Source: Psammoneis japonica (Eukaryota). Taken from it: a stretch of DNA of 64,000 bases. How positions within the stretch are numbered: the stretch's first letter is position 1; each line of letters starts with the position of its first letter. The stretch is taken from the NCBI GenBank assembly GCA_008632985.1, contig QPGO01000098.1, positions 124,001 to 188,000 of the forward strand. Direction: 5' to 3'. The notes under the pieces were generated by a model that ran no database searches, was not told the DNA's origin, and worked only from the letters and a program-made list of their open reading frames with translations. Shown piece after piece: positions 1-64,000 of the stretch. The translations under genes were made by a program, and so were the position numbers.

Positions 1-25
1 GAATGTATTCAGAGGGTCCAAAGAT

Positions 26-236
26 GGGGGAAGTCTCCAGCCAGCGCTGCTGGCTGAAAAAAGTCTGCTCGTCAGTGCGTTTGGGGGTTTTGCAAGTATG
101 ACAATTTTTACGTATGCAAAAGAAGACGAGTCTGTCCAGCGTTCACCAAAACCCCCTAACGCACAGATTGACAGACTCATTCAGTGCAATTTCTACACAA
201 AATTCTTCAGCCAGCAGCTGGCTGGAGACTTCCCCC
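26..236. mobile_element. MITE-like foldback element
   Basis: GGGGGAAGTCTCCAGCCAGC at 26-45 is the reverse complement of 217-236. A second, imperfect inner inverted pair lies at ~63-92 / ~147-176. No coding capacity and no clear TSD. Confidence 0.6.
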
Positions 237-898
237 AAAGAATCATCACAAGAATACAGTCCTGCACTTGCAGGCACCGGTGCGGGCCCTGGGAGCTGCT
301 GGAAAAAACGATTGTGCCACTGCCGGCACAAGCCTTGATGACGCAGCCATGCGGCCCTGCACGTTGGGCACAGACAGACGCCACCCGCAGCAGCACATGC
401 CATGCCATGCAATGCACTGCATTGCCACAGATGCCCAACACCAAAATCACAGTCTTGATGTGAAAAAAGCCTTCCATGACACCAGTGTTGTCTGACTTCA
501 TTTCTAAAAGCATTCGCTGGTCCACTCGCGCCAGCAAATTTCAAGATTCGCTCGCTCGCTCGCTCGAAGCAAGAGCCCAGTGACAGCCAAAAGCACAAAA
601 GCCCAAAACAATCAAGTCAGGTCCCACGGTCGGACACACCCAGCATGAGAAATCGCAGACAAGCCGGTGGTCAGGCAGATGATGATGCAGCCAGTGTGGT
701 GCTTGGGGCAACAAGCAGGCGCAACAATTGCGCCATCGGCGCACCCTCAAATTTCCCGCCATGTGGCACGCGACAGTCTCCAAGTCGGTTCTCGGTTCGC
801 TTTCCTCTGCTTGCTCGTGAGAGCATTGCAGTGACGATGAGATTGAGAAACATTCGTGGCAACAATGCTTCCACCAAAAAATGCTTTTTGCTGTTGTT

Positions 899-1871
899 TC
901 AACCATCAAAATGCTCGACATCAAATGGTGGGCAGCCCATCATGAGGGCCAACTGTGTGATGTTGGCCACGGCATGAAACACATGGCAATGTGTTTCCTT
1001 TGCATGGCATCATCTTTTCTGAAGCATTCCAAAGTGCTTGGGCCATCCATTGACAGCCTCATGCCTTGCCCTTGCTGTTGTTTTCATGGCCTCGTCTGCA
1101 TTTCTTGGGCCGGATGGTGTCAAGCTGCACTGGCAGCCGTCGCTGTGGCCACCGTTGGCCAGACACATCTTGCCATCTTCAAGCTCTTCAATGATCCATT
1201 TGCGAGCAATGCTCAGATCCAGCAACCCAGCTGGGTGTGGTCCATTGACCCAAACAATCCACCCTGTTTGAGTGCATGCTCCAATTTCACACCGCAGCCC
1301 AGCACTGTGGAATTTGTGGGAGAACCCTGTTGGATCGAACGGCAATGGCTCACAGATTCTGAAATCAGCGCCATCGAGTGTCACCAAACAAGTGCTGCCG
1401 TTATCACCAATGAAGCGGTCTTCCCAGTGAATCTAAAAGAAGGTGTCAGCTCACTTGTTTCATGCACATGAGCTTGTCTGGAATGGCGCGCACCAAATCC
1501 AACTGTCCAACAAGTTGAATGCTGACCCAAACCCATTTTCTCAGCGTGTCTTCATGAATTTTGTTACAGATTCTGGCAACGACTGTCTCAGATTCATGCA
1601 ATTTGAGAAAGCAAAGGGTGCACAGCAGGTGAATGGGCAAAAATCCTGGTGGCATTTTTCCGTCGTCTTCCAGAAGCCCCCACAACTCAGATGCTGCTTC
1701 TTGTGGGGTGCAGAAGCATGATGTGAAGCGACAGTTCCACACTGCAGGTGAGCCTTTTTGCTTCTGAATGACAGTCTGTGCCAAGCACTCTGTGGCCTCT
1801 TTGGGTGGATGCATGATTGGTGGTTGCTGGTGCACACAGCCAATCAAGCACTGTTTTAGACTTTTTTCCAT
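899..1871 (-). pseudogene. DDE_Tnp_4 (PIF/Harbinger-type) transposase relic
   Basis: Motifs HLLCTLCFLKLHESE..TLRKWVW, VTLDGADFRICEP..FSHKF..GLRCEIG..GWIVWVNGP, ANGGH (DxGY-like) and RARHEAVNG. Positions expected to be Tyr read Cys or His. Probable intron near 1450. Ends approximate. Confidence 0.75.
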
Positions 1872-2715
1872 TGGACCGTGTGTGCCACCTGCTGTTCCAG
1901 TTGTTTGTTGAGAGTTGTGCTTGTCATCTTGGGCGCAGTTTGGGTTCTCATTTGGAGAGGCCTTTCGTGAGATTCCGTCGTGTGTGACGAAAACACGAAA
2001 AAAATGCGATTCGGGTGCGGTTTCGGAATGGCGACTTCGAAACGAACGCCAAAGGCAAGTTTGGGTGTCCTCATCTCAACCGGAACCGGTGCACTGACGG
2101 CTCCAAGGCATGCTCTTGGCTCAACTAACACAGCAGCAGAGTTGCAACATGTGACACAGCATTTTAATCCCATGATCCATTGATGGCGGGGCTTCAAAGA
2201 AACGCATTTTTCTGCAAATCGAAATGAAAACGCCTTTTCATGGATGAAGAGCACACGTAAATGTGCCACTGAAAAGATGGAATGAACTTGCACACCAAAG
2301 TTCACTGTCAGTGCAATTGTTTTATCACAAGCTACAGCCATGTTTGAGCCAATCATTCCCATGTTGAGACGGCCCAAAGTCATCGTTCTGGAGCCGGAAA
2401 TCGTTTTGTGTGTGATTTGCGAACGATTTTAGTGCGGTCTCGGAACGTTTTTCGGGTGGACTTGAGGGAATCTAGGGCCCCCCACAATGTCAAGAGGCCC
2501 TTTCTCACTTTTGGCGGTTGGGATTAATTTTGGCGGTTGGGGTTTTTCAGATTTGAAAAGAGCAGCATCCCGCAAGAAGCAGTGAGGTGGGTTGGTCGTG
2601 ACCCATTCAAAAATGGGGTTCTCATTGCTGCCCGTCAATGCGAACGCGGATCTTGACGCCTCTCGACTTTGCACCATCCATCCTGTCATAAAAAAGAGAA
2701 AACAAAAGAAACAAC

Positions 2716-3891
2716 ATGCCCAAACTCAATCAACGAACCAAATCGGTTCTTGACACAGAGGCCGCCAGTCCCCTTGTTCGTCCACAGTGGTGCAAGGGAT
2801 CCGCCGCCTGCAAAGTCCTGAAGGAGATGTTGATGGAGGGCAAGATGATCCCTGGCGCGATGCCAAAAGAGATCCAGCAGATGCGCGCAGAGTTCATGCA
2901 CTGTCCACTGGACAGATTCCGCACTGGCTTGTGCAGGCTCAAAGACGAAACCGGGTTCAATCTTCGTCGTGTGATGAATGCCAGCAATGAGAACCCTGAC
3001 GGTGAGTGTTGATTGTTGATTGTGTTCCTGCATGAATGTGTGACAATTGGAAGTGACGTCACATCATTGCTGATGCTTGCATTTTCATTTTGACCGCGCG
3101 CTGCATGCACTGTTGTTGTTCTCGTCGTGCATTCACCAGACACCGATGATTCCGATGACAAGCAGCTGTTCTCCGGCGGCCCAGACAGCACTCGTCAGAC
3201 GAATGCATCGGCTCCAACTCCCACCAACAACAATGATGCCGCTGGCATCATGAATGGAGCTGGTGTTGCTCTTGTGGTGGAGGGACGTGGTGGTGGGCAA
3301 GGAGGAGGTTGGAAGAGCTTCAAGCCCATGGTCTTGCAAGCCACTCACAAGGACTCTGTCACCAAGACCAATCACATCGTGTTGCTTGTTGTGGCTCCAT
3401 CTGGTGTTTGCACCACGGACCTTTCTGGCATTCAGCTGTCTGTTGTGGGCAATGGAATGATGCTCAGTTGCCTCTCCCAATGGCCTCAGCACTCCATGGA
3501 CATGGATGCTCTCCACACAGTTCTCCTTTCTGAAGTTTCTGCTGAAGGGGGCGGCCACGGTGGCAATGATGAACTGCATGATGTGCACAAGTGCTTTGAA
3601 GCTCTTTCGGATGAGCTGGCTTCAATGAGGCAGTCTGACTCTGAGGTCCTGTCTTCCACGGCCATCACTCCCTTGCCAATCCAGGTCTCTAGGAAAATCA
3701 ACAAGGTCCATTTGTTGGATGGGCGTGGTGGGTCCAGGATCATTCATGTGGACCTCAAGTCAGAAGATTCAACATGCTGTGCCATGGAGAATCCAAAAGT
3801 CAAGTTGATTGATGCTGCAGGCGGCGGTCTTGGACTCATTGGTGACAATCAGGAGCCTTCATGTTGGCGGATGGGATGCACATGCATTTGA
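2716..3891 (+). pseudogene. Accessory (second) ORF of the Harbinger-like element, two exons
   Basis: ORFs 2716-3012 and 3127-3891 lie inside the TIRs, divergent from the transposase. GTGAGT donor at 3002 and candidate acceptor near 3139. No Tyr in either translation. Confidence 0.5.
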
Positions 3892-4140
3892 CTCAACACA
3901 CAGATTGGGACCCAGGATTGTTGGCAACTGACTGGCATGAGAAAATGCTGCTTTAGACAACAGTCTTAGTGCAACTAGTTGTTTGTGTGAAACACACAAC
4001 TCAGCTCAATCTTTGGCTTGTGCTTCGTCGGCATGTGGTGCCGGCACGGCAACATGCAGTCGTCGTCTGCTCATGTTTTTCATCGAAAAAACGCGCAAAA
4101 CGATGCAAGACGTTTTTTCCAGCAGCTCCCTGTGCACTTG

Positions 4141-4458
4141 CTAAGAATTGCTGAACAATTGCGCGATTCACGTGCCCGAAGGTCGAACATCGTTGCCCGA
4201 AGCAACATTCTACCTTCGCGCAGATGTCCACCCTGCATGGCACATGGTGTTGAAATTCTCATTGCAGTCGCATGAGTCATCGCGGGAATTTCATCAAATG
4301 ACCTCGTGGTGCTGTGATGCGCGATCTACACAAATCGGACATTCTCGAATGCTGGCGCATTTTCTATGGTCTCTACGTGCGTGAAGCTTGAATTTTGTGC
4401 CCGAAGCAACAATCGTCGTTCGGGCACATGAGCCGCGCAATTGTTCAGCGATTCGCAG
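4141..4458. mobile_element. Tc1/mariner-type MITE, TpA-mutated copy
   Basis: Imperfect ~40-bp TIRs (..GCTGAACAATTGCGCG..CGCGCAATTGTTCAGC..). Colinear with 29349-29666. Flanked by TG...TG where the other copy has TA...TA. Confidence 0.85.
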
Positions 4459-6512
4459 TGTGGAGCCCGATGAGGAGGGTTCGGCCCCGCCGAACCCAAT
4501 GAGAAGGGTCCAAGCAACAAGGTGGATGAGACCAACAAGGTGGTTTGCACAGTGGCAAGAACAACCCCAGCGAGGAGGGTGGATGACGAGGAGGGCTTTA
4601 GCCCGACAAGAAGGCCACACGACAAGCTGTGGGTCGTTCTCGCCATTGTGCAACCCAACGAGAAGGTCGAACCGAGGCGCGTTGAGTGCACACGGGAGTG
4701 CACACAGGGTCCCCTGCTGCAAGGATTTCACACATGTGATTTGACCGTTGCTGCAACCACTTGGGGAGCACTTTCATGTGCAAGACTGAAGCACCAAAGC
4801 ACCACAAAAGAGAACTTTTGCGCTGCAGGTTTGCTTGTTGGCAACGGTTTTTGGCGCCGACTGGCAGTCGCGAAATCATTCAAAATTGTCAACATTGCAC
4901 ACAATGTCACAATGAATTAAAAGTCATGCACACATTGATCTCGGCTTCTAAAACCATTGGCATGATCAACATTTAAAAACATTGGCGGGGTTGATTCAAA
5001 CAGACCACGCAGAATTGCACATGCTGGTGCAGTTTAACGGCAGAATCCTTGCAGTCTGCAGAGAGACAGCAAGGTTCTGCTTGCAACCCTTCTACACGAT
5101 TTTATGCTGAGGCACACTTGTGCACGTGCACTTTGCACCGAGAAATTTTGTGTGACTCTGAACGGTGTGTGGTCGAGTTGATGGCTGACAATTTTTCCAA
5201 GCGGCCGATCGACAACCACCACTCCCTCTGACAATGGCACTTTTGGCTGATTTGACCGGTGCGACACCACCTCCTGACCCCCCCTCCTTGCTTGCTGGTG
5301 TTGTGCTCCATTGGATCGTGCCATGTGAGCAAGCCCTGGCTGTAGAATGGGTCAGAATGACTCAAAATGTGGTGAGCTCTGATTCTCGTGGAATCGCATG
5401 CCTTTTTCCCCGTTCTCGTTCACAATGGCGCTCACCTTGAGCTTCCTTGCCCCACATCTTGATGTGCAGGACTCAAAGATTGGGGCATCTGGGTCCGTGG
5501 GTCAACACCGTCACTGTCACCATTTTTTGCTCCGTCCCCATTCTTCCGTGCCGCTCCACCACGGCACTTCTTCTCTCCCCGGTCCATGCCATCCCACCAT
5601 GCACTGCCTCCATTCTCCAAGCTGCTGCGGCAATCCCAAGCACCGACTTTCTGCCATTGCTCATGCCGATTTGCCACCTGCTTTTGTCGTCCTGCTCCGT
5701 GGAACCACCAGACTGCCTCTCTTCCATCTGTCCTTCCTGGCCACCGCTGACGATCCAGGCACCCCAAGTTTTGATCCCAATGGTGAGTTTTCATCAGTCG
5801 TTTGCCTGTTGTTGCATTGCATTTGCAGAAAAGTGTGTTCTCACCTCCTTGTGTTGTTCCATGTCACCGCAGATGTGGTCATTTTTCAGGCGCTGGTGCC
5901 ATGCTTCTCTGTGCAAGTTTTTGTGCATGCCAATGTTGTCTTGCTTTGTTCTTTTCATTGAAGACATGGTGCTGGCTCAAACAGATCCATTCTCTCTTTT
6001 GCGCCCTCTTGCAACATTGTTGGATTGCTGTGCTTGCATCTCTCTCCGGCACTTGCATCACCATCAGTCTCTTTGCTTGCATCATCTCTTCTCCACACTC
6101 ATTTCCCCTGTCAATTGCACGTGCATAATTTCTGCATAAATGGCTCGCACACAGAGTGACAAAACACCACCAAATTGCACAGTGACGGCTGTCAATGGTT
6201 TTTAGAATTGCTTGAGCTCACCCACACTCGAGCAGTGGGGGAGTCCTGCCACGCCGGCATGGATGCGGTGACAGAGTGAAATGACACATTGTCCTTGGGC
6301 ATCATCTCCCACCGGTGCAAACTCCGTGAACAACACATCATTGGAATCCTCATGACATGAGGTTTCCCAATCAATGGCCTCAACTCTTCAACCACTCACT
6401 TGAGGATTTGTGACGTGTCATGCACTTTTACAATGACACAATGCACACGGCACACAAAAATGTCATGTGGTGCAGAATCTGCGCAAAGTGTGCCATGTGG
6501 ATTTACTTGTTG

Positions 6513-6834
6513 GGAGCAAATCTCCACCGGCGGAGATTTGCTCCAAGGGTGTGGCATTGTTGCTCTGTTTGTGACAGCAACTCATGATGACCTGCATTGT
6601 CAAAGGTTGAGATTTGGCTCCTCTCTGTCCACAGATGCAGCTTGCAAAAAAAAACCAGTGTCAAAAGTCAATGTTGAACTTTCAAAATTACAAAAAGGGT
6701 TCCCCCAGATTTTTGGCAAATGTGTGGTCCAAAACAAAAATCGCGTGAACAAAATGTCACACATGTGTCTGAAAATTCTTCGTGTGCTGTGTTTGTGATG
6801 CAAGCAAGCAAATCTCCACCTGCGGAGATTTGCT
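6513..6834. repeat. Pair of near-identical hairpins
   Basis: GGAGCAAATCTCC-accggc-GGAGATTTGCTCC (6513-6544) and AGCAAATCTCC-acctgc-GGAGATTTGCT (6807-6834). Confidence 0.7.
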
Positions 6835-7713
6835 CAAGTCCGGTGGTTGAAGGGTCAAGCAGTTGGAACGGAATTTGCGATGGACCATTTTGTGTGGAAG
6901 ATGACAGACAAAAAATGTGAGAATTGGGGTGCACGGAAGATTTCCACCATGCTTCTCCCACACCAATTTAACACTTAACGCCAATTGGAAACAAGCACCA
7001 CATCATGTGGTGTTTCAAAAAATTTGAACACCACATGTGGTGTTTCGATTTTTTGTTTGGCAATCATGTCCAATTGAATCAGGTTTGAGACCCAAATGAC
7101 TGCATGAACAAATTCTCTGCACTCGAAAACATGCACTTCCACTCTTCAATCATCTCCATGTGACCTTTGGTTGTTGAGTTTCCGGCAAAACTGCTTCCAC
7201 CATGACGGTCCCAACTGCATCACCCGATGAGGTGGAATGTTCCCTCCCACGACCTCCCTCTCCTGCCGGGATGAACAGACAACAGACAAACATTGCTGAC
7301 ATGTTGACAGGCAGCATTGATGTTCCCGATTCACCCTGTGCTTTTGAGGAACAATTCAACAAATTTCAGCAAATTTGAGCAATGTTGACCCCAAAGCAGT
7401 TGTGCGCCCGCTGCCAGCCAAGAAGTCCAGGAATTGATTTTCTCACACCAAGAAGAAGCCAACTGGAAATGCTGAGTCATTTGCAAAGCCTGAGCACCAA
7501 GAGTCATGCTCCACCAAGTGCTTTGATGCAGTGCAGATTGAGGGTTCCATGCGCCCGAGTCACGGTGCCAGAATTTGACGTTCCAAAACACTCCAGTCAG
7601 TCTGTGGTGAGCAGTGGTCATTGGTTCATCTTCTTGGGGATGCTTGATGATTCGACATTTTTATTTGAAATGCTGAATTGGCACACTGGCTCTTCTCTGC
7701 AGGTTTCCATCAT

Positions 7714-8114
7714 GTGTGGGCATGCAGCAGTTTATGCCGCAGAGACAGAAACAGCAAAACAGACAACTTGGGAGGTGCGAGTTGACCAGTCACTAAATTG
7801 TGAGAACAAAAACTGCTCTGCTCGACAACCAACAAGAATTTGCAGGAAACAAGAAGTGACCCGTGTTTGCACTGAACTCAACACAGATGCACATGTTGCA
7901 AAGACTTGTCAAGAACAAGAAGTTCTTGATTGCATGAAGAAGAACAGAAGTGAGGCTCAACTCTTGACTTGAATCCCAGACCTCTGATCTCATTCATTTC
8001 TCAATCTGTGATTGGGTGAGTCGTTGATGGTGGTTGATGGCTGTTTCTGAGTGGTCATTGTCGCACGCAGGACTTGATGGCATGATGACACATGAACATG
8101 TGTGTGTTCCCACA
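7714..8114 (-). repeat. 3' LTR of Copia copy 1 (low-coordinate end approximate, possibly truncated)
   Basis: Aligns by eye to 13792-14198 and begins TG on - right after the PPT. Confidence 0.8.
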
Positions 8115-8141
8115 CTCCCTCATGCCAAAATGTCTGAGTTG

Positions 8142-11100
8142 TTGCCAGCCCTGCACTGACAGGCGATGGCAGATGAACAACGCCAGGCCCGACATTTTCA
8201 TCAGGAAGTTGGCCTGTTGGAGTTTGGTGCCAACAGCCTCAATCAGGAGACATCCATTGGCCACTTCAGATTGGAAGTGATGGCAAATGTTGTTGACATG
8301 GTGCATGGCGCATTTGTGGACGCATCTTGGGCACCTTTGCGATTTCAAGTGTGGCCGAGTTGTCCTCGAACAGTTTGCAGCAAACGGTTGGTGTGGTTGC
8401 CACAGGGCAGAAGTTCTTGTTCACCTCCTCAAGGAGGTGTGTGGAAGCTTTGACATGCCTGGTGGCAGCCGACAGGGCCAAGTGTTCACTCTCACTGCTG
8501 CTGAGAGCAAACTGCTGAGTCTGCAACTTGGATGACCAGCAGAGAGGAGCCCCTCCATGCTTGACAACACAGCCACTGCGAGACTTTGCCGTGTTGGGGT
8601 CCTCCGCCGCGATCGTTTTGTCCCAGTTGCCACAGAAGTCGGCGTCCACGTAGCACTCAAAGCTCTTGGTGCCATCTGGAGGGACCTGAATGTGGTGACC
8701 CTTGTCACGAGTCAGCAACAGGTGCCGACCGAGGTGCTTGAGGGCTGCGCCATGAGACTTCTTTGGATTGGCGGTGAAGCGAGCCAGTTGGTGAGTCGTG
8801 TGCGCGACATCCGGGTGAGTGGACTTCTCAAGGAAGTTGACTTTGCCCACAACCGATCGGCAGTCGAAATCACAGTCAAAAGGTTTGCCGTCAAAGTCAG
8901 GCCCAATGAGCCTGGCAGAGAGGGCTGGAAGCTCCCTGGTGGTCACCACTTTCTTTGGTGTTCCATCCTCATTGACAAGTCCGAGATCAACAAGGATGCT
9001 GTTGATCAGGTGAGGCTGGGCCAAGTGATGTCGATCCTTCTCCCTCTGAATCTTGACTCCAAGGCATTCGTCAATGGTTCCTTCGTCCTCCACATCGAAC
9101 ATGGTTTGCATCAACTTGACAACCTTGTCAATGTTTGCAGCAGACTCTTTGTCAAAGACAAGACAATCATCTGTGTAGACTAGCAGGACTGTGGTTCCTC
9201 CATGGAAGACGCATTCATCGAACTCCGATGGAACAAAACCGAGTTGCAACAAACTGGCGCGGAGATGTTTGCACCAGGTTCGTCCACTGTCATGTCCGCC
9301 GTGTGTGTTCTTCTCAATGCGGAGACAGAATTTGTTGTGATCAATGCCAGGAAATGTCACTCCCTCAGGTGGCTCCATGAAGGTCGGTCGTGGAATGTCC
9401 GCTTGTGGATGCGCAAGGACGAAATCAACTTGTCTTGAATGCCATCCATGCACAACACACAGATGCAGAAACAGATGGATCATTGTCCAGGACAAAGCTG
9501 GTGCGTGAGTCTGGTCACAGTGCTTTCCGGGAATCTGCTTGTGCCCTCCAAGATTAAGTCGACTCTTCCACTTGTAGACTTCTCGTGTGTGAATTCGGCA
9601 CTTGCGCTTCATTGACCACACTGCTGGCAGGATCGTCTCATTGTCGGGTGCATCGGATTTCTCGCATGGTTCCCAGTGATCACGAGCAGCATGGTCTTGA
9701 ATTTCCTTCACCATGGCCTCCTTGAACTGCTCTGCATCTGGCTGCTTCATGGCTTTGTGCGTGCACATGGTGTCAGGATCAGCAGAGGCCTTCAAGAAGC
9801 AAACGATGGGATCATCAAGATCTGCCTGAAAATCTTGTTCTGAGTGCATGTCTTGGTCCAGCACCTCGAAGTCGGCTCTGCATGAGACAATGTTGGCCTG
9901 CTGTTGCAGTTCCGACTCGATCATGCGCTGTGTTGGCTGAACAGTGTGTCCAGACCGCATCGTTTGCACTGCTGGTGGAGGCTCCGGTTCGGGCACTTCG
10001 GACTCTGGCAGTGATTCTGGGGTCTCAGAGGCTCCCTCATTTGTTGCATTTGGCGTGTCTTCTTCGCCTTCCACCAATTCATCCGGTGCGGTCGCCTCCA
10101 CAGGCATTTCGGTGGGTTCGGCACCATGGTGTGCATTTGACGTGGTTCGCGTGGTCTTGATGCGTGCCGCCATTCCGGTCTTCTTGGTGATTCGTGGTTG
10201 AAGTTTTGAGTCTTGGAGAAAGTGGCAGATCTGCTGCCAGCGGGACTCAGTCGCGCGTTGGGATTTGAGCGTTTCGAACAAATTGTCAAACCTCATGTGA
10301 CATTGTGGTGAGACCATCCCTGTGGCGAGATTTGGAACCAGAGCAACTGAACGAGAGTGTCTTGGCAATGGTCCAAGGCACAGACCGACTCGAGAGCGAG
10401 GGTCCCACTTGGGTGCAGTGTTGTTGGCTTGCAATTTGCTGTTTAAAACGTAGACTGGTGCAGGCGAATGGATGAAAGTGCCAAATTTTGGGTTTCACTG
10501 GCACTTTTGAGAAAAGTTCGATCGGCGACACTTGCTGACCAGTTCTTGGCACACAGTCACGCACAGCATTTGCGCATCGAATGGTGCAGGGCCACAGAGC
10601 CACCTCCACTGCTGCTGGCCATCGATGCTCAGCACATGTGAGTTGTGTGCGAGCTGAATCTTGAAGGTCACGGATTCTTTTCTCGCAGGTGCCATTTTGA
10701 AAGTGTGCATTGACTCCACAAAAGGACATCATTTGGTTTGCATCCTTCACTGCCTTGAGGTGTGCATTGTCTGCGAAACGGCCATTGTTGGCATGGCAGT
10801 GAAGAATGTGAACTCCGAGTGATCGGGAGTGTGCTTCAAACGCGTGCTTCGCTGCTGCCATCTCAGCTCCAGTCAATGTTGTTTGCAAATGGACAAAAGA
10901 GAAGTCACTGTGGTGGTCAACGAATGCAGCAGCGCATCTGTGGCGTTTTGTTGTTGCCCAGCCTTTCAATTGGCCCATCAGACCTGGTGTTGTCGCATCG
11001 AGTTGGTCCACCGACACGCGCTGACCGGGCTCAGCAGCTTTGAACATTTTGTTTTGTTTGTTGTCCCCTTTGACTTTCCAAGGTGCTTTTGTCGCTTTTC

Positions 11101-12505
11101 CGAATCGACAGGCAGCACATTGAGGGACGTGGCACGTTGACAGACGACGAGGCAGGTCTCCATTGCGAGCCATGGCTTGCATGCGCGAAAAAGGGAGATG
11201 ACCGAGTCGACAGTGCCAAAGCAGCAATTCGTGGGATGGATTCGTAGGCGTGATGATCTCTTCATTTTTGATGAATTGTTCACCCTCTGAACCGTCCTCT
11301 GACAGGTTGAATTCGACTGCATTAGGGTTGGACGGAGGTGTTGATTGATCCGCATGGACAGCTCCCTTGTTCGGGCTAGTTGTGTCGTCGGGCACTTCGT
11401 CAACTGGAACATGAGTCGGAACAGCAGGTTGCTTGGCATGATCCGAGACCCCGTCGGGCAGAGGAGCATGATTGTGAGCAACAGCAGCGTTGGGTGTGTC
11501 GTCGTCGGGCGGAACAAGGTGTGCTCGGAATGCACAAAAATTTTCGTCACGACGATGGTCGTGTGTTTCGCACAACTCCTGAAGGGACGTAAAAGAAGGG
11601 GCAGAGCGAAAGACACCAACATTGCTTGTGTTGAGGGGGACCGACCGCGTGCATTTTTGGTCCATCCACTCTAAAATGATGCGGTTGCTCGTGGTTGTAG
11701 CATGAGTCCCTTCTTGGGTGCGCTCTTGTGGCTTGAGAGCTTGAGCCAGGTGTTGCGGAGACAGGAGCCGAATCGGGAGGTCGGGCACACAGCAGACGCC
11801 GGGTGTGTTCAAGTCATGTGTTCGGCTGAGGTCATCTTGGATGGGCCAACACACAGTGCCTTTGTGTGAGGCCGATGCATTGCTGGACATGCCCTTGACG
11901 TTGACATTGACCTTTGTTGGTGTCCGGATGAAGTCTGACATTGAGTTGGTCAGACAGCAGGAGGCGTGGTCATCGACACCAATGAGGAATGAGTTGGTGT
12001 CGCAGCTGTGGTCGTTGCAGGTTGAGCACCGTTCCGCATCGGTGGTGGAGGAGCATCCGACAACCGGTTCATGGGTCACGTGGACCTCAATGACCTTGTG
12101 CATGACACGTGTGCCACATTTGCGTCGGACATGTCGTTGGCGGCAAGCAGAGCCTCGCTTGCACCGACTCTGAGGTCTTTGGACTGTGGGCTTGGGATTT
12201 GGGTTGAAGTGGAAGGGCTTGGCTAAGTCAGACAAGGAGCACAATGGATCATGTGCACTGCCAATCACATTGGCTGCGACAGGAATTACTTTCATCAGAA
12301 TGGTGTCCACAGTTTCATCAGTGCAAGCCAAGATTGCAAACAGCACAACAAGCAGTGCAGCATGGATCATCTCCAAACCTGACCGCCACCTTCGTTCGCC
12401 TTGGGCCTGTCCAGTCATGTCATTGATGCCGGGAAGCGGTGAGAGCATCGGACGTCGGCTGGTTTGGATTGCCCCTGTTGCGGTTGTCCGCTTTCTGCTT
12501 GGCAC
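8142..12505 (-). pseudogene. Copia pol (integrase-RT-RNase H), frameshifted
   Basis: Integrase LWHCRLGH, VSVDQ, HANNGRF, HFQNG. RT AVWSMKRK, KWKSRLN.GGH, LLVYTDD. RNase H CYVDADFCG, ALSSSESE, FEDNS. Frameshifts near 10430 and 8300. Confidence 0.9.
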
Positions 12506-12633
12506 GACAGTCCTTGCTCAAGTGCTGTCCCCAGCACTTGTGGAAGTTGCAACACTTCCATTCTTCTCCCTCAAAGGTCTTCACTTTGGGTTCTCCGGGC
12601 TGAGGTTCGACGCCGTGCCAAGTCCATTTTCCT

Positions 12634-13706
12634 TCAAATTTCGGTTTTTTCACCTTTCTTGCGTTTGGCGGCGTTTGAGGACTTCTTGGCCTGGCCAGCG
12701 TTGGAAGGTTTCTGGTCCGATGACCGCTGGGGTGACCTGCGCAAGCGTTGGTTCCGGAGGTCGTTCACTTTGGCGCGAAGAGCAACAATTTGCGCTTGTT
12801 CCTCGGTTGGTTCGTTCCACTTTTCGTTGAGGACGAGGGCTTGACATTTCTTCTCAGCGCGAATCATGAGTTGCTCATGGGTGACATCGACTCCATCGTC
12901 ATGGTCCTCGTTGATTTTCTCCATGTGCTTTGTGAAGTTCTTGTCCGTGCATGCTGCATGTCCCTTGAATGGGTTCGTGATGAGATCGTTGGACGTTTCT
13001 CCTCGGCTTGACAGGGATTTGATCCGGTCCCTCACGTGCTTGTTGAATGCCTTGATGTCGTGGTTGGCTGTGTTGACCATGTGCTTGTCCAAGGATGCGA
13101 GCTCGGAGTGGATGTGGGAGGCTGCAGCGCGAGCATCAATCTCGGCCTTCGAGAGTAGAATTTTGAGGTGCAACACCCCGCAATCCGTGTCTCCGATGCG
13201 ACACTGCTCGGATTCGTTGGCCATGACTTGCTTGGCAGCTTCATCCACCGAGTTGTGAAGGCACAGGCACAGCTGATGGTCATTCTGGGTTTCGCGATTC
13301 TGCCCGTTTGTGCAGGTGGCGGACACCGTGCGGATCTGTTCCGGTGTGATGTTTCCGCACGATGTGAGCATGTTCTGGTTTTCAGCGGCGGCGCCAGCTG
13401 CTCCCTCATTGACGTTGATCATTGGGATGTCGTTCCAACCAAAAGCTCTGGACCTTGTGCAAAGTTCATCGAGCAATGCGCGGATGTTGGGCTTCTGGGT
13501 GTTGAACATGGTCGGTGGAGGTTCAGTGGATGTCTTGAACACGTCGGCATCGCCTCGGCGACTGCAGTCAAGTGGTGCATCACGGGCCAAGGCTGGTGAG
13601 CGAGCGAAGTTGCCAGCTGGAGGGTTGTTCTGGGCGTCAACAAGAGGTTGGATGGCGGCCGGAATGGCTGCAGCAATTGCGGCTGCGATCTGTTCGGCGT
13701 TCATGA
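12634..13706 (-). pseudogene. Copia gag
   Basis: ORF directly downstream of the 5' LTR. The C-terminal knuckle-like WKCCNFHKCWGQHLSKDC continues in the shifted frame 12420-12653. Confidence 0.75.
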
Positions 13707-13791
13707 TGTCGTCGTTTCGGCAACCACAACGTTGGGCTCTGGTTTCTGCAACAATTTTGAACTGAGTCAGGTCTCTGTAGCACAGAGGAAG

Positions 13792-14198
13792 CGTGTGGGC
13801 ACACGGCAGTTTACGCCGCAGAGATAGAAACAGCAACAGCAGACAACTCAGGAGGTGCGAATTGACCAGTTGCTAAATTGTGAGAACAAAAACTGCTCTG
13901 CTCGACAACCAACAAGAATTTGTAAAGAACGAGAAGTGACCCGCATTTGTGCCAAACTCAACATGGATGAACGCAGTGAAAAGACTTGGCAGGAACGAGA
14001 AGTTCTTGATTGCATAAAAGAAAAGAAGAAGTGAGGCTCAATTCTTGATTTGAACCCAAGACCTCCGATCTCATTCGTTTCTCGAGCTGTGATTGGGTGA
14101 GTCGTCGTTGATGGTGGTTGATGGCGGTTTCTGAGCGGTCATTGTCACACGCAGGACTTGATGGCACAATGACACATGAATGTGTGTACATTCTCACA
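13792..14198 (-). repeat. LTR shared by Copia copies 1 and 2
   Basis: Precedes gag of copy 1 and directly follows the RNase H end and PPT of copy 2. Confidence 0.8.
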
Positions 14199-17100
14199 CT
14201 CCCTCGTGCCGAAATGTCCGAGTTGTTGCCATCCCTGAACCGAGAGACGATGGCGAATGAACGTCGCCAGGTCCGGCATTTTCGTCAGGAAGTCAGCCTG
14301 TTGGAGTTTTGTTCCAACAGCTTCAATTGGGAGACGTCCGTTGGCGACTTCAGAGCGGAAGTGGTGATGGACATTGTTGATGTGACACATTCTTGGACGC
14401 ATCTTGGGCACCTTTGCAATCTCAAGTGCTGCCGAGTTGTCCTCAAACAATTTGCAGCAAACTGTTGGTGTGGTCGCCACAGGGCAGAACTTCTTGTTCA
14501 CCTCCTCAAGGAGATGCACAGATGCTTTTACATGCCTGGCAGCAGCCGACAAGGCCAAGCATTCACTCTCACTGCTGCTGAGAGCAAGCTGAGTCTGCAA
14601 CTTGGATGACCAGCAGAGAGGAGCCCCTCTGTGCTTGATGACACAGCAGCTGCGAGACTTTGCCATGTTGGGATCCTCTGCTGCGATCATCTTGTCCCAA
14701 TTGCCGCAAAAGTCAGTGTCCACACAGCATTCAAAGCTCTTGGTGCCATCTGGTGGGACATGGATGCAGCAGCCCTTGTCTTGAGTCAGCAAAAGGTGTC
14801 GTCCAAGGTGCTTGAGGGCCACACCATGGGATTTCTTTGGATTGGCAGTGAGCCGGGCCAGTTGATGAGTTGTGCATGTGACATCAGGGCGAGTGGACTT
14901 CTCCAGGAAGTTGACCTTGCCCATGACCGATCGGCAGTCAAAATCACAATCAAAAGGTTTGCCATCAAAGTCAGGCCCAATGAGCCTGGCAGAGAGAGCT
15001 GGGAGCTCCCTGGTGGTCACTGCCTTCTTTGGAGTGCCATCTTTGTTGATGAGTCTAAGATCAGTGAGGATGCTGTTGATGAGGTGAGGCTGAGCCAAGT
15101 GATGTTGGTCCTTCTCCTTCTGAATCTTGACTCCAAGGTGCTCATCAATGGTTCCTTCATCCTCTGCATCAAATGTGGTTTGCATCAACTTGACAACCTT
15201 GTCAACATTGGCTGCAGACTCTTTGTCAAAGACAAGGCAATCATCTGTGCAGACCAGCAGGACTGTTGTTCCTTCACAAAAGATGCATCCATCAAACTCC
15301 ATTGGAGCAAATCCAAGTTGCAACAACCCGGCTCGAAGGTGTTTGCACCAAGTTTGTCCACTGTCATGTTTGCCACAGATGTTCTTCTTAACGTGGAGAC
15401 AGCACTTGTTGCAATCAATGCTGAGAAATGTCACTCCCTCAGGTGGCTCCATGAAGGCAGGTCATGGAATGTCCACTTGTGGGCACGCAAGGACAAAATC
15501 AACCTGTCTCGAGTGCCATCCATGCACAACACACAGATGCAGAAACAGACGGATCATTGTCCACGACAAGGCAGGAGCACAAGTCTGGTCACAGTGCTTT
15601 CCAGGAATTTGTTTGTGCCTGCCAAGGTTGAGTCAACTGTTCCACTTGTAGACTTCGTGTGCGTGGATTCGGCACTTGCGCTTCATTGACCACACTGCTG
15701 GCAGGATGGTCTTGTCATCAGGCACATCGGTTTTCTTGCACAGCTCCTGATGATCACGAGTGGCATGGTCTTGCATTTCCTTGACCATGGCCTCCTTGAA
15801 CTGCTCTGCATCTGGCTGCTTCATGGCTTCATGCGTGCACATGGCATCGGGGTCAGCAGAGGCCTTCAAGGAGCAAGCAATGGGGTCATCAAGTTCTGCC
15901 TGAAAATCCTGTTCTGAGTGCATGTCTTGGTCCAGTGCTTCGAAGTTGGCTTGGCATGAGACAACATCAGCCTGCCATTGCAATTCTGACTCAATCATGT
16001 GCTGTGTTGGCTGAACAGTGCATCCAGACCATGTTGTCCATGCCACTGGTGGAGGCTCTGGCTCAGGAACTTCCAACTCTGGCAATGATTCTTGGGTCTC
16101 AGAGACTCCCTCATTCATTGCATTTGTCGTGTCTTCCTCGTCTTCCACCAGTTCTTCCGGCACAGTTGCTTCCAAAGGCATTTCAGCAGGTTCAGCACCA
16201 TGGTGGACGTTTGTTGTGGTTTGCATGGCCTTGACGCATGCCATTGTTTCTGTCTTCCCATTGAATTGTGGTTGAAGTTTTGAGTCTTGGATGAAGTGGC
16301 AGATCTGCTGCCAGTGGGACTCAGTCACGCATTGGGATTTGAGCATTTCGAACAAATTGTCAAATCTCACGTGACATTGTGGTGAGACCATCCCTGTGGC
16401 GAGGTTCAGAACCAAAGCAACTGAGCAAGAATGTCTTGGCAATGGTCCAAGACATGGACCAACTTGTGAGCGAGGGTCCCGCTTGGGGACAGTGCTGTTG
16501 GACTGCAATTTGTTGTTGAGAATGTAGACTGGGCAAGCGAACGGATGAAAATGTCAAATCTTGGGTTTTGCTGGTGCTTTTGAGAAAAGTTCGATTGGCA
16601 AGGCCTGTTGACCAGCTCTTGGTGCACAGTTGTGCACAGCGTGTCAAATGGTGCAAGGCCACAGAGTGACCTCTGCCACCATTGGCCATCGATGCTTGGT
16701 GTGAATGAGTTGTGTGCAAGCTGAGTCTTGGAGGTCTTGAGTTCTCTTCTTGCAAATGCCATTTTGAAAGTGAGCATTAACTCCACAGAAGGACATTGTT
16801 TGATTCACATCCTTTGCTGCCTTGAGGCATGCATCATCTGTGAAATGACCGTTGTCGGCATGACAGTGACGAGTGTGGTCTCTGAGTGAGCAAGAACATG
16901 CTTCAAACACACACGCTTGGCCGCAGCAGTCTCAACTCCAGTCAATGTTGTTTGCAGACAAACAAAAGACAGATCACTGCAGTGATCAACAAACAGGGCA
17001 GCGCATCTGCAGCGTTTTGTTGTTGCCCAACCTTTCAATTGACCAACTGGGCCTGGTGTTGTCACGTCAAGCTGATCTGCCAACACACACTGATTGGGCT

Positions 17101-18478
17101 CCACAGCTTTGAATGTTTTGTGATTGTTCAGTGTCCCCTTTGACTTTCCAAGGCACTTCAGTCGCTTTTCCGAATCGACAAGCAGCACATTGAGGGACAC
17201 GACACTTAGAAAGACAACAAGGCAAGTCTCCACTGTGAGCCACAGCTTGGATGTGCAAAAATGGGAGATGACCAAGCCGACAGTGCCAAAGTGACAATTC
17301 GTGGGACGGATTTGTCGGTGTGATGATTTCTTTGATCTCTCGATGAATGATTCTTGATCTGAATCGTCCTCTGACAGGTTAAATTTGACTGTGTTGGGGT
17401 TGGACAAAGGTGTTGATTGATCCGCAGGAGTGGCTTCCTTGCATGGGTTAGTTGTGTTGTTGGGTGCTTCATCAACAGGAATGACAGTCAGATTGGAGGG
17501 TTGCTTGACATGGTCCAAGACCCTGCCAGGTGGAGGATCATGGTTGCGAGCAACAGCAGCATCAGGAGTGTTGTCATTGGGTGCAACAAGGTGCACCCGG
17601 AATGCACAAAAATTTTCGTCACGACAACAGTCTCGCATGTTTTTCATGATGCCTGAAGGGACTTAGAAGACAGGGCGGAGCAAAAGACACCAACGTTGCT
17701 TTTGTTGAGGGGGACCGACCACGTGCATTTTTGATCCATCCACTCTGGTGTGATGCAGTTGTTCATGGTTGCAGCACAAGTCCCTTCTTTTTGGTGTGCG
17801 GAGACAAGAGCCAAACAGGCAGGTTGGGGACACAGCACACGCCGGGGACATGCATGGAATGGGTCTGTCTGAGGTCATCTTGGATGGGCCAACAGACAGC
17901 TCCCTTGCAAGAGGTGGGTGCATTGCCTGACTCACCTTTGACGCCAACGCTGACCTTCGTTGGCACCAGTGACATGAAGTCAGACATTGAGTTGGTCAGA
18001 CAATGCAAGGTGTGGGGTCATCAACGCCAATCAAAAATGAGTTGGTGTCACAGCTGTGGTCATTGCAGGCAGAGTGTTGTTCCATGTCGGTGGCAGAAGA
18101 GCATCCAATGATGGGCTCACAGGTGATGTGGACCTCAACGGCCTTGTGCATGACACATGCCCCACATTTGCAACAAATGCATTGATGGTGGCAAGTGGAG
18201 CCTTTCTTGCACCGTCTCTGAGACCTCTGGACTCAAGGCTTGGGGTTGAAGTTGAAGCAGAAGGGCTTGGCTAAGTCAGACAAAGAGCACAACAGATCAC
18301 ATGCACTGCCAATCACGTTGGCTGTGATGGGAACTACTTTCATCAAGAAAGTTTCCACAATCTCATCAGTGCAGGCCAAGATTGCAAACAGTGTGATGGG
18401 CAGTGTTGTGCAGATCGACTCCAAACCTGACCGCCACCTTCATTTGTCATGAGCTTCTTTGGTCACGTCGTTGATGCC
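14199..18478 (-). mobile_element. Ty1/Copia copy 2, same family, 5'-truncated (no gag), more decayed
   Basis: Colinear with 8115-12430 of copy 1. RT/RNase H in ORF 14145-15452. Homology stops at ~18478. Confidence 0.9.
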
Positions 18479-21400
18479 ATCTGTGTCATCCCCTGGATTG
18501 GGGCTCACATTTGTGTGTAAATGGTGGCAGCACTTAAGTCCATTTTGCTCTCATTCTGCCTTGATGGTGTCTGCCACTCCTGCAAACCAAACTTTCTTTT
18601 CTCTGTGTTTGCATGATTTGATGTTGAAAAGGATGTGCCAAATGTTCTGCCAGATGAGGCTCTTGCCTCTTCCTTCAGTCTTTCTCCTTCCCATCTCTTG
18701 TCTTGTTGGAAATCAGTGTCTTCAGTCACACCATCCTTTGTTGCCTTCTTTGAGCATTTCATCTTCTTCCTCATGCTGAAATTTGCAGTTTTTTTTTTTT
18801 TCCTCAATGTCTTGGCTCTCATGCTGGTGGTTGGAGCTGGGTCTTGCATTGACTGGGATCTTGCTTGCTTCTTCATGCAAATTGTCTCAGTCAGGTTCAT
18901 CCTCATGGCCATCATCTTCTGACTCAGTCATGTGTTTGTTTTCATCTTTGCTGTTGCTTTTGTCATTTTCCACTCCTGCAGTCCAATCAGTGCCACACTG
19001 GTTGTTGCCACAATTGCCCATAAATTTGAATTCTTTGATGCCTTGTGATGTGGTCATCTTCTCAACAGCTTGCATGTGCACATTGGTCAAGGGTGTGGCA
19101 GTGCATTTGAAGGGATTCAGAAGCTTGCCTGTGTGCAGGTTCACAGTGCTTTGTCCACCCTTGGGCAAATCAAATCATGGTTGCAGGCAGGTGCTGCCAA
19201 TGCTGGGCATGTCCATGGTGTTTGTTGGTTCATTCTCAACATGCAAAAGTGCAAATTCACCAAACATGAACTCAAAGTGTTCATCACAGTCAAGGTTCCT
19301 TTGTTGCACAATGGTGTGTGGACTGCAAGTGTTGGAACCTCCCCCTGTGCATGTTTGGCACAAGACAGTGTTCTTGATTGCAGCATGCTTGCAAATCAAC
19401 TTGGGCATTGTCTTGTGTGACAGGTGGCACACACAGTGGCTTGGGCTTGCTCCTTGATGGTCTGGTGGGTGCTTCACTCAACTTTGGGAATGTGGTCATT
19501 TTCGTTCTTCAGCCATGGACATCAGCTCCAGATTCATGCCATCCACAACTTCTGCTGGCATGGCCTTGAACTCAGGATTGCTCTCAATGAAATCAATCTT
19601 GAACAGAGCTGTTTTGCACTGTTGAAGAATCAAGTCTAGAACATCACAAACACTGCCATCATGCTTCTTGGAGTTCAGTCTCACACTTGATTCAGCACTT
19701 TGTCATCTTGTCTGTTGCATGCAGTGGCTTGGCACTGCACACTTCCATGGTGTCAATGCAGATGATTGTGCCTTCTCTCTGCTTCTTTGTGCATTTCAGG
19801 TGGAACAGCAACGGTGCAATTCCTCCAGTGGGAACAGCGCAAATGCTTGGTCTTGCCTTTTAGTGCATCTGTTGGCAGTCTCCAAACAACCACCATCCTG
19901 CCCACATCTTCAAGCATGATGAACAAGTTTTCACCAGATTTGAATGCAAAAACAGCTTGAAAGTTGAAAAGCCCTCACATTGGGTGTTCCAGCCTTGAAG
20001 CACAGTCTGAGAGCTTCTCAGTGCTTGTCATCTCCCCATTGGTGCAGCCTGTGGGATTCTGCTCCTCCATTGGAACCACAGTTCTGGATGCACTCCTGTG
20101 CTCCTTGATGTTCTTCTTCTTTTTTTGTCAGCATGCTCACATGCAACTGGCTTTCTTGGAGATCTTTTGCATGGTCAAAGAACTTCTGGCTTGGTGTGAA
20201 GGCACACAGTCCAACGTTGTTTTCTTTGAATGCAGCACAACTTGCTTGCAGTCTTCTTGTTGCAGGGCAGTCAGAACTCACCCGCCACTTGGTTGTCACA
20301 AGTTGCACAGCACTTGCTCATCACATTCTTTTAAATGAGGATGTTTGTGATCACATTCTGCAATCCAAGCTTTCATGTCCCCCCTTCCAGGATTGCAGCA
20401 CATTCTTCATCTAAAGAATCCACTCCTGCATTTGTGGACAGGTCTGTCTTGGTCTTTGTTGGTCACACATTGTTTGCTGGTCTCCAGCTTCCTGCCATGC
20501 TGAGGGCAGAGCCATTGTGTGGGATGATCTTGTCCACATCAACATTTTTGTTGGCTTGGTTCATGCTTGTCTCTGGTCTTTCATTTGTCAGCAGCAATCC
20601 ATGCCATGCAGTGCTCCTGCTTCTCAGCTAGAACAGGTTGATTGGTCAGATCTGGAGGTGCCAATGCTTTTGTCACCACAGTCCACTGATGAGTTGTGTC
20701 TTCATCTCTCATCTGTGCATGACTTTTGTCCCCTTTTGTCAGGTTTCTTTCTGGTGTTCCTGAGCCAATTGTCAAATGCAATCTCATCTTCATGTGCTTG
20801 CAATTTGGGGACTTGTGATTCAGCTCATTGCAGCACCATTGACACACTGTGGCACCACTCTGGGTGCCTTTCTGGGCATGGCTCTGGTCCTTCAGTCTGT
20901 CAGACTTGTCATTTGTGTGCATTCTTGCCATTGCTGTCCTTGTTGTTTGCATGCTCTTTGTCCCTTTTGTCATTCTGTTCATGAGGGTCATTGTCTTTCA
21001 GATGACTCAGTGGCACATCCACTGCCTTGTCCAGGGTCTTCAGGTGGGTGTCCTTGCCCAGGCTGCAGTCTCTCATGAAACTCTTTTTCAAACCCTTGTG
21101 GCACAGCAGTCATTGTTGCTGTTCTCCACAAACAGGAAAAATGAAGAATGTCATCCATTTCTCAAATGCTGTCTCTTGCAGCCTTTTCTTGACCATTGCA
21201 GTGCTGTCCTTGCACTAAATTTGCATTGGAGATGAATCCATCTGGCACTCTGTCTCCAAATCCTTTGCCAGTGGCATCTTGCACAGTTCTGCCATGTCAG
21301 GTGATGTGCACAAAATCATCTCAGACATGCCAACAAATGGTCAAGTTTGTGGGGCAACAGAGCCTCTCCACACTTGCAATTTTTGAAAGAATTTTTGCAC

Positions 21401-21480
21401 CACATGACTCTGCAGATGTTCAAAAAATTGTGTGGCTAAAAAGAAAAACACTGAAAGTTGTTGAACGGACCGCCCAATGA
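18479..21480 (-). mobile_element. Different Copia family, gag/integrase part only, heavily decayed
   Basis: Fragments such as SPHTIVQQRNLDCDEHFEFMFGEF..ENEPTNTM and GGQSTVNLHTGK..AVEKMTTSQGIKEFKF..DWTAGV resemble the post-integrase region of diatom Copia. No RT seen. Upper boundary approximate. Confidence 0.65.
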
Positions 21481-21959
21481 CTGGGCTGCAAAGTGGTGCA
21501 AAATGCCACCAAAGTCACAAGGAAATGTGTGTGAGTGACATGCAGCACAAACAAACCAAAAAATCATTGTCACAGTCCATCAGCTCAAAGTCCCAAATGG
21601 AGGACCCAATCATGAAGTGTGTCTCCATGTGTGTCCAAATGTGGGCACTGTTCTGGTCCACGTGCCACAGCATCCAGCACAAGCCCATGATGTGATGGTT
21701 GCAAGCAGGTCACACATTGCGGATGATGGGGTTGTCAGCAGTTTTGCAGCCCAGATGACATTGTGCACATTGCGCCGGTGAGCTTTGCTGTGCTGAGTGG
21801 AACACAGCAGAAAATGCAAGATGCATCATGTTCAAAGCAAAGGAAAACACTCAAGCTCAGTGGCCTGGTGGGCAGTGGGCAGCAAACACACCCAATGAGA
21901 CAGAAGTCTTGGGCTCAAATCCACAGAAGTGAGAATGAATCAGCCCCCCTTTTCACACA

Positions 21960-24900
21960 AACTGGCAGACACTGATCATGCTTGCAAGTGTGGCACTGAC
22001 CACTTTTTGACAGTGTCACAACTGGGGTTTTTCATCTGCTGCACCAAGTTTGTATTCTGGAGTGTGCAAAAGAGAGCATCATGACTGACTGCCAACACAG
22101 GAGAAACTGAAGCTCAACAAAAGCATGAGGAACCATGCCATTGAATGATGTGTCATCACTGCACCTTGACATGAGCTGGATCTTTCATCTGCTGTGCACA
22201 AAAACTGAGCTCCAGGAGGTCATCACACTTTCACATTCCACAAACAAGTGGCAAGGGCACCCAAATCTTTTGACAGCCAATGTCAGCCTTGCGTTTGCCC
22301 TGTGAAAGTGCGGGCCACCAGCAGAAAAAGAAAAGCAATTGTGCTGGCATCAGAAAACACAAAATTTTGCAGCTGCACCAGGAGGAAACACAAAATTGCC
22401 CAATGCTGGCATCAGCTCTGTTGTCCAGTGCAAGCACCACACAAAAAGAGGCTTCAATTTTCAAGCAAAAATGGATGAGTTCATGAAATGACAAGCTTTT
22501 TTGGAAAGAGCAGCTTCACTTTTGGGAAAAAGATTTGTCACTTGCAGTGTGGTTGTTGCTTTGACTCCTTTTAATTGCCTTTGTCAGGGCCAGATTAATT
22601 TTCAGACTCTTTTCCAGATGAGTCTTTGTCCACTGTGCCAGCGCTGTTTTGTCATTTTCTTGATGGTGTCACAGTGTGTTGAGGAGAGAAAAAACACACC
22701 ATTGGCCCAAATGGCCATTGCAAAGATTTTCCTTTTGTCTTCCCATGTGTGGTGGTGGGGAGTGCAGCATGACCTTGGTGATTTTGCATTTTTGACTCAG
22801 AAGACAGGATGAAAGAAACAGTTGGAGACTTCATTGTGCAGAAAAGGCATCATCAACCAACTCCAACAGATCATTTTGAGTGCAAGTCCTGACAAAATTT
22901 GCAGCTGTTGGTGACTGCACACACAATTTTGCACCTGCAAAAAACACTGCTGAAAATGTTCAAGCAGTGAAAAAGACCCAGATCAAAGAAGAAATCCCAA
23001 AAGCAACAAACAGGGCACAAGGAAGAGGGGTGCAACCAGAGCCAAAAAGGAGAAAGACAATGGCACTCTGTGGGCAAAGAGGGCGCATCTTTCAGGTTTG
23101 GTGACAGCTCTCCCAGCTCAGCTCACAAGCAACTCTGCCTTTCCATCAACAGCCAAGCAACTGCCATGCCATGCCCCTTTTGATGACAATGATGTGCCTT
23201 GTTGCAAGAGTTGTGGCTCTGGGCATCACAGCAAAGCTCAACTCTCTCCTCAAATGGGCCAAAGCTTGGTCAGCAAAAGACATGTTTGCCAAAGTGCAGC
23301 CACGAACAACTCAAGAGCAGAGAAGCAAATGATCTGTGATGCACTTCTGCTGCTGTGCCTTTGCATCATGCATGAAATGTGTCAATGGAGATTGGGTGGC
23401 AGCTGCACAAGACCTTGCAGCAAAGAGACAAACATTGTGGCAAATGTCTTGCAAAGGCTTGAGCAGAGCTGTTCAAAAAACAGCGTTGGTTTTTGTTCCA
23501 TGCACACCACTGCTGAAAGCAACCACAGCAAGCAACCACCATGGCAATTTGGCCAATGCTTCCTGCATGTGAAGAAGAAGTGTGCACAACTCATGTGTCA
23601 CCAAGGTGTTCACCTGGGGGTGGAGTGAACAATCTTGTTGATGACTTTGGCTGGTGCAAAAAGGGACAGCAGCTGTGTGTTTTTGTGCATTGTGTGGCAC
23701 TTTCATCTGGAGCAACAACACACCAACACAAAACAAGAGGGTCTGAGGAAGAAAAGGACACTTGGCATTGAAAAAAGGGCAGCAGCACATTGTGCCAGTG
23801 CTTTGTCTTTGCAGCGCTGACCAATGCACCTCTTTACCCTCAGCATCATGCAAAGCAAAAAAAGTGAAGGGGGGGTTGCGGTTGACTTGGCACCCCAAAA
23901 AGCTGTGATGGCAAGATTGCACAAAATGCCACCATGTGTGTGACAAGAACTCCAAAGACAAGAAACTGTTGCAAATTGTTTTTTTGGCCAATTGGCGCCA
24001 GTGCAGCAAGCAAACCACAACAGCAGCTGCTCTGTTCCAGCAAAACAAAATGACTTTAATGCGGGAGGCCAACTTGCTGGTTGCAACCATGTTCTTGTGG
24101 ACACCAACGGGGTGTCTGGATTGTGGGGCAGGGGCAGCAGCACCAAAACTGTTGACATTTGTTTCCTTTCATTCCTGTTGGGATCACATGCATCCTGTGG
24201 GCAATTGTGGAGAAAGCAGGCTGGGCATGGTGGCAACATGCATCATTTGTCCAGTGACCTGGCTTTCCTCATCCTGTTCTGAGTCAACAGCAGCAGCTGC
24301 TGCAAGGACCTGTGATTGTTTGAACAATCACATTCTGGCTCAGCAGCATTGGGCTGGGGTTGTTGCAAAGTCAGGCATCCCCACAGATGAGCCAATTTTC
24401 AGCACAAAGATGCACAAGAAAATGCTCTTTCATGGCATTCACCAGATCTGCTGCAGACACCTCACAACTTCAGTCAGTGCAGTTGTTTGAGCAGAAGAGT
24501 GCTTGGCCAAAGGGCAGTTTGCTGCTCACTGGCAGAGCATCTCTGCATGTTGTTTTGCCTGACAAACCCAGCTTGTCACTTGAGTCCATGCTGCGACACC
24601 TCATTCAGCAAATTCCTGTCAGGCTCAGTGGATGAGAAGTCATTGTTGTTGATGCAATGGACCACGTGCATTTCAAAAATCTTGGCTGCTTTCTGGACAT
24701 GTGTGATGCTTTAGAATTGATCAGAGACCAGCAAGAGATGGTGGTCTGTGCCCCTCCTTTCTGCAAGAGTGGTGCAATGTTGATGATTCAAGAGCAAGGT
24801 TTTGCTTGCAGCCCACGCTGTCTGCCCTTTGCTGCTCTCTGGCAAGAGCTGCAATTCCAGGTTCCTGGAATGGTGAGCTCCAGCTCCAGGTCTGGAGCTG

Positions 24901-25054
24901 GTGGCTTGCACCACAATCAAACAGAGTGCTCAGTCAGGAGCATCAGCCACCAGAGGAGAGCAGAGTCAGAGAACAACAGGGGACGCAGGCGCGATCGGAT
25001 GGCGATTGATTTTGGGCGGATGGGCCGCTGTGCGCCTTCGCGCAAAGTAAGTAA
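21960..25054. other. Unclassified, heavily decayed repeat/pseudogene tract
   Basis: Very few TpA or CpG and no recognisable domain. Ends in a CpG-rich ~70 bp followed by AAGTAAGTAAGT. Confidence 0.3.
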
Positions 25055-25134
25055 GTGTTATTAGCTTCTAAGTAGCAACCTAAATTTTGAAATTCAAAAA
25101 GACTTTATTATCAACGATCATAAATCAAACCATC

Positions 25135-28100
25135 TTACATTGGGCTGTCTCCTTTACTTTCGTTAGCCGAAACCGTTTTTTCCAAAGTTTCCTTGGGTTC
25201 GTTGAACTGCTTCTGTTGATCAGCGTCCTTCTTGAGTTGCGTGTTTTGTTCCTGAAACTCTTCCTTTTGTTCACATTCTTTTTTCGGAATTCCTAGCCCG
25301 TTTAACCAGTCAGGTACAGCTACTTCCAACAAAGCAAAAAGCTGTTCGTCGAGATCATTTACGAACAAAACGACCACGGCATTCGTCATCAACTCCGTGT
25401 TGGACCGTGCAGTGGCAATATTATACACAACCGAAGCATAGAGAGCAAGGACTGTGATCAAGAAAAGCGACAAACCGCTGAGTAGGCATCGACACTTCTT
25501 CCAACGCAACTCCTTCTCATCCTTGTCAACTGACGAATCGCTCTCTTCATCATTTTCAGCTGGCGACGCCTTTGCATCCTTCTCAACAGGCGACATAAGG
25601 AGGAGTTTCAACCCATTTATCAAATCAGGCATTGTATGAACAGTCATGAGAACCACAAAGACGATCCAGCCGTACAGCAGATCATCTTGCGTGTTTTCGC
25701 ACGAATCCCTGTTTCGGGGACACCTCCACGAGTACACCCAGTCCTTGCCGTCATCGCCAAAGTCCAACTCCGCAGCTTCGATGAAAAGAAAAAAGGTCGC
25801 TCCCTGTGCAATAACCGTGGCAACAGACACCACCCAGCCTAGGGGGCTTTCACTCAAAAGAAAGCAATAGACCGATTCGCTTCCAGCCGCATCCCATGCA
25901 CTTTGAGGAAGCCTGTAGGCTTGTTCCGCCTCCGGTTTCGCCTCCGCTGGGGCTGAGATGGAAGGCTTATTGTCTTTCTCCCGCGCCGGGGCAAAATACA
26001 CAACGGCAGCGGCAATAAAATAGAATGCTGACACTGATCCAATTACTATAAACGCAATGTTGGTATAAGACAGTGACCTTGACGCCGTAGTATCGCTTCG
26101 TTCGTGGCACTCCCCTATCGAATTGCAGCACATTGTGCAATCAGGGCAGCCCAAAGGGGTGTCAAAATCTGAGGGGCTACCACAATCGGCGACCAGAGCA
26201 GAATGGCCAGTCTTTGGAAAGCTAAAGGTCGCATCGTCCACCTCATCGTCCACCAATCGATTGCCGTGTAGGTGAAGCAACGAAAGGTTTGTCAAGTTCA
26301 TGACTTCGCTTGGAATCGTCCCGGTAAGGGCATTGTAGCTGAAACGGGCACGCACGAGATGGGTAAGCTCTCCCACTTGGCTTGGAATGCTTCCTTGCAA
26401 GTCATTATCATGCAAGTCTAGTTCCTCTAGGGACTTGAGCACACCAATGCTCGACGCAATTCGACCAGATAACCCATTGTTATTGAGTTTCAGAGATGTG
26501 ACCTTGCTACCACCATCACACGTAACACCATGCCATGAACAATGATTGCTATGTTCATTGACCCAAAAAGTCGCATTAGTCCATTCTTGGCCCTTGGCTG
26601 ATTCATAAAACATCTTGAGAGCGTCTCTTTCTGGCGGGCACCAAATTGGGTCGTTTCGAAGTTCAAAGCCAGGCACAGCACAGAGACTGAGTGGTACCTG
26701 GTCGCCCTGGCGTCTGACGACAGAGCAGTGAAAAAAGAATCGGTGACATCAAGCGAGAGAGATTGCACACTCTTCTTACTGTAGTGACTCAATGCCAACT
26801 GAGAATAATCTACTAAGATACATCATCATGCACTTACCCATAATAACCGATGAAGCGGTTGCCATTCAAGAGAATACTTGCAGAAGTAAGTGCTCCCAAT
26901 TGAGCAGGTATGGGTCCGTCGATGTTGTTATCTGCAACATCTAGAACCTCGAGACGAGAAAGGCCGCCAAGTTCGGGGGGGATTGTCCCCGACAGGTTGT
27001 TTTTTGATAAGTTCAAATGTCTTAGGTATGGAAAATCTCCAAAGGCGGCCGGAATCTGTCCTCGTAACCCTTTGTCTCCTAGATTGGTTAAACAGAACTT
27101 CCACGGAGAACTTTGCTTCTGCTCTTGAATTCGGTCTTTCCGATTCGTGCAAAAAACGTCCTCACAGCAATAATCATCCACGCCACAGAGACTAAGCTCA
27201 AGACATTCATAATTGAAATTACAGGTAGACTCTTCAAAGCAAGCTTGGCCAGTGTTGTCAGATAGGTCCAGCGCTTTCAGACGGGACAATGATAGCAGAT
27301 CGTCAGGAATTGTACCACTTAGGCGATTGTGGTCAAGATAAAGCCGTTCCAGTCCGACAAGGATGCCAAGTTGACGAGGAATATTTCTCGTAATACTGTT
27401 GCCCGAAAGGTATAGCTCCGCGAGTGAAGTAAGCCCATCCAGATCTGTGGGGATAGTCTGCTCAATCTCATTGTAACTCAGATCAAGTGAACGAAGGTTG
27501 GGCCATTCACCCGAAAATGGGAATTCAGAAAATCCGTTGTGACTCAAATTCAGCTTTTGTACTGCCGTGATCTCCGGAATTGTACCTTCCAACTTATTTT
27601 TCTGAAGTGATAGATCCGTTAATAGGGTAAGGTTGGCAATCTCAGGTGGTACGGTCCCTATTAATTGATTCTCGTGAAGTCTTAAATACGTCACGGAACT
27701 CATTACACCTAACTCCGTTGGCAAAGTTCCCGAAAATGCGTTTTCTCCGAAATTGATGCCAAAACATCGCATTCTCCCGAGAACCGCCGGTATAGGTCCA
27801 GTCATCTTATTTCGTTCGAGGATGAAATATGGAAGGTATCGCATTTTGAGATCCGGTGGAATGGTCCCCGATATATAGTTTGATGCGAGGTTGATAATCC
27901 TGAGTGCCGTCAGTCTCTGAATTTCCGACGGTATGGTGCCAGTTATAGTGTTATAATTGAGGCGGAGGGCCTCCAGGATTTTCATCTCCCCGATCTCTGT
28001 TGGTAAACTCCCGACCAAACTGTTGTGATCAAGGAAGAGGGACCGTAGAGACAACTTTCCGATCTCAGTCGGGATGGTCCCATTCAGACTATTGAGGCCG

Positions 28101-29131
28101 AGATTGAGTTCCCATCCGCGATTAAAACTTCCTGGAGACGTTATTTGTCCAATCTCCGTCGGGATGCTTCCGGTCATGCTGTTGTTTTTGAGGAAGAAGT
28201 ATTCGAGCATCGTCAGCAGCCCAATCTCCGTCGGGATGCTCCCACCAACACCACTGTCGAGGAGATAGAGGTTCCTGAGCCGCGATAGCCGCCCAATCTC
28301 CGTTGGTAGGGTCCCCGTAAGAAGAGTGTTCCCGCGGTAGAGGATGAGTTCCTCGAGTTGCGTTAGTTGCCCAATCTCCGACGGCAGGGTCCCACTCAGA
28401 CTATTTCCGCTGAGATCGAGGAACGCAAGTATACTGAGCTGCCCAATCTCCGTTGGGAGGCCTCCAGAAATGCTGTTGAAGAAAAGTAAAAGTTGCACGA
28501 GCCGTGTTTGCCCAATCTCCGTTGGCACGGTACCAGAGAGCGTATTCCTATCAAGGCGGAGGAACCGAAGCGACGTCATCTCTCCAATCTCCGTCGGTAG
28601 AGTCCCTTTCAGATTGTTCGAACTCAAATCCAGTGTATGGACATCCTGCTGCCTGCCGCAAGAGACACCATGCCAATTACAGTATGAGTCTTCCTCAAGC
28701 CAGCCTCTGTTATTCTTCCACCCCTCTCCACCCGTCGCCTCAAATAGCTTAACCAACGCCTGCCTTTCCGTGGGACGTGGTGCATCCTGTAGGTGCCTGT
28801 CATGAACTGGGTGATGTTGGCCCTCCACTAATGCTTCATTTTGGTGAGCTTCAACGACTTCTGTGGAGCTCAGAACGCATACCCCTCTTCCCAGGGACGG
28901 AGACGTGGGGTCCGGTACGCACTTCCATCCCTCGGCACAACTGTTGGAACTGGCGGTGTCACACTCCTTGGGACCCGTAGTCCGCTGCCCTCGCAATAGA
29001 ACCGACCCAACCGCCGGCGTGGCGCCTTCATCCACCGCCTTTGCTCTGGAGATGAAGGAAGCAACAACTAGTAGTAGCAGCACCGCGGGAACGACATGAT
29101 GTCGGCACCTTGAAATTCTTGAAAATATCAT
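25135..29131 (-). CDS. Leucine-rich-repeat receptor-like membrane protein, 2 exons (29131-26838, 26713-25135)
   Basis: Signal-like hydrophobic N-terminus, LRRNT cap (WKNNRGW..CNWHGVSC) and many plant-type LRRs (LxGTIPTEIGxL). A second LRRNT cap (CSWHGVTC) and several C-terminal hydrophobic helices follow. GTAAGT..CAG intron 26837-26714 joins the two ORFs in frame. Normal Tyr/TA content. Start uncertain (ORF open to 29287). Confidence 0.88.
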
Positions 29132-29348
29132 AGTCCTGCAACGCAGAAAGTTGAAAGTGTTGCTCTTCCGCCTTCGCATTCGCACATGTCTAGCTAGCAC
29201 CGGCATCTGCGACGAATCTTCACAATAAAAGGATTGATGATGTGAATCGATCATTGACCAAGCTACGGACAGATCCCGTGAAAACATACTGCAGTATTAA
29301 AGCTACAGATATTAATATCTTGTGTAGGACTCTCTATGAATCCTTCTA

Positions 29349-29666
29349 CTACAAATTGCAAAACAATTGCGCGATACACGTGCCCGAAGGTCGAATATCG
29401 TTGCCCGAAGCAACATTCTTCCTTCGCGCAGATGTCCATTCTACATAGTATATGGTATTGAAAATCTCATTGTAGTCGCATGAGTCGTTGCAGTAATTTC
29501 ATCAATGACCTCTGTGGTACTGTGCTACGTGATCTACACAAATCGGACATTCTCGAATGCTGGTATATTTTCTACGGACTCTACGTGCGCGAAGCTCGAA
29601 TTTCGTGCCCGAAGCAACAATCACCCTTCGGGCACGTGTATCGCGCAATTGTTCAGCATTTCGTAG
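29349..29666. mobile_element. Tc1/mariner-type MITE, TpA-intact copy
   Basis: TIRs CTAC..AACAATTGCGCGATACACGTGCCCGAAGG / CCTTCGGGCACGTGTATCGCGCAATTGTT..GTAG, with TA on both sides (29347-48, 29667-68). Confidence 0.88.
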
Positions 29667-30059
29667 TACTTCAAGGTGTTCATAAATAAAATGGGCACCA
29701 AAGGCCGGCTCTCACTCGTCCCACTCAGCGGCGGGGCGGCGGGCACCGCGAGAACGTCGCAAGGCCCTGGGCACTGCACTGATTTACTTGTTGCGACAGG
29801 TCGAATGTACATCGACAAAAGAGAAGCAAGTGACATGCACGACAAATTGTGCATGTGTGAAGCATTTCACATTTATCAACTGTCACACTCACTGCATGTG
29901 CAGTTTCCTGATGTCCCCAGACAATCCGGGGCACACAGAGGCTTCAGGGCTGTTGGCCACTCCCTTGCAAGGGACGTTGGCCACATGATTCTGCATCAGA
30001 GTTGCAGTGGTTTTGGAAACAACCAGCAATTGGTGGAGCCTGCTGTTGGACGATTTTTG

Positions 30060-31250
30060 GGCTCCCTCTGTCACTGATGGCTGGCATCTTTTTGAGGAGC
30101 ACAAAGTCACGTTGCTCCAAGCTCCTGGCTGGACGGACCCAAGCCCGCTCTTGAGCCAGCAGCTCAACCTTGACAGTGTGACGGTCCATGGACAGGGCAC
30201 ATTCATGGGCAACTCCCATCAATTCATTGAGCTCTGATTGTTTTGGAGGTCAACAAGCTCGCGCCATCAACCGCCCAACTGCATTTTCACAAGCGCTGCA
30301 GCGTGTGATTTCCCGCTTGTTTTGGCTTGCTCCCATGATGTCAACGTTTCTTGTCCACTCACTTGCACTTTGGCACCCCACTCCAACAAGAGTTGAGCTG
30401 TCTGCTCAGCTTTTGTTGACAAACAAGCTTGTGCAAGAGGCATCACCCCAGAGCTCCTGCTCAGCGGGTCTGCCGTGGCACTGAGTTGCAGGAGGAAGGA
30501 CATGGTGAGACCAGCAAAGTTTTGAACCCTGCCTTGTGCAGAACAGTCTGGTGCACTTCATCAAAACTGTTGGCTTCAATTTGTTCTTTGAGGATGGGGC
30601 CCATTTCTCCTGGCCATTCCTGCACATTTGAAGTGTGGCTTTTCACCGCTGCTGCCAGACAAATTTCATGAGGAGCACCCAGCACTTTTGCTTTGGGGTC
30701 CTCAAAAGGGCTTCTGTTCTGCAGTCTGCAGTCTCCTCCCTGTGGGTGCTTCCAAGAACTTCATCTTTTCTTTGAAACCTTCAGCACAACTCTTCAATGC
30801 TTTTTGGATCAATTTGTTGTGATGTTTTTGTGGAAAGCATGCCGCGTGACTTTGCACAACACCAGCCATGTCCACAAATGCAAGGACCATCTTGGTTTGC
30901 CACATTTTCACTTTTTGCCACTTGCAAAGTCATCTTGATCATTTCAAGTTGATTGACCATTTCTTTGGTGGGAGGAATCTTCTGTCGACACTGATGACAG
31001 GTTCAACCAGATGCTCCGCCATGTTTGGATCCCCAACCCTCCAAACTTGTGCTGGCACAGTGCGAGTGCTTGCAGAGCAGCATCATGGTGGCCATTGTCT
31101 TGCTGCTGTCCAGCAGCATCAACGGTTCTTCAAAAATGGTGCAAGCTTCCATGAGGACAAATTTTGCCTTGTTGTTGTCGCCATCCACCACATGGTGGTG
31201 AAACAGGAATGGCAACTGGGCTGTTTCTGCCACCCACAATCCTCTGTGCC
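30060..31250 (-). pseudogene. RING-finger + ankyrin-like protein pseudogene, copy A
   Basis: EACTIFEEPL..LLCKHSHCA..LEGW, EICLAA, QTVLHKA, ADPLSRSSGVMPL. Paralog of 36584-37650 with multiple frameshifts. Confidence 0.6.
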
Positions 31251-32062
31251 AAATGATCCAAGCTCAGGCAGGTGAGAGATGAGGTTGCACTGCCAGCAAT
31301 GAGTGAGTGTTTGAAAGCTTGGGCGAACAGTGTGCAGGCAGCAAGAGACTCACATTGGTGACTCCAAGCAGAGCAACAGCATGCGGAGTGCGAGCTCATG
31401 CTGGATTGGCTCCTCGGTGCCAACAACGACACTCAACATTTGTGCTGTGCGTGCTTGGGGGGGGTCCATTCAATCTTTTGATTGTTTTCACATGGTGTCA
31501 ATCCAAACCAGTTGGGTCATCACTTCTGGAAAACCTTGAGAGATGCAATGGCCATTGTCTCCAATTTGGCAGTGCAACAAGTGGCATTCATTGAGTTGTT
31601 CATTTGTCTCCTTTACTTTGCACTGCCTGACTTGCTGCCTGCCGCTCAGTTGTCCTGATGCAGTTTTTCACAACATGAGTGGCGCCGTTGTCGTACATTG
31701 CAGCGGCAAATCCCACAACAGCCCTGCCCTTTTCCACGTCCTCCATTGCCTGCCGTGTTTTGACACATCCTGCCAACTGCTCTTGAGCTTTTGATGCAAA
31801 ATTGGCACTGGGAGGTGTCTCAGATGCAACTTGCTTCAGTTCCAGTGTCACTGCAGCACAGGCTCAGAGTAAACCTAGGCAGGACACTCGATTTGTGACA
31901 TGTTTATACATGAAGAAAATTTTACATTTGCAAAATGGGAGACATTTCACGGATGCAGCTTCCGGGTTTCCACATCTTTTGCCGGGTTCCTTTCGATTTT
32001 GTGCACCGTTTTTGATGTTTCATCACGGCAAAGTACGACGACCATGATGGTCGATTTACATG

Positions 32063-32166
32063 GCAATGCAAGTGGGGCCAAAGTGCGCCGACCAGTTGCA
32101 CCTCATCATGTTGATGATGCATGACACAGGCACGGTGTCGGCGCACTTTGGCCCCACTTGCATTGC
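32063..32166. repeat. Perfect 30-bp inverted repeat with 44-bp spacer
   Basis: GCAATGCAAGTGGGGCCAAAGTGCGCCGAC (32063-32092) and its reverse complement (32137-32166). Confidence 0.9.
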
Positions 32167-34242
32167 GATGAAAAAAACGACGGCATGTTCTCATGGCTGT
32201 TTTTATTTTCTGCTGCCGCGCCAGGAAAAAAGCTCTGGCCGTGTAGAATTCTACAGTGATTTTGCAGGGATGTCTCAGCCAACTTCTGCCGAGACACTTT
32301 CATTCACATTCAACCCAACACTCCGTCAACATGTGAAGTGAAGATCATGACAAGGAAACAGCGAAATCCCAAGCAAACAGATGCTTGCAAGGCCATGATG
32401 AGGCTGATGCTAACAATGCCTGCTGCCCTCGCCCACACTTGGCTCACTGCTTCGGAGCATTGCGCTCTTCTCACTCAAGGCGGTGTCGATGACAGAGTCA
32501 CCTCTAAGGATGCAAGCTCCGTCATGAGGTCATGCAACAATGGAGCGTTCGAAACTCGACAGTTTGGAAGCAATCATGAAAAGTGTTGTCGTTCCCACTC
32601 GGCCCAAGATGACCCAACAACGCCAGAGACTCGGGGTGCTGTTGATCTTCACCTCGACTCTGATGCATTCTCGGGAGACGATTGCGTGGAGGATCTCAGG
32701 GCTGTCAGTGCTCTTCATGGGTCGATTCCCAATTCAGATGAGCAAGCAAATGCAGGAAATGCCAATGTTGTTGCTCCCACTGTCACCCCGTTGCCCAGAA
32801 ATTCAACTGCAACATCAACCGAGTCTGCGGTTTGTTTGTGCAGAGGATGGAGCGGTCCCAATTACGAGAAACTTGCATCTGTGTCTCTGAAAGAGGCTCA
32901 AGACAAAATTCCTTGTCAAAATGATGCTCAGCAGGGCCACTCATTGTGAACTTCACACACGCACTTCCACACAGAGAAGCGATCTGTGTTGGCTGCAGAA
33001 AATCTGTTTTCGAAAGTCGCAATTTCCGTTGTTGTAGAGGCTACGAGCTGATTGGCAATGTTGCCATGTGTGTGCTCAAGAGCATCAATGATGAACATTA
33101 AAGCAGCCGCTCATGTCCGTCAAATGTCTCCCGGCCAGACAGACGGTGTCCCGCCCAGGTTTGCTCTGAGCCTGTGACTGCAGTGGTGTTGGAGCTAGAT
33201 GTGACATCTGTCTGCTTTCTGGTCTCGGGCAATTTGTCCTCTTGACGTGTCCGTGCAATGCCCTGTAGAATGTCATGAGCCTCCGTGATGACGTGAGACT
33301 GGAATTGAAGCTCCAAGATGTGATCATTGGCATCCAATGAGGCCCAGGCCATTGGTCTTGCCATGTTCTTTTGCGAAACAGAAGTCACAAAGTCCGCCAA
33401 CAACATCTCTTCACCGCGGGCATGCAAATCTTCCATGGAGTCCAGTGCAACCAAATTTTCCAAGGAAGCTTGCAACGTTTTCAGAAGGGGTTTGAGCAGG
33501 TTCTCACTGCAGAATTCAGAGGTGATGGCAAATGTTGGGTTGTCCGTTTTTCCGGTGGCCGACACCACCCCAATGTGAGCAACAGTCAGGTGGTCACCAA
33601 CATTGATGGTTTCTTGCCAGAGATCCTCCAAACTCAAGTGCGCCTTGATCTTGCATCTCAGTCCAGATGTTTCCTCCCTGTCAGCCAATTTGTTTGCCAC
33701 AGGACGTGGGTTCTTGGCATTGCACAAGACGTTGAATGTCGATGACGGAACCAGCTCCTGCACCAAACCCTTTGGCACCTTGCCAGTGGACAAGAACTCT
33801 CATTGTTTGGTTTCCTCCATTGGATCCAGCATCGCGTTCATCACACGAATGAGGGAATGTTTTTCCATGCATGCACGACATTTGAATGAGATCTGGTGCC
33901 GTGATCATGTTGTTGTTTTCGCAAGTGAGACGCAGTCATCTCAGAGAGCATTGTCTTGTGAAATGGCCTCCCACATCATCTTGGCGTGTGACATCCAGAT
34001 CACTTGGCACTTCTTAGTGCCTGCAGTGTGAAGCAACAAACCAGCACTGTCTTCCCACCACCAAGGATGCCTGGAGCTGACATTTGTGAAGATGGGGTGC
34101 GCAAGCCCCTGAGGCATTGACGAGCAGCTCTGACTTAAATGTTGCATGCATTGATTTTAAATTGTTTGTGAAAGAAAAATCTCATGCAAACTCTCGTCGC
34201 AAATGGAATCCTGGGTTTGCCAGCTGTCAATGAGACAATCAA

Positions 34243-35489
34243 CTTTGGCATGGTGTGGCAGTCTGCAACCAGAGGAAGGTTCAAAGGTGTTGCAGCGACT
34301 CCGGCAAGTTTTCATGCACAAAAGTTTTGGACACCATTTAAGAGTTGTCAGCACCATTCCCCCTTGTGAAAGGAACAATGTGATTGGCAGCAAATGTTCG
34401 TGCAATTTCATGCTGCTTGGCTTCATCCACCATGTCAAGCAACTCAAGCTCATCTGCAACATCGTCATTGCAGTGCGGAGCCAGAGCACAGAGCATTTGC
34501 CACTTCCTTGGCACAATTTCCATCTGAGCTCACCTTTCCCTGACTTGTTGGCAACTCTCTTTGATTCATTGACAACCGCTCTCCACTGTCCCAACTTGAG
34601 TGTTGCGATGCGCCGCGGTTGCCTCCACGTGCTTCAGTGTCCCCATCCTGATTTGGGGAACTGTCATTGTCACTCATGTCATTGGGTGTCTTGTCGTGAC
34701 CGGTTCGAGAGCGTTTTGGCCGTGGCACCTGGGAAAGTTTTAGAAGGAGAGCCTGAAAGGAGAGCCTGTCGGAGAGTGTGGAAGGAAGCATCATTGGTGT
34801 GATGCTCATGGACTTGACTGCCAGGACATTCTCCAGGATGTGTTTTGAGGCTGCCACAGCCATGCTTTGGCATGGTGTGGCAGTCTGCAACCAGAGGAAG
34901 GTTCAAAGGGGTTGCAGCGACTCCGGCGAGTTTTCATGCACAAAAGTTTTGGACACCATTTAAGTGTCATCAGCACCATTCCCCCTCATGAAAGGAACAA
35001 CATGATTGGCAGCAAATGTTCGCACAATTTCACACTGCTCGGCTTCATCCACCATGTCAAGCAAATCAAGCTCATCTGCAACATCGTCATTGTAGTGCGG
35101 AGCTGGCAATCGCAGAGCATTTGCCACTTCCTTGGCACAATTTCCATCTGAGCTCACCTTTCCCTGACTTGTCGGCAATTCTCTTCGATTCGTTGATGAC
35201 CACTCTCCACTGTCCCAACTTGAGTGCCGCGATGCTCCGCGGTTGCCTCCACATGCTTCAGTGTCCCCATCCTGATTTGGGGAACTGTCATTGTCACTCA
35301 TGTCATTGGGTGTCTTGTCGTGACCGGTTCGAGAGCGTTTTGGCCGTGGCACCTGGGAAAGTTTTAGAAGGAGAGCCTGAAAGGAGAGCCTGTCAGAGAG
35401 TGTGGAAGGAAGCATCATTGGTGTGATGCTCATGGACTTGACTGCCAGGACATTCTCCAGGATGTGTTTTGAGGCTGCCACAGCCATGC
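34243..35489. repeat. Tandem duplication, ~622-bp unit x2
   Basis: CTTTGGCATGGTGTGGCAGTCTGCAACCAGAGGAAGG starts at 34243 and again at 34865. Units are colinear to ~35489. Confidence 0.9.
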
Positions 35490-35980
35490 CACCCTCTTGC
35501 ATGAGCTTGAAAAGTGCAACACCCCCGGGGGCATCGTCACAATCGGCGAACCAGCAAAATGTCTAGGATGACTCTGGGTCTGTCAAAACAGATGCAATTC
35601 CACGCATTTGTTTGAGAAATGCCACCACAAAGTGCTCGGCAATGACTTGTTGTGGACTGTGATCTTTGTTCGCAAGGTCTGTTGGTTTTTCCAGCTCCAT
35701 CCAAGCATCAAACAAATTCCAGATGGTCTTGTTTTTCACGTCTTTTAATGTTGCAATGACCAAATCAGTTGTGCCTTTAATTTGTCTGGTGTCGGAATCC
35801 ACCCCCCAAATTTCGATGTCCAAGAGATCCCAGATCGGCCGCACGTCTGCAAAAAGACAGTCGCCCAGCAATCACACATTTTCCTTTAGATGCTTCATGC
35901 AAGTGGTGTGGTTCTCAGAAGAATCATCTGGGCTGCTGTTCCACTGAAAAACGGGGCAATCGGGAAATGTTGACGGCATG
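34960..35980 (-). pseudogene. Crinkler-like / restriction-endonuclease-fold protein relic
   Basis: IKGTTDLVI..MELEK..QQVIAEH..SVLTD..TFCWF resembles the GxTD..ExK..Q..VLTD signature. Internal stops. Confidence 0.4.
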
Positions 35981-36583
35981 GTGGGCCAACTCACTGACTT
36001 CTCGGGCATGTCCAAAAAATGCTCAACAAAGCTTGCTTGGAACTGACAACAGCATCTGAGAGAACAATGGTGTCACTCTTTGCTGCGCAATCTACAGCCA
36101 CGCTGACTGGCGCCGCCATTTCCTCTTTGGTGAACAGCACCGGGGGTGGTGGTGGTGGCTGTTGTGGCACTTGCGGCGGTCCTGGCTAGAGTGTGCACTT
36201 GCCACCCAGTGCAAGGGTTGTGAACCCCCTGACTTGACACCCCTCCTTGTCAATCAAACACTTGACACCTTCTTGATCAAGCAATGTGTTGAGCTCTGTG
36301 TCAGTGCTGAGTCGCACACGACCAACATCTTGCGCGGTTGTCCCAACAGTTTTGGCAGCCATGGCCATTGCAGTTGGCCATCACAACAACAGATGTCTCC
36401 TTCTCTGTTCACACAGCATTTTTTGAAGGTTTTTGTTGTGCTCACAATTGAAATTTGAACAAGCAAAAGGACAAACATCAGTGGAATTCCACTGTCTTTC
36501 CGCGCTCCCCTTTGCTTTCCGAGAACCCTTTGAAGCGGTCTCTCTCTAGAGCTCCGCACAGTTGCCGTTCCTGTTTCACCATC

Positions 36584-37650
36584 ATGGTGGATGACGACAA
36601 TGATGAGGCTAAATCTGTCCTCATGGAAGCTTGTGCCATTTGTCAAGAACCATTGATGCCACTGGATGGCGGCAAGAAAAAGGCTGCCATGACGCTGCCC
36701 TGCAAGCACCCGCATTGTGCCGCATGTTTGGAAGGTTGGAGATCCAAACATGATGGAACATCTGGTTGAACCTGTCCTCAGTGTCAACAGAAGATTCCTC
36801 CCACCAAAAAAATGGTCAATCAACTTGAAATCTTCACATTTTCTCTGGAAGCGGCAAAAACTGCACATGAAGCAAACTGAGATGATCCTCAAAAGGCATT
36901 GGGATGCCTTGCATTTGAGGACATTGCAGATCTTGTGCGAAGTGAATTGATGCTTGCTCCAGCTGCACATCATGACAAAATCATCCAAGAAGCATTGAAG
37001 ACTCACATTGCCTGCATAGAAAAACAAGTGAAATCCTTGGAAGCATGTGCAGGAGACTGCAGAACGGAAGATCTTTTGGAGAATCCCAGTGCTCCAAAAG
37101 TGCTTGATCTTCCTGATGAAATTTGTCTGGCGGCAATGAAGAATGACATTCCAAAGGTGTTGGAATGGCTGGGAGAACGCCCCATCCCACAAGAACAAAT
37201 CAATGCCAAGAGTCCTGAAAAAATGCACAGGACTCTCCTCCACAAGACAGAGTGCAAAAACTGTGCTGGTCTCATGTCCCTCCTCCTGCAACTCGGTGTG
37301 TCAGCAGACCCACAGAGCAGTTTGGGCATGATGCCCCTTGGACAAGTTCCACATCAGTGGAACAAGGGCCGGCAGCTCAACTGTTGTTGGAATGGGGTGC
37401 CCAAGCACAAGTGAGTGGACAAGATCAACCCATGTAGGAATGGGCAGAAGAAGATGGAAATGATGCCTCAGCAGCACTTGTGAAAGCACCGTTGGGCAGT
37501 TGACGGTGTGAGCTTGTTGACCTCCAAAAATGATCAGATCTCAATGGTTTGATGGGAGTCGCACATGAACTCATCCCGTCCTTGGACCATTGTGCCATCA
37601 AGATTGAGCAGACTAAAGAATGGATTGAGGTCCGCCCAGCAAATTTGAAG
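36584..37650 (+). pseudogene. RING-finger + ankyrin-like protein pseudogene, copy B
   Basis: CAICQEPL..LPCKHPHCAACLEGWR..(stop)TCPQCQQKIPP RING. RTLLHKT..LLLQLGVSADPQ..GMMPL is ankyrin-like. Confidence 0.7.
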
Positions 37651-38219
37651 TGACGCGATCATGCTCCCAATGATCCAGGAGTCTGCTGCCATTTTCTTGG
37701 TCAAACCGCCGATGGCCAAAATGAGTTTCAATTGGGCTCAGTGGCAAACTCTGACAAAGAGGCAAAAAGATTTGAAGAGACACAAAAGAAACAGAGCAAA
37801 AAGATTGGAGAAGACCGAGAGGAAAAGATTCAAGATCCAAGCACATTGGCAGAAGCAATTCAATCAATGGAGGTGAACTCAGGTGACTGCAACTTGTGCA
37901 TGAACGGAAGTGACCCAGATCTTTTTTTGGGATTTTTTCTTGATGAGACGGATCCCTCACAGCGAATCTTTCCAGCAGTTGATCTGGCTGCTGGACTCAG
38001 AGTGCAAACAACCCCACTGGCTCTTTGATTTGAAGAACCGCTCCATCGCGCAACAGTTGAGTGGATTGCTGTTGATCCAGACATTTCAGGCACCAAATCT
38101 GGGTTCACACTTTTGGAGAATGAAGCTAAGACAAGGAAGCCTTTGTTTTGGGGTGCAAAGATGGATGCTCCTGTTTTTTGAAATGATGCAGTTCAGCTCA
38201 AAGGCTTGTTGTTGACTGA

Positions 38220-39260
38220 AGAGTTGAATGACAGGTGTGCCAAAATCAGTCATCAAGACCCAAATGATCCAGAAAGATGTGGTGTGCAGTTGCTCAGCAA
38301 AGAGCTGCATCTTGAGAAGAAGAAAATGAGTGTCAAATGTCAAAATCTGTTTGAAGCCCCCTGCGCTCCCGTGGAACGTAAAGCCTCACTGGCAATGTCC
38401 AGTGACAAAATGCAGAACTTCTTCAGTGACCTTTGTAGATGTGCATTGGACATGAATGTCAATCAATCGGAAACGTGGTCCAGCCTGGGGCATTTGTTTG
38501 GAAAATGTGCTTTGGTCACCTGGATGCCGCCAGCTTGTGGTCGTTCCTCACAATCTGGATGGAAGCAGTCGCTGGAACTTGCGCACTGCCTCCTTGACTT
38601 TGGGGGTTGTTTTGTTCAACTTGATGAATGCCATTTGTCTGAAGGAAATGGACATGGGAGCTGGACGGGAATGGAAGCTTTTGTTTGTCAGAAAGGAATG
38701 ACCATGATCATTGAAGGCAGCAAGCAATCACATGACAAGGAGAAAGGATTGCAAGTCTTTCTCTGGAGAAAAGTGAAGCCCGGGTGTGATCGGATGGAGG
38801 TTTGTGACAAGATTGCTGAGAAACCAAAGGAAGAAATTGACATTGAGGAAATTTTGAGAGAAATGAAGTCCTTGGGGAAGAGCTGATAAATGATCCATGG
38901 ATGTTCCCACGTTGTCTCGTTTCACTTGTAGTTGACTGCAACCAGTGCTGCAACGCACAATGGAGACAAGTGTTTTTGGCACCAATGAAAGACAACTGAA
39001 TTTACACAAACGATCACCTTCATGCAATGTGTCTGGCATTGTCCACATGTCATCTGTAGAAAAAGATCTTTGCTGAGGTCTTGCCAAAACTGCCACAATT
39101 AAATGCCAATTGCCCCCTTGGAAGCCCTGAGCTGCTGAGACGTTGCCTGCACCACTGGATCCCACAACAACAATGGACAATCCCAAGGGACTTGATGGAG
39201 TGCTGAGTCCTCAGTTTGCCAGCCAGTTTTTGTATGAAACAAGTGGAGCACAAAGCAGAT
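38220..39260 (+). repeat. Duplicated decayed gene segment, copy 1
   Basis: Colinear with ~41918-43100 (e.g. GTCATCAAGACCCAAA..GTGGTGTGCAGTTG..CAGCAAAGAGC). Includes ORF 38206-38886. Confidence 0.7.
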
Positions 39261-41900
39261 TTTGGCAAAAGGATTCACTTCCAAACTGCTGCAGTGCACA
39301 TTGAGCACGCATGAGGAACAGAAGTGGAAATGAGCTCAAATGACAACAAAGCAGGTGTTGACAATCATTTTCAGTGCTTTGGAGTGCAAAACAGTGCAGT
39401 TGGAAAGAGCTGTTCTCTTTGTGACACTTGCAGCAAATGTGGCACCACAATCAACAAAACAGCTGTGTGGCTGTTGTTTTCAACAATTCTGTGGTTTCTT
39501 CTGCTTCCTCATTGAGCAAAGCAATGTCCGGTCCAGATCTAGAAACAGAGAAGCCCTGCAACAAGGTTTGCCAAAATCACAGCAGTGGACCTGCACTCCC
39601 ATTCCATCATCTTTGGTGCACGCACATTTTGGGTGTCACAGCACAGTGCAGGTTCCAGGTTCTCTGGCGTTGTCCAAGCAATTGGTGAAATCTCTTGCAC
39701 AGCTAAAATCCTTGCCCCCTTCTGGTGCAATGGTTTTCCCAAAAGCAGCTGGACTGCCAAAGTCTTGTTTGCAACATGTCAGAAAGTCCATGCAATGCAA
39801 CTGAAGAAGTCCAGGGTCTTGTGTGGAGGAAATGCAGCAGACAAGCTCAGATTCATTGGGAACGCTTGCATCTGGAAACTCTTCAAGTGCAGCTCAATTG
39901 CCAGTGTCATCACACGGAGCAGATTCTGGAAGCCCAGTTTGACACGTGCAAGTGTTGTTGCAAATGGCAGTGCAGTTCACCGTGTCATTGCACTCTTGCT
40001 GCAAAATGAAAGAGTGCAGTGTTCACAAAGCAGCAGCAGCAGCTGTCAATGCACAATGGTGCAAATCACACCATTGCTGTCAAAGGCATTTCCTGCTCTG
40101 TTGTCACCACAACATGATTTCCACATGTGGCAAGCTCAACTGAAATCACATTTGTTGGTGAAAGTGCACAGCACTGTCTGGTTGTCATGCAACTTTTGAC
40201 AAGCCAATGGGAGGTGAGGGGCAAAATTAAAGTTTTTTTGCTGAATTGCACACAAGGCACTGGCACCATCAGCTGAGACCACAAGTCAAGTGAAAGCAAG
40301 ATGACACTCACATTGTCTTGTCTTCAACGTGCAGCACAACTGATGAAGCATGCCCAGTGCACTCAGCCCATGACAGATTTCTGCCCCAGGTGATGCACAA
40401 AATGACAACCCACTTTGAATGTCAGTTGGGTGTTCTTCATGTGTGAAATGCTCTCACAAAAAACACTTGTGTGGATGGGCTTTTGCAGGTGTCTGCAGAA
40501 TGGACAGTCAAATGTTGTTTTTGCAGCACTGAAGTTATGAAATGCTGATTGTGCAACAGCACATTGGGTGTGGCAAAATGTTTGCAAGTGGAGCTCCAAC
40601 CAGAAAGCACCACAAGCCATGAGCAAACATTTTGTGCAAAAAAAAAAAATCTAAATTTTGAGTGCTGTCACTCCATTGCCAGTCAAGCCACTGCCTGCTG
40701 ACCCACACTCCTTCAGTGCGGCAGGAGCTTGAACAGGATCAGCCACAATGGGGGCCACCAGAAGGCAACACCCCACCAAGACAACTGAAAAGGAATGATT
40801 TGTGTGAGGGATTTGTTGTGTGCTTGTTGATGACAGCCAAAGAAGGCACACCACAACTGCAAAGGACAGTTGCACTTAGATGGGTTTTCAAAACAGTTCA
40901 CAAAAGGAGCCTTGAAGGTGAGACTAGCAGGTCATCAGAGAAAATGTCTGCTGCACACAGAAATGGTGCTCTGGGTCTTGCATGAAGAAGCCAATGGGAG
41001 CAGCAAATGCACAACAATCAAATGACACCATGGGATGACTTGTGTTTTTGCTGAAAAGGGTTGCAACAGAAGCAGTGTGTTCTCACCCCAAAGAGCAAAG
41101 GACTTGATTGAATGGCAAGAAAAGAAGCAGGGTTGAAGACTGATTGGCAAGGACAAAAGCAGTCTCAAGAAGCGACACACAAATCATCAGTGGCAACACA
41201 TGGAAACAACACCAGATCTTGCACAGAAAAGCCAATGGGGGCAGCAAACGGATGACAGTCAAATGATGCTGAAGGACAACACTGACGTTCTTGCTGAAAA
41301 GGACCACAACCAGAAGCAGTGCTTTCATCCCAAAGAGTGAAGAACTTGGTTGCACAACAAAGAAAAGAAGAAACCAAAAAGTCTTTCTTGCAAAAGGCAA
41401 CGCCACAGTTGTCAAGCAAGAAAAACAATGCCCCACTGAAAGACAATGATGAAAAGGCACACATGTTTTAAAATGTCATTGCTTGCACAGTGCAACAGGC
41501 AGCATAAAGTGCAATGACACAAGAAGTCAGCACCAACCAAGAAGCAATGAGTTTGCACTTGCACTTCAGTCTTGGACAAAATTGAGTGAAACCAACCAAT
41601 TGTTTCTGCTCCAATGCCGCGGCATGCTTCTGTCACAATTTCAACCAGAATCCAGTGGCAAAAGACAGCTGTGCTGGTGAGGTTCAAGCAGGGGTGCGCT
41701 GTTGGAATGCAAAGTCTCAGCCTGCATGTGGAGAGCATGCAGCACACCAGCACCACACCACCAGCAACAAATGCATCAAGACCTGCACTGCTGCCCAGGT
41801 GGCATGCTGGAAAATGTTGCTGAAACATGGGAAGTGCAGGATGTGCTGCACAAACTGGCTGGGCCTGGCCCAACTTGTCCCCCCCTGCAGCCCCCCCCCC

Positions 41901-41907
41901 NNNNNNN
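41901..41907. other. Assembly gap within a C homopolymer
   Basis: Seven N. Confidence 0.99.
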
Positions 41908-41917
41908 CCCCCAAGAA

Positions 41918-43100
41918 AAGTTGAGTGACAGCTGTGCCAAAATTTGTCATCAAGACCCAAACAATGATCCAGAACAATGTGGTGTGCAGTTGTTCAGCAA
42001 AGAGCAGCATCTCTGGAAAAACAATGAGTGTCAAATGTCAAAATCTGTTTGCAGCCCCCACCACTCCCACACAGAGTGCAAAAAGCCCCACGGGCAATGT
42101 CCAACCATGAAGTGTGGGACCTCTTCAATGAGCTTCGTGTGCTTGCGGCACTGAATGTGGATGTCAGCTGATTGGCAAAGCAATTCAGCCTTGGACACTC
42201 ATTTGGAGAACATGCATTGGTGACCTGGACACCACCAAATTGCAGTCATTCCTCACAATCTGGTTTGGAGCAGTTGCCTGAACTCATGCACCACCTCCTT
42301 GCTGGGGTTGTTTTGCTCAACTTGACAAGTGCCATTTGTTTGAAGGAAATGGGCATGGGAGTGCAATGGCAATTGAAGCTCATGTTCATCAGAAAGGGAT
42401 GACCATGATCATCAAATCCCACAATGAATTGCATGACCAGGAGAAAGGATTGGCCACCTTCCCTTGGAAAAAAAGTGTCACGCAGCTGTTGTTGGATGGC
42501 TGCTTGTGGCAAGATGGCCAAGAAAATGCTGGGAGAAAGCAGCAAATGATCCTTGGGGGAGAGTGGCCAGCTGATCCATGATGGATGTTCTCATGTCTTT
42601 CCTTTTTGCTTGGAGTTGACCACAGCCAGTGCTGCAAACCAGCACAATGGAGGCTGGCATTTTTGTGCCATCAAAAGGCTGCAGAATTAACCTGCAAACT
42701 GATTGCCTCCTTGCTGGCACATGCAATGCATCTCTCTCCACCAGCCAGTGAGGGCCCTCTGCCAGAGTTGTTCCTTGCACATGCACGATTGCACAATCAG
42801 TGCATTTCATGCCTGTGAAATGGGTGAGCATGTGACAACAGATGACTTGCGAACCTCTGGCACATGTTGTCCACATGCAACAGATGAAAAAAGGACATTT
42901 GTGGAGGTCCAGCCAAAACTGCTCATAACAAAGTTTCAATCGCCCCCTTGGCAGCCCAGGCAGCTCTTGAGATGTCACCTGTGTTGTTGGGCTCCCATTG
43001 CAGCAGCTGTGGACAACAAGAGACTCCATGGTGGACTTTGCGGAGTGCCCCAGCTTGCTGTCCAGTTTTTCCATGAAGCTCTTGGAGCACAAAGAAGCAC
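41918..43100 (+). repeat. Duplicated decayed gene segment, copy 2
   Basis: Colinear with ~38220-39260, more diverged. Confidence 0.7.
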
Positions 43101-46100
43101 ACACACAGCACCAACAACAAACAGAAGCAGAGACAAGGTTTTTTGCAATGAACCCGGTGTCAAGTTTCATTTTTGTGCCCGGACTTTTCTTTCGGAAACA
43201 CAAACATCAACCCCATTTTTGTCAACATTGTTGACTGGTTGAATTTTGGCTGCTTGTTTTGACTCAAAAAGAGGTGCAGTGCATGCTGCAGTGCGGCTGT
43301 GCTGTGACAAAGAAGTTGGGTTTCAGCAGGCAGAATGGGGCAGGTGCAGATGGGAAACCATCAAAACTGCTGCTCTCCTCCTCTGTGGGGCATCACCTGG
43401 ACCAACAGCCTTTCTGTGTGAGTGATGAAGATGACAGTGTCAAAAAAAAGCCAGATGGACAATGAATCAAAAGAGCAGCACAGCCAGATCATGACAGAGC
43501 AAATGGTGAGTTGAGCAGCTGTGTGCAAAGTGTGGGGCCCACCCCCAATCATCAAACTCAGTTGCTGTCTCTTTGCAATCAAGCAACAAAAGAAAATTCT
43601 TTGTTGGCACAAGAAGATGATGGCAGCTCAGATCCATGTAAGTGCAAAGTGGGTGCTTGTTTCATTGAGTCCTTTGCAACTTTGTGCAGCCACCTGCTCA
43701 TCTCAGCCCTTGTTTGTGAAGGGATGTGATGGTGGAAAAATGATTTGACAGGTGTCACAAAATCTTGTTCTCCAGCCCCGCCACATGCTGGTGGGTTGAC
43801 AGTTAAAAAGAACTTGCAAAACAATGGACTCCCCTTGTCAAAAAGCCTTTTTTGTCAGGGATGACATGGAGTCATTTGTTGTGCTCTGTGGTGTCTGCAA
43901 ATTGCTCCATTCACTCCATGAGTGGTCTTGCTGCTGAAACCCAGCCTTTTGTCATGGCTTTTTTCTCCAAGACAGCATCTTCACATGGTTGCCACATGTG
44001 CACTCTGGGCTTGACTCCCTCTCACAGCATTCTTGGTGGGGTTTGCTGCAGCAGCTGGTGCTGGCCCACTCCCCCCATCTCTTTTTTGGCTTTGATGCCC
44101 CACCTTGGTTTGCCCCCTTCTCCTTCAGACTTGGGTTGCCCCAAAATGCAAGAGTGCCTTTGTTTTTGTTGAGGACATCTTGGCCAGGTCAAATGTTGGA
44201 TCACCCTTTGACATGTGTGCATTTTTGCACAATCCCAGCAGAGATGACTTGAGCTTGGCAGTTCTTTCAATTCTTGTCCACCAACATTGGTTGCAAACCC
44301 AAGTGCCACCCCCAAAATGAAGTGTTCAGAGCAACAGCACACTTGCACAAACTCAACACCAGCCACAGATGACTTTTCTGGACCTGGCACTTTGGGCATG
44401 CCGCCCTCACTTGGCTGATGCCATCAATTGCCAACTCAGTGATGCAGGAAAAACAGGATGCACTTGGGCATGTCTTTTGCAGGACCTGGCTCCAGCCCTG
44501 CCATTTTGAAGAACAACTCTTGCAAAGCATGAGCCCAAGTCTCAGCAGTTTCTGTTGTTGTGCCCACTCAGTGTTTGCAAGGCAGCTGGCTGTTGGACAA
44601 GTTTGAGGAAAGGAACTTGGCAGGTGCAACTTCTGTGCTCTTTGTGACAGACTCCTCTGTTGCAGACAAATCAAAATGGCTGACCTTGGTGTTTCAGCAA
44701 GATTGTTTTGTGTTGTGCAATTTTCAAGGTTCTCAAGGGGAAGTTGCAACTGGCCAACTTTCAACACATGTGTGCATGTGTGCTTGCATGCAACCTTTTC
44801 TTGATGCACTTGTTTGCATTTTTGACATGTGTTGCCATTTGTGGCGATGCGCATGTTTTGCATTTGTTGGAGTGTCAACACCCACCCACTTGTTTGCCAC
44901 AACTCAACAGGGCTCTGTGAGAAAGTGATGATGGCGTGCTGGCAATGACATGGCATGCCTGCAGCACTGAGAACAAGGAAAGTCAGAGAGAAGTTCCTGC
45001 AGCATTTGAGTGCAGCTCTTTTGGCCATGCCCCATCACTCTGAATGGCACCTGCAATTGTGCCCCACAGAAGTGGCACAGTTGCCATCCAAGAATGCTGG
45101 GTTAGAGACTTTTGCATTGACCAAAAAGACACACCGCAAAATGTTTGACAGCTTGAGAATCTTTGCCTCCTGCCTCCATTGTTGCAAAGGTTGCCATTGT
45201 CAAGAACAAAAGAAGCAAGCAATGGCACAACAAGAAGAGTTTCACAAAAGTGGTCTCCTTCCTCTTCTCTCATTTGGAGTGGTTCTGTGTTGAAGCTGCC
45301 AGGTCTTGGTCCAATTTGCATCAGCTTTGGCAATCTTGCTGACCAACAGGTTGTGCTGCTGGCCTTGAATTTTGAAGTTGTTGGGCTGGAAGCATCAGAT
45401 GAGAAGCACTTGTCTTGGCCAGAGGATGACTCAAGGCAAGTGAGAAAGCAAGCAATGGACAGCTCTGATGGTGACAAGTCTCCAAATGGTGTGGCAATGT
45501 TGATGAAGAAGTGGACTCCAATCCAGCCCGCACTTGTGCTGGTGGCTTTTTGGATGGCAGTGTGGGTGTCCATTGGGAAAGTGGGGTGCAGATTCTTTTG
45601 TCACGAGTCAGCTTTTGACAATCCACATGCAGATGAAGAAGCACCCAATGTGACCTCATCTGAAAAGCACTTTTTGCTTTCATGTGATTGAACTGAATGA
45701 TCAAGTGAGGCTCCCAGGCTGTGTTGTCTCTGTCATCCAGAAATGATTCCCACAACCATGTGGTGTGTGCATCTGGCAGCAGGCACAAAACAAGCAAACT
45801 TTTCAACTGCCTGATTGCTTGACATTCCAGTTGCCAGAGAGCACATTGTCTTCTGTCCAACCATCCCATTGCCCTTCTTCCTTGGTTGCATCACTTGGGC
45901 ACATGTTTTTCCATGGTTTTTCTGGACATTTTGGCTTGGGTGGCATCTGGCAGTGCAGAGGCACAAAGCACCAACAACTCCCATCAACTGTCCAACTGCC
46001 AAACACTCCACAACTGTGTTGCCTCACATTTAAAATGCTTGCCACTGCATTGGTTGCAGGGCCTTTTTGGTGCATTGCTGTGTTTCCCATTTGTTCTGCT

Positions 46101-46199
46101 GTCATCATTGAGTGGCACTTTGTCAGGTTTGTGTCTCTTTGGATCCTGGGTGTCCTTTGAGAAGTTGCACAAGTTACATCAGCTCTCTTCTTTGACACT

Positions 46200-48050
46200 G
46201 TCTAGAACTTGTCAGTTTTGTCAACTTGGACCCCACAGTGTCTTTGTCCTTCTCACCAAACATTGTTTTCTGATGGGCCTTTTGAACCATCAAGTCACTG
46301 CATTCCAAACTGTGTGGGCCAGTGTCATGCAGAGTCCTGCCTGGGGCCAGAGCTCATCTGCAGGTTGTTTGTCATCTGCAGTGTGAAAGAAGAGTGGCAT
46401 TTTGGTGCTTGCAAACCTGGGTGGTGGTGCTTCTCAATTACAGTGCTTGTGATTGCTGTCCAATCTGTCATTTTGATGGCCTTCAGGAGAGCCAAACTGG
46501 GAAATGACTCCCCCAGGCAAGCACGCTGCAAGCTCTGTCTTTTGTGGGTCTCATGCATTTTTGTGGACCTTCAACATGTTTGTTTTGGGTGTTGCAATCA
46601 TTTGTTGAGCTGTTCCCAATGTTCCCTCAACCATGACTGTGATGGACCTGGTGGCAACCTCCTCACACCTTTCTCCTTCTGTTTTGTTGTTTGCATTCCA
46701 GAAACCATCATGCCTTTTTGTCCACCCATGAATGCACAACAACATTTCCAACAGCTGGGTGCCCAGTTGTCTGTGGCAAGATGTTCTGTGCATCATTGTG
46801 CTCTGTCTGCATTTGCCAGACAACCTTGCACAACCTCAGCAACTGTGCTGCCAACAACTGGTTCTTGGCAATGCACAACTTCTTGCAACAATTCTCTGGC
46901 AGATCCATGAACTGACTCTTGCTGCCAATCCCCATCTGCAATGTGGTGGAAACATGCAGAACAATTTGCAAACAATGTGCTCCACTGCTTGCAGGCAGCT
47001 GTGGTTGGTCACACACTGATTGTGACCTCAGCACAAGTGCAACTCAATGACAAGGCATTTGTGAAAAACCTCAAGAATCTTCTCAACCAACCCCCGTTGA
47101 AGGTGCGCACATCACAAAGTCGTCTCCAATGGGGTGAGTGCAAAAAAAAAAGCATCAGAGCTCTCATGGCCTTTGTCATCCCCAACAAAGTGCAATGAAC
47201 CACAGGCTCCCATGTTTCTGGAATCAACCGATGGTGTTTGTGATGTGTGGGCTCTCTTGTGAGATTTCTTGCCAGGGCAGTCTCACATGCTTGCGATGAG
47301 GACAACTGACTTGGCTGCAGCCACACACTTTGCATCATTGTGCAAGTGTGTCTGAGCCAAGCCCATCCAAGCAGCAAAGCAGCAGAGGAGCACAGCAACA
47401 TTTTTTAATGCACTGATGCTGCAAACACCAGCTGTCATTCTGGCACCACAATGAACCTGATGCGCGGACTTCTTCCTCCAAATTTCCACAAGCTGCTTTT
47501 GGGCAGCTCCATTGCTGGTTTTGCCAGCCAAGGCTTTCATGATGGCACTGCCCAATTGTGCCATTTCCAAAGACAACAGGTGAACTGTGACAGCTGAGGT
47601 TGCACAACAAAGATTGAACCATGCCTCTGCTGGATTGTTCCTTGGTGCTTGCTTCAAGCAAGACAAAGTGCCCATCATGGGCTCACAAGCAAACCTCCTG
47701 TCTGTGTTGCTCATGTTTTGTCCACTTGAAAAGGGTCCCCAACACAAATTTTTCCTTGTCATTCAACCCAAGCAGACTCTGTGCACTTCTCTTGGAAGAT
47801 GAGACAGCCCTGCAACTCCATTGCTTGCTTCCCACCAGCCTTTTGTGCAAATCCCAGATTGCCATGTTGGCTGATTGCAAGTCCAGTGCAGCGCAACATC
47901 CACCCACTCCATGCCAATGCAAACAGTGCTGGGTGGTGGCAGGCAAAACATGTCCTCCTGAAGACACTTGACAAAGGCATCATGGCACAATGAAAGAAAC
48001 ACAAAAGATCAAGTGGGGGTCATTGTGGGCATCTCAGGCCCAACCAAGGA
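46200..48050 (-). mobile_element. Possible 3' portion of a non-LTR retrotransposon, highly decayed
   Basis: Weak fragments only (AGVCSI, THLHND, WLREHWEQLN) reminiscent of RNase H-like and WxxRN C-terminal motifs. No RT core seen. Confidence 0.25.
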
Positions 48051-48878
48051 TGTCTGGGAAATGATGTTGGGGGGCTCACACAGTCTTTGCTAAATCATGT
48101 CCTTGGAACTCAATGCATCCAACCATTGCACCGATCTTGACTGTCTGCAACTCGTGAAACCTGAGACAGTCAACAAAACATGAGGTCACGCCAAACCGGG
48201 TGCACTGGGAACCACTTCTGCCAGGAGCCATGTGCAGTTTCGATTGTGGCATTCTGCCAAACGCTCCTTCTTGACGCAACGCACAGGAAAGGAAAATCAA
48301 CGACAAGAACAAACAAGCCACGAGCTTGGAAAGGACAGGAGCGTCTGTGACCAACTTGTGAGGACTCAATCTTTTCGTCGGATGCAAAAAATGGCTGAAA
48401 AATTTTGGAAAACCATCAGAGTTCTCATTGGAGTTCGCTCCTGTAACTGACACACAAATCCCACGTAGCTGTGCCGGCACGAGCAATTTCATTTGTTGCT
48501 TTTTCATGTTCGTGCAAAACGCACGTGCTTTGATCGTTTTTCGTTGACACACACAGAAAACGATCGAAAAAAGGTAAGAACGAAAATGGGAAAGCATCTT
48601 TTGTTGCGTGCTCCCATTTTTGAATTGTTGTTCCCGCCGCCAATGAGTGAGACACAACATGACGCCTTGATGAGAGAGAGGGGGCTTTGATGCATTGCTG
48701 ACAGTCCCTTTCTGATGTGCCTGTCAACTGATGACCAATTGCTGAACTGAATTGGGAATGCTGAAATGTGCAATTCTTCAATCTGAAACCTTTTTTGCTT
48801 CCTTCCCTTGTCATCTTCTACCGCGGCACTGCAGTCGTAAGTTCTGTGCAGGCACGCAATGGCAACCTTTTCAGAGAG

Positions 48879-49860
48879 GCTGAGTGCCATCATGGGCCCG
48901 GACGGGTGTGACGTTTGCATGCGTTGCTCGGTTCTGACGGCGGTGCTGTACAAAGCCAAGCGCTGCTTGGCCGATCGTCTTCCCGGGTTGAGGATCTTTC
49001 AACGCAAGATTGCTCTCTGTGACATGGCCAACTACTTGGTTCAGGGTCTTCCCCTGTCGGATCAGACCAAGGAGGAAGTCATGTGGCACACCGCCACCAG
49101 TTGGGAGGCTCTCAACTCAGACATGTCGTGGAAGCATGTGAAGCTCATTTCTTGTGAGCTCGAGAAGCTTGTGCTCAAGATCAAGCCCTTTCTGGAGGGT
49201 CGTTCTTTTGACGATGCCTGTGAGGAGTTTGTTCAGAGTCAGTTTGTGAGTCAGTTTGTGAGTTTTCAATGAATGGGATTGTAGATGAGTCATTCAAGTT
49301 TCTGGGATCTAAGTTGTTGTGACATTTTGTGTCATCCTTAGGAACTCGTGTCGGGAACCAAGGGCAAGAATCATCCCTGTCATTGGGAACACAGTCACAA
49401 CAATGCATTCATGACGCATCGCATGTGCTGTTGCGGCGAGGATTTGGATCCCTCTCTTCCCGCTCCCAAGCCTCCCAAACAAGTCATTGTCCCGAGTGAA
49501 CACCCTCAAAAGGGCAAGGACTCTACATTCTTGGTGGCAAACAAGGGAGGTGCGACAATGACATCGGCAGCAGCTGCAGCTGCTGCTCCCAGGGCTTGTC
49601 CCGACATTGACGAAGCCGAGTTGGAAGACATTGTCAATCCTCCCGCAGCAACCGAGAGTGCCACCAACGAAGAGTGCCGTCGGCTTTTGAAGGAGGTGCG
49701 GGAGCACTTGGATCTTTTGAAAGAATTTGAAGGGGTGATTTCGGCGGATGAACTCAAAAAGTGAAAGAGGGATCTCTTTCAGGCGCTTCCATCGGCTCCT
49801 CCGCCGGTGATGCCAAAGAAAAAGGCACGCACCACTGAACCCGAAGATGCCGTGGGAGTT
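48879..49860 (+). pseudogene. Two-exon gene relic, probably a DNA-transposon accessory protein
   Basis: ORFs 48859-49272 and 49348-49764 with an apparent GTGAGT intron near 49246-49341. C-terminal LLKEVREHLDLLKEFEGVISADELKK(stop)KRDLFQALP has a premature TGA. Confidence 0.4.
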
Positions 49861-50333
49861 TAGAAAGCGGTGCAATGGGGGCACGTCATTTGGTGATTTT
49901 AGCAGTGGAGTGCTTCTAATTGACAACGATGGGGCTTGTGACAATTAAATCTCTCGAAATGTTGCAACAGGGAAAAAGATGCCGAGACTGCTGTTGCAGC
50001 TCTGTCACTCAGCCAGCGAGATAGAATTTTGAATTTTTGTGGATGGAATGAAGAAGAATCATCAGAGCGGGCGGATCGAATGGAATGATGATGATGTGTG
50101 AGCATCACCGGCAGGCATGTGTGATTGAATGTGGGGCCCCACCGGTGTGATTGAATGAAGCATCGCTAGAGCCCCAAAAGCAACACCGCCCAAAGTTGGC
50201 GGAAATCGGTTTGCGAGGTTTGAGGTCGTCAAAACCAGACTGACAATGCACAGCGGCGAGGATGATTTCATGACCAAAGCCAGACAAAGACAGCTCACAA
50301 TGTCCACATTGTCGGATCAGTTGTTGTTGTCTG

Positions 50334-51011
50334 TTGTTGTCGCAACTCACTTCTGCCATGGGCTGCTGGAACTTTTCGTTTTGGGACAACGACGAGTGTG
50401 TCGAGTTTCTTCTGGTGCTCTTTCAGCACCTTGGCCTGTCAACCATCCTGCGCAAGGAAGATGTCGGCAAGGGCGCGCGCCACTGCACAGTGGCAATGGT
50501 CGTTCCTCCCAATCAATCGGGCAAACCTTTGATTGTCCGTCACGACGGTGAGGAGTTGGAAGAGACACACCATCTGCACCACTCCGTCACAGCTGGTGAC
50601 CTTGAAAGCACCAAGCGGAAGATCCTCTCTTTGAGGAACGCCTTCTTGCCGACTTGGCGAGTCACGAGAAGCATCTCAAGAAGCTCAGGCTCAAGGCTGA
50701 GCATCTCTGACTCTCATCCACATGCATGTTGGATTGCTGTGGATGTGGTCAAGCTCGACGAGTTGGCTCAAGTCTTTGACATGCGCGGCAATGAGGGAAC
50801 ACATTCGATTGATGGGCACCTCAAGAACTGCACGGGGGCGACGGATGCGAACCTCGAACAGCTTCGCAACGAGCAGGCTCCCGCGATTCGTGCCGGCATT
50901 CTAGCGTGCAAGAGCATGATCTTGTCCAACGACACGCTCGAATCCATGTCCTTGGCACATTGGTCCTCGGCAGTCCATGGAGATGTGGATGAGTGGTGTG
51001 CTCCCTCATGA
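50334..51011 (+). pseudogene. Unknown protein relic, TpA-mutated
   Basis: 225-codon frame with protein-like composition and no Tyr. No family recognised. Confidence 0.35.
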
Positions 51012-52453
51012 ATTGAAGCCTGAAGATGTCTGGTGCGGAACTCCGCAGCTGGCCGTTTTCAAGGTTGATGGCAAGTCAATGTGATGCACAACACGACATC
51101 ACGATGCTCATCTCGGTGGTTGGTGCACACACTAACAACAAAGCTTTTGTTTCAGGAACCGGTGACAACTCTGATGATTCGGCATCTGAATCGTCCAACT
51201 GGGGCGTGCGACAGCCTGCTGAGTCTGGTCTCATGTGTGCATGTGGTGTGATGGGTGTGGAGGTGTCTCTCACCTTGCTCTTTGCAGCTGGCACCACTGC
51301 TGCCACTCATGTTGAGCACGTACGATACGAATGGAGTTTCAATCGCTGTCGTTTGTTTCTAGCTGTGATGGCAAAGCATGCCTAAACATGATAGAAATCG
51401 TCTCTCATTCAACTTCCGCATGCATTTTTTCTCTCTTGGCATCCATCGTTGTACTCTCTTTGCTTCTTTCCTCTTTTTTTGCCCCACTTTGCGGTCCTTT
51501 CGTCATTTCGTTCTTTTCGGACTTTTGAGTTCGAGTCGTCATCTGCGCTTGCCAAATCCTGGTCAGCGCCACGTCCTCTGACTGATTCCACGATTTTGCC
51601 CGTGTTTATGGATAAAATTGGAAAGGAGGGGGGCAAGTAGCTAGTGAAGTGTATTTGGTTGACGAGATGATAGAGAACTTCCAAAAACGCGTCCACAGGC
51701 GACAAGACAATGAGTGAAGGTCGCCAATGCGACACGATCGAAGAGAGAACGATACCTTAGCTACTCTCTATAGCTAGAAAGAGTCGATCCACTCTCTAGA
51801 GTGACTGCTGCTCTCCAGCCACCACTCCACTCTACTGCAGAGCATTTCACAGTATCCCATCTGCTGGGGACAAGCCCCTGACGCAGTGGCAAAGCGATGG
51901 AAGAAGGACCAAAAAGTCAAGAACGATGCGACAACTGAAACTGAAAACGCAGCTTGTTACATTCAGTGCCACAGTCAGGAACAAACCATTGAAAGCTCCG
52001 ACAGTCATGGAATTGCTAGATTGTTTTGCTCCTGCGAGAATGAAACCTGTGACGTGTCCCCCCCAGACTCTGCTCTAACATGGCAACCTTCTGCTTTGTC
52101 CATTTGGTGCATTTTACCAACAGAGAGAGGCATTTTGCTCAACCTTGCCAACTTTGACGGGGGCTCTAATGATCCCTCAAAAGGCTTTGTGCTCTAGGAT
52201 GCCAGTGGAATGGGAAAGGTGGCGCTTTGCCAGTCTGTGAGGTGCAAAGCTGCAGTTTCTGCTAACACACAACCAAGCGACAATGGACACCCAACATTGG
52301 TTTAGGTTGGTTCCACATGTGGAACAACTGATGTGAACACTGTCAAACAAAAGTTGCAGATGCCAACACTCGCACCCACCAGCACCACTTGTGACGTGCT
52401 GAGATGACTCCAAGGCTCTACAACACAAACAAGTGCATTCTCAGAGATGATTC

Positions 52454-53359
52454 TCAAGAATGAAGACGCTTCAACAAGTGACGCGCCAATGAATGGACAG
52501 CATCATTTTTCCCTTCGCATTTAAGCTCGGCTGCGGCGGCTGCAACGCCTCCACCCTTTTTCGTGATTTCTGCCTTGGCTTGTTCACTGCAAAAGGACAG
52601 ATCAAGGAGGAAAACAAGTGCCTCTTCCTGGACATCTTCATCTTCAATGTGATTGTCCATGGCCGCAATCATGGGATCCACAGCGACCAACAGCTCAGCG
52701 GAAGAGGTTGGGAGTTCACATTGGGTGTCGTTAAGACAACTGATGGCGCACCCAAGCAAGACATGTGCAGCTCCATGGTTTCTGATGGCAGCCGCAATGA
52801 CGCCAATGCACCCGGCATCAAAAATTTTCTTTGCATCTTTGATTGCGAGATTAAAAAGAGCAGTGCAGCCACGTTCCTGCAACTTTCCTTTCTTCAGAAA
52901 CTGCTTCATTGCGTGCACAATGGCATCAGAAGCATCAGCCGCAATGAATTTCCTGCTGAATTGGCAACCATCTCAATCCCCACTGGTGCAGACACAAATG
53001 AGTCTGCATGCTTTTGATTTGATGTCACACGACTCTGCCGTGTTCAATGCATGCACAAGATTTTTGCAAATGTCAGTGCCTTTGAACTCTGCAAGGATGT
53101 CGTCACAGGGCTCAAAGACATCATGGATCTCTTCTTCGTCTTGTTTCAGAAGAACAAGAGTGCAATCAATGGTTTTTTCCACGCTGCTTTTGTCGAGCAG
53201 CTTTTCCACCATGGCGACTTTTGTTCATGGTGGTTCAATGACAGAATCATCATCATCATCCTCCTCCTCGCTTTCACCAACAACGCGATGACGTGCGTGT
53301 GGCGGTGCCTCCTCCTCATCTGTGGCATCCACAGTGGCTCTCTTCTTCGAACTTGACAT
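52454..53359 (-). pseudogene. Armadillo/HEAT-like repeat protein pseudogene
   Basis: IVHAMKQF..LQERGCTALFNLA..IFDAGCIGVIAAAIRNH and AAMDNHIEDEDVQEEAL. In-frame TGA at 52973. No Tyr. Confidence 0.65.
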
Positions 53360-54185
53360 GCTGCTGCCACGATTGACTCTCTAAAGAATGGTTTGATTGT
53401 GCAATGATTGCACCCGGCACCAGTCGATCAATGTCAACAATGGCCAATGCTCTCATGCAGCAACAATGACAGCGGACAGCAGACAGTGGGCGCGATCACA
53501 CAAGCGAATTTGGGAATCATCGGCGACTGTGATTCACGCACTTTGATTTGTCCGACTCGATCGACGACTTCGAAAGGCAACGACGCGACGCACGACACGA
53601 CGCAATGACGCAACGCAACAAAGCATGATGCGATAGAAGATGGTCTCTGCCCACTAGAGACCTGCTCTCTAGAGAGCAGCTAGCTCTTGATGGAGGTCCG
53701 TCAACTTTGTGCTAAGAGCAACAAAGTGTCAATGGGGAACAATGCGAGATGAGTGAAGCCCGTAAGTCGGCCAGCTGCCGACTGCCGACAATTTAGCCAC
53801 CAGGTTCTCATGCCAAGGTCTGGCAGCAGCCATTCTCAAATTCTACCGGCAGAGGCTCCAGGCAGTGCGCGGTTTAAAAAAGAGCTTCCTCCCAGTCTGC
53901 TCATGTTCTGTTGGCCTCAACGATGGCAGTTTGAATTCGATCATCATGAATCATGACATTGATTTTTATTGGTTGTAATTTCCATGTGGCACTAGCCTCT
54001 CAATGTGTGCACAACAAAAACAAATCATACAGGCAAGTAAACAGCGACCAATTTTAACCATGACGCACTGTCGGCTTGCTCGAAAACATGCACAATGACG
54101 TCACACGCGCGCGACCTGTCATGCCTCATTTTCTCCTTTGTGGTGTGTGGGTCTCTTCTTGGTGTCCTCTACCTCATCATCACTT

Positions 54186-57100
54186 TTAAAGAAGACAGCC
54201 CACAGCAACAGTCACAACACCAAGAGCAACATTTCCTGCCAAACTGGAAATGGCATTCATGCATGCAGTGCTTGGTTGCCCGACAATCTTGCCACAATGC
54301 CACTCCCAACAGCTGGATTGGCATGACAAGAGATTGCAAATCACCAAAGTTCTCTTCCAAGGCCCATTCTGAGACTGTTGAACCGCCCCCTCGTCTGGTG
54401 TGGCCTCACTTCCATCAAAGAGAGCTCTTCCATTGTAGAGTCGGGCGCCAGAACTGTCCGTGCCGGTCATCATGAGCTCGACATCCTGGAGATTGGAAAA
54501 GTTGTCACCCATTTGATCCTTGAGAAAGGCTTCGGCAGTTTTGGTCAACTCCTCCTCACTGTCGACCGTGCCGTCCACCAGCAAACCAAACTCAGCAAGC
54601 ACCCTTCGTCCAAATCACCCTCCATGGCGACATCCCTCAACATGACGCCACTTCCAATGGCTGGATTTGCATCAATGAGCGCCTGAAGACCCGCTTGATC
54701 ATCTTTCAACGCCTTGCGTTGTGACTCGAGGACGACTGCCTCAGTCGGGACGTTCTCCGTTCCTTCCAGAATGGCTTTGCCACTGTGCTGGCACGCTCCA
54801 GAATCATCAGTGCCGGTCATCATCAGCTCGACGTCTCTGAGATTGGAAAAGTCCTTGCCCATTTCTTCCTTCAAGAATGCCGCGGTGGTTGACGTCAACT
54901 CTTCCTCACTGTTGACTGTGCCTTCCAAAAGCAAACCAAAGTCGGCAAGAGCAACCTCAGACGTTTCCACATCGTCCTCAAAGGCAAAGCCCTGCAACGT
55001 CAGATTGCTTCCGACAGCAGAATTTGCGTTAATGAGCTCTTGTAAACTGGCTTGGTTGTCTTTGAGAGCCTTCCTTTGAGATTCGAGCACTTCTGTCTGT
55101 GGCAGTGCAGGGACGGCTCCGTCGAAGATGGCCTTTCCACTGCATTGACGCGTGCCCGAATCATCGGTGCCTGTCATCATCAGATCAACACCTTCGAGAC
55201 TGGGCAGGTCTTTGCTCATTTCTTGCATCAAGAATGCGGCAGCAGTTGAAGTCAACTCCTCCTCGCTGATGACATCACCATCCAACTGCATCGCAAAGTC
55301 AGCAAGATCAATCTCGACGCCCTTGATCGCAGCGCCCGTCACCGTGATGCCGCTTCCGATTGCAGAATTGGCAGCGATGCTCTCCTGCAATCCAGATGCA
55401 TCTTCCAAAGCTCTGCTCTGGGAGCCGAGGACATCTGCTTTGGCTGGAGGAACAACGGATCATCAAAAGCAGCCTTTGCACTGCATTGACGTGCGCCAGC
55501 CTCGTCGGCACCTGTCATCATGAGCTCGACATCTTCGAGGCTCGAAAAGTCAGCGCCCATCTTGTCCTGCAAGAACGCAGCAGCAGCAGAGGCTGGCTCT
55601 TCCTCACTGTCGACTTCGCCGTCCAATTGCAGGGCAAACTCAGCAAGATCAATCTCAACACCCTTGATGCCTGCATCTTGGACCGCAATGCCACTTCCGA
55701 CAGCAGCATCAGCAGCAATGCTCTCCTGCGACCCAGATGCATCAGCCAACGCTCTGTTCTGAGAGTCGAGGACTTCCGATTCCGTTGGTGGGGTTGCAGA
55801 TCCCTCGAACAGAGCCTTTCCGCTGCATTGACGGGCACCAGAATCATCGGTGCCCATGCTCATGAGATCAATGTCCTGGAGGGTTGAAAAGTCAGCACCC
55901 ATCTTTTCCTTCAAAAACGCCGCGGCAGTGGAAGTCAACTCCTCTTCACTCTCAACATTGCCGTCCAATTGCAATGCAAAGTCGCAGAGCGATTTCAACA
56001 GGCGGTTTGTCTCCTTCCAGGGCTGCACCCTCTACCGCAACACCATCTCCAATGGCAGAATTGGCCTCAATCGCAGCCTGCAATCTGGCCATATCTTCTG
56101 AAGCTTTCCTTTGAGATTCGAGAAGGACAGTGTCCATCGGCACAGAAGCTGATCCTTCAAACAGAGCCTTTCCGCTGCATTGACGGGCACCAGAATCATC
56201 GGTGCCCATGCTCATGAGCTCGATGTCCTGGAGGGTTGAAAAGTCAGCAACCATCTTTTCTTTCAGAAATGCCGCGGCAGTGGAAGTCAACTCATCCTCA
56301 CTGTCAACATTGCCATCCAATTGCATTGTAAAGTTGGCGAGAGCGAGTTCAACAGGCAGTTCGTCTCCTTCAAGAGATGCACCCTCTACCACAATGCCAT
56401 CCCCAACAGCAGAATTGGCATCAATGGCTGCTTGCAGTCCGGCTTCGTCTTGTGGAGCGTTCCTCTGAGACTCGAGGACTTCGCCTTCCGCAGGAGCAGC
56501 ATCGGATCCGGCAAAAACAGCTTTTCCGCTGTGCTCTTGTGCACCAGAATCGTCCATTCCGGTCGTCGTCAACTGAACATCGTCGAGGTTTGAAAAGTCA
56601 GCGCCCATCTTTTCTTTCAAGAACTCTGCGGTGGTGGAAGTCAGCTCGTCTTCGCTGTCGACATCCCCATCAAGCTGCAGGGCAAAGTCAGTGAGCGCAA
56701 CTTCAACCGGAGCTTCCTCTCCTTCAAGGGCGATGCCCTCTACCGCAACACCATCTCCAATCGCAGAATTGCCGTCAATGGCTTCCTGTGACCCAGATTC
56801 GTCTTGCAGAGCATTCCTCTGAGACTCAAGGACTTCAGCTTCCGCAGGGGCAGCATCGGATCCAGCAAAAACTGCGTTTCCGCCGTACAATCGTGCACCA
56901 GAGTCGTCCGTTCCGGTCGAAGTCAACTCAACATCTTCGAGGTTCGAAAAGTCCGCGCCCATCTTTTCTTTCAAGAACTCAGCGGTGGTGTTGGTCAACT
57001 CCTCTTTGCTGTCGACCTCGCCATCAAGCTGCAGGGCAAAGTTAGACAGAGCAACTTCAACCGGAGGTTCGTCTCCCTCAAGGGCTCACCCTCTACAGCA

Positions 57101-60100
57101 ATGCCATCTCCAATGGCAGAATTGGCATCGATGGCTGCTTGCAATCCAGCTTCGTCGTCCAGTGCATTCCTCTGAGACTCGAGGACTTCATCTTCCCAGG
57201 AGCAGCATCAGATCCAGCAAAAAAGGCTTTTCCGCTGCACTCGCGTGCACCAGAATCGTCCGTTCCGGTCGTCGTCAACTCAATGTCCTCGAGGTTCGAA
57301 AAGTCAGCGCCCATCTTTTCCTTCAAAAACGCCGCAGCAGTGGAAGCCAACTCCTCTTCACTGTCGACCTCGCCTCCAAGCTGGAGAGCAAAGTCAGACA
57401 GAGCAACTTCGACCGTAGTTTCGTCTCCCTCAAGGGCGACACCCTCTACCGCAATTCCATCTCCAATCGCCAAATTGGCGTCAATGGCTTCCTGTGAACC
57501 AGATTCGTCTTGTGGGGCGTTCCTCTGAGACTCGAGGACTTTGGCTTCCGTAGGAGCAGCATCGGATCCAGCAAAAACAGCTTTCCCGCTGCATTCACGT
57601 GCACCAGAATCGTTCGTTCCAGTCGTCATCAACTCAACATCCTCGAGGTTCGAAAAGTCAGCACGGTGGTGTTGGTCAACTCCTCTTCGCTGCCGACATC
57701 GCCATCAAGCTTCAGGGAAAAGTTGGCGAGAGCAACTTCAACAGTGGGTTCGTCTCCCTCAAGGGCGACACCCTCTACAGCAATGCCATCTCCAATCGAC
57801 GAATTGGCATCAATGGCTTCCTGCAAACCAGATTCGTCTTGTGGGGCGTTCCTCTGAGACTCGAGGACTTCGGCTTCCATGGGAGCAGCATCAGATCCGG
57901 CAAAAATGGCTTTTCCGCTGCACTCTCATGCACCAGAATCGTCTGTTCCGGTCGTCGTCAACTCAACATCGTCGAGGTTTGAAAAGTCAGCGCCCATCTT
58001 TTCTTTCAAGAACTCTGCAGTGGTGGAGGTCAACTCATCCTCCCTGTCAACATCGCCGTCAAGCTGCAGGGAAAAGTTGGCGAGAGCAACTTCAACAGGA
58101 GGTTCGTCTCCCTCAAGGGCAACACCCTCTACAGCAATGCCATCTCCAATCGCCGAATTGGCGTCAATGGCTTCCTGCAAACCAGATTCGTCTTGTGGGG
58201 CGTTCCTCTGAGACTCGAGGACTTCGGCTTCCGCAGGAGCAGCATCGGATCCAGCAAAAACAGCTTTTCCGTTGTGCTCTCGTGCACCAGAAATCGTCCG
58301 TTCCGGTCGCCGTCAACTCAACATTGTCGAGGTTTGAAAAGTCAGCACCCATCTTTTCTTTCAAGAACTCTGCGGTGGTGGAGGTCAACTCATCCTCACT
58401 GTCAACATTGCCGTCAAGCCGCAGGGAAAAGTCGGCGAGTGCAACTTCAACCGGAGGTTCGTCTCCCTCAAGGGTGACACCCTCTACCGTGATGCCATCT
58501 CCAATCGCCGAATTGGCGTCAATGGCTTCCTGTGACCCAGACTCATCTTGTGGAGCATTCCTCTGAGACTCCACGACTTTGTCTTCCGTAGGAGCAGCAT
58601 CGGATCCGGCAAAAATGGCTTTTCCGCTGTGCTCTCATGCACCAGAGTCGTCCGTTCCGGTCGCAGTCAACTCAACATTCTCGAGGTTCGAAAAGTCAGC
58701 GCCCATCTTTTCTTTCAAGAAGTCTGCGGTGGTGGAGGTCAACTCCTCTTCGCTGTTGACATCGCCGTCAAGCTGCAGGGCAAAGTTTGCAAGATCAACT
58801 TCAACCAGAGGTTCGTCTCCCTCAAGGGCTGCACCCTCCACCGCAATGCCATCTCCAATCGCCGAATTGCCAACAATGGCTTCCTGCAACCCAGATTCGT
58901 CTTGTAGAGCGTTCCTCTGAGACTCGAGGACTTCGTCTTCTGTGGGGCAGCATTGGATCCAGCAAAAATTGCTTGTCCGCTGCAGCCACGTGCACCAGAA
59001 TCGTCCGTTCCGGTCGTCGTCAACTCAACATCATCGAGGTTTGAAAAGTCAGCGCCCATCTTTTCTTTCAAGAACTCGGCGGTGGTGGAAGTCAACTCCT
59101 CTTTGCTGTTGACATCGCCGTCAAGCTGCAGGGCAAAGTCAGTGAGCGCAACTTCAACCGGAGGTTCGTCTCCTTCAAGGGCGACACCCTCTGCCGCAAC
59201 TCCATTTCCAATGGCAGAATTTTCGTCAATCGCTGCTTGCAGCCCGGCTTTGTCTTGCAGAGCGGCCCTCTGAGACTTGAGGACTTCATCTTCCGCAGGA
59301 TCAGCATCGGATCCGGCAAAAACAGCTTTTCTGCTGCGCTCACGTGCACCAGAATCATCCGTTCCGGTCACCGTCAACTCAACATCCTGGAGGTTCAAAA
59401 AGTCAGCACTCATCTTTTCCCTCAAAAAATCAGCCGTGGTTGAAGTCAACTCATCTTCACTGTCGACAGTGCCTCCAAGTTGAAGGGCAAAATTTGCCAA
59501 ATCAATTTCAGCGGCAGGAGGCGCAGCAGTTGGAGCCGACGCAGGAGCGTTGGCAGCATCTTGAGAGACACAACAATCCACTCTCGTGGGGTCAGCACCA
59601 GAGCATCCTGGGAACTGCATGGCGAGAACCAACACAATGACAAAAGTGAGAAAGGCAGAGGGGTGTTGGCAGAGGTGATTGGGCTGACACACGACATGAC
59701 GCGCCAGATCTGCACACACACCACTTTTGAGTCTCCGGGATTCTGGCGAATGCGTTGAAGGCCGTTGAGGCAATCGTCATCTGTGTCGCAGTCACCTGTG
59801 AAAGGAGAGCAAAAGGAGTTGGCATGCGTCAGCACTCAGAACTTCACAGAGGTTTTCGCCAGAGCGAGTGGCCTTGCGACTGCGGATGACAGACGCGTTC
59901 CAGCCCTGGTTGGGACTCCGTGTGACATTGGGCCCGTAGAATTCTGTGTGCGAGCTCCGCAGTGCGAGAATTTAATTGATGGATGTGTTTGTCTTCAACA
60001 TCAAATAAATGGCCAAGTTTGTGGTGCAATTATGCCTCTTGCCACTCGACGTTTTTGCAAATGCACCTGCCCTGCGCGATTCTTAAGACATCAAAGAATC

Positions 60101-60514
60101 GCGCTGCAACAAAAAAATGTCAAAAGTTGTTGGACGGATCGCTCAACAAGTGCACCATAAAATGACACAAAATGTCAAAAAAATCACGTAGAAATCTACG
60201 TGCGCGACATACGACATGATTCAAAAAACTGTCGATGTCACAGTTCAGCAGTGCGAGGTCCCACCCAGACCTGGAGCGCGTCGACAACCACATGTTTTAA
60301 GATGCCACACCTTGACAAAGACCACACCGATCGGTGGGATCACATTCTCGACCAAGATGATCGAGGGGAGGAGGCGGCGCAGGGGCTGGGGTCTCGTCAT
60401 TCTTCAATTGTCGACGGGCCAAGCTGGGTTGAACTCCACGCAGCCGCTCAGCCTTGGTGAAAACAGCAAGCTCAAAAGCACTGTCAGGAGAGAAATCCTG
60501 GAAGAGCGAGCCAT
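54186..60514 (-). pseudogene. Secreted frustulin-domain protein with ~15 acidic ~118-aa tandem repeats and a hydrophobic C-terminus; frameshifted and TpA-mutated
   Basis: Exon 1 (60514-60311) has a signal-like MARSSRISLLTVLLSL, a frameshift, then ..CDPTDRCGLCQ. It splices to GDCDTDDDCLNGLQ (from 59795) and FPGCSGADPTRVDCC, which together match the frustulin acidic cysteine-rich motif. A Pro/Ala linker, the repeats and a terminal ALGVVTVAVGCLL follow. Confidence 0.75.
54250..59510 (-). repeat. Coding tandem array, ~354-bp unit, ~15 copies
   Basis: GAGACTCGAGGACT-like anchor recurs at ~54720, 55078, 56113, 56468, 56821, 57174, 57527, 57856, 58210, 58565, 58920 and 59273. One unit has a short deletion near 57660. 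Confidence 0.92.
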
Positions 60515-61224
60515 GATCTTATAGCACACGAAGAACTCTCGGGCTTATGGGGTATACGGTACACTCTGTTGTGTCGACTTCGAGACGGTGCGTACGCACT
60601 GTAGTGTCTTTCGCTGCTCTTTCACTTGAAAAAGTTGTGAAAAGAACGCGTTGACACTCTCGAAGATCCGGCACTGGACAAGATTTTGGCACGACCCATT
60701 ATGTATATCTAACGATATATATACATCTAATCGTAAACTGTTCGTAGAGAGCGAGTATCAAATTGTCCAAAATTGTATACAAATCCTGTTTTGTTTAAAT
60801 TGTCTATCGCGATTTTAGGACTATTTTTTATATTATAATTAATGGACTTTAATATATCCGAAAAGGCTGTAGTGCTTATCTAATACAAGCATTTAGCTCT
60901 GGATGTGTAATTTGACGTTGTCGACGTCGCTGGTGGCGCATGCGACAACAGCAACATACTAAGTACATAACAAACATACTGTACGGTACACTGTAACATA
61001 CCGGGCGGTAGGGCCCTACTAACATACGCATGCTGACAACCCGAAGCCGTCCCTACCTCCTCTCCCGGCCCGCCCAGTCGGACGAAGCACGACTCTACCA
61101 AAAGCACTCCGTCACGACTCAATCAAGAATTAGTCAAAATTGAAAAAATTCCAGTTGGGAGTGTGAAAATTCGGCCTGTCATGATATTACAGTGCTTTGT
61201 TCACTGCCAAAGCATAGATCAAGA

Positions 61225-62109
61225 ATGAGCCAAGAAAATGGTCTTCTGTATCGTAGCACTATTCAGATGTATGATGCTGTTCGTAGTGGGAGCATAGATA
61301 GAGTTCGAAACCTTGTCCAAGCTGGACATGACGTGAACGCTTCAATTGGATGGTGCGACGACTTCAAAGAATTTCCAATAATTTATGCTACCTGCGGCGA
61401 ATGGTTCTGCCCCGACGAAATGGTCGAGGTCCTCCTGGAAAATGGGGCTAATGTCAATCAACGTACGGGATTTCGTGAGACGCCACTACATTATTGTATA
61501 GGTCTTAGAAAAGCACAAACCCTTGTGTCGCATGGGGCTGATGTGAATGCTCAAGACTTCCGGAATGCCACCCCTCTACACAGAGCTGCCGCACACGGAG
61601 CCGTTGAAGTAGCAGAATTATTGATTCAGAATGGCGCGCATTTGAACGCAGCGGACAGACAAGGGATGACCCCGCTACATTGGGCCATATGCTTCCACGG
61701 CGAAATTCATGATAACAGCATGGAAAACATGGTACTACTGCTGATGCAACAAGGCGCTGATTTGAATGCTGCTGATAAAAGCGGGCGCATTCCACTTCAC
61801 CGTGCAATAGCAAAAGACTATGAATCCATTGTGCTGCTTTTGATGAAAGATCACGCGCGACAGCTTGTGGTTGCGGACAACGCTCATCCGTGTGTCTGGG
61901 CCCATGCTTTAGGTACTATCGGACGCAAGGCCGAATCGGAGAGGCTAGGATTGATGCTTTCCCTGATCCAAGAAAAGCCTGATCTCTTTAAAATGGAACC
62001 AAAATCCATGGATTGCAAAGTTACATTAGGTGCGGTAGATAACGTCACTTGCGGGGTCTTGGAACTCCTCGGGTTGAATGCCTTACCTCTCACGCACGCT
62101 CATAAGTAG
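61225..62109 (+). CDS. Ankyrin repeat protein
   Basis: GANVN..ETPLH, GADVNAQD..ATPLHRAA, GMTPLHWA, GRIPLHRA. Uninterrupted ORF with normal TA content. Confidence 0.9.
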   Translation: MSQENGLLYRSTIQMYDAVRSGSIDRVRNLVQAGHDVNASIGWCDDFKEFPIIYATCGEWFCPDEMVEVLLENGANVNQRTGFRETPLHYCIGLRKAQTLVSHGADVNAQDFRNATPLHRAAAHGAVEVAELLIQNGAHLNAADRQGMTPLHWAICFHGEIHDNSMENMVLLLMQQGADLNAADKSGRIPLHRAIAKDYESIVLLLMKDHARQLVVADNAHPCVWAHALGTIGRKAESERLGLMLSLIQEKPDLFKMEPKSMDCKVTLGAVDNVTCGVLELLGLNALPLTHAHK

Positions 62110-62246
62110 CTGGATCACATTGATAACTCTACTTCTGGTAGCTAGAGAGCGAGAGTGTGTGCGTGTGTCAAAAGGAAGCGGGCAGTACATATGTAGAAGC
62201 AAAAGGGAGTAAATACACCTAGCTGCACTATCTCAAGGCCATTCAG

Positions 62247-64000
62247 TTAGTAGTACAAGCTTTGGTTCGCCTGCTGCCACGCATTCATGCGACGAGTCGT
62301 GGCTGCCGTCGTCGCCGGCTTCTTTCTGTCATCTGCAACCGTATTTGCATTCAAGTACACCCAGCAGTTCCGACACAGCAGATCAAAAGCCAGAGCTAAA
62401 ACACCCGCTGTCTTGCTTGCTGGATAGAGCAGAAACACGAGAAAATAAACATGAGTGCACTCGTGAGCAAGTGAGTCATTTCACGGTGACAGGAGAATGG
62501 TAATACTTACATTCGACAATTTCAAGAAAAATTAATCGGCTTTCCGGGGAGTTCCACAGGCACTGTGATTGTTTCACTAACGACTCCAGTTCTATGTCAA
62601 AACGAGCATTAAGGTCACTGAGCAACTCCTTGGCAGGTCGAGAAGACCCCTCTGTCGACCCTTCAACTGCAGAGAAAGCCCCAGTCAACTCGAAGAACGC
62701 CCCTTCCAGAGTGATCAGCCCATTCCGGACGGTGGTGATATCAAAACAGAAGTCTTTCATTGTCGTAATCCACACGTTCCTTGCCCCGCTCTTGCCACCC
62801 CAGTTGTTGTCGAAAGTTCGATTCTTGATGCGAGTGTATAGCTCTTGTTCCCGCTTTATCATCAGTCGAGCCAATGCCATTGGTGAATAAGACTGAGCTG
62901 CATCCACTGCACGGCCACAGAACCGTCCTAGCGAGTTGCGGTATGCAAGAAAAGCTCCGTCGTCCTCCTTGTATCCCGCAAGTTCCCGTTTCCACTTCAT
63001 TGCGCGACATAAACTCTCAACCAGCTCTATCCCGTTTATAAGGAAGTCTTCCCCGCTGTCGTACAGCACGCGCCACATTGGCACTGGCTCGGAAGGAGTT
63101 TCAGGTCGGTCGGCTGGGGATTCTCGATCATCTTTCTCGTCATCATCCTCGATCTCTATGTGCATCTTCCACCCAACAACGGTTGCCATTATGTAGCTTG
63201 CCAACACTGGTACCTTGTTTGGGTCCAAAATCTCACGTACGCGCACCCTTTTCCCAATCGCGGAAGCAACTCCCTCCAGCAAACTGTGATCAACAACAGG
63301 GGACGGAGGTACAGCAGCTTTTGCAGCTTTTAAGACTTCCTCATCCCCGGTTGTGTGGAACTCCTCCGTGGCCTCGTCGTTGCCTTCTCCCTTCTCATTG
63401 CTTGCAGCTAGACCGCTGTCCTCAAGAGTAGTCTTCAAATTCGTTCGAAGCTCATTCTCTCGTATACCTCTTTTATCCAGGTGCTTCATCATTGCCCGAA
63501 ATGATGTCTCCGTGATATGACCACCCCAAAAACGTTTCGCCAATGCAAGAATCGAACCGGATGAGTGATACTCCTGGCAGTTGAAACGCACGAGCTTCTC
63601 AATTGAGTCGCTCCGCCGGTCTGCGTCACTTTCTATCAACTCATCAGTCTTATCCTCCTCGCATATGCGTATGGCTGTTACATCATGTCGCAGATTAACG
63701 TAATCCGGGCTTGTCAGTGTCCCCTCGGCTTGATCATCGCCATCCTTCAAAATGTAATCGGCTTCAGCCCACACGCGCCCAGTCAAATCACCGCTGAAGT
63801 GCCAAAAACGATTTCGAAAGCGATCTCTCCCCAGCGGTTCTGTGCGTATGAAGCACTTGTTACGCTTCGCCACAAGATCTTTCTGTGCGTCGATTACGCG
63901 TTTCCGGCTCTCTGCCGTTTTTAGCTCCAGCGCAGCATCACGTAGCAAGTCAAGCGCCCACAATCCATCAGTTTCGGGATTAGGACCCGTCAACTTGGCT
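62247..64000 (-). CDS. 3' part of a WHIM/DDT-family (BAZ/WSTF-like) chromatin protein; intron 62510-62420; 5' end outside window
   Basis: EPLGRDRFRNRFWHF (WHIM2-like) and LDKRGIRENELR (WHIM3-like). GTAAGT..CAG intron joins the last exon in frame. Confidence 0.75.

Follow-up and report, generated by a model that had tools for sequence, protein, structure and literature searches.

What kind of process could remove most TA dinucleotides from long tracts of diatom DNA and leave the genes beside them as they were? The window considered here, the whole stretch of 64,000 bases that was analysed, contains 637 TA, an observed/expected (o/e) ratio of 0.156, together with high CA (1.61) and TG (1.55) and low CG (0.54). 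Homology of its genes and elements places the source among the diatoms. Two-state segmentation divides it into TA-poor tracts with 207 TA in 53,278 bp (3.9 per kb overall, 3.3-5.0 per kb tract by tract), TA-normal islands with 364 TA in 8,128 bp (about 43-45 per kb), and mini-islands with 28-30 TA per kb. TA o/e is at most 0.126 in every 2-kb tract window and 0.01-0.13 in contiguous tracts, where TG and CA reach 1.3-2.0, so that TpA depletion is accompanied by CpA and TpG enrichment. Per kb, the tracts have 41.2 fewer TA and 26.7 fewer CG than the islands, and 29.0 more CA and 39.5 more TG; the joint deficit of TA and CG (-67.9) is nearly equal to the joint surplus of TG and CA (+68.5). The depletion of AT and of AA/TT in the tracts is nothing like that of TA, and the GC content of tracts and islands is 0.498 versus 0.481.

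The left TA-poor tract (201..25047; 201-25000 by segmentation) has TA o/e of 0.035-0.09 and CpG o/e of 0.08-0.67. It adjoins a spared island (25048..29874; segmentation 25001-29700) that consists of two leucine-rich repeat (LRR) receptor-like open reading frames on the minus strand (25138-26748 and 26837-29296, TA o/e 0.48-0.65) and their flanks. Only one TA occurs between 24058 and 25047, followed by 13 within 25048-25164, and the tract sets in 90 bp past the LRR stop codon; on the right side of the island, 29875-31613 contains no TA at all. The depletion has abrupt borders at 25048 and 29874, and the genes are normal together with the non-coding DNA around them. The middle tract (29875..51300; segmentation 29701-51300) has TA o/e of 0.04-0.10, with CpG o/e of 0.12 over 38001-48000, and is followed by a mini-island (51301..52200, TA o/e 0.43), a short TA-poor tract (52201..53600, 0.077), a second mini-island (53601..54200, 0.43), a TA-poor tract with a tandem array (54201..59900) and a graded edge (59901..60519, 0.26). 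The right spared island (60520..64000; segmentation 59901-64000) contains an ankyrin open reading frame (61144-62106, plus strand) and a DDT/WSD open reading frame (62479-63999, minus strand), and its non-coding TA o/e is 0.8-1.1. An earlier sequence-only reading had described TA as scarce in transposon tracts and common in islands at about 25050-29700 and beyond 60520, and the segmentation agrees; its single depleted domain from 1 to 60520 holds for the tracts and is otherwise interrupted by the LRR island, the two mini-islands and the graded edge at 59901-60519. Because island non-coding DNA as a whole keeps its TA (o/e 0.8-1.4), the sparing of the islands is not due to selection.

Elements of several classes lie within the tracts. 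A degraded Harbinger/PIF-type transposase fragment (1013..1432, minus strand), whose homologues carry PF13359 (DDE_Tnp_4), has lost both of its two invariant tyrosines (GLRYE to GLRCE and GGY to GGH). Two CoDi-like Copia copies on the minus strand are 81% identical: copy 1 (7714..12430), with RVT_2 and gag_pre-integrase domains, has TA o/e of 0.064 and CpG o/e of 0.67, and copy 2 (13793..18478) has 0.061 and 0.41. A direct duplication of about 622 bp at 95% identity lies at 34243..35489 (plus strand), and the 354-bp tandem array (54513-59518) consists of at least 14 units with TA o/e of 0.061 and CpG o/e of 0.80. A MITE-like element occurs on the plus strand at two positions: the copy at the island edge, on the promoter side of a gene (29354..29667), has 18 TA (o/e 0.78), and the copy inside the domain (4146..4459) has four. 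Where the island copy has its 18 TA, the in-domain copy reads TA at three sites, TG at five, CA at six, CG at one and something else at three. Many paralogous contigs pile up on the island-edge MITE, although such a pile-up is not a copy number; likewise, where just one read-derived contig covers a tract, TA is as depleted as in the repeats, with the same caution that contig depth does not equal copy number. The depletion is independent of element class, extending over Copia, the Harbinger-type transposon, the MITE, the tandem array and the DNA between elements.

The direction of change was polarised by comparing the two Copia copies with 110 intact Copia homologues over 788 conserved columns. 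Among 42 columns of conserved tyrosine (TAY), five kept it, 22 have cysteine (TGY), 11 have histidine (CAY) and four have another residue, i.e. 33 of 42 codons were converted to Cys or His. Other residues were largely kept (Pro 62/63, His 31/33, Trp 29/31, Glu 26/27), and the intact homologues retain tyrosine, with Cys or His in its place in at most two cells among the 110. Since conserved tyrosine codons were destroyed, the ancestral elements must have had TA. Substitution of A by G at the second codon position occurred at 22 of 42 TpA but at none of 52 ApA, 68 CpA or 65 GpA (P=2e-19), and substitution of T by C at the first position at 11 of 42 TpA versus three of 112 TpT, TpC and TpG (P=4e-5). 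Codon-initial A was preceded by T in seven of the nine cases in which it became G, and in only two of the 85 in which it was retained. The process is therefore a TpA-specific, roughly strand-symmetric A:T to G:C change that acted on transposon tracts and spared genes. A strand-symmetric mutator specific to TpA had been predicted from sequence, with A-to-G frequency at TpA relative to other NpA named as the decisive comparison; the count of 22/42 against a pooled 0/185 upholds the prediction. The Cys- or His-bearing motifs on which it was based were all located on the minus strand as implied: FDCDFDCRSVVG at 8845-8880, GLCLG at 10372-10386 and LAHPQA at 9400-9417 in Copia copy 1, and GLRCEI at 1283-1300 in the transposase. 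The outcome at tyrosine codons showed a trend with the preceding base (P=0.16), and clustering of outcomes by strand was weak (P=0.024).

The mutations occurred in place, after duplication. At seven of the 15 homologous tyrosine columns that are mutated in both Copia copies, one copy has Cys and the other His. Sites that read TG in one copy and CA in the other number 130 in the Copia pair, versus 76 expected under CpG decay alone, and seven in the 622-bp duplication, versus approximately one expected. Loss was fastest at R-T-A-Y, as retention of TA follows a context hierarchy from 0.006 in ATAT, 0.011 in ATAC/GTAT and 0.028 in GTAC up to 0.25 in CTAA/TTAG and 0.32 in TTAA; flanks with A at position -1 or T at position +1 number 22 of 334 around residual TA, compared with 206 of 728 in islands. 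T at -2 is enriched around residual TA in the tracts, and is not enriched in the environmental contig L042 described below. A second, separable process, conversion of CpG to TpG or CpA as from deamination of 5-methylcytosine (5mC), was restricted to the same domain: CGN arginine codons became CAN or TGN at 17 of 51 conserved Copia codons, and TA o/e and CpG o/e are correlated across 24 tract windows (rho 0.70). In Copia codons the rate of TA loss was 5.0 times that of CpG loss, and the tandem array, with CpG o/e of 0.80 and TA o/e of 0.061, exhibits TpA loss without CpG loss.

These observations indicate that a regionally targeted process probably converts TpA to TpG or CpA in the presumably silenced, transposon-rich chromatin of this diatom, and leaves transcription units and promoters alone. 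That a targeted TpA mutator is real is very likely, and the full reading, in which direction, specificity, action in place and regional targeting all belong to one mutator, is assigned a probability of roughly 0.78. What marks DNA as a target is probably its chromatin state (methylated or silent) and not its copy number; independence of copy number is suggested by one MITE of 314 bp and by contig pile-up, which is not copy number. The attacked base is tentatively taken to be adenine rather than thymine, at somewhat less than even odds, with a deaminase as the candidate agent: enzymatic deamination in DNA would convert adenine to hypoxanthine, and the enzyme might resemble TadA or ADAT2, or be another deaminase that needs a 5' T. 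Hypoxanthine pairs with C, and since TpA is palindromic, deamination would yield TG or CA whichever strand it struck. Polynucleotide adenosine deaminases include TadA and ADAT2-3, which act on U33-A34 of tRNA, ADAR, which acts on double-stranded RNA, and engineered TadA base editors, which act on DNA; the inosine they produce is read as G, and their natural substrates are RNA. As far as their preferences have been described, these enzymes strongly favour T or U on the 5' side of the target A, and the motif in the window (5' T and 3' pyrimidine, TAY) is compatible with a TadA/ADAT2-like deaminase. A natural, chromatin-targeted DNA adenine deaminase activity is hypothetical, and the idea of an adenine deaminase is a plausible candidate.

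Although the sequence-only reading supposed the process to be undescribed, the same signature was reported in the chlorarachniophyte Bigelowiella natans in an April 2026 preprint (Mettrop et al., bioRxiv 10.64898/2026.01.13.699255), in which silent viral inserts are hypermutated from TpA to TpG or CpA. In that preprint, mutation-accumulation lines yielded 231 single-nucleotide changes within two regions of silent or foreign DNA; 230 of these were A to G or T to C, all at TpA and at approximately 1000 times the background rate, and an ADAT2-like deaminase is proposed. As described there, B. natans resembles the window in that changes are exclusively A:T to G:C at TpA, with TG or CA as the product depending on the strand hit; in that the affected regions are delimited and lie beside normally mutating DNA; in that foreign or selfish, transcriptionally silent DNA is hit, single-copy DNA included (silence in the window is presumed); and in that TpA-poor, CpA- and TpG-rich clusters are enriched in reverse-transcriptase and DDE domains. 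The hosts differ, B. natans belonging to the Rhizaria and the diatom to the Stramenopiles, and the word diatom does not occur in the main text of the preprint (10.64898/2026.01.13.699255). Depletion in the active regions of B. natans is reported as mild (Rho TpA 0.45 in an NCLDV insert; 124 short clusters), whereas in the window it is near saturation across roughly 53 kb (o/e 0.01-0.13). The B. natans lines allowed mutations to be observed de novo, whereas the window displays only an end state; the abstract, Results and Discussion of the preprint state no context beyond TpA, whereas the window yields RTAY. The same kind of process may thus have acted here on transposons, nearly to saturation. 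Literature searches found no report of TpA hypermutation in diatoms, and the window is the second known case, and an extreme one.

Attack on thymine is the least improbable of the other explanations, though unlikely: a TET/JBP-type oxidase or other enzyme would modify T in R-T-A, leading to T to C. A modified T such as 5-hydroxymethyluracil or 5-formyluracil could mispair with G or be mis-repaired. The T to C changes are as TpA-specific as the A to G changes (11/42 versus 3/112), and because the site is palindromic, T-A-Y on one strand being R-T-A on the other, all of the context results fit both bases equally. Adenine deamination is favoured because no positive evidence for thymine attack was found, because deamination is the only published proposal for the signature in the literature represented here, and because the 5' T requirement fits the U/T preference of adenosine deaminases mentioned in the same preprint (10.64898/2026.01.13.699255). 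ADAR-like editing of element RNA, fixed by reverse transcription and re-integration, would share that preference for T or U before the edited A, as the preprint describes it (10.64898/2026.01.13.699255), and the best-polarised data do come from Copia retroelements. Nonetheless such editing is scarcely credible, since the DNA transposon fragment, the position-dependent MITE, the tandem array and the non-coding tracts are equally depleted, the depletion runs across element borders and halts sharply at gene ends, both strands are affected within one element, and outcomes were independent after duplication.

It is also most improbable that TA is present but modified, and misread in sequencing, basecalling or assembly. 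Contigs of run X1 (word depth about 30-34, up to 3.9 kb) have zero differences from the tracts, with exact matches at 21050-24950 and 30056-31960 among the examples, and noisy or strand-discordant calls would not be expected to assemble in this manner. The match of these approximately 30x read-derived contigs makes an artefact, a possibility raised by the sequence-only reading, unlikely; as the platform of run X1 is not on record and the run may be the source of the assembly itself, the agreement signifies that the reads carry these bases and is not independent replication. Furthermore, paralogous copies differ in outcome at a single site, the changes lie amid decay of the usual kind (159 transversions separate the two Copia copies, and stop codons stand in degraded elements alongside the TpA changes), and the unrelated metagenome assembly with contig L042 has the same signature. 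Untargeted causes (GC-biased gene conversion, error-prone synthesis by Pol eta changing WA to WG, selection against TA, or elements natively poor in TA) could each lower TA somewhat, and TA is mildly under-represented everywhere (0.6-0.7 in islands). They too have very little probability as explanations of the tracts: gene conversion is argued against by the far lesser depletion of AT and AA/TT than of TA, selection by the TA of island non-coding DNA, and native poverty by tyrosines that were destroyed here and kept by 110 intact homologues. The Pol-eta mechanism offered by the sequence-only reading is ruled out by the untouched ApA (0/52, against 22/42 for TpA).

The proposed mutator resembles fungal RIP in that irreversible transitions at one dinucleotide inactivate transposons and produce compositionally distinct domains beside intact genes. 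The polarity is opposite: by the accounts available, RIP changes C:G to T:A, mostly CpA to TpA, so that TA is generated and GC content falls. Duplication is the trigger of RIP; in the window, the promoter MITE, from a high-copy family, keeps its TA and its in-domain counterpart has lost it, although the element is only 314 bp long, and the single-contig tract shows depletion like that of the repeats, although contig pile-up and depth are not copy number. The designation of the process as reverse RIP of repeats is not supported in that form, as no observation here points to repetition as the trigger. Deamination of 5mC is present in the same tracts (CpG o/e down to 0.08) and feeds the same pool of TG and CA, but it cannot remove TA and is about five times slower here.

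A more speculative extension, less likely than not, is that an ancient genome defence, perhaps extending to all of SAR, is common to diatoms and chlorarachniophytes, and that in it a chromatin-guided DNA adenine deaminase acts at R-T-A-Y in silenced or methylated DNA and removes TpA irreversibly. If so, this defence would mirror fungal RIP in function but act without regard to copy number; it would outpace 5mC decay and be able to strip most TAA and TAG stops and tyrosine codons from every transposon within its reach. The window would then be the first saturated end state and afford the first view of the sequence context, with L042 and similar environmental contigs as instances of its action in nature. 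Among 79 environmental Copia loci, none had TA o/e below 0.30. As independent data in favour of the TpA mutator itself, the metagenome contig L042 carries a Copia element with TA o/e of 0.09-0.37 and CpG o/e of 0.91, in which tyrosine has become Cys or His at nine of 16 conserved positions. The first 1.5 kb of the contig are nearer to normal (TA o/e 0.49-0.73), and its ranking of TA contexts is similar to that of the window (Spearman 0.70, P=0.025).

The window contains only 637 TA dinucleotides, an observed/expected ratio (o/e) of 0.156, together with o/e values of 1.61 for CA, 1.55 for TG and 0.54 for CG. Two-state segmentation divides it into TA-poor tracts (201-25000, 29701-51300, 52201-53600 and 54201-59900), with 3.3-5.0 TA per kb, and TA-normal DNA (25001-29700 and 59901-64000), with 43 TA per kb. 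The highest TA o/e of any 2-kb window in the tracts is 0.126. Two mini-islands within the domain (51301-52200 and 53601-54200) have intermediate TA (o/e about 0.43), and the ORF listing offered no clue to their identity. The edges are abrupt: the bases from 24058 to 25047 include one TA and the following 117 bases include 13, and past the edge at 29874 the next 1,739 bases have none. A run of seven N (41901-41907), a small gap or mask, lies within a TA-poor tract.

The direction of change can be read from the two Copia copies (7714-12430 and 13793-18478, both on the minus strand), aligned to 110 intact homologues over 788 columns in which at least 15 homologues show at least 70% agreement. Conserved Tyr was kept in only five of 42 columns, the others now encoding Cys (TGY, 22), His (CAY, 11), Phe (2), Gln (1) or Leu (1). 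Other residues are mostly retained: Pro in 62 of 63 columns, His in 31 of 33, Trp in 29 of 31, Glu in 26 of 27 and Asp in 34 of 38. A second-position A became G at 22 of 42 TpA sites and at none of 52 ApA, 68 CpA or 65 GpA sites (P=2e-19), and a first-position T became C at 11 of 42 TpA sites versus 3 of 112 TpT, TpC and TpG sites combined (P=4e-5). The base preceding a codon-initial A is T in seven of the nine cases where that A changed to G, and in two of the 85 where it was retained. Because the Tyr to Cys/His pattern occurs in none of the 110 homologues, beyond two alignment cells, TA was present in the ancestors of these elements. The sequence-only reading had noticed that the transposon-rich tracts are short of TA and had explained this by mutation of TpA to TpG and CpA; the observation is confirmed, the mutational explanation is supported, and A>G changes prove to be confined to TpA, the point on which that reading had made itself refutable.

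Per kb, the tracts differ from the islands by -41.2 TA, -26.7 CG, +29.0 CA and +39.5 TG, losses of -67.9 and gains of +68.5 in total. The TG/CA pool is fed by two separable processes, TpA loss and CpG decay. In the tandem array (54513-59518; at least 14 units of 354 bp with 65-90% identity to a reference unit) CpG is close to normal (o/e 0.80) but TA has an o/e of 0.061; both dinucleotides are lost in 18479-25000 and 38001-48000 (CpG 0.08-0.12, TA 0.035-0.041). TA and CpG o/e are correlated over 24 tract windows (rho 0.70), as expected if both build up with time or with strength of silencing. In the Copia codons, TA was lost about five times faster than CpG. Ordinary CpG decay accounts for the changes at Arg, where 17 of 60 columns now read His, Gln, Cys, Trp or stop versus 34 that keep CGN. 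Five metagenome Copia loci (L060, L064, L066, L067 and L068) have CpG o/e of 0.24-0.35 and ordinary TA (0.59-0.63); CpG decay thus proceeds without TpA loss in other organisms, and the two processes are separable.

Loss of TA depends on the flanking bases. Retention, calculated for each tetranucleotide as tract frequency divided by island frequency per kb, is 0.006 for ATAT, 0.011 for ATAC/GTAT, 0.014 for ATAG/CTAT, 0.028 for GTAC, 0.041 for ATAA/TTAT, 0.108 for GTAA/TTAC, 0.128 for CTAC/GTAG, 0.185 for CTAG, 0.254 for CTAA/TTAG and 0.323 for TTAA. With duplicated sequence removed, A at -1 or T at +1 occupies 22 of 334 flanks of residual TA, versus 206 of 728 in the islands; T at -2 or A at +2 occupies 177 of 334 versus 200 of 728. 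R-T-A-Y sites were lost earliest, and each of the five conserved Tyr codons still present lies in TCTAC. The retention values fit a one-strand model, not adopted, with a rate governed by the base 3' of the target A; the polarised Tyr outcomes lean towards such a 3'-pyrimidine rule for A, at a non-significant P=0.16. Clustering of outcomes into strand-coordinated patches is weak (54 runs versus 65.8 +/- 5.7, P=0.024).

The mutations arose in place, after duplication. At the 15 homologous Tyr columns hit in each of the two Copia copies, the outcome is the same in eight and different in seven, about the split that independent hits would produce. Plain pairwise differences between the Copia copies are confounded by CpG decay and usable only as an excess over a CpG-only model; on that footing, TG-versus-CA alternates number 130 in the pair versus 76 predicted by CpG decay alone (P=9e-9), and in a 622-bp direct duplication (34243-35489) there are seven versus about one (P about 1e-4). 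Differences between the two copies of this duplication fall almost entirely in the first ~370 aligned columns, and the last ~250 are nearly identical, as if homogenised later. Long terminal repeats were sought as an in-place clock for the Copia copies, and no direct repeats of at least 60 bp were found in 7000-13800 or 13000-19500. The tandem array was set aside for polarising, since CpG and TpA ancestors both yield TG/CA mixtures in its columns.

The process is not limited to retroelements. Both invariant Tyr residues of a Harbinger-type transposase remnant in the tracts are changed (GLRYE to GLRCE, GGY to GGH), and the tandem array and unannotated inter-element DNA are depleted to the same degree as the Copia copies. 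Location outweighs element family in deciding TA loss: a MITE-like element of 314 bp, bounded by terminal inverted repeats, keeps 18 TA in the copy on the promoter-side edge of the LRR island (29354-29667), and at those 18 sites the copy inside the domain (4146-4459) has TA at three, TG at five, CA at six, CG at one and other dinucleotides at three. This family probably has many genomic copies, because contig depth over it reaches ~3190 versus ~30 nearby, although contig depth is a hint and not a copy number. Contigs built from the reads of sequencing run X1 stack over the Copia and MITE elements, and 21050-24950 lies under one contig and is equally depleted, which hints, contig depth being no copy number, that the process is not triggered by present copy number. 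With the promoter copy of the MITE spared and, as a hint only, a single-contig tract depleted, the earlier description of the process as repeat-induced is not borne out. Selection does not account for the islands, because TA is highest in their non-coding parts (o/e 0.8-1.4) and the tract begins 90 bp past the stop codon of an LRR gene.

X1 contigs assembled by exact words (depth about 30-34, longest record 315 kb) match the tracts with no differences, for example over 21050-24950 and 30056-31960, from which we infer that the X1 reads are accurate and concordant on both strands. This agreement is not independent replication, because X1, whose platform is not on record, may be the source of the assembly itself. 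A Copia contig from an unrelated microbial-mat metagenome (L042) provides independent support for the TpA-depletion signature: TA o/e is 0.09-0.37 with CpG o/e of 0.91, conserved Tyr is now Cys or His at nine of 16 positions, and the ranking of tetranucleotide contexts is similar to that of the window (rho 0.70). The first 1.5 kb of this contig (1-6728) is nearer normal (TA o/e 0.49-0.73), depletion beginning ~1.5 kb in. Two more contigs from the same metagenome have Tyr changed at three of 16 positions each. Copia sequences of L042, L027 and L050, all of this metagenome and from an environmental eukaryote, are partly TpA-depleted. Across the 79 environmental Copia loci, 76 gave no clear signal and none had a TA o/e below 0.30.

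Chromatin-targeted deamination of DNA adenine, which would act at (R)TA(Y), is the likeliest mechanism. The analysis includes a test that contradicts each of these alternatives: artefact, RNA editing, error-prone synthesis by Pol eta, gene conversion and selection. Attack on thymine rather than adenine is a live rival: because the TpA site is palindromic, attack on T in R-T-A gives the same context results as attack on A in T-A-Y, and the two are indistinguishable on that evidence.

The sequence-only reading had called the process undescribed, which is not supported, because the same kind of process has very recently been published, without a mechanism, for the chlorarachniophyte Bigelowiella natans. 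According to the portions of that preprint consulted (bioRxiv 10.64898/2026.01.13.699255, April 2026), two integrated viral regions hold 231 of 302 nuclear mutations in mutation-accumulation lines; of these, 230 are A>G or T>C changes, every one of which lies at TpA, with a rate ~1000 times that of the background. The preprint counts 124 TpA-poor clusters in the genome, finds reverse-transcriptase and DDE domains over-represented among TpA-poor coding sequences, and proposes an ADAT2-like deaminase as the enzyme. Diatoms are not mentioned in the main text of the preprint, and literature searches, with term look-ups in passages of the diatom transposon papers PMC2806351 and bioRxiv 10.1101/2025.10.24.684338, turned up no description of TpA-specific hypermutation in a diatom. 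The window is a second case of TpA hypermutation, in another SAR lineage. Compared with B. natans, as far as those portions describe it, depletion is far more advanced, both classes of transposon are targeted, and a context motif (RTAY) is supplied. The window adds to the published case a saturated end state, clear targets and sharp boundaries that hug transcription units.

If this reading is correct, targeted A:T>G:C editing of DNA would extend beyond one chlorarachniophyte, as a mode of genome defence in a second, ecologically dominant major algal lineage. RTAY is the motif that any candidate enzyme must reproduce, and the co-extension of TpA loss with CpG decay hints at methylated chromatin as the guide. 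A natural chromatin-targeted DNA adenine deaminase, hypothetical as it is, would matter to base-editing research.

The depletion also affects annotation. On both strands of the tracts, TAA and TAG occur 3.1 and 2.5 times per kb versus 20.0 and 19.4 in the islands, and TGA rises from 38.0 per kb in the islands to 48.6 in the TA-poor domain. Stop-to-stop frames that reach 170 aa or more number 59 in the window. The scarcity of TAA and TAG makes many long ORFs in the tracts spurious, and most are probably open for this reason alone. A Pertussis_S1 match at 12637-13872 on the minus strand (16.6 bits, cut-off 21.3), in a frame probably open by chance, was taken to be noise, and a sub-threshold ARM_LRRK2 match (18.6 bits) in a long tract ORF was likewise judged to be chance. 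Forty further long tract ORFs matched no Pfam family at the cut-off. The tandem array has long open frames on both strands, three of which matched no Pfam family; these, too, are probably open merely through the near-absence of TAA and TAG. TpA-erased tracts yield spurious long ORFs, conceal transposons from profile searches and imitate signatures of CpG decay.

No RNA data set is recorded for this stretch, and a second run, X2, guessed to be DNA, was compared with 25149-29088 and the MITE; such missing coverage has no bearing on expression. By homology the DNA is that of a diatom, and the searches showed no close relative with a name. The two Copia copies are 81% identical to each other, and their relatives are diatom CoDi-type elements. 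The islands carry intact-looking ORFs: two LRR receptor-like ORFs in the LRR island, an ankyrin ORF, and a DDT/WSD ORF with relatives solely among diatom proteins, none above 54% identity.

Follow-up and report, generated by a model that had tools for sequence, protein, structure and literature searches.

Two copies of one MITE in the stretch of DNA analyzed here (64,000 nt, referred to as the window) differ in their TA dinucleotides, copy A reading TG or CA at many positions at which copy B reads TA. The locus thus raises the question of whether TA was erased in copy A or gained in copy B, by which process this happened and in which parts of the surrounding DNA the same process has been at work. 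The features of the window that bear on this question are compiled in Table 1.

Table 1. Features of the 64-kb window, with positions counted from its first nucleotide.
Feature	Positions	Strand	Characteristics	Basis
MITE copy A	4141..4458	.	TA-erased; 5 TA remaining, each in CTA context	pair alignment and dinucleotide counts
Copy A, left flank	4139..4140	.	TG, vs. TA target-site duplication in copy B	
Copy A, right flank	4459..4460	.	TG, vs. TA in copy B	direct reading
MITE copy B	29349..29666	.	TA-intact, 19 TA, near family majority	
Copy B, left target-site duplication	29347..29348	.	TA flank	sequence; three X1 contigs end their match at 29347
Copy B, right target-site duplication	29667..29668	.	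TA flank	sequence
Ty1/copia copy 1	8000..13900	-	in TA-poor DNA; 15 conserved Tyr columns: His 7, Cys 5, Gln 1, Tyr 2	
Ty1/copia copy 2	14080..19980	-	tandem, 6,074-nt spacing; 8 conserved Tyr columns: Cys 5, His 3	
354-bp satellite	54400..59500	.	TA-poor yet CpG-rich	
TA-poor compartment, left part	1..25047	.	contains copy A	
TA-poor compartment, right part	29875..60300	.	weak partial islands at ~51.3-51.8 kb and 53.6-54.1 kb	
TA-normal island 1	25048..29874	-	LRR ORFs 25135-26676 and 26834-29287, plus copy B	
TA-normal island 2	60500..64000	.	ankyrin ORF 61192-62109 (+), WSD/DDT ORF 62476-63993 (-); continues past window end	

An earlier, sequence-only reading of this DNA had recognized the two copies as the same MITE, and the alignment bears this out: they represent one 318-nt element and share 86.7% identity over 315 nt (blastn), and no third copy was detected by blastn in the 64-kb window. 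The element ends in terminal inverted repeats (TIRs) of 44 nt at 91% in copy B and of 42 nt at 86% in copy A, and no ORF of at least 150 aa lies inside either copy. CTA starts three of the four TIR arms, CTG being found only in the right arm of copy A. Dinucleotide counts are 5 TA, 29 TG, 27 CA and 28 CG in copy A vs. 19 TA, 22 TG, 24 CA and 26 CG in copy B, so that many CpGs are indeed kept in both copies, as had been noted before. The difference is most compact in a pair of 20-mers, which the earlier reading had quoted exactly: copy B reads ctacatagtatatggtattg at 29441-29460 and copy A reads ctgcatggcacatggtgttg at 4233-4252, i.e. all five TA differ and the other positions are identical. 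At the 21 TA of copy B (19 internal, two flanking), copy A shows TG seven times, CA six times, CG once, TA four times and another dinucleotide three times. The seven TG include both flanks of copy A, which had correctly been described as TG facing TA; here, the right flank was compared by direct reading, as the global alignment had gapped that site. In the pair alignment, no site has TA in copy A and TG or CA in copy B, and single-step differences from TA to TG or CA number 13 from B to A vs. 0 in the reverse direction (two-sided sign test, P ~2e-4). Since these outcomes divide into seven TG and six CA, both strands have been targeted. The four TA that are common to both copies are all CTAC. 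CpG-to-TG/CA differences occur in both directions, with 5 to 6 per copy, and CpG decay in the MITE pair is a separate, ordinary process from which the TpA-specific change is independent.

To establish which state prevails in the family, we used k-mer contigs of run X1, one of three runs of a single sample that may be the assembly's own source, and aligned those with at least 80% likeness to copy B (n = 176). In this set, which the cut-off biases towards intact copies, TA is the family majority at 18 of the 19 internal TA sites of copy B; C or G minorities at its TA sites make up 5-26% of the family depth or fall under the 5% listing threshold. Hereby, the majority is TA and not the TG or CA that would have made copy B the derived copy, and the polarity from TA to TG/CA put forward in the sequence-only reading is supported by the family, by the TIR arms and by the copia Tyr codons described below. 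The same reading had taken copy B, which lies ~1% from the family majority, as the pre-change state. This holds for most sites but not for position 29566, where copy B has T and the family majority is C (72% of aligned depth), a difference that, judged from the aligned sequences, probably reflects a change in copy B and not erasure in copy A. The summed X1 depth over the MITE amounts to 1,488-16,479 vs. 27-29 in the unique flanks (50-600 times), whereby summed depth is not to be equated with copy number. X1 contigs show no differences to the flanks of copy B at this depth of 27-29, and X1 contains 0.98 of the 31-mers sampled from 24000-31000, a stretch of which 31% is TA-poor. Contigs of another run of this sample, X3, yielded no alignment. 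Exact-pattern scans of metagenome contigs with the TIR core and with an internal conserved stretch gave no match in either case. The neighborhood of copy B shows an ordinary composition (TA o/e 0.5-0.8; (CA+TG)/(AC+GT) ~1.2), whereas that of copy A is abnormal, with a TA o/e of 0.1-0.2 and an index of 1.7-1.9. With respect to timing, the earlier claim that the change followed insertion stands in part: the erased target-site duplication dates at least some of it to after insertion, but part of the internal erasure of copy A could predate this event.

The loss of TA is confined to a compartment that makes up ~80% of the window and in which copia elements, old repeats and the 354-bp satellite are located. 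The 51,559 nt of TA-poor DNA carry 3.96 TA/kb, the 8,542 nt of islands 43.3 TA/kb; for the whole window, o/e values are 0.16 for TA, 1.61 for CA and 1.55 for TG, and stretches of tens of kb show a TA o/e of 0.0-0.2. TA loss affects copia, the satellite and MITE copy A but has not reached the LRR, ankyrin and WSD gene islands. Island 1 has 11-29 TA per 500 bp, outside of it there are 0-1, and its edges are sharp: on the left the transition is at most 100 bp wide (0 TA in 24800-24999, seven in 25000-25099), and on the right TA changes within ~200 bp. Copy B is located at this right edge, with 61 bp separating it from the first ATG of the downstream 817-aa LRR ORF, and its youth, its location at an island edge, or the two together may explain why it is intact. 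Because youth could explain its TA, the MITE pair alone is no proof of protection by a gene neighborhood. Since non-coding DNA within island 1, copy B included, retains TA, we infer that it is the state of chromatin or transcription, rather than selection, by which genes are spared. Two further ideas about the islands were discarded: island 1 shows no terminal repeats at its edges that would mark it as a recent insertion, and tRNA genes, as a possible cause of the small partial islands, are absent from the window. The copia and LRR proteins have their closest named relatives in diatoms. The WSD ORF has a best homolog match of 50% identity, and a protein atlas search with it returned generic WSD clusters only, with scores of at most 0.80.

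The copia elements provide a record of direction in their codons. At columns with Tyr in 70% or more of 22 homologs, His or Cys replaces the conserved Tyr at 20 of 23 columns of the two copies (His 10, Cys 10). Control residues are retained, with Phe at 22/23 and Pro at 32/33 columns over both copies, and with Phe at 13/13, Trp at 10/11 and Pro at 22/22 in copy 1. As the Tyr codons now read His or Cys, the direction of the change is TA to CA or TG. A comparison of the two copia copies with each other yields 144 CA-vs-TG discordant dinucleotides, the next double-difference class having 21. CpG decay alone, however, predicts ~69 of these 144, i.e. about half, and we therefore dropped this discordance as a clean polarity test and instead took polarity from the Tyr codons and from satellite columns without CG. 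CA-vs-TG discordances are also found in an inverted pair at 30.2k/36.6k (20, with 8 in the next class), in a tandem pair at 34.2k (seven of eight double differences) and among 14 satellite monomers, in which TG and CA are mixed in 19 dinucleotide columns (other double-transition classes 0-6). Sequence comparison of the copia, inverted, tandem and satellite repeats thus indicates that erasure is independent in each copy after duplication. The clustering of TG vs. CA outcomes by strand is weak (61 runs vs. 72.7 ± 6.0 shuffled, P ~0.03) and therefore offers little handle on the mechanism. A Pfam match to Pertussis_S1 in the ORF at 12634-13836 (E 0.0067, 16.7 bits vs. a cutoff of 21.3), which falls in the copia gag region, was set aside as noise.

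Not all TA are erased equally. The influence of sequence context was scored as the share of a given context among surviving TA of TA-poor DNA divided by its share among island TA. Hereby, survival ratios are 3.5 for TTAA, 2.8 for CTAA and 2.2 for CTAG, compared to 0.32 for GTAC, 0.23 for ATAC, 0.16 for ATAG and 0.08 for ATAT. Erasure thus shows a preference for the base two positions 5' of the target A, with A favored most and G next (ATA > GTA > CTA > TTA).

Considering these data, it is highly probable that copy A underwent directional TpA erasure in place. RIP, which converts CpA to TpA and makes DNA AT-rich, also yields transitions between TG/CA and TA; TG/CA would then be ancestral, and copy B would have gained its TA by C-to-T changes at CpA, a change of the kind seen at position 29566. 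We consider this extremely improbable, given that the family majority is TA, that the abnormal dinucleotide composition surrounds copy A and the ordinary one copy B, and that His or Cys replaces the Tyr codons of copia. Moreover, the RIP indices of the repeat compartment are inverted, with TpA/ApT at 0.01-0.15 and (CA+TG)/(AC+GT) at 1.5-2.1, and lie on the side opposite to that by which RIP is recognized. Alternatively, copy A could descend from an erased master element and have been TA-poor already at insertion, with only its flanks changed in place. The C or G minorities in the family would in this case stem from erased copies potentially able to transpose, and ~18 sites at which the two copies differ in neither TA-type nor CpG-type manner would be in line with copy A belonging to an older subfamily. 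Such a history appears unlikely, however, as the same erasure is seen in both flanking dinucleotides and in the surrounding non-MITE DNA, as the TA that survive in copy A are all in the resistant CTA context, like those of its surroundings, and as its TIR arms differ at TA-derived positions (CTA vs. CTG), which fits damage after insertion.

An artefact could arise if true TA were miscalled via a modified base in heterochromatin or if TG/CA were introduced by polishing. The run platform is unrecorded, X1 possibly shares its origin with the assembly, and the one site of the MITE pair at which TA in copy B faces CG in copy A, which needs two hits, could result from conflicting calls on the two strands. 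Yet TA-to-CG outcomes are rare (this one in the MITE pair and two in the copia pair), the exact match of k-mer contigs to the flanks at 27-29x together with the 98% of 31-mers found in X1 implies accurate reads, and ordinary substitutions and CpG decay have added to the divergence of the erased copies. As, in addition, a preprint reports that Illumina data from Bigelowiella natans show the same signature arising de novo (Mettrop et al., bioRxiv 10.64898/2026.01.13.699255), an artefact is very improbable. A different chemistry would leave the phenomenon itself unchanged: the thymine of TpA could be modified, e.g. to 5-hydroxymethyluracil (5hmU) by a TET/JBP-type enzyme, and mispair with G, leading to T-to-C changes. 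Duplex sequence cannot separate T>C on one strand from A>G on the other, and the strand-symmetric outcomes in the MITE pair (TG vs. CA) and at the copia Tyr codons (His vs. Cys) are compatible with this route. TET/JBP enzymes and TpA-biased 5hmU occur in some protists. The B. natans preprint favors adenine deamination, arguing only by analogy from an ADAT2-like candidate. We regard thymine modification as a rather unlikely contender.

For TpA erasure in place, we propose a region-limited hypermutation that would convert TpA to TpG or CpA (A:T to G:C, either strand) and that would have almost run its course in the window's repeat-rich, non-genic DNA, with at least two gene islands spared. Copy A, situated in the mutated compartment, would have been struck where it lies, as would its TA target-site duplication and the surrounding DNA. 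Copy B, which is near the family majority and sits on the promoter side at the edge of an LRR gene island, would represent the pre-mutation state. As the most likely chemistry we envisage, with about an even chance of being correct, that adenine in DNA is enzymatically deaminated to hypoxanthine, which would be read as G at the next replication, by an enzyme that is recruited to silent chromatin or repeats and could be ADAT2/TadA-like, as proposed for B. natans. The full scenario, which we put forward tentatively and rate at somewhat less than even, is that of a probable diatom with a RIP-like defence of opposite chemistry, in which an (A)TpA-specific DNA adenine deaminase recruited to silent chromatin leaves transposons, satellites and the remaining non-genic DNA with almost no TA and stops sharply, to ~100 bp, at transcription units. 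If a DNA adenine deaminase is responsible, this would be a eukaryotic genome defence of a new class, and the enzyme would be a candidate for a natural adenine base editor. Both the motif and the decoupling from CpG decay narrow the search for the enzyme. The MITE pair represents a compact natural experiment in this respect, as it polarizes the change and carries a time mark in its target-site duplication. In such genomes, ORF calling is misled, since with the loss of TAA and TAG stops both strands come to contain long spurious ORFs; TE annotation and divergence-based TE ages are misled as well.

Compared to known systems, the process resembles RIP in that dinucleotide-specific transitions ruin repeats in place, flanks included, and leave genes untouched; it differs in acting on the opposite base and in the opposite direction, from TpA to TpG/CpA, which makes the DNA GC-richer. 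The MITE itself is similar to Tc1/mariner-derived (Stowaway-like) MITEs in its length of 318 nt, the lack of a listed ORF, its 42-44-nt TIRs, the TA flanks of the intact copy and its high summed depth. Its TIRs start with CTAC and its TA duplication is clean in one copy only (of two full copies with flanks), so that its Tc1/mariner membership, judged by the TA flanks of that copy and the TIRs, is putative; the window itself contains no transposase for such an element. Clustered transitions of the deaminase type directed against selfish nucleic acids are likewise known from ADAR hyperediting and from APOBEC/AID. APOBEC/AID, however, act on C and not on A, and in contrast to ADAR editing the changes in the window are fixed in DNA, on both strands. 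ADAR-type RNA editing followed by reverse transcription was excluded, because a DNA-transposon MITE, its flanking duplication, the satellite and unannotated DNA are equally affected. According to the B. natans preprint, ADAR and tRNA adenosine deaminases favor U before the edited A (bioRxiv 10.64898/2026.01.13.699255).

The closest counterpart is found in B. natans, a chlorarachniophyte, and this 2026 preprint is the one prior report of TpA-only hypermutation; a full-text literature search returned only this preprint, and nothing on TpA-specific erasure from diatoms or other stramenopiles. In mutation-accumulation lines of B. natans, A>G/T>C hypermutation restricted to TpA was measured as it arose de novo, and it is seen mainly in two viral insertions. 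Clusters that are depleted in TpA are at the same time enriched in CpA+TpG, CDS poor in TpA contain an excess of reverse-transcriptase and DDE families, ordinary genes are not affected, and an ADAT2/TadA-like enzyme is the proposed candidate (Mettrop et al., bioRxiv 10.64898/2026.01.13.699255). On this basis, B. natans and the window have in common the A>G/T>C changes at TpA to TpG/CpA, the TpA loss with CpA+TpG gain and the sparing of genes. De novo events were measured in B. natans, whereas the signature in the window is known from sequence comparison, and the -2 preference (ATA) was found in the window, the word "trinucleotide" being absent from the preprint. Depletion is far deeper here, with a TA o/e of ~0.05 over tens of kb vs. 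0.45 in the NCLDV insert of B. natans, and the targets go beyond viral inserts and comprise LTR elements, a satellite, unannotated DNA and a MITE along with its target-site duplication. If our scenario is true, TpA erasure, taken together with that in B. natans (Rhizaria), would be a defence that is either ancient or recurrent within the SAR supergroup, and it would supply natural DNA adenine base editors. To the B. natans report the window thus adds a different lineage, probably a diatom, with the same signature, which here approaches saturation across repeats of every kind and stops sharply at genes.

The difference in TA content between two copies of the same 318-nt MITE, the TA-erased copy A and the TA-intact copy B, was confirmed by direct comparison. 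The copies share 86.7% identity across 315 nt, each contains an internal sub-repeat, and their terminal inverted repeats (TIRs) measure 44 nt in copy B (91%) and 42 nt in copy A (86%); from these TIRs and one clean TA duplication, membership of the element in Tc1/mariner is plausible. No third copy was found in the window by blastn (word size 7). The base-by-base comparison lists 44 substitutions, 32 of them transitions that form a TA and a CpG class, and one, at the right flank, produced by the alignment itself. The sequences at this flank show TG in copy A (4459-60) versus TA in copy B (29667-68), and TG indeed stands on both sides of copy A. The 21 TA of copy B (19 internal and 2 flanking) read TG at 7 positions in copy A, including both flanks, CA at 6, CG at 1, TA at 4 and otherwise at 3. 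Reverse sites, with TA in copy A and TG or CA in copy B, number 0 in this comparison, and the TA-class changes are one-way in 13 of 13 cases (two-sided sign test, P ~2e-4). The 20-mers quoted in the sequence-only reading are correct to the base: all five TA are altered and no other position differs. CpGs are kept in both copies as it had stated (28 in copy A, 26 in copy B). Differences between CpG and TG/CA go in both directions, 5 to 6 per copy, and are ordinary CpG decay, separate from the TA class; 14 of the 19 internal TA of copy B are gone from copy A, compared to only 6 of its CpG.

Features of the window (window-based coordinates)
Feature	Coordinates	Strand	Remarks
MITE copy A	4141-4458		in TA-poor DNA
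copia 1	8000-13900	-	Ty1/copia
copia 2	14080-19980	-	Ty1/copia
TA- and CpG-poor block	18500-25000
Island 1	~25,048 to ~29,874		TA-normal gene region
LRR proteins	25135-29287		island 1; Pfam
MITE copy B	29349-29666		within island 1
Inverted duplication	30241-31190 and 36585-37529
TA- and CpG-poor block	40000-48000
Seven N	41901-41907		assembly gap or masked stretch
Partial islands	51300-51800 and 53600-54100		small; intermediate TA (frac 0.1-0.47)
Satellite	54400-59500		tandem, ~354 bp
Start of island 2	60700-60900		GC 0.28, very AT-rich; 15-16 TA per 100 bp
Ankyrin-repeat protein	61192-62109		island 2; Pfam
WSD/DDT protein	62476-63993		island 2; Pfam

To judge these differences we used contigs of run X1 from the one sequencing sample that contains the locus, which may be the assembly's own source. 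A technical origin of the TA-poor state, by miscalled modified bases or by polishing, is disfavoured, since X1 contigs match the locus exactly at 27-29x and thus imply accurate reads; X1 contains 0.98 of the sampled 31-mers from 24000-31000, a region that is 31% TA-poor. For the polarity of the pair, X1 contigs were aligned to copy B at a likeness of at least 80%, a threshold that favours intact copies. The unique flanks of copy B show a depth of 27-29 and 0 differences. Over the element, 176 contigs give a summed depth of 1,488-16,479, which is not a copy number but shows that the MITE family is abundant. A family consensus with TG/CA at these sites had been named beforehand as the refuting result; TA is instead the majority of X1 depth at 18 of the 19 internal TA sites of copy B. 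Minorities of C/G amount to 6% of depth at 29396 (T>C), 26% at 29397 (A>G), 12% at 29449, 11% at 29451, 8% at 29456, 10% at 29473, 14% at 29518, 12% at 29527 and 5-6% at 29564/5, and they lie under the 5% listing threshold at 7 of the 19 sites. The exception is 29566, where C makes up 72% of depth and copy B itself deviates; as copy B is also off the majority at 29578 and 29491, it stands ~1% from the family majority. CTA starts three of the four TIR arms, and CTG is found only in the right arm of copy A. The claim that copy B represents the state before and copy A the state after TA erasure, the erasure following insertion and including the target-site duplication, is supported, except that the difference at 29566 is a change in copy B. 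Copy A could owe part of its internal erasure to a master copy whose TA were lost beforehand, and the intact TA of copy B may be due to its young age in addition to its location at a gene-island margin.

The direction of change can also be read from the two copia reverse-transcriptase ORFs, which were aligned with 22 database homologs, scoring columns with a residue common to at least 70% of homologs. Conserved Tyr is replaced in copia 1 by His (7), Cys (5) and Gln (1) and kept in 2 of 15 columns; in copia 2 the 8 columns hold Cys (5), His (3) and no Tyr. Phe is kept in 13/13 and 9/10 columns of copia 1 and copia 2, respectively, Trp in 10/11 and 4/5, and Pro in 22/22 and 10/11. Because the change of TAY to CAY/TGY is exactly that of TA to CA/TG, the TA-poor state is derived, and the equal numbers of His and Cys replacements (10 and 10) show that there is no coding-strand bias. 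The nearest named copia relatives are from the diatoms Nitzschia inconspicua (51%), Epithemia and Attheya.

Within the TA-poor compartment, TA was erased independently in each copy after duplication, as one copy often has TG where the corresponding dinucleotide of its partner is CA. The tandem copia pair (8000-19980, spacing 6,074 nt, 76% identical) shows 144 TG/CA discordances, the next double-difference class 21; only part of the 144 is attributable to TA, since CpG decay alone predicts ~69. The inverted pair at 30.2k/36.6k shows 20 (next class 8); its arms of ~950 nt, at 75% identity, surround ~5.4 kb, all TA-poor DNA, and could represent the termini of a large element. In the 34.2k tandem pair (95% identical), such discordances are 7 of the 8 double differences. 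Across 14 aligned satellite monomers, which average 73% identity, 19 columns mix TG and CA, with 0-6 in other double-transition classes; 13 of the 19 are pyrimidine-purine in at least 80% of monomers, 6 of these 13 contain no or one CG, and 3 of the 6 still hold one TA monomer. Long spurious satellite ORFs on both strands result from erased TAA and TAG stops.

Over the whole window, observed/expected ratios (o/e) are 0.16 for TA, 1.61 for CA and 1.55 for TG. The depletion is compartmental: 51.6 kb hold 3.96 TA per kb, with many 500-bp bins at 0-2 TA, and the two islands, 8.5 kb in all, hold 43.3 per kb. Judged by Pfam, the island ORFs are host-type genes; the nearest named relatives of the LRR protein are from the diatoms Ditylum (41%), Cylindrotheca and Stephanocyclus, and the best database match of the WSD ORF is 50% identical. 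The TA-poor DNA contains the two copia copies (RVT_2, gag_pre-integrs; Pfam), the satellite and unannotated sequence. The left edge of island 1 is sharp to at most 100 bp, and its right edge fades across ~200 bp, beginning right past the end of copy B, which precedes the first ATG of the 817-aa LRR ORF by 61 bp. No terminal repeats marking island 1 as a recent insertion were found there. Because non-coding island DNA also retains TA, the islands are not accounted for by coding-sequence selection. Island 2 starts with the AT-rich stretch, which is located ~300-500 bp upstream of the ankyrin ORF and is a possible promoter region. The partial islands, in which no tRNA gene was found, may represent young insertions or protected units of small size. 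The 18.5-25 kb and 40-48 kb blocks, nearly devoid of TA (o/e 0.0-0.12) and CpG (o/e 0.0-0.24) and with (CA+TG)/(AC+GT) of ~2, look like old repeat DNA where TG/CA is the common end state of CG and TA; their tested ORFs matched no Pfam family. Of 71 window ORFs of at least 150 aa many overlap, and long ones abound on both strands of TA-poor DNA; as TA occurs in two of the three stop codons, a gene cannot be argued from the length of an ORF in this genome.

With regard to mechanism, TA erasure and CpG decay are decoupled. The satellite is TA-poor yet CpG-rich (o/e 0.8-1.0), the o/e across satellite and copia 1 is 0.6-1.0 for CpG and 0.0-0.15 for TA, and one-sided CpG losses number 169 in copia 2 versus 45 in copia 1, both being equally TA-poor. 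Both strands are equally affected (TG to CA, 7 to 6 in the MITE pair), and strand clustering in the copia pair is weak (61 runs versus 72.7 ± 6.0 in shuffles). The share of each context among surviving TA in TA-poor DNA, divided by its share among island TA, is 3.5 for TTAA, 2.8 for CTAA/TTAG, 2.2 for CTAG, 1.5 for CTAC/GTAG, 1.3 for GTAA/TTAC, 0.47 for ATAA/TTAT, 0.32 for GTAC, 0.23 for ATAC/GTAT, 0.16 for ATAG/CTAT and 0.08 for ATAT. This order would be expected from an additive two-strand model in which the base at position -2 relative to the target A is preferred as A >> G > C > T. In line with the model, all four TA common to copies A and B are CTAC, and of the 14 sites of copy B in ATA or GTA context none is still TA in copy A, 10 now being TG or CA. 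We infer an enzyme and a targeting signal.

The process resembles repeat-induced point mutation in outline, but its chemistry is the opposite. In a full-text literature search, the only report of a TpA-erasure signature found was that of Mettrop et al. (bioRxiv 10.64898/2026.01.13.699255) on Bigelowiella natans. In the mutation-accumulation lines of B. natans, an integrated NCLDV and a virophage received 231 of the 302 nuclear point mutations; with a single exception these were A>G or T>C changes, every one of them at TpA, at a rate of ~6e-7 per site per generation. Genome-wide, the preprint describes 124 TpA-poor, CpA+TpG-rich clusters and TpA-poor CDS enriched in reverse-transcriptase and DDE families, and puts forward an ADAT2-like deaminase as the cause; the preprint text mentions neither diatoms nor the word 'trinucleotide'. 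The window does not come from the annotated B. natans strain, and with diatoms as the nearest named relatives of its copia and LRR proteins, its organism is probably a diatom. As the process in the window agrees with the B. natans hypermutation in every feature testable here, we file it with that system, from which it differs by its lineage, its near saturation and its sharper target motif.

Follow-up and report, generated by a model that had tools for sequence, protein, structure and literature searches.

The paired histidine and cysteine codons of two tandem Copia copies are very probably one visible product of a hypermutation that acts in place on DNA and is directed at particular compartments. 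In this process TpA would become TpG or CpA by a single change on either strand, the target being the silent compartment outside genes, in a genome that probably belongs to a diatom. Superimposed on it there would be decay of 5-methyl-CpG, which likewise ends in CA or TG, and the targeted compartment is predicted to be both heterochromatic and methylated. The putative chemistry is an enzymatic deamination of adenine in the TpA context, again on either strand, whereby A would become inosine and be read as G. Taken as a whole, the statement that combines targeted TpA hypermutation, CpG decay and adenine deamination has about an even chance of being right. Throughout, the window refers to the entire 64,000-nucleotide stretch of DNA that was analysed.

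Conserved tyrosine columns in the Copia array

The array is a tandem LTR–internal–LTR–internal arrangement, recovered as one collinear alignment whose offset stays at ~6079 bp throughout. Its parts are as follows.

7714..8142, minus strand: 3′ LTR of copy 1, inner edge approximate
8145..12067, minus strand: pol of copy 1, with pre-integrase/integrase region, RT and RNase H (Pfam, tblastn)
12634..13872, minus strand: gag-like open frame of copy 1, 412 amino acids, its role assigned only by position upstream of pol
13793..14228, minus strand: middle LTR, serving as 5′ LTR to copy 1 and as 3′ LTR to copy 2 (collinear alignment)
14229..18478, minus strand: internal region of copy 2 (RVT_2; tblastn with relative P0001 from 18109 to 14229)

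The alignment of the copies begins at 7714, such that 7714–12430 aligns to 13793–18478 with 80.75% identity (3815 matches, 854 mismatches, of which 698 are transitions and 156 transversions, and 65 gap columns). In copy 1 the tblastn match to relatives P0001 and P0009 spans 12067 to 8145, where the P0001 pol match stops, and is collinear over P0001 residues 13–1296; in copy 2 pol ends at 14229. Pfam finds RVT_2 (1.2e-27) and gag_pre-integrs (1.2e-9) in copy 1, the pol of which retains two open frames (10286–12517 and 8266–10494), yet the majority of its Tyr codons are converted. Copy 2 matches RVT_2 at 3.4e-12, is divided among several broken frames and is 5′-truncated at 18478. The Pfam search gave no match for the 412-residue gag-like frame and none for the rve integrase core in the array. 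RVT_2, an integrase region upstream of RT and flanking LTRs are all present, as in Ty1/Copia. Indeed, the diatom (CoDi-like) members of that group have the same RVT_2 and gag_pre-integrase domains with integrase before RT, and the nearest named polyproteins, from Nitzschia and Chaetoceros, are 33–45% identical to the array. Unlike those elements, both copies here are dead, with converted Tyr codons and one LTR common to both.

A sequence-only reading of this DNA had proposed that the two copies carry His and Cys reciprocally at codons that were once TAC. The codons are as it gave them, with minus-strand 8697–8692 reading CAC CAC (KGHHI) and 14771–14766 reading TGC TGC (KGCCI). As regards the conserved Tyr, six of its seven examples stand, since relatives have Tyr at the columns of NTHG (58/60), VFHGG (52/60), VYTDD (59/60), DVAHTT (48/59), ECYVD (34/59) and SESEHL (38/55). 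The seventh, KGHHI/KGCCI, is not at a clear Tyr column, its first position being L or I in 14 of 15 and Y in 1 of 15 among the relatives listed.

More generally, 24 conserved-Tyr columns were defined from 60 Copia relatives. At these, copy 1 has ten His, nine Cys, three Tyr, one Phe and one Gln, and copy 2 has 16 Cys, four His, two Tyr, one Phe and one Gln. In other words, Tyr is gone from 21/24 columns in copy 1 and 22/24 in copy 2, and His or Cys now occupies 19 and 20 of them, respectively. As a control, conserved His is retained at 19/20 (copy 1) and 16/18 (copy 2) positions and conserved Cys at 6/9 and 7/9, so the proposed TAC ancestry is borne out. Both strands have been hit within each copy (H10/C9 and H4/C16), which disposes of changes confined to one strand per copy, and the joint states (CC 8, HC 7, HH 3, CH 1) fit the independence that the reading had assumed, the values expected from per-copy frequencies being 7.1, 8.0, 2.0 and 1.8. 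The direction is from TA to CA/TG, in both orientations per copy, and the copies were hit independently.

CA/TG swaps and the contribution of CpG decay

Between the two copies there are 130 double-transition swaps of CA for TG, against 1 to 17 in each of the other seven classes, with orientations of 69 versus 60; the excess is well beyond chance. Polarisation by relatives took in 116 swaps, and 44 over all codon phases could be polarised, 30 from TA and 14 from CG, the remainder being ambiguous (47) or having too few relatives (25). The polarity relies on relatives with only 40–60% protein identity, and no intact element of the family was found.

Arg ancestry at the paired codons had been named as the finding that would count against a Tyr origin, and it holds for a minority only, namely the 14/44 CG-derived swaps. 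Two His/Cys pairs outside the original examples, at residues 183 (R in 48/49 relatives) and 386 (R in 24/60), are, as judged from those relatives, products of CpG decay. On the polarised swaps CpG decay would supply about a third of the total, and a simple model built on the CpG counts of the copies permits up to ~45%. The raw swap counts therefore overstate the TpA process, because part of the swaps is CpG-derived. CpG decay is heavier in copy 2 than in copy 1, as 135 CG sites of copy 1 are decayed in copy 2 and only 40 show the opposite.

It could thus be asked whether CpG decay alone accounts for the pattern, with His and Cys both arising from Arg CGC by C→T changes on opposite strands in the two copies. 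The Arg columns, the CG-derived swaps and a CpG o/e of 0.41–0.73 in the copies speak for it. TpA o/e, however, is 0.06 in the copies (CA/TG 1.4–1.85), the larger part of the polarised swaps comes from TA, and the estimated CpG loss of ~0.44 and 0.73 of sites compares with Tyr losses of 21/24 and 22/24, such that TpA loss goes much further towards completion than either CpG decay or background divergence. A small repeat with one copy on each side of a compartment boundary bears on the same point.

4146..4459, plus strand: MITE-like repeat, copy in depleted DNA
29354–29667: partner copy in a gene island, TA retained

At TA sites of the island copy, the depleted copy has CA at seven, TG at seven and TA at four, whereas TA in the depleted copy only is seen at one site (TT in the island); these counts are taken over the whole 420-bp alignment, poorly aligned ends included. 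The Tyr columns, the MITE-like pair and the swap polarity together refute CpG decay as the sole cause, leaving it a very slight probability.

Depleted compartments, gene islands and other repeats

TpA loss is restricted to certain regions of the 64-kb window, with normal TpA elsewhere. In 54 of the 64 1-kb bins TpA o/e is at most 0.20 (0.00–0.20), and in the other ten, which bear genes, it is 0.35–0.75; for the gene islands themselves it is 0.49–0.75.

1..25047: first TpA-depleted compartment, with the Copia array, TpA o/e 0.02–0.15 per kb
25048..29874, minus strand: gene island, TpA o/e 0.49–0.68, CpG o/e 0.79–1.06
29875..51132: second TpA-depleted compartment
34243–34865 and 34865–35489: young tandem duplication, within the second depleted compartment
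36556–37640 and 30128–31221: repeat pair, second depleted compartment
41915–42665 and 38218–38978: repeat pair, second depleted compartment
54400..59520: 354-bp satellite, TpA-depleted, its units differing by CA/TG swaps
59937..64000: gene island, TpA and CpG normal
61144–62109, plus strand: ankyrin-repeat gene, in the island 59937..64000
62476–63999, minus strand: DDT/WSD gene, extending beyond the window

The first compartment has CpG o/e from 0.04 to 0.98, and many TpA-depleted bins are also CpG-poor, while several retain values of 0.8–0.98. The compartment edges are sharp at 25048, 29874 and 59937, and TpA and CpG are normal across the islands, an intron and promoters included. The first island carries a two-exon LRR-protein gene, the 124-bp intron of which (26714–26837, skipped by an X2 contig) contains seven TA; promoter parts and the stretches 29297–29874 and 60000–61143 are similarly TA-dense.

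These non-coding parts decide against a neutral, genome-wide bias against TpA in which genes would look normal through codon selection only. Such a bias would agree with the fact that the TpA-normal DNA of the window consists of genes only. It is contradicted within the window by the TA-dense intron and other non-coding island DNA and by the sharp edges, and all four gene frames tested contain TA across codon positions 3/1 (observed/expected 16/27, 37/65, 20/25 and 13/33), so we regard it as most improbable.

The same signature recurs in other repeats, CA/TG leading the double-transition classes in four of five repeat pairs (130 vs 17, 7 vs 1, 25 vs 11 and 22 vs 3); the fifth pair has no CA/TG swaps. 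In the satellite, 26 column pairs mix CA and TG, and other classes number at most six each. In the young duplication 591 positions match and 32 do not, 14 of the mismatches lying within seven swaps, ten being single CpG changes and eight other, and its site states include 13 CG/CG, two TA/TA and one TA/decayed. An independent-site CpG model predicts ~1 swap for this pair where seven are seen, and TpA loss is therefore near complete at ~1.3% background divergence. Outside recognised repeats, 21707–24374 has a summed word depth of ~36, as for a single-copy gene, with TpA o/e of 0.02–0.04; this segment may be an old repeat, and the single-copy depleted DNA in general may descend from such repeats.

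The sequence-only reading had set the pattern in the two Copia copies and argued from it against editing of the RNA or cDNA intermediate. The pattern is indeed there, though it is not limited to them, nearly all non-genic DNA in the window being affected; its observation is confirmed and its interpretation supported, with two corrections. Editing before integration, by ADAR-like A-to-I change or cDNA deamination, would leave a pattern that the copies inherit. The 5′ U/T preference typical of ADAR, as described in the discussion of a preprint (bioRxiv 10.64898/2026.01.13.699255), would suit it, as would a mild clustering of swap orientation along the element (54 runs, 65.1 ± 5.6 expected, P = 0.028). 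Against this, both orientations occur in each copy, and 11 swaps separate the 3′ LTR of copy 1 (7714–8142) from the middle LTR (13793–14228; 86.2% identity). The satellite, the tandem duplication, the MITE-like repeat and single-copy DNA are also affected. The changes are neither one-stranded nor restricted to retro-transcribed sequences, and pre-integration editing is accordingly contradicted and has very little chance of being the cause. Because the same swaps are found in DNA without any RNA passage, a post-integration, DNA-level origin is supported; such DNA has been acted on, and the gene islands, including their non-coding parts, have been spared.

A further alternative is that the differences are artefacts of sequencing or assembly, a modified TpA base being miscalled so that CA comes from the reads of one strand and TG from those of the other. 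This would yield random reciprocal CA/TG, and the run records do not state a library type. The X1 contigs, however, which were assembled from exact read words at a depth of ~30, show no differences from the window, for example over 21050–24950 and 24921–27699 (3.9 and 2.8 kb, covering depleted and genic DNA). This agreement rules out consensus error, if not every chemistry-dependent read artefact, and X1 may be the assembly's own run. Other genomic copies of the family bear fixed swaps of their own, with 22 of the 40 best-supported of 1037 differences making up 11 CA/TG swaps, and ordinary transversions and indels also separate the copies. An artefact is thus very hard to credit.

Putative chemistry and comparison with known systems

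Adenine deamination, put forward here by analogy, is a candidate chemistry that we consider could equally prove right or wrong. An unlikely but more serious rival than those above is that, in silent chromatin, a TET/JBP-type enzyme oxidises the thymine of TpA, giving 5-hydroxymethyl- or 5-formyl-uracil. Oxidised thymine mispairs with G, giving T→C, and the modification predicts the same TA→CA/TG outcome, in both orientations and with the same compartment targeting. Nothing in the window separates it from adenine deamination, the strand changed showing no significant dependence on flanking bases (RTAR, CA 6 and TG 6; YTAY, CA 9 and TG 25; Fisher P = 0.16). Diatoms are not known to carry abundant modified thymine. 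The sole study of the signature favours a deaminase, with homology as its only ground.

That study, of the chlorarachniophyte Bigelowiella natans, describes TpA-specific hypermutation of integrated viral DNA, de novo TpA→TpG/CpA changes in mutation-accumulation lines and adenine deamination as the proposed chemistry (Mettrop et al., bioRxiv 10.64898/2026.01.13.699255). The two systems are alike in having TpA→TpG and TpA→CpA in both orientations, enrichment of CpA and TpG and confinement to particular regions amid otherwise normal sequence (here within the window), and reverse transcriptase and DDE domains are over-represented among the TpA-depleted coding sequences of B. natans. The host here, in contrast, appears to be a diatom (stramenopile), the DNA seen to be affected comprises a Copia array, a satellite, small repeats and non-genic single-copy sequence, and TpA loss coincides with CpG decay. 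Depletion is also near-saturated (o/e 0.00–0.20 in 54/64 kb-bins, against a Rho of 0.45 for the B. natans NCLDV region), and the evidence here consists of fixed differences, where that for B. natans consists of de novo mutations.

Fungal RIP is alike in acting on DNA after integration through dinucleotide-specific transitions that wreck transposon frames on both strands. Its change is C→T, however, with TpA made from CpA/TpG, whereas here TpA is destroyed (TpA o/e 0.06; Tyr to His/Cys); with the direction reversed, RIP of the fungal type is rejected. DNA at the single-copy depth of ~36 is also depleted here, unlike in RIP, which would make duplication in the present genome unnecessary, with the proviso that this DNA may be an old repeat. 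Decay of 5-methyl-CpG shares the CA/TG product, both strands and the in-place action, but begins from CG and not TA, and is less complete than TpA loss in these copies. ADAR hyper-editing and APOBEC similarly inactivate retroelements by deaminase-type transitions with a neighbour preference, but act on RNA or pre-integration cDNA and mark one strand, whereas the changes described here fall on both strands and also outside retroelements.

A broader and more tentative reading, to which we would give somewhat less than an even chance in its entirety, is that of a genome defence resembling RIP, though of opposite chemistry, which distant SAR lineages (diatoms and chlorarachniophytes) have in common. 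In such a defence a chromatin-guided DNA editor would be brought to silent chromatin and turn TpA into TpG/CpA on either strand, outpacing methyl-CpG decay and being able to erase nearly all susceptible TpA together with every transposon Tyr codon. The putative enzyme, as yet undescribed, would either deaminate adenine in double-stranded DNA as its natural activity or modify thymine.

So far, a RIP-like TpA-erasing process has been reported only in one unrelated alga. If real, the present case would be a second instance of TpA-directed hypermutation, far more extreme than the first and from another eukaryotic supergroup, with targets that go beyond integrated viruses to include retrotransposons, satellites and the bulk of the non-genic DNA in the window. 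Marine algae might then widely possess a system that kills transposons, as RIP does in fungi. The enzyme behind it, as yet undescribed, would edit A:T pairs of native DNA, a property of interest for base editing. There are also consequences for annotation and dating. TAA and TAG stops vanish from the silent DNA, and long spurious open frames therefore appear in all six frames, such that dead transposons look open and their Tyr reads as His or Cys. Equally, dating of LTR elements by divergence is badly inflated, since CA/TG swaps take up 258 of the 854 mismatches between the two copies, and single CpG changes another 188.

Ancestry of the reciprocal His and Cys codons

The two decayed Copia elements, copy 1 and copy 2, lie on the same strand and align over 4738 columns at 80.75% identity, with 3815 matches, 854 mismatches (698 transitions and 156 transversions) and 65 gap columns. 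RVT_2 (Pfam) is found in both and gag_pre-integrase in copy 1. Their nearest named relatives are Copia polyproteins of the diatoms Nitzschia and Chaetoceros (33-45% identity), and metagenome proteins without a name reach 61%.

7714-12430, minus strand, copy 1
13793-18478, minus strand, copy 2
13793-14228, middle LTR, common to both copies

The copies form a tandem LTR-internal-LTR-internal array, of which copy 2 ends abruptly at 18478. LTR identity (86.2%) exceeds internal identity (81.2%), and CpG decay is much heavier in copy 2 than in copy 1 (CG kept in both at 51 sites, decayed in copy 2 only at 135 and in copy 1 only at 40), such that the two halves may differ in age or methylation history. 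The summed read-word depth over the region in run X1 is ~66-1089, and the family therefore has many copies.

The sequence-only reading had noticed His in one copy opposite Cys in the other and derived each pair from a TAC (Tyr) codon by one change per copy. The quoted codons are present, CAC CAC at 8697-8692 (KGHHI) and TGC TGC at 14771-14766 (KGCCI). When both copies are aligned with 60 relatives, Tyr is found in the relatives for six of the seven quoted examples; the seventh, KGHHI/KGCCI, has L or I at its first position in 14 of the 15 relatives printed and Y in one. Two further His/Cys pairs, outside the quoted list, are ascribed to CpG decay because the relatives have Arg there (aa 183, 48/49; aa 386, 24/60).

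Relatives with Tyr at the quoted examples
NTHG: 58/60
VFHGG: 52/60
VYTDD: 59/60
DVAHTT: 48/59
ECYVD: 34/59
SESEHL: 38/55

Across the whole of pol, 555 columns are conserved in at least 60% of the relatives, 24 of them Tyr.

State of conserved residues in the two copies
Tyr (24 columns): copy 1, His 10, Cys 9, Tyr 3, Phe 1, Gln 1; copy 2, Cys 16, His 4, Tyr 2, Phe 1, Gln 1
His: kept in 19/20 (copy 1) and 16/18 (copy 2)
Cys: kept in 6/9 (copy 1) and 7/9 (copy 2)
Arg: kept in 27/35 (copy 1) and 17/35 (copy 2)

The lost Arg residues are now His, Gln, Cys, Trp or stop, which matches the expectation from CpG decay. At the Tyr columns the joint states (copy 1, copy 2) are CC 8, HC 7, HH 3, CH 1, YY 2 and YC 1, and independent hits at the per-copy frequencies predict CC 7.1, HC 8.0, HH 2.0 and CH 1.8. 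In other words, the copies look independently mutated, as had been proposed.

TpA and CpG decay in the swaps

Swaps, in which CA in one copy stands opposite TG in the other, number 130 between the copies, as against 1-17 for each of the seven other double-transition classes. Of the 116 in the coding part, 44 can be polarised by the relatives, 30 to a TA ancestor and 14 to a CG ancestor; 47 are ambiguous and 25 have too few aligned relatives. The TA ancestry thus stands for most of the polarised swaps, while the alternative that was named as refuting it, a CG (Arg) ancestor, applies to the other 14. Moreover, a simple independent-site CpG model gives an upper estimate of ~53 of 118 internal swaps. 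From the polarised swaps and the model together, both processes are present; the TpA process accounts for roughly 55-70% of the swaps and CpG decay for about a third. Swaps of like orientation tend mildly to cluster (54 runs, where 65.1 +/- 5.6 are expected; P=0.028). The original observation and its reasoning hold, with two corrections, one being this CpG share and the other the reach of the process beyond Copia.

Residual TA was compared, at the level of sites, with that of the genes and islands, the islands being stretches of normal TpA content. What survives is mostly TTAA, CTAA/TTAG and CTAG, and ATAT, ATAG/CTAT, ATAC/GTAT and GTAC are almost gone. The enrichment is in YTAR, with per-bp ratios to the islands of 0.32 for TTAA and 0.24 for CTAA, 0.017-0.034 for ATAG, ATAC and GTAC, and 0.008 for ATAT. 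Bases flanking the dinucleotide may thus matter as well. The relation between the strand changed and the flanking base is not significant.

The depleted compartment and the gene islands

TA is converted to CA or TG in place, on either strand, independently in each copy, within a non-genic compartment only and faster than CpG decays. The link to the two Copia copies is correct as far as it goes, but most of the non-genic DNA of the window is also covered: the observed/expected ratio (o/e) of TpA is 0.16 across the window and falls to 0.06 in the copies, and 54 of 64 1-kb bins are at or below 0.20; CA stands at 1.61 and TG at 1.55. The ten bins with TpA above 0.20 lie in 25001-30000, 51001-52000 and 60001-64000. 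The islands have CpG o/e near 1 and contain the genes that can be recognised as the host's, which encode an LRR protein, an ankyrin-repeat protein and a DDT/WSD protein. Their edges are sharp, with 2 TA in 24000-25047, 205 in 25048-29874 and none in 30001-31000, and their non-coding parts are TA-dense, including seven TA in a 124-bp intron. Both features contradict a global neutral bias that selection masks in genes.

The same signature is found in other repeats. Swaps outnumber the next double-transition class by 7 to 1 in a tandem duplication (34243-35489) and by 25 to 11 and 22 to 3 in two other repeat pairs; a fifth pair in the window has no CA/TG swaps. The ten units of a satellite mix CA and TG in 26 column pairs, any other class in at most 6, with a third state of CG in some of these columns and TA in others. 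Of the two copies of a MITE-like repeat, one lies in an island (29354-29667) and the other in depleted DNA (4146-4459); at the TA sites of the former, the latter has CA 7, TG 7 and TA 4. Pre-integration editing of an RNA or cDNA intermediate, of ADAR or APOBEC type, is accordingly rejected, as the sequence-only reading had argued, since the same swaps occur in the duplication, the satellite and other DNA that does not move via RNA.

54400-59520, satellite of ~354 bp units (10.3 copies, 82% matches by TRF; BLAST extends it to 54411)

CA/TG swaps and changes at CpG distinguish the satellite units, and the array is crossed by spurious frames of 300-377 aa.

The tandem duplication also bears on speed. 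It has 591 matches and 32 mismatches, made up of 14 in the 7 swaps, 10 single changes at CpG and 8 of other kinds, and its sites are CG/CG at 13, TA/TA at 2 and TA/decayed at 1. Its CpG counts predict ~1 swap, leaving ~6 to TpA. Background divergence is ~1.3% and CpG loss ~28%, yet TpA loss is nearly complete in both halves, which argues for hypermutation rather than slow drift. Selection against TA, by nuclease or TATA avoidance, is rejected because near-complete loss at this divergence occurs in silent duplicated DNA.

In the stretches 18001-25000 and 39001-48000, TpA o/e is 0.00-0.09 and CpG o/e 0.02-0.18, with no Pfam match in any long frame; this doubly depleted DNA is presumably the oldest decayed DNA. 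Within it, 21707-24374 is single-copy by read-word depth (~36), and a run of seven N at 41901-41907 (assembly gap or masking) adjoins the repeat 41915-42665. A Pfam search of 90 further open frames of at least 130 aa from depleted DNA gave only two weak matches, below curated cut-offs. TpA is intermediate (o/e 0.17-0.35 per kb) in two short stretches, 51133-52420 and 53382-54187, where no gene is recognised and one frame has a weak ARM_LRRK2 match below cut-off; small genes or recent entry into the compartment may account for them.

TAA and TAG are largely gone from 7000-20000 and from the whole compartment, and this produces long open frames in all six frames. In the 13 kb of 7000-20000 there are 112 stop-to-stop frames of at least 60 aa, among them frames of 215-359 aa antisense to pol. 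Such spurious frames would mislead gene finders.

Three read runs (X1, X2, X3) come from one sample. X1 contains 0.98 of sampled words, and its contigs, at word depth ~30, show zero differences to the window (21050-24950, 24921-27699 and 16374-18059, for example), which excludes consensus error, X1 being possibly the assembly's own source, hence not independent, and its library type off record. Among the best-supported 40 of 1037 differences from other Copia-family copies, 22 belong to 11 CA/TG swaps; the single changes are for the most part related to CpG, and TA is restored by one. Cover from X2 is limited to the LRR gene, where a contig jumps over 26714-26837, read as an intron; given this limit, X2 may be an RNA library despite its label 'DNA?'. 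X3 has no contig on the window, from which missing cover nothing is concluded.

25135-26713, minus strand, LRR gene exon
26714-26837, minus strand, 124-bp intron, from the skip in the X2 contig
26838-29296, minus strand, LRR gene exon

Chemistry, known systems and host

The targeted compartment would be silent, methylated chromatin, since many of the TpA-depleted bins are poor in CpG too; several of them are still at CpG o/e 0.8-0.98. For the chemistry, our preference is adenine deamination at TpA, whereby A would become inosine and be read as G. Thymine oxidation followed by T:G mispairing would be the other route, inseparable here from adenine deamination. Adenine deamination is also what is proposed in a 2026 preprint on Bigelowiella natans (Mettrop et al., bioRxiv 10.64898/2026.01.13.699255), which describes de novo TpA->TpG/CpA mutation of two integrated viral regions, 124 clusters depleted in TpA and enriched in CpA and TpG, and an excess of RT and DDE domains among coding sequences poor in TpA. 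The signature of the window equals the TpA->TpG/CpA change given there, and we file its process with this very recently described kind. Fungal RIP works alike, but in the opposite chemical direction. In the non-subscription literature, no paper describing TpA hypermutation in a diatom was found; PMC4504042 was rejected, its 'TpA' match being the word 'Tpase'.

The host is probably a diatom and not B. natans. Among the 120 matches listed for the DDT/WSD protein, the named relatives either belong to diatoms or bear diatom-like transcriptome labels (Ditylum at 46% comes first, followed by Thalassiosira, Conticribra, Fistulifera, Amphora, Skeletonema and Cyclostephanos), and the best of the unnamed matches is at 54%; diatoms are also among the LRR-protein matches. 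No protein close to 100% identity was found, which together with the diatom relatives makes an unannotated diatom genome probable. For the WSD protein, the Protein Atlas gave family-level leads only (scores at most 0.81).

A search of metagenomes for an intact member of the Copia family yielded no nucleotide-level outgroup and just two loci, with 50-56% identity at the protein level. The first (L001:3-1413, on a 1.7-kb contig; 56% identity) has 12 in-frame stops, TpA o/e 0.39, CA 1.40 and TG 1.52, and at eight conserved-Tyr columns His 5, Tyr 0 and other 3; it may reflect the same process acting on a single strand in a different organism. The other locus, L002, is intact and has Tyr at 12/16.

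Follow-up and report, generated by a model that had tools for sequence, protein, structure and literature searches.

A tandem-repeat membrane-protein gene of the diatom Psammoneis japonica probably lies in a TpA-hypermutated domain

We analysed a window of 64,000 nucleotides of Psammoneis japonica (assembly GCA_008632985.1, contig QPGO01000098.1, positions 124,001 to 188,000); all coordinates below are those of this window. Its minus strand carries 15 head-to-tail units of approximately 354 nt (118 codons) each at 54255-59509, in agreement with the first-pass annotation, which had described an internally repeated surface-protein gene of about 15 units. Unit lengths are 354, 353, 354, 355, 329, 354, 352 and 354 nt for U01-U08 and 354, 352, 342, 341, 357, 350 and 354 nt for U09-U15, and TRF reports on 55874-59491 a period of 354 with 10.3 copies and 82% matches. 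The gene and its surroundings are laid out as follows.

54188-60519, no strand: TA-poor domain of 6.3 kb with 19 TA in 54188-59936 and 1 TA in 60284-60519, broken by an insertion at 59887-60283
59510-59776, minus strand: N-terminal unique part with a hydrophobic, signal-peptide-like segment and an Ala/Pro-rich linker, its start being a candidate only; 0 TA
59509-59156 (U01) to 54608-54255 (U15), minus strand: first and last array unit
54186-54254, minus strand: C-terminal hydrophobic segment, ..LAGNVALGVVTVAVGCLL, with the stop codon at 54186-54188

A profile built from the units matches 24 proteins at E <= 1e-3 (best 1.4e-35), which carry a signal peptide, the repeat, a transmembrane (TM) helix and a tail; one comes from the diatom Cylindrotheca. 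The relatives are built of a Ser/Thr/Pro stalk, the domain, a TM helix directly behind it and a conserved tail. Judged by their sequences they are type-I membrane proteins of diatom-type eukaryotes, and this profile search upholds the earlier assignment of the gene to the host. The C-terminal hydrophobic segment of the array gene lies at the same place as the TM helix of the relatives, and the charged tail beyond it continues in another frame.

The predicted unit model (pLDDT 92.7) shows the order beta-alpha-beta-beta-alpha-beta, with strands at 7-12, 40-50, 56-64 and 105-111 and helices at 18-34, 73-84 and 87-95. According to this model the unit is a SEA-like domain, with a predicted ferredoxin-like fold of about 118 residues next to the membrane anchor. 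Structurally, the unit comes closest to PCDH15 MAD12 (Z 7.7), MUC16 SEA (Z 7.4), Gpr126 (Z 7.2) and TMPRSS6 (Z 6.9); VIA-align gives Z 7.4 (1ivz), 7.2 (6v55), 6.9 (9nrc) and 6.5 (7sa9), values below 8 being in the range of common arrangements. The likeness to the SEA and membrane-adjacent domains of mucins, adhesion GPCRs and protocadherin-15 extends to the fold, the size (about 115 residues), the juxtamembrane position, the type-I topology and the frequent tandem arrangement. The units differ from SEA domains in that Pfam returned no family, SEA included, for them or for 6 relatives and in that all structural Z values stay below 8; a Foldseek search with the unit model gave no match at E <= 0.001. 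To our knowledge, no autoproteolysis-type motif is evident in the units. From the N-terminus onwards, the product of the minus-strand gene would consist of a hydrophobic leader, 15 SEA-like domains in tandem (about 118 residues each) and, at the C-terminus, a membrane anchor.

The array is very poor in TA. Back-translation of its own residues with host-gene codon usage (2000 runs) gives an expectation of 159.7 +/- 10.4 TA (range 123-196), against which 19 are observed, and the observed/expected ratio (o/e) is 0.07. Six consecutive 1-kb windows over 54001-60000 have a TA o/e of 0.04-0.11, whereas the LRR, ankyrin and DDT gene regions of the same 64 kb reach 0.56-0.75 per kb. At the borders of the domain TA o/e is 0.43 (53634-54187) and 1.06 (60520-61190). 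Depletion extends to the unique 5' part, with 0 TA in 59510-59886 and 1 TA in 60284-60519. AT, AA and TT are undepleted in the array, and a general drive from AT to GC is therefore excluded. GC amounts to 0.52-0.53, against 0.45-0.51 for TA-normal DNA of the window, and CG o/e is 0.82. Could amino acid content, codon bias or avoidance of TA signals produce such a pattern without any special mutation process? Asp, Glu, Gly and Ala are indeed abundant in the protein, and Tyr is almost missing from it; however, this lack of Tyr is explained by changes from Tyr to Cys or His where the relatives keep Tyr, the non-coding 5' flank is just as TA-free, and the neighbouring host genes have the much higher ratios given above. 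Contradicted by the back-translation of the array's own residues, composition or selection is scarcely credible as the cause.

The depletion is shared by most of the window: 54 of the 64 1-kb windows have a TA o/e of 0.00-0.15. Three sets of repeats allow a comparison between copies or with flanking DNA.

7714-12430 and 13793-18478 (span 7714-18478), minus strand: two Copia copies, 80.8% alike
4146-4459, plus strand: repeat copy in TA-poor DNA with 4 TA, paired with a copy at 29354-29667 that has 18 TA and is surrounded by TA-normal DNA
59887-60283, no strand: inserted element of 397 bp and very high copy number, missing from one contig of run X1; TA o/e 0.33

The Copia copies hold 17 and 18 TA in 4.7 kb each and differ from one another by 130 TG<>CA double differences and 189 CG<>TG/CA differences. 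The same TA to TG/CA change is thus found in them as in the array, as the first-pass annotation had proposed when it assigned to the gene the mutator signature of the transposons. In the 315-bp pair (4146/29354), the spared copy has TA where the other has CA (6) or TG (5) at 11 sites, and the reverse occurs 0 times. The DDT-domain ORF elsewhere in the window has named matches from diatoms throughout, at an identity of at most 54%.

Within the array, the remains of TA are visible at single codons.

56885-56887, minus strand: surviving TAC (Tyr) at unit codon 58 of U08; second survivor at 54435-54437 (U15)
59336-59338, minus strand: CGC at unit codon 58, in a single unit
58905-58907, minus strand: surviving CTA (Leu) at unit codon 84 of U02; other units keep Leu as CTG/TTG/CTC or have Pro (CCA, in five) or Ser (TCA, in one)

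All of these codons had been correctly located by the first-pass annotation. Over the 15 units, codon 58 reads TGC (8), CAC (4), TAC (2) or CGC (1), codon 84 reads CTA (1), CTG (3), CCA (5), TCA (1), TTG (4) or CTC (1), and codon 90 reads TTA (1), TTG (7), CTG (2), TCA (3), TCG (1) or CTT (1). The single CGC had been taken for a double hit of the mutator. This interpretation has to be given up: TG or CA is no longer a TpA target, so that CGC needs an ordinary transition and is not the product of a strictly TpA-specific process. Alignment of the units and classification of their substitutions do bring out the alternation between TG and CA: of 52 YR column pairs, 30 contain both, whereas the corresponding double-transition pairs of the control families are found together in 6-13 of 57-83 (RR 12/83 and 12/83; RY 9/57 and 13/57; YY 6/59 and 7/59). 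For U01-U09 only, the count is 19/59 against at most 5/101 in controls.

The direction of the change, from TA to TG/CA, is indicated by the Tyr and Leu of the distant relatives at sites where the units have Cys/His/Arg or Pro/Ser. Among 37 distinct domains of relatives, codon 58 is Tyr in 22 and Phe in 12 (C/H/R in array units), codon 84 is Leu in 32 (P/S), codon 90 is Val in 20 and Leu in 12 (S) and codon 106 is Val in 30 (A). The same direction is backed by the mutated/unmutated repeat pair and by a rate model with four states fitted to the rooted tree of the units. With a midpoint root and a tree built from the same sites, this model puts TA to TG/CA at 6.9-10.9 and the reverse change at 0.42-0.47 (2dLL 15.6 and 32.0), and CG to TG/CA at 1.3-1.4 and its reverse at 0.53-0.61 (2dLL 4.5 and 12.9). 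Rates in the three control families are 0.15-0.81, with a forward-versus-reverse 2dLL of at most 5.4 (largest values 3.2 for RY and 5.4 for RR). As the deep root is inferred at 0-5% TA, the TA poverty of the array may largely predate the present array.

CpG decay is a second process alongside TpA loss in the array, and a partial one since CG o/e is still 0.82. The 30 columns with both TG and CA comprise 18 with CG but without TA (11 of them with CG in at least 4 units), 4 with CG and TA, 2 with TA only and 6 without either, so a large share of the TG/CA pattern reflects CpG decay and not TA loss. Over the 36 pairs of U01-U09 we count 409 CpG-type difference events against 190 of TA type; the TA mutator therefore accounts for part of the unit variation only. 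Its signature is present, as had been claimed, but the original claim did not separate it from CpG decay. One might go further and reverse the direction altogether, with CG ancestral, TG and CA as single hits and TA as the double hit. The columns retaining CG would suit this scheme, as would two in-frame TGA codons that are both CGA to TGA and the mainly CpG-type differences of the youngest unit pair (the sister units U04 and U05 have 24 mismatched positions, including 3 TG<>CA doubles and 13 CpG-type changes). It would, however, enrich TA, yet TA o/e is 0.07 with CG o/e at 0.82; moreover, the relatives have Tyr, Leu and Val at the sites concerned, the repeat pair has TA 11 times in the spared copy and 0 times in the mutated one, and the rate model has TA lost 5-8 times as fast as CG. 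Contradicted on all four counts, CpG decay as the sole explanation is highly improbable.

What directs the mutation to this gene is a separate matter. The first-pass annotation had suggested a trigger by linked repeats as in fungal RIP, where the tandem units would be sensed as duplicated DNA. The transitions of RIP run from C to T, for the most part within CpA, so that TpA is created and GC falls; RIP needs duplicated DNA and is pre-meiotic. Both RIP and the process in the diatom saturate whole domains with transitions that share a dinucleotide context, and both destroy transposons; RIP too can strike duplicated host genes and spill into flanks. The TA-poor block, consisting of the array and short flanks, resembles the leakage of RIP into neighbouring unique DNA, the 354-nt units are about 82% alike, and the other TA-poor DNA of the window includes the duplicated Copia and other repeats. 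In contrast to RIP, however, the diatom array loses TpA (o/e 0.07) while its GC rises. The array is repetitive, but its unique flanks have been hit (approximately 0.6 kb of 5' flank lies within the block) and two repeat copies have been spared. These are the 315-bp copy in the TA-normal domain, which retains 18 TA against 4 in its TA-poor partner, and the very high-copy 397-bp insertion, which with a TA o/e of 0.33 is not depleted like its flanks (0.00-0.08). Most of the 54 TA-poor kb also has no repeat partner, copy number being assessed within the window only, and the viral target discussed below is reported as single-copy. A RIP-like trigger is accordingly unlikely. We rather infer, from three cases in one window, that targeting goes by domain or silent chromatin and not by tandem repeats.

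Another possibility is that the array is cargo of a mobile element or virus, and the process still specific to foreign DNA. The surroundings are transposon-rich and largely unannotatable, and among 5.8 billion proteins no close homologue at near length was found for the window's own protein. Against this stand the relatives, which are type-I membrane proteins of diatom-type eukaryotes, a dN/dS of about 0.2 and the finding of no transposon or viral domain in or beside the gene. Summed contig depth, a poor measure, is 39-170 over the array versus about 57 for the ankyrin gene, on which ground the array is not a high-copy element. The cargo explanation is very unlikely, and the earlier statement that the process is not TE-specific stands.

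The reading frame of the gene is damaged at several places.

58635-58637, minus strand: U03 reads TGA in frame at unit codon 56, where CGT, CGA or CGC stands in other units (CpG-type C to T)
57926-57928, minus strand: U05 likewise reads TGA in frame at unit codon 56 (CGA to TGA)
57640-57665, minus strand: frame-breaking 25-bp deletion in U06 (next to 57665)
58947 (U02, -1), 58293 (U04, +1), 57197 and 57087 (U07, both -1), minus strand: frame-breaking indels
55990 (U11, -2), 55462 (U12, -1) and three -1 in U15, minus strand: frame-breaking indels

Part of the 1-bp frame breaks may be assembly errors. Contigs of run X1 with otherwise identical letters show 1-3 single-base gaps relative to the window and an extra T behind 54602; since the window thus has indel errors, the pseudogene call is weakened. 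The X1 contigs may stem from the same sample as the window assembly, and the second version may be an allele or a near-identical copy. Between these contigs and the window there are 306 transitions and 44 transversions; the 40 rows of differences listed group into 31 events, namely 9 TG<>CA doubles, 2 TA<>TG/CA, 13 CG<>TG/CA and 7 others. Among units, dN/dS is 0.17-0.26: they diverged under purifying selection, and the gene was therefore functional for most of its history. At present it is most likely silenced or dead. The suggestion that the process diversifies surface genes finds no footing here, as the changes fall on conserved residues and the gene has stops and frame breaks.

Two types of deaminase system invite comparison. 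The A that ADAR edits is preferably preceded by a 5' U. Hyperediting by ADAR and APOBEC-type restriction are likewise marked by clustered transitions of deaminase type, but they concern RNA or replication intermediates, whereas the diatom locus is a chromosomal host gene with its non-coding flank, hit on both strands.

The closest parallel comes from Bigelowiella natans, where integrated viral DNA undergoes hypermutation of TpA to TpG/CpA (Mettrop et al. 2026, bioRxiv 10.64898/2026.01.13.699255). Two viral inserts were followed there in mutation-accumulation lines; of their 231 mutations, 230 are reported to be A to G or T to C, with GC-biased changes on TpA dinucleotides and an origin in chromosomal DNA (10.64898/2026.01.13.699255). 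A measured de novo rate about 1000-fold above background counts among the marks of this type of hypermutation. Both systems show exclusively A to G / T to C changes at TpA and clustered TpA-poor, CpA+TpG-rich domains; targets in Bigelowiella are described as enriched in transposon-type genes, with some host-type domains among the TpA-poor coding sequences. With the cut-offs of that paper (TpA Rho 0.43, CpA+TpG 1.52), the array passes for TpA but stays under the second, having a CpA+TpG o/e of 1.17-1.48 per kb; the transposon parts of the window have 1.6-2.0. Beside this shortfall we note that the coding array has a differing starting base composition and retains CpG. The systems also differ. 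Bigelowiella is a chlorarachniophyte and the present window is from a diatom (stramenopile); the NCLDV insert, reported as single-copy, has a Rho of 0.45, and depletion in the diatom is deeper and wider (0.00-0.15 over 54 of 64 kb). The target here is a host-family gene with tandem domains instead of viral inserts, although the supplementary lists of TpA-poor genes (S6-S11) may already include host repeat genes. A purine preference at position -2, suggested in the diatom window, is unreported in the Results and Discussion of that paper. Finally, the process was read there from mutation-accumulation lines and here from sequence comparison alone.

Starting from the observed signature, direction, domain borders and occurrence in a host-family gene, we arrive with a probability of about 0.72 at the following reading: a diatom nuclear gene for a type-I surface protein lies in a TpA-hypermutated domain, was subject to the same process as the Copia elements of the window and is now likely silenced or dead. 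Over 54188-60519 the DNA itself would have undergone A to G changes at TpA on either strand, leaving TpG or CpA, by the process that removed TA from the Copia elements and most of the window and whose signature is that measured in Bigelowiella natans. It would be near saturation, with TA at 0.07 of expectation, and would have gone on after the unit duplications and after the split of the sample's two haplotypes or copies, as the differences between U04 and U05 and those between the window and the X1 contigs suggest. Conserved residues would thereby have been replaced, with Cys/His in place of Tyr, Pro/Ser in place of Leu and Ala in place of Val, while ordinary CpG to TpG/CpA decay would run in parallel, being now the larger source of unit differences, including the two in-frame TGA. 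The enzyme may be a deaminase of adenine in DNA that favours R at -2. Silencing may have come first, or the mutation itself may have killed the gene.

It is doubtful that diatoms share with the chlorarachniophytes an active defence which hypermutates adenine in DNA at an RTA motif and senses closely linked repeats in the manner of fungal RIP. If such a shared RTA-motif defence were true, the process would possibly be old within the SAR group; if linked repeats were sensed, tandem-repeat surface-protein genes would be policed by it, and killed or diversified.

The array gene lies on the minus strand, and its parts and surroundings are listed below in window positions (X1 is the DNA sequencing run whose contigs were compared with the window).

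Features of the array gene and its surroundings
54255-59509, minus strand: 15 head-to-tail units (U01 to U15) of about 354 nt each, delimited by anchoring and MAFFT
59510-59776, minus strand: unique upstream part that combines a hydrophobic segment with an Ala/Pro-rich linker
54186-54254, minus strand: hydrophobic stretch downstream of the array that ends the reading frame
58635-58637, minus strand: in-frame TGA in U03 (CGA to TGA)
57926-57928, minus strand: in-frame TGA in U05 (CGA to TGA)
54188-60519: TA-poor block around the array, from TA counts
59887-60283: 397-bp insertion interrupting the TA-poor block; one X1 contig is without it

From U01 to U15 the units measure 354, 353, 354, 355, 329, 354, 352, 354, 354, 352, 342, 341, 357, 350 and 354 nt, and where the array is more uniform, TRF reports a period of 354, 10.3 copies and 82% matches. 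The codons quoted from the repeats in the first-pass annotation were all found where it had located them.

A near-length protein homologue search with the 348-residue array ORF found none. Searching a profile of nine unit translations against 1.84 billion representative proteins yields 24 relatives at E <= 1e-3 (the top one at 1.4e-35 with five stretches), one of which comes from the diatom Cylindrotheca fusiformis. These proteins share an architecture of signal peptide, Ser/Thr/Pro-rich stalk, one to seven domain copies, transmembrane helix and cytoplasmic tail. The domain is covered by no Pfam family: the units and six relatives were checked and gave no credible match. An AlphaFold model of U08, based on 19 aligned sequences, reaches a pLDDT of 92.7 and a pTM of 0.87 with the order beta-alpha-beta-beta-alpha-beta. 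Foldseek finds nothing in the PDB for this model at E <= 0.001; the top VIA-align matches are PCDH15 MAD12 (Z 7.7), MUC16 SEA (7.4), Gpr126 (7.2) and TMPRSS6 (6.9). Because every Z is below 8, the modelled resemblance to membrane-adjacent/SEA domains is a likeness rather than membership. Given the architecture of the relatives and the SEA-like model, the initial description as a host surface-protein gene is a fair one.

The window itself is eukaryotic, as can be seen from its Copia-type ORFs, LRR genes, ankyrin gene and DDT/WSD-domain ORF. Named matches of the DDT ORF are all diatoms (including Ditylum, Thalassiosira, Conticribra, Fistulifera, Amphora and Skeletonema; best identity 54%). For the LRR ORF identities are 41% or less, the named eukaryotic matches being several diatoms (best 41%) and land plants. 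The window therefore comes from a diatom that has no near relative in the protein collection searched.

Observed/expected ratios over the whole window are 0.16 for TA, 0.54 for CG, 1.61 for CA and 1.55 for TG. The TA ratio per kilobase is bimodal: it amounts to 0.49-0.75 at 25001-30000 (LRR genes) and 60001-64000 (ankyrin, DDT) and to 0.00-0.20 nearly everywhere else, with 0.35 at 51001-52000, and is below 0.25 in 54 of the 64 kilobase windows. TA-poor are 1-25000, 29950-51100 (with 7 consecutive N at 41901-41907), 52420-53630 and 54188-59936. The block around the array retains 19 TA in 54188-59936, none in the unique 5' part (59510-59886) and one in 60284-60519, against flanking ratios of 0.43 (53634-54187) and 1.06 (60520-61190). 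When the residues of the array are back-translated with the codon usage of four TA-normal ORFs (2000 runs), 159.7 +/- 10.4 TA are expected (range 123-196) versus the 19 observed. The deficit is genuine and local, and composition does not account for it. GC-biased gene conversion, or a general drive from AT to GC, does not fit, since AA, AT and TT show no depletion in the array (1.36, 0.87 and 1.11).

In TA-poor DNA the stops TAA and TAG are rare, and therefore long spurious ORFs arise in all six frames, which calls for caution among annotators. The window holds 120 stop-to-stop ORFs of at least 130 aa; 75 of them are situated in TA-poor DNA and belong neither to the Copia copies nor to the array, and 74 of these are without a Pfam match. 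The remaining one (52457-52972, minus strand) has a weak ARM-like match below the cut-off (PF23744, E 6e-4) and is situated in the 1.2-kb TA-poor patch at 52420-53630, which is flanked by TA-normal DNA and may represent another host gene in decay. A sub-threshold Pertussis_S1 match on a Copia-region ORF (E 0.0067) was taken as chance.

TA, TG, CG and CA form a symmetric square of transitions, so that the direction of change needs outside evidence. As an outgroup we aligned 37 distinct domains of the relatives to the unit profile.

Residues at four unit codons in the relatives and in the array
Codon 58: relatives Tyr 22, Phe 12; array Tyr 2, Cys 8, His 4, Arg 1
Codon 84: relatives Leu 32; array Leu 9, Pro 5, Ser 1
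Codon 90: relatives Val 20, Leu 12; array Leu 11, Ser 4
Codon 106: relatives Val 30; array GTA 8, GTG 2, GCA 2

A second line comes from a 315-bp repeat with one copy in TA-poor DNA (4146-4459) and one in TA-normal DNA next to an LRR gene (29354-29667). The copies are 86.7% alike, with 4 TA in the first and 18 in the second. TA in the spared copy stands opposite CA at 6 sites and TG at 5 (11 in all), and the reverse is seen at none. Thirdly, the array has nearly lost its TA (ratio 0.07) but keeps CG at 0.82; CpG decay by itself would have produced the reverse. Judged from these sequence comparisons, all three lines point to change from TA to TG or CA. A metagenome contig search for DNA of the relatives, with two of them (P0001 and P0004) as queries, confirmed no locus. 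The CGC at 59336-59338, previously taken for a double hit, has to be explained otherwise: neither TG nor CA is still a TpA, so a TpA-specific process cannot make CGC, which requires an ordinary transition.

Survival of TA depends on its neighbours. Comparing TA-poor with TA-normal DNA of the window by flanking context (a rough normalisation with coding DNA as the baseline), YTAR survives best (TTAA 0.33, CTAA/TTAG 0.25, CTAG 0.14), sites with GTA on one strand are intermediate (CTAC/GTAG 0.15, GTAA/TTAC 0.12), and sites with ATA on either strand are lowest (0.008-0.047). This suggests a mutator that would prefer a purine, A over G, at the second base 5' to the mutated adenine (RTA). CTAC/GTAG accounts for 13 of the 19 TA remaining in the array block. 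The main reservoir of TA remaining in the array is unit codon 106, where GTA (Val) is kept in 8 of the 15 units, each time as GTAG (at 56033, 56387, 56741, 57094, 57447, 57776, 58130 and 58485).

Variation between the units was examined with a direction-free count over column pairs that hold a pyrimidine-purine dinucleotide in at least 80% of units. TG and CA occur together in 30 of 52 such pairs, against 5 of 52 for TA with CG, and 12/83 and 12/83 (RR), 9/57 and 13/57 (RY) and 6/59 and 7/59 (YY) for the control double-transition partners; for U01-U09 only, the figure is 19/59 versus 0-5 of 59-101 in the controls. However, not all 30 columns are of TA origin: 18 contain CG without TA (at 11 of these, CG is found in four or more units), 4 contain both, 2 contain TA without CG and 6 contain neither. 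A four-state model (TA, TG, CA, CG) was then fitted on a midpoint-rooted maximum-likelihood tree of the units.

Fitted rates, for 16 strict columns and 52 columns respectively
TA to TG/CA: forward 10.9 and 6.9; reverse 0.47 and 0.42; 2dLL 15.6 and 32.0
CG to TG/CA: forward 1.3 and 1.4; reverse 0.53 and 0.61; 2dLL 4.5 and 12.9
RY, YY and RR control families: rates 0.15-0.81; forward-versus-reverse 2dLL at most 5.4 (largest RR 5.4, RY 3.2)

The fitted root holds 0-5% TA; either TA poverty would predate much of the present array or the model is blind to exhausted sites. In the 36 pairs of U01-U09 we count 409 CpG-type and 190 TA-type events (142 TG<>CA doubles and 48 TA<>TG/CA), next to 2 TA<>CG, 440 other transitions and 737 transversions. 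The closest pair, U04 and U05, differs at 24 positions, with 13 CpG-type events, 3 TG<>CA doubles, 2 other transitions and 3 transversions. Per site, TA is the fastest target but is nearly exhausted, and CpG decay now yields more of the differences between units. A TA mutator thus explains only part of the variation between units; CpG decay had been left out of the first-pass account.

Elsewhere in the window CG is lost along with TA (18001-25000 and 39001-48000: TA 0.00-0.09, CG 0.02-0.18, TG+CA up to 1.8-2.0) or kept without it (at 11001-14000, for example, TA is absent with CG at 0.8-0.9), so that the two kinds of decay can be told apart. Sense-strand TG:CA ratios (array 520:324, host genes 503:407) were judged too confounded by codon usage for a strand bias to be inferred.

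The same signature marks the transposons. The two Copia copies (7714-12430 and 13793-18478; 4.7 kb each) are 80.8% alike and retain only 17 and 18 TA, and their 857 mismatches include 130 TG<>CA doubles and 189 CG<>TG/CA; two more repeat pairs in the window follow this pattern. With TG<>CA exchanges in both the array and the Copia pair, the earlier suggestion that the TpA process of the transposons also struck a gene of a host family is supported.

Further differences are seen in X1, a DNA run from 2019 that was the sole public run found with this stretch and is possibly the source sample; the run listing also showed two other runs of that sample and no RNA run. Some X1 contigs fall into two versions with comparable depth (at 53162-53571, for example, one contig has 0 differences from the window and another 30), which between 51000 and 62000 are up to 9% apart in places. 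Over that interval X1 and the window differ by 306 transitions and 44 transversions, next to 41 indels, 12 of which were listed. Among the 40 of 352 differences listed, we distinguish 31 events: 9 TG<>CA doubles (4 of them within the array), 2 TA<>TG/CA, 13 CG<>TG/CA and 7 others. Consequently, both processes went on after the two versions, be they alleles or near-identical copies, had separated.

The reading frame of the array gene is split into seven ORF pieces owing to the two TGA codons, a 25-bp deletion in U06 and about ten indels of 1-2 bp. The conserved Tyr is gone from 13 of 15 units, and Pro or Ser replaces the conserved Leu in some. Together, the stops, the deletion, the frame breaks and the lost Tyr and Leu are evidence that the gene is decaying, as far as can be read from its sequence. 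Some of the frameshifts are probably assembly errors. X1 contigs without any substitution relative to the window (51000-62000) nevertheless have 1-3 gaps of one base in every 300-400 nt, which reveals indel errors in the window assembly, and with the additional T found in X1 behind 54602, U14 would measure 351 nt. Ratios of dN/dS are 0.26 among U01-U09, 0.17 among U10-U15 and 0.20 between these groups; the units therefore diverged under purifying selection.

It might be argued that the array was mutated because it is repetitive, and the analogy with RIP drawn at first pass rests on this property. Within the window, however, repeats seem neither sufficient nor necessary. The 315-bp copy in the TA-normal domain was spared, and the 397-bp insertion is far less depleted than its flanks (0.33 against 0.00-0.08) despite a summed X1 contig depth of about 141,000 compared to about 60 around it. 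Conversely, the unique 5' flank of the array is depleted too, much TA-poor DNA has no partner inside the window, and the target in Bigelowiella natans is single-copy according to Mettrop et al. (bioRxiv 2026, 10.64898/2026.01.13.699255). Repeat-sensing thus seems unlikely, and targeting of a domain or of silent chromatin would be the better reading, although these observations are not decisive. The insertion, in which a terminal inverted repeat was not seen, is a very high-copy element that either arrived after the TA loss or escaped it.

Full-text literature searches, some of them directed at diatoms and at other wordings, turned up TpA-specific hypermutation of chromosomal DNA only in this 2026 preprint on one chlorarachniophyte. 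The preprint states that 230 of 231 mutations in NCLDV and virophage inserts of B. natans mutation-accumulation lines are A to G or T to C, that these GC-biased changes fall on TpA dinucleotides, and that rates are near 6e-7. It further describes 124 genomic clusters of windows poor in TpA and rich in CpA+TpG, as well as TpA-poor coding sequences enriched in reverse-transcriptase and DDE domains, with host-type domains too, and proposes an ADAT2-like deaminase as the candidate enzyme (Mettrop et al., bioRxiv 2026). Measured against the cut-offs given there, the array passes for TpA and fails for CpA+TpG (1.17-1.48 versus 1.52). The signatures are alike, but ours belongs to another lineage and is much more extreme, and whereas viral inserts were struck in B. 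natans, here a gene of a host surface-protein family was struck as well. This kind of process is thus already in print for one other organism; new are the lineage and the host gene as target.

The diatom window widens the taxonomic range of the TpA process to a major phytoplankton group. Its signature covers most of the 64 kb, and the borders of the array gene are sharp against expressed-looking neighbours. The process can also destroy genes of the host, with a preferential loss of conserved Tyr, Leu and Val codons because they contain TA. The region offers a compact natural test bed: direction, context preference and the link to CpG decay can be read from its 15 paralogous units, from the two haplotype-like versions and from the repeat that has one spared and one mutated copy.
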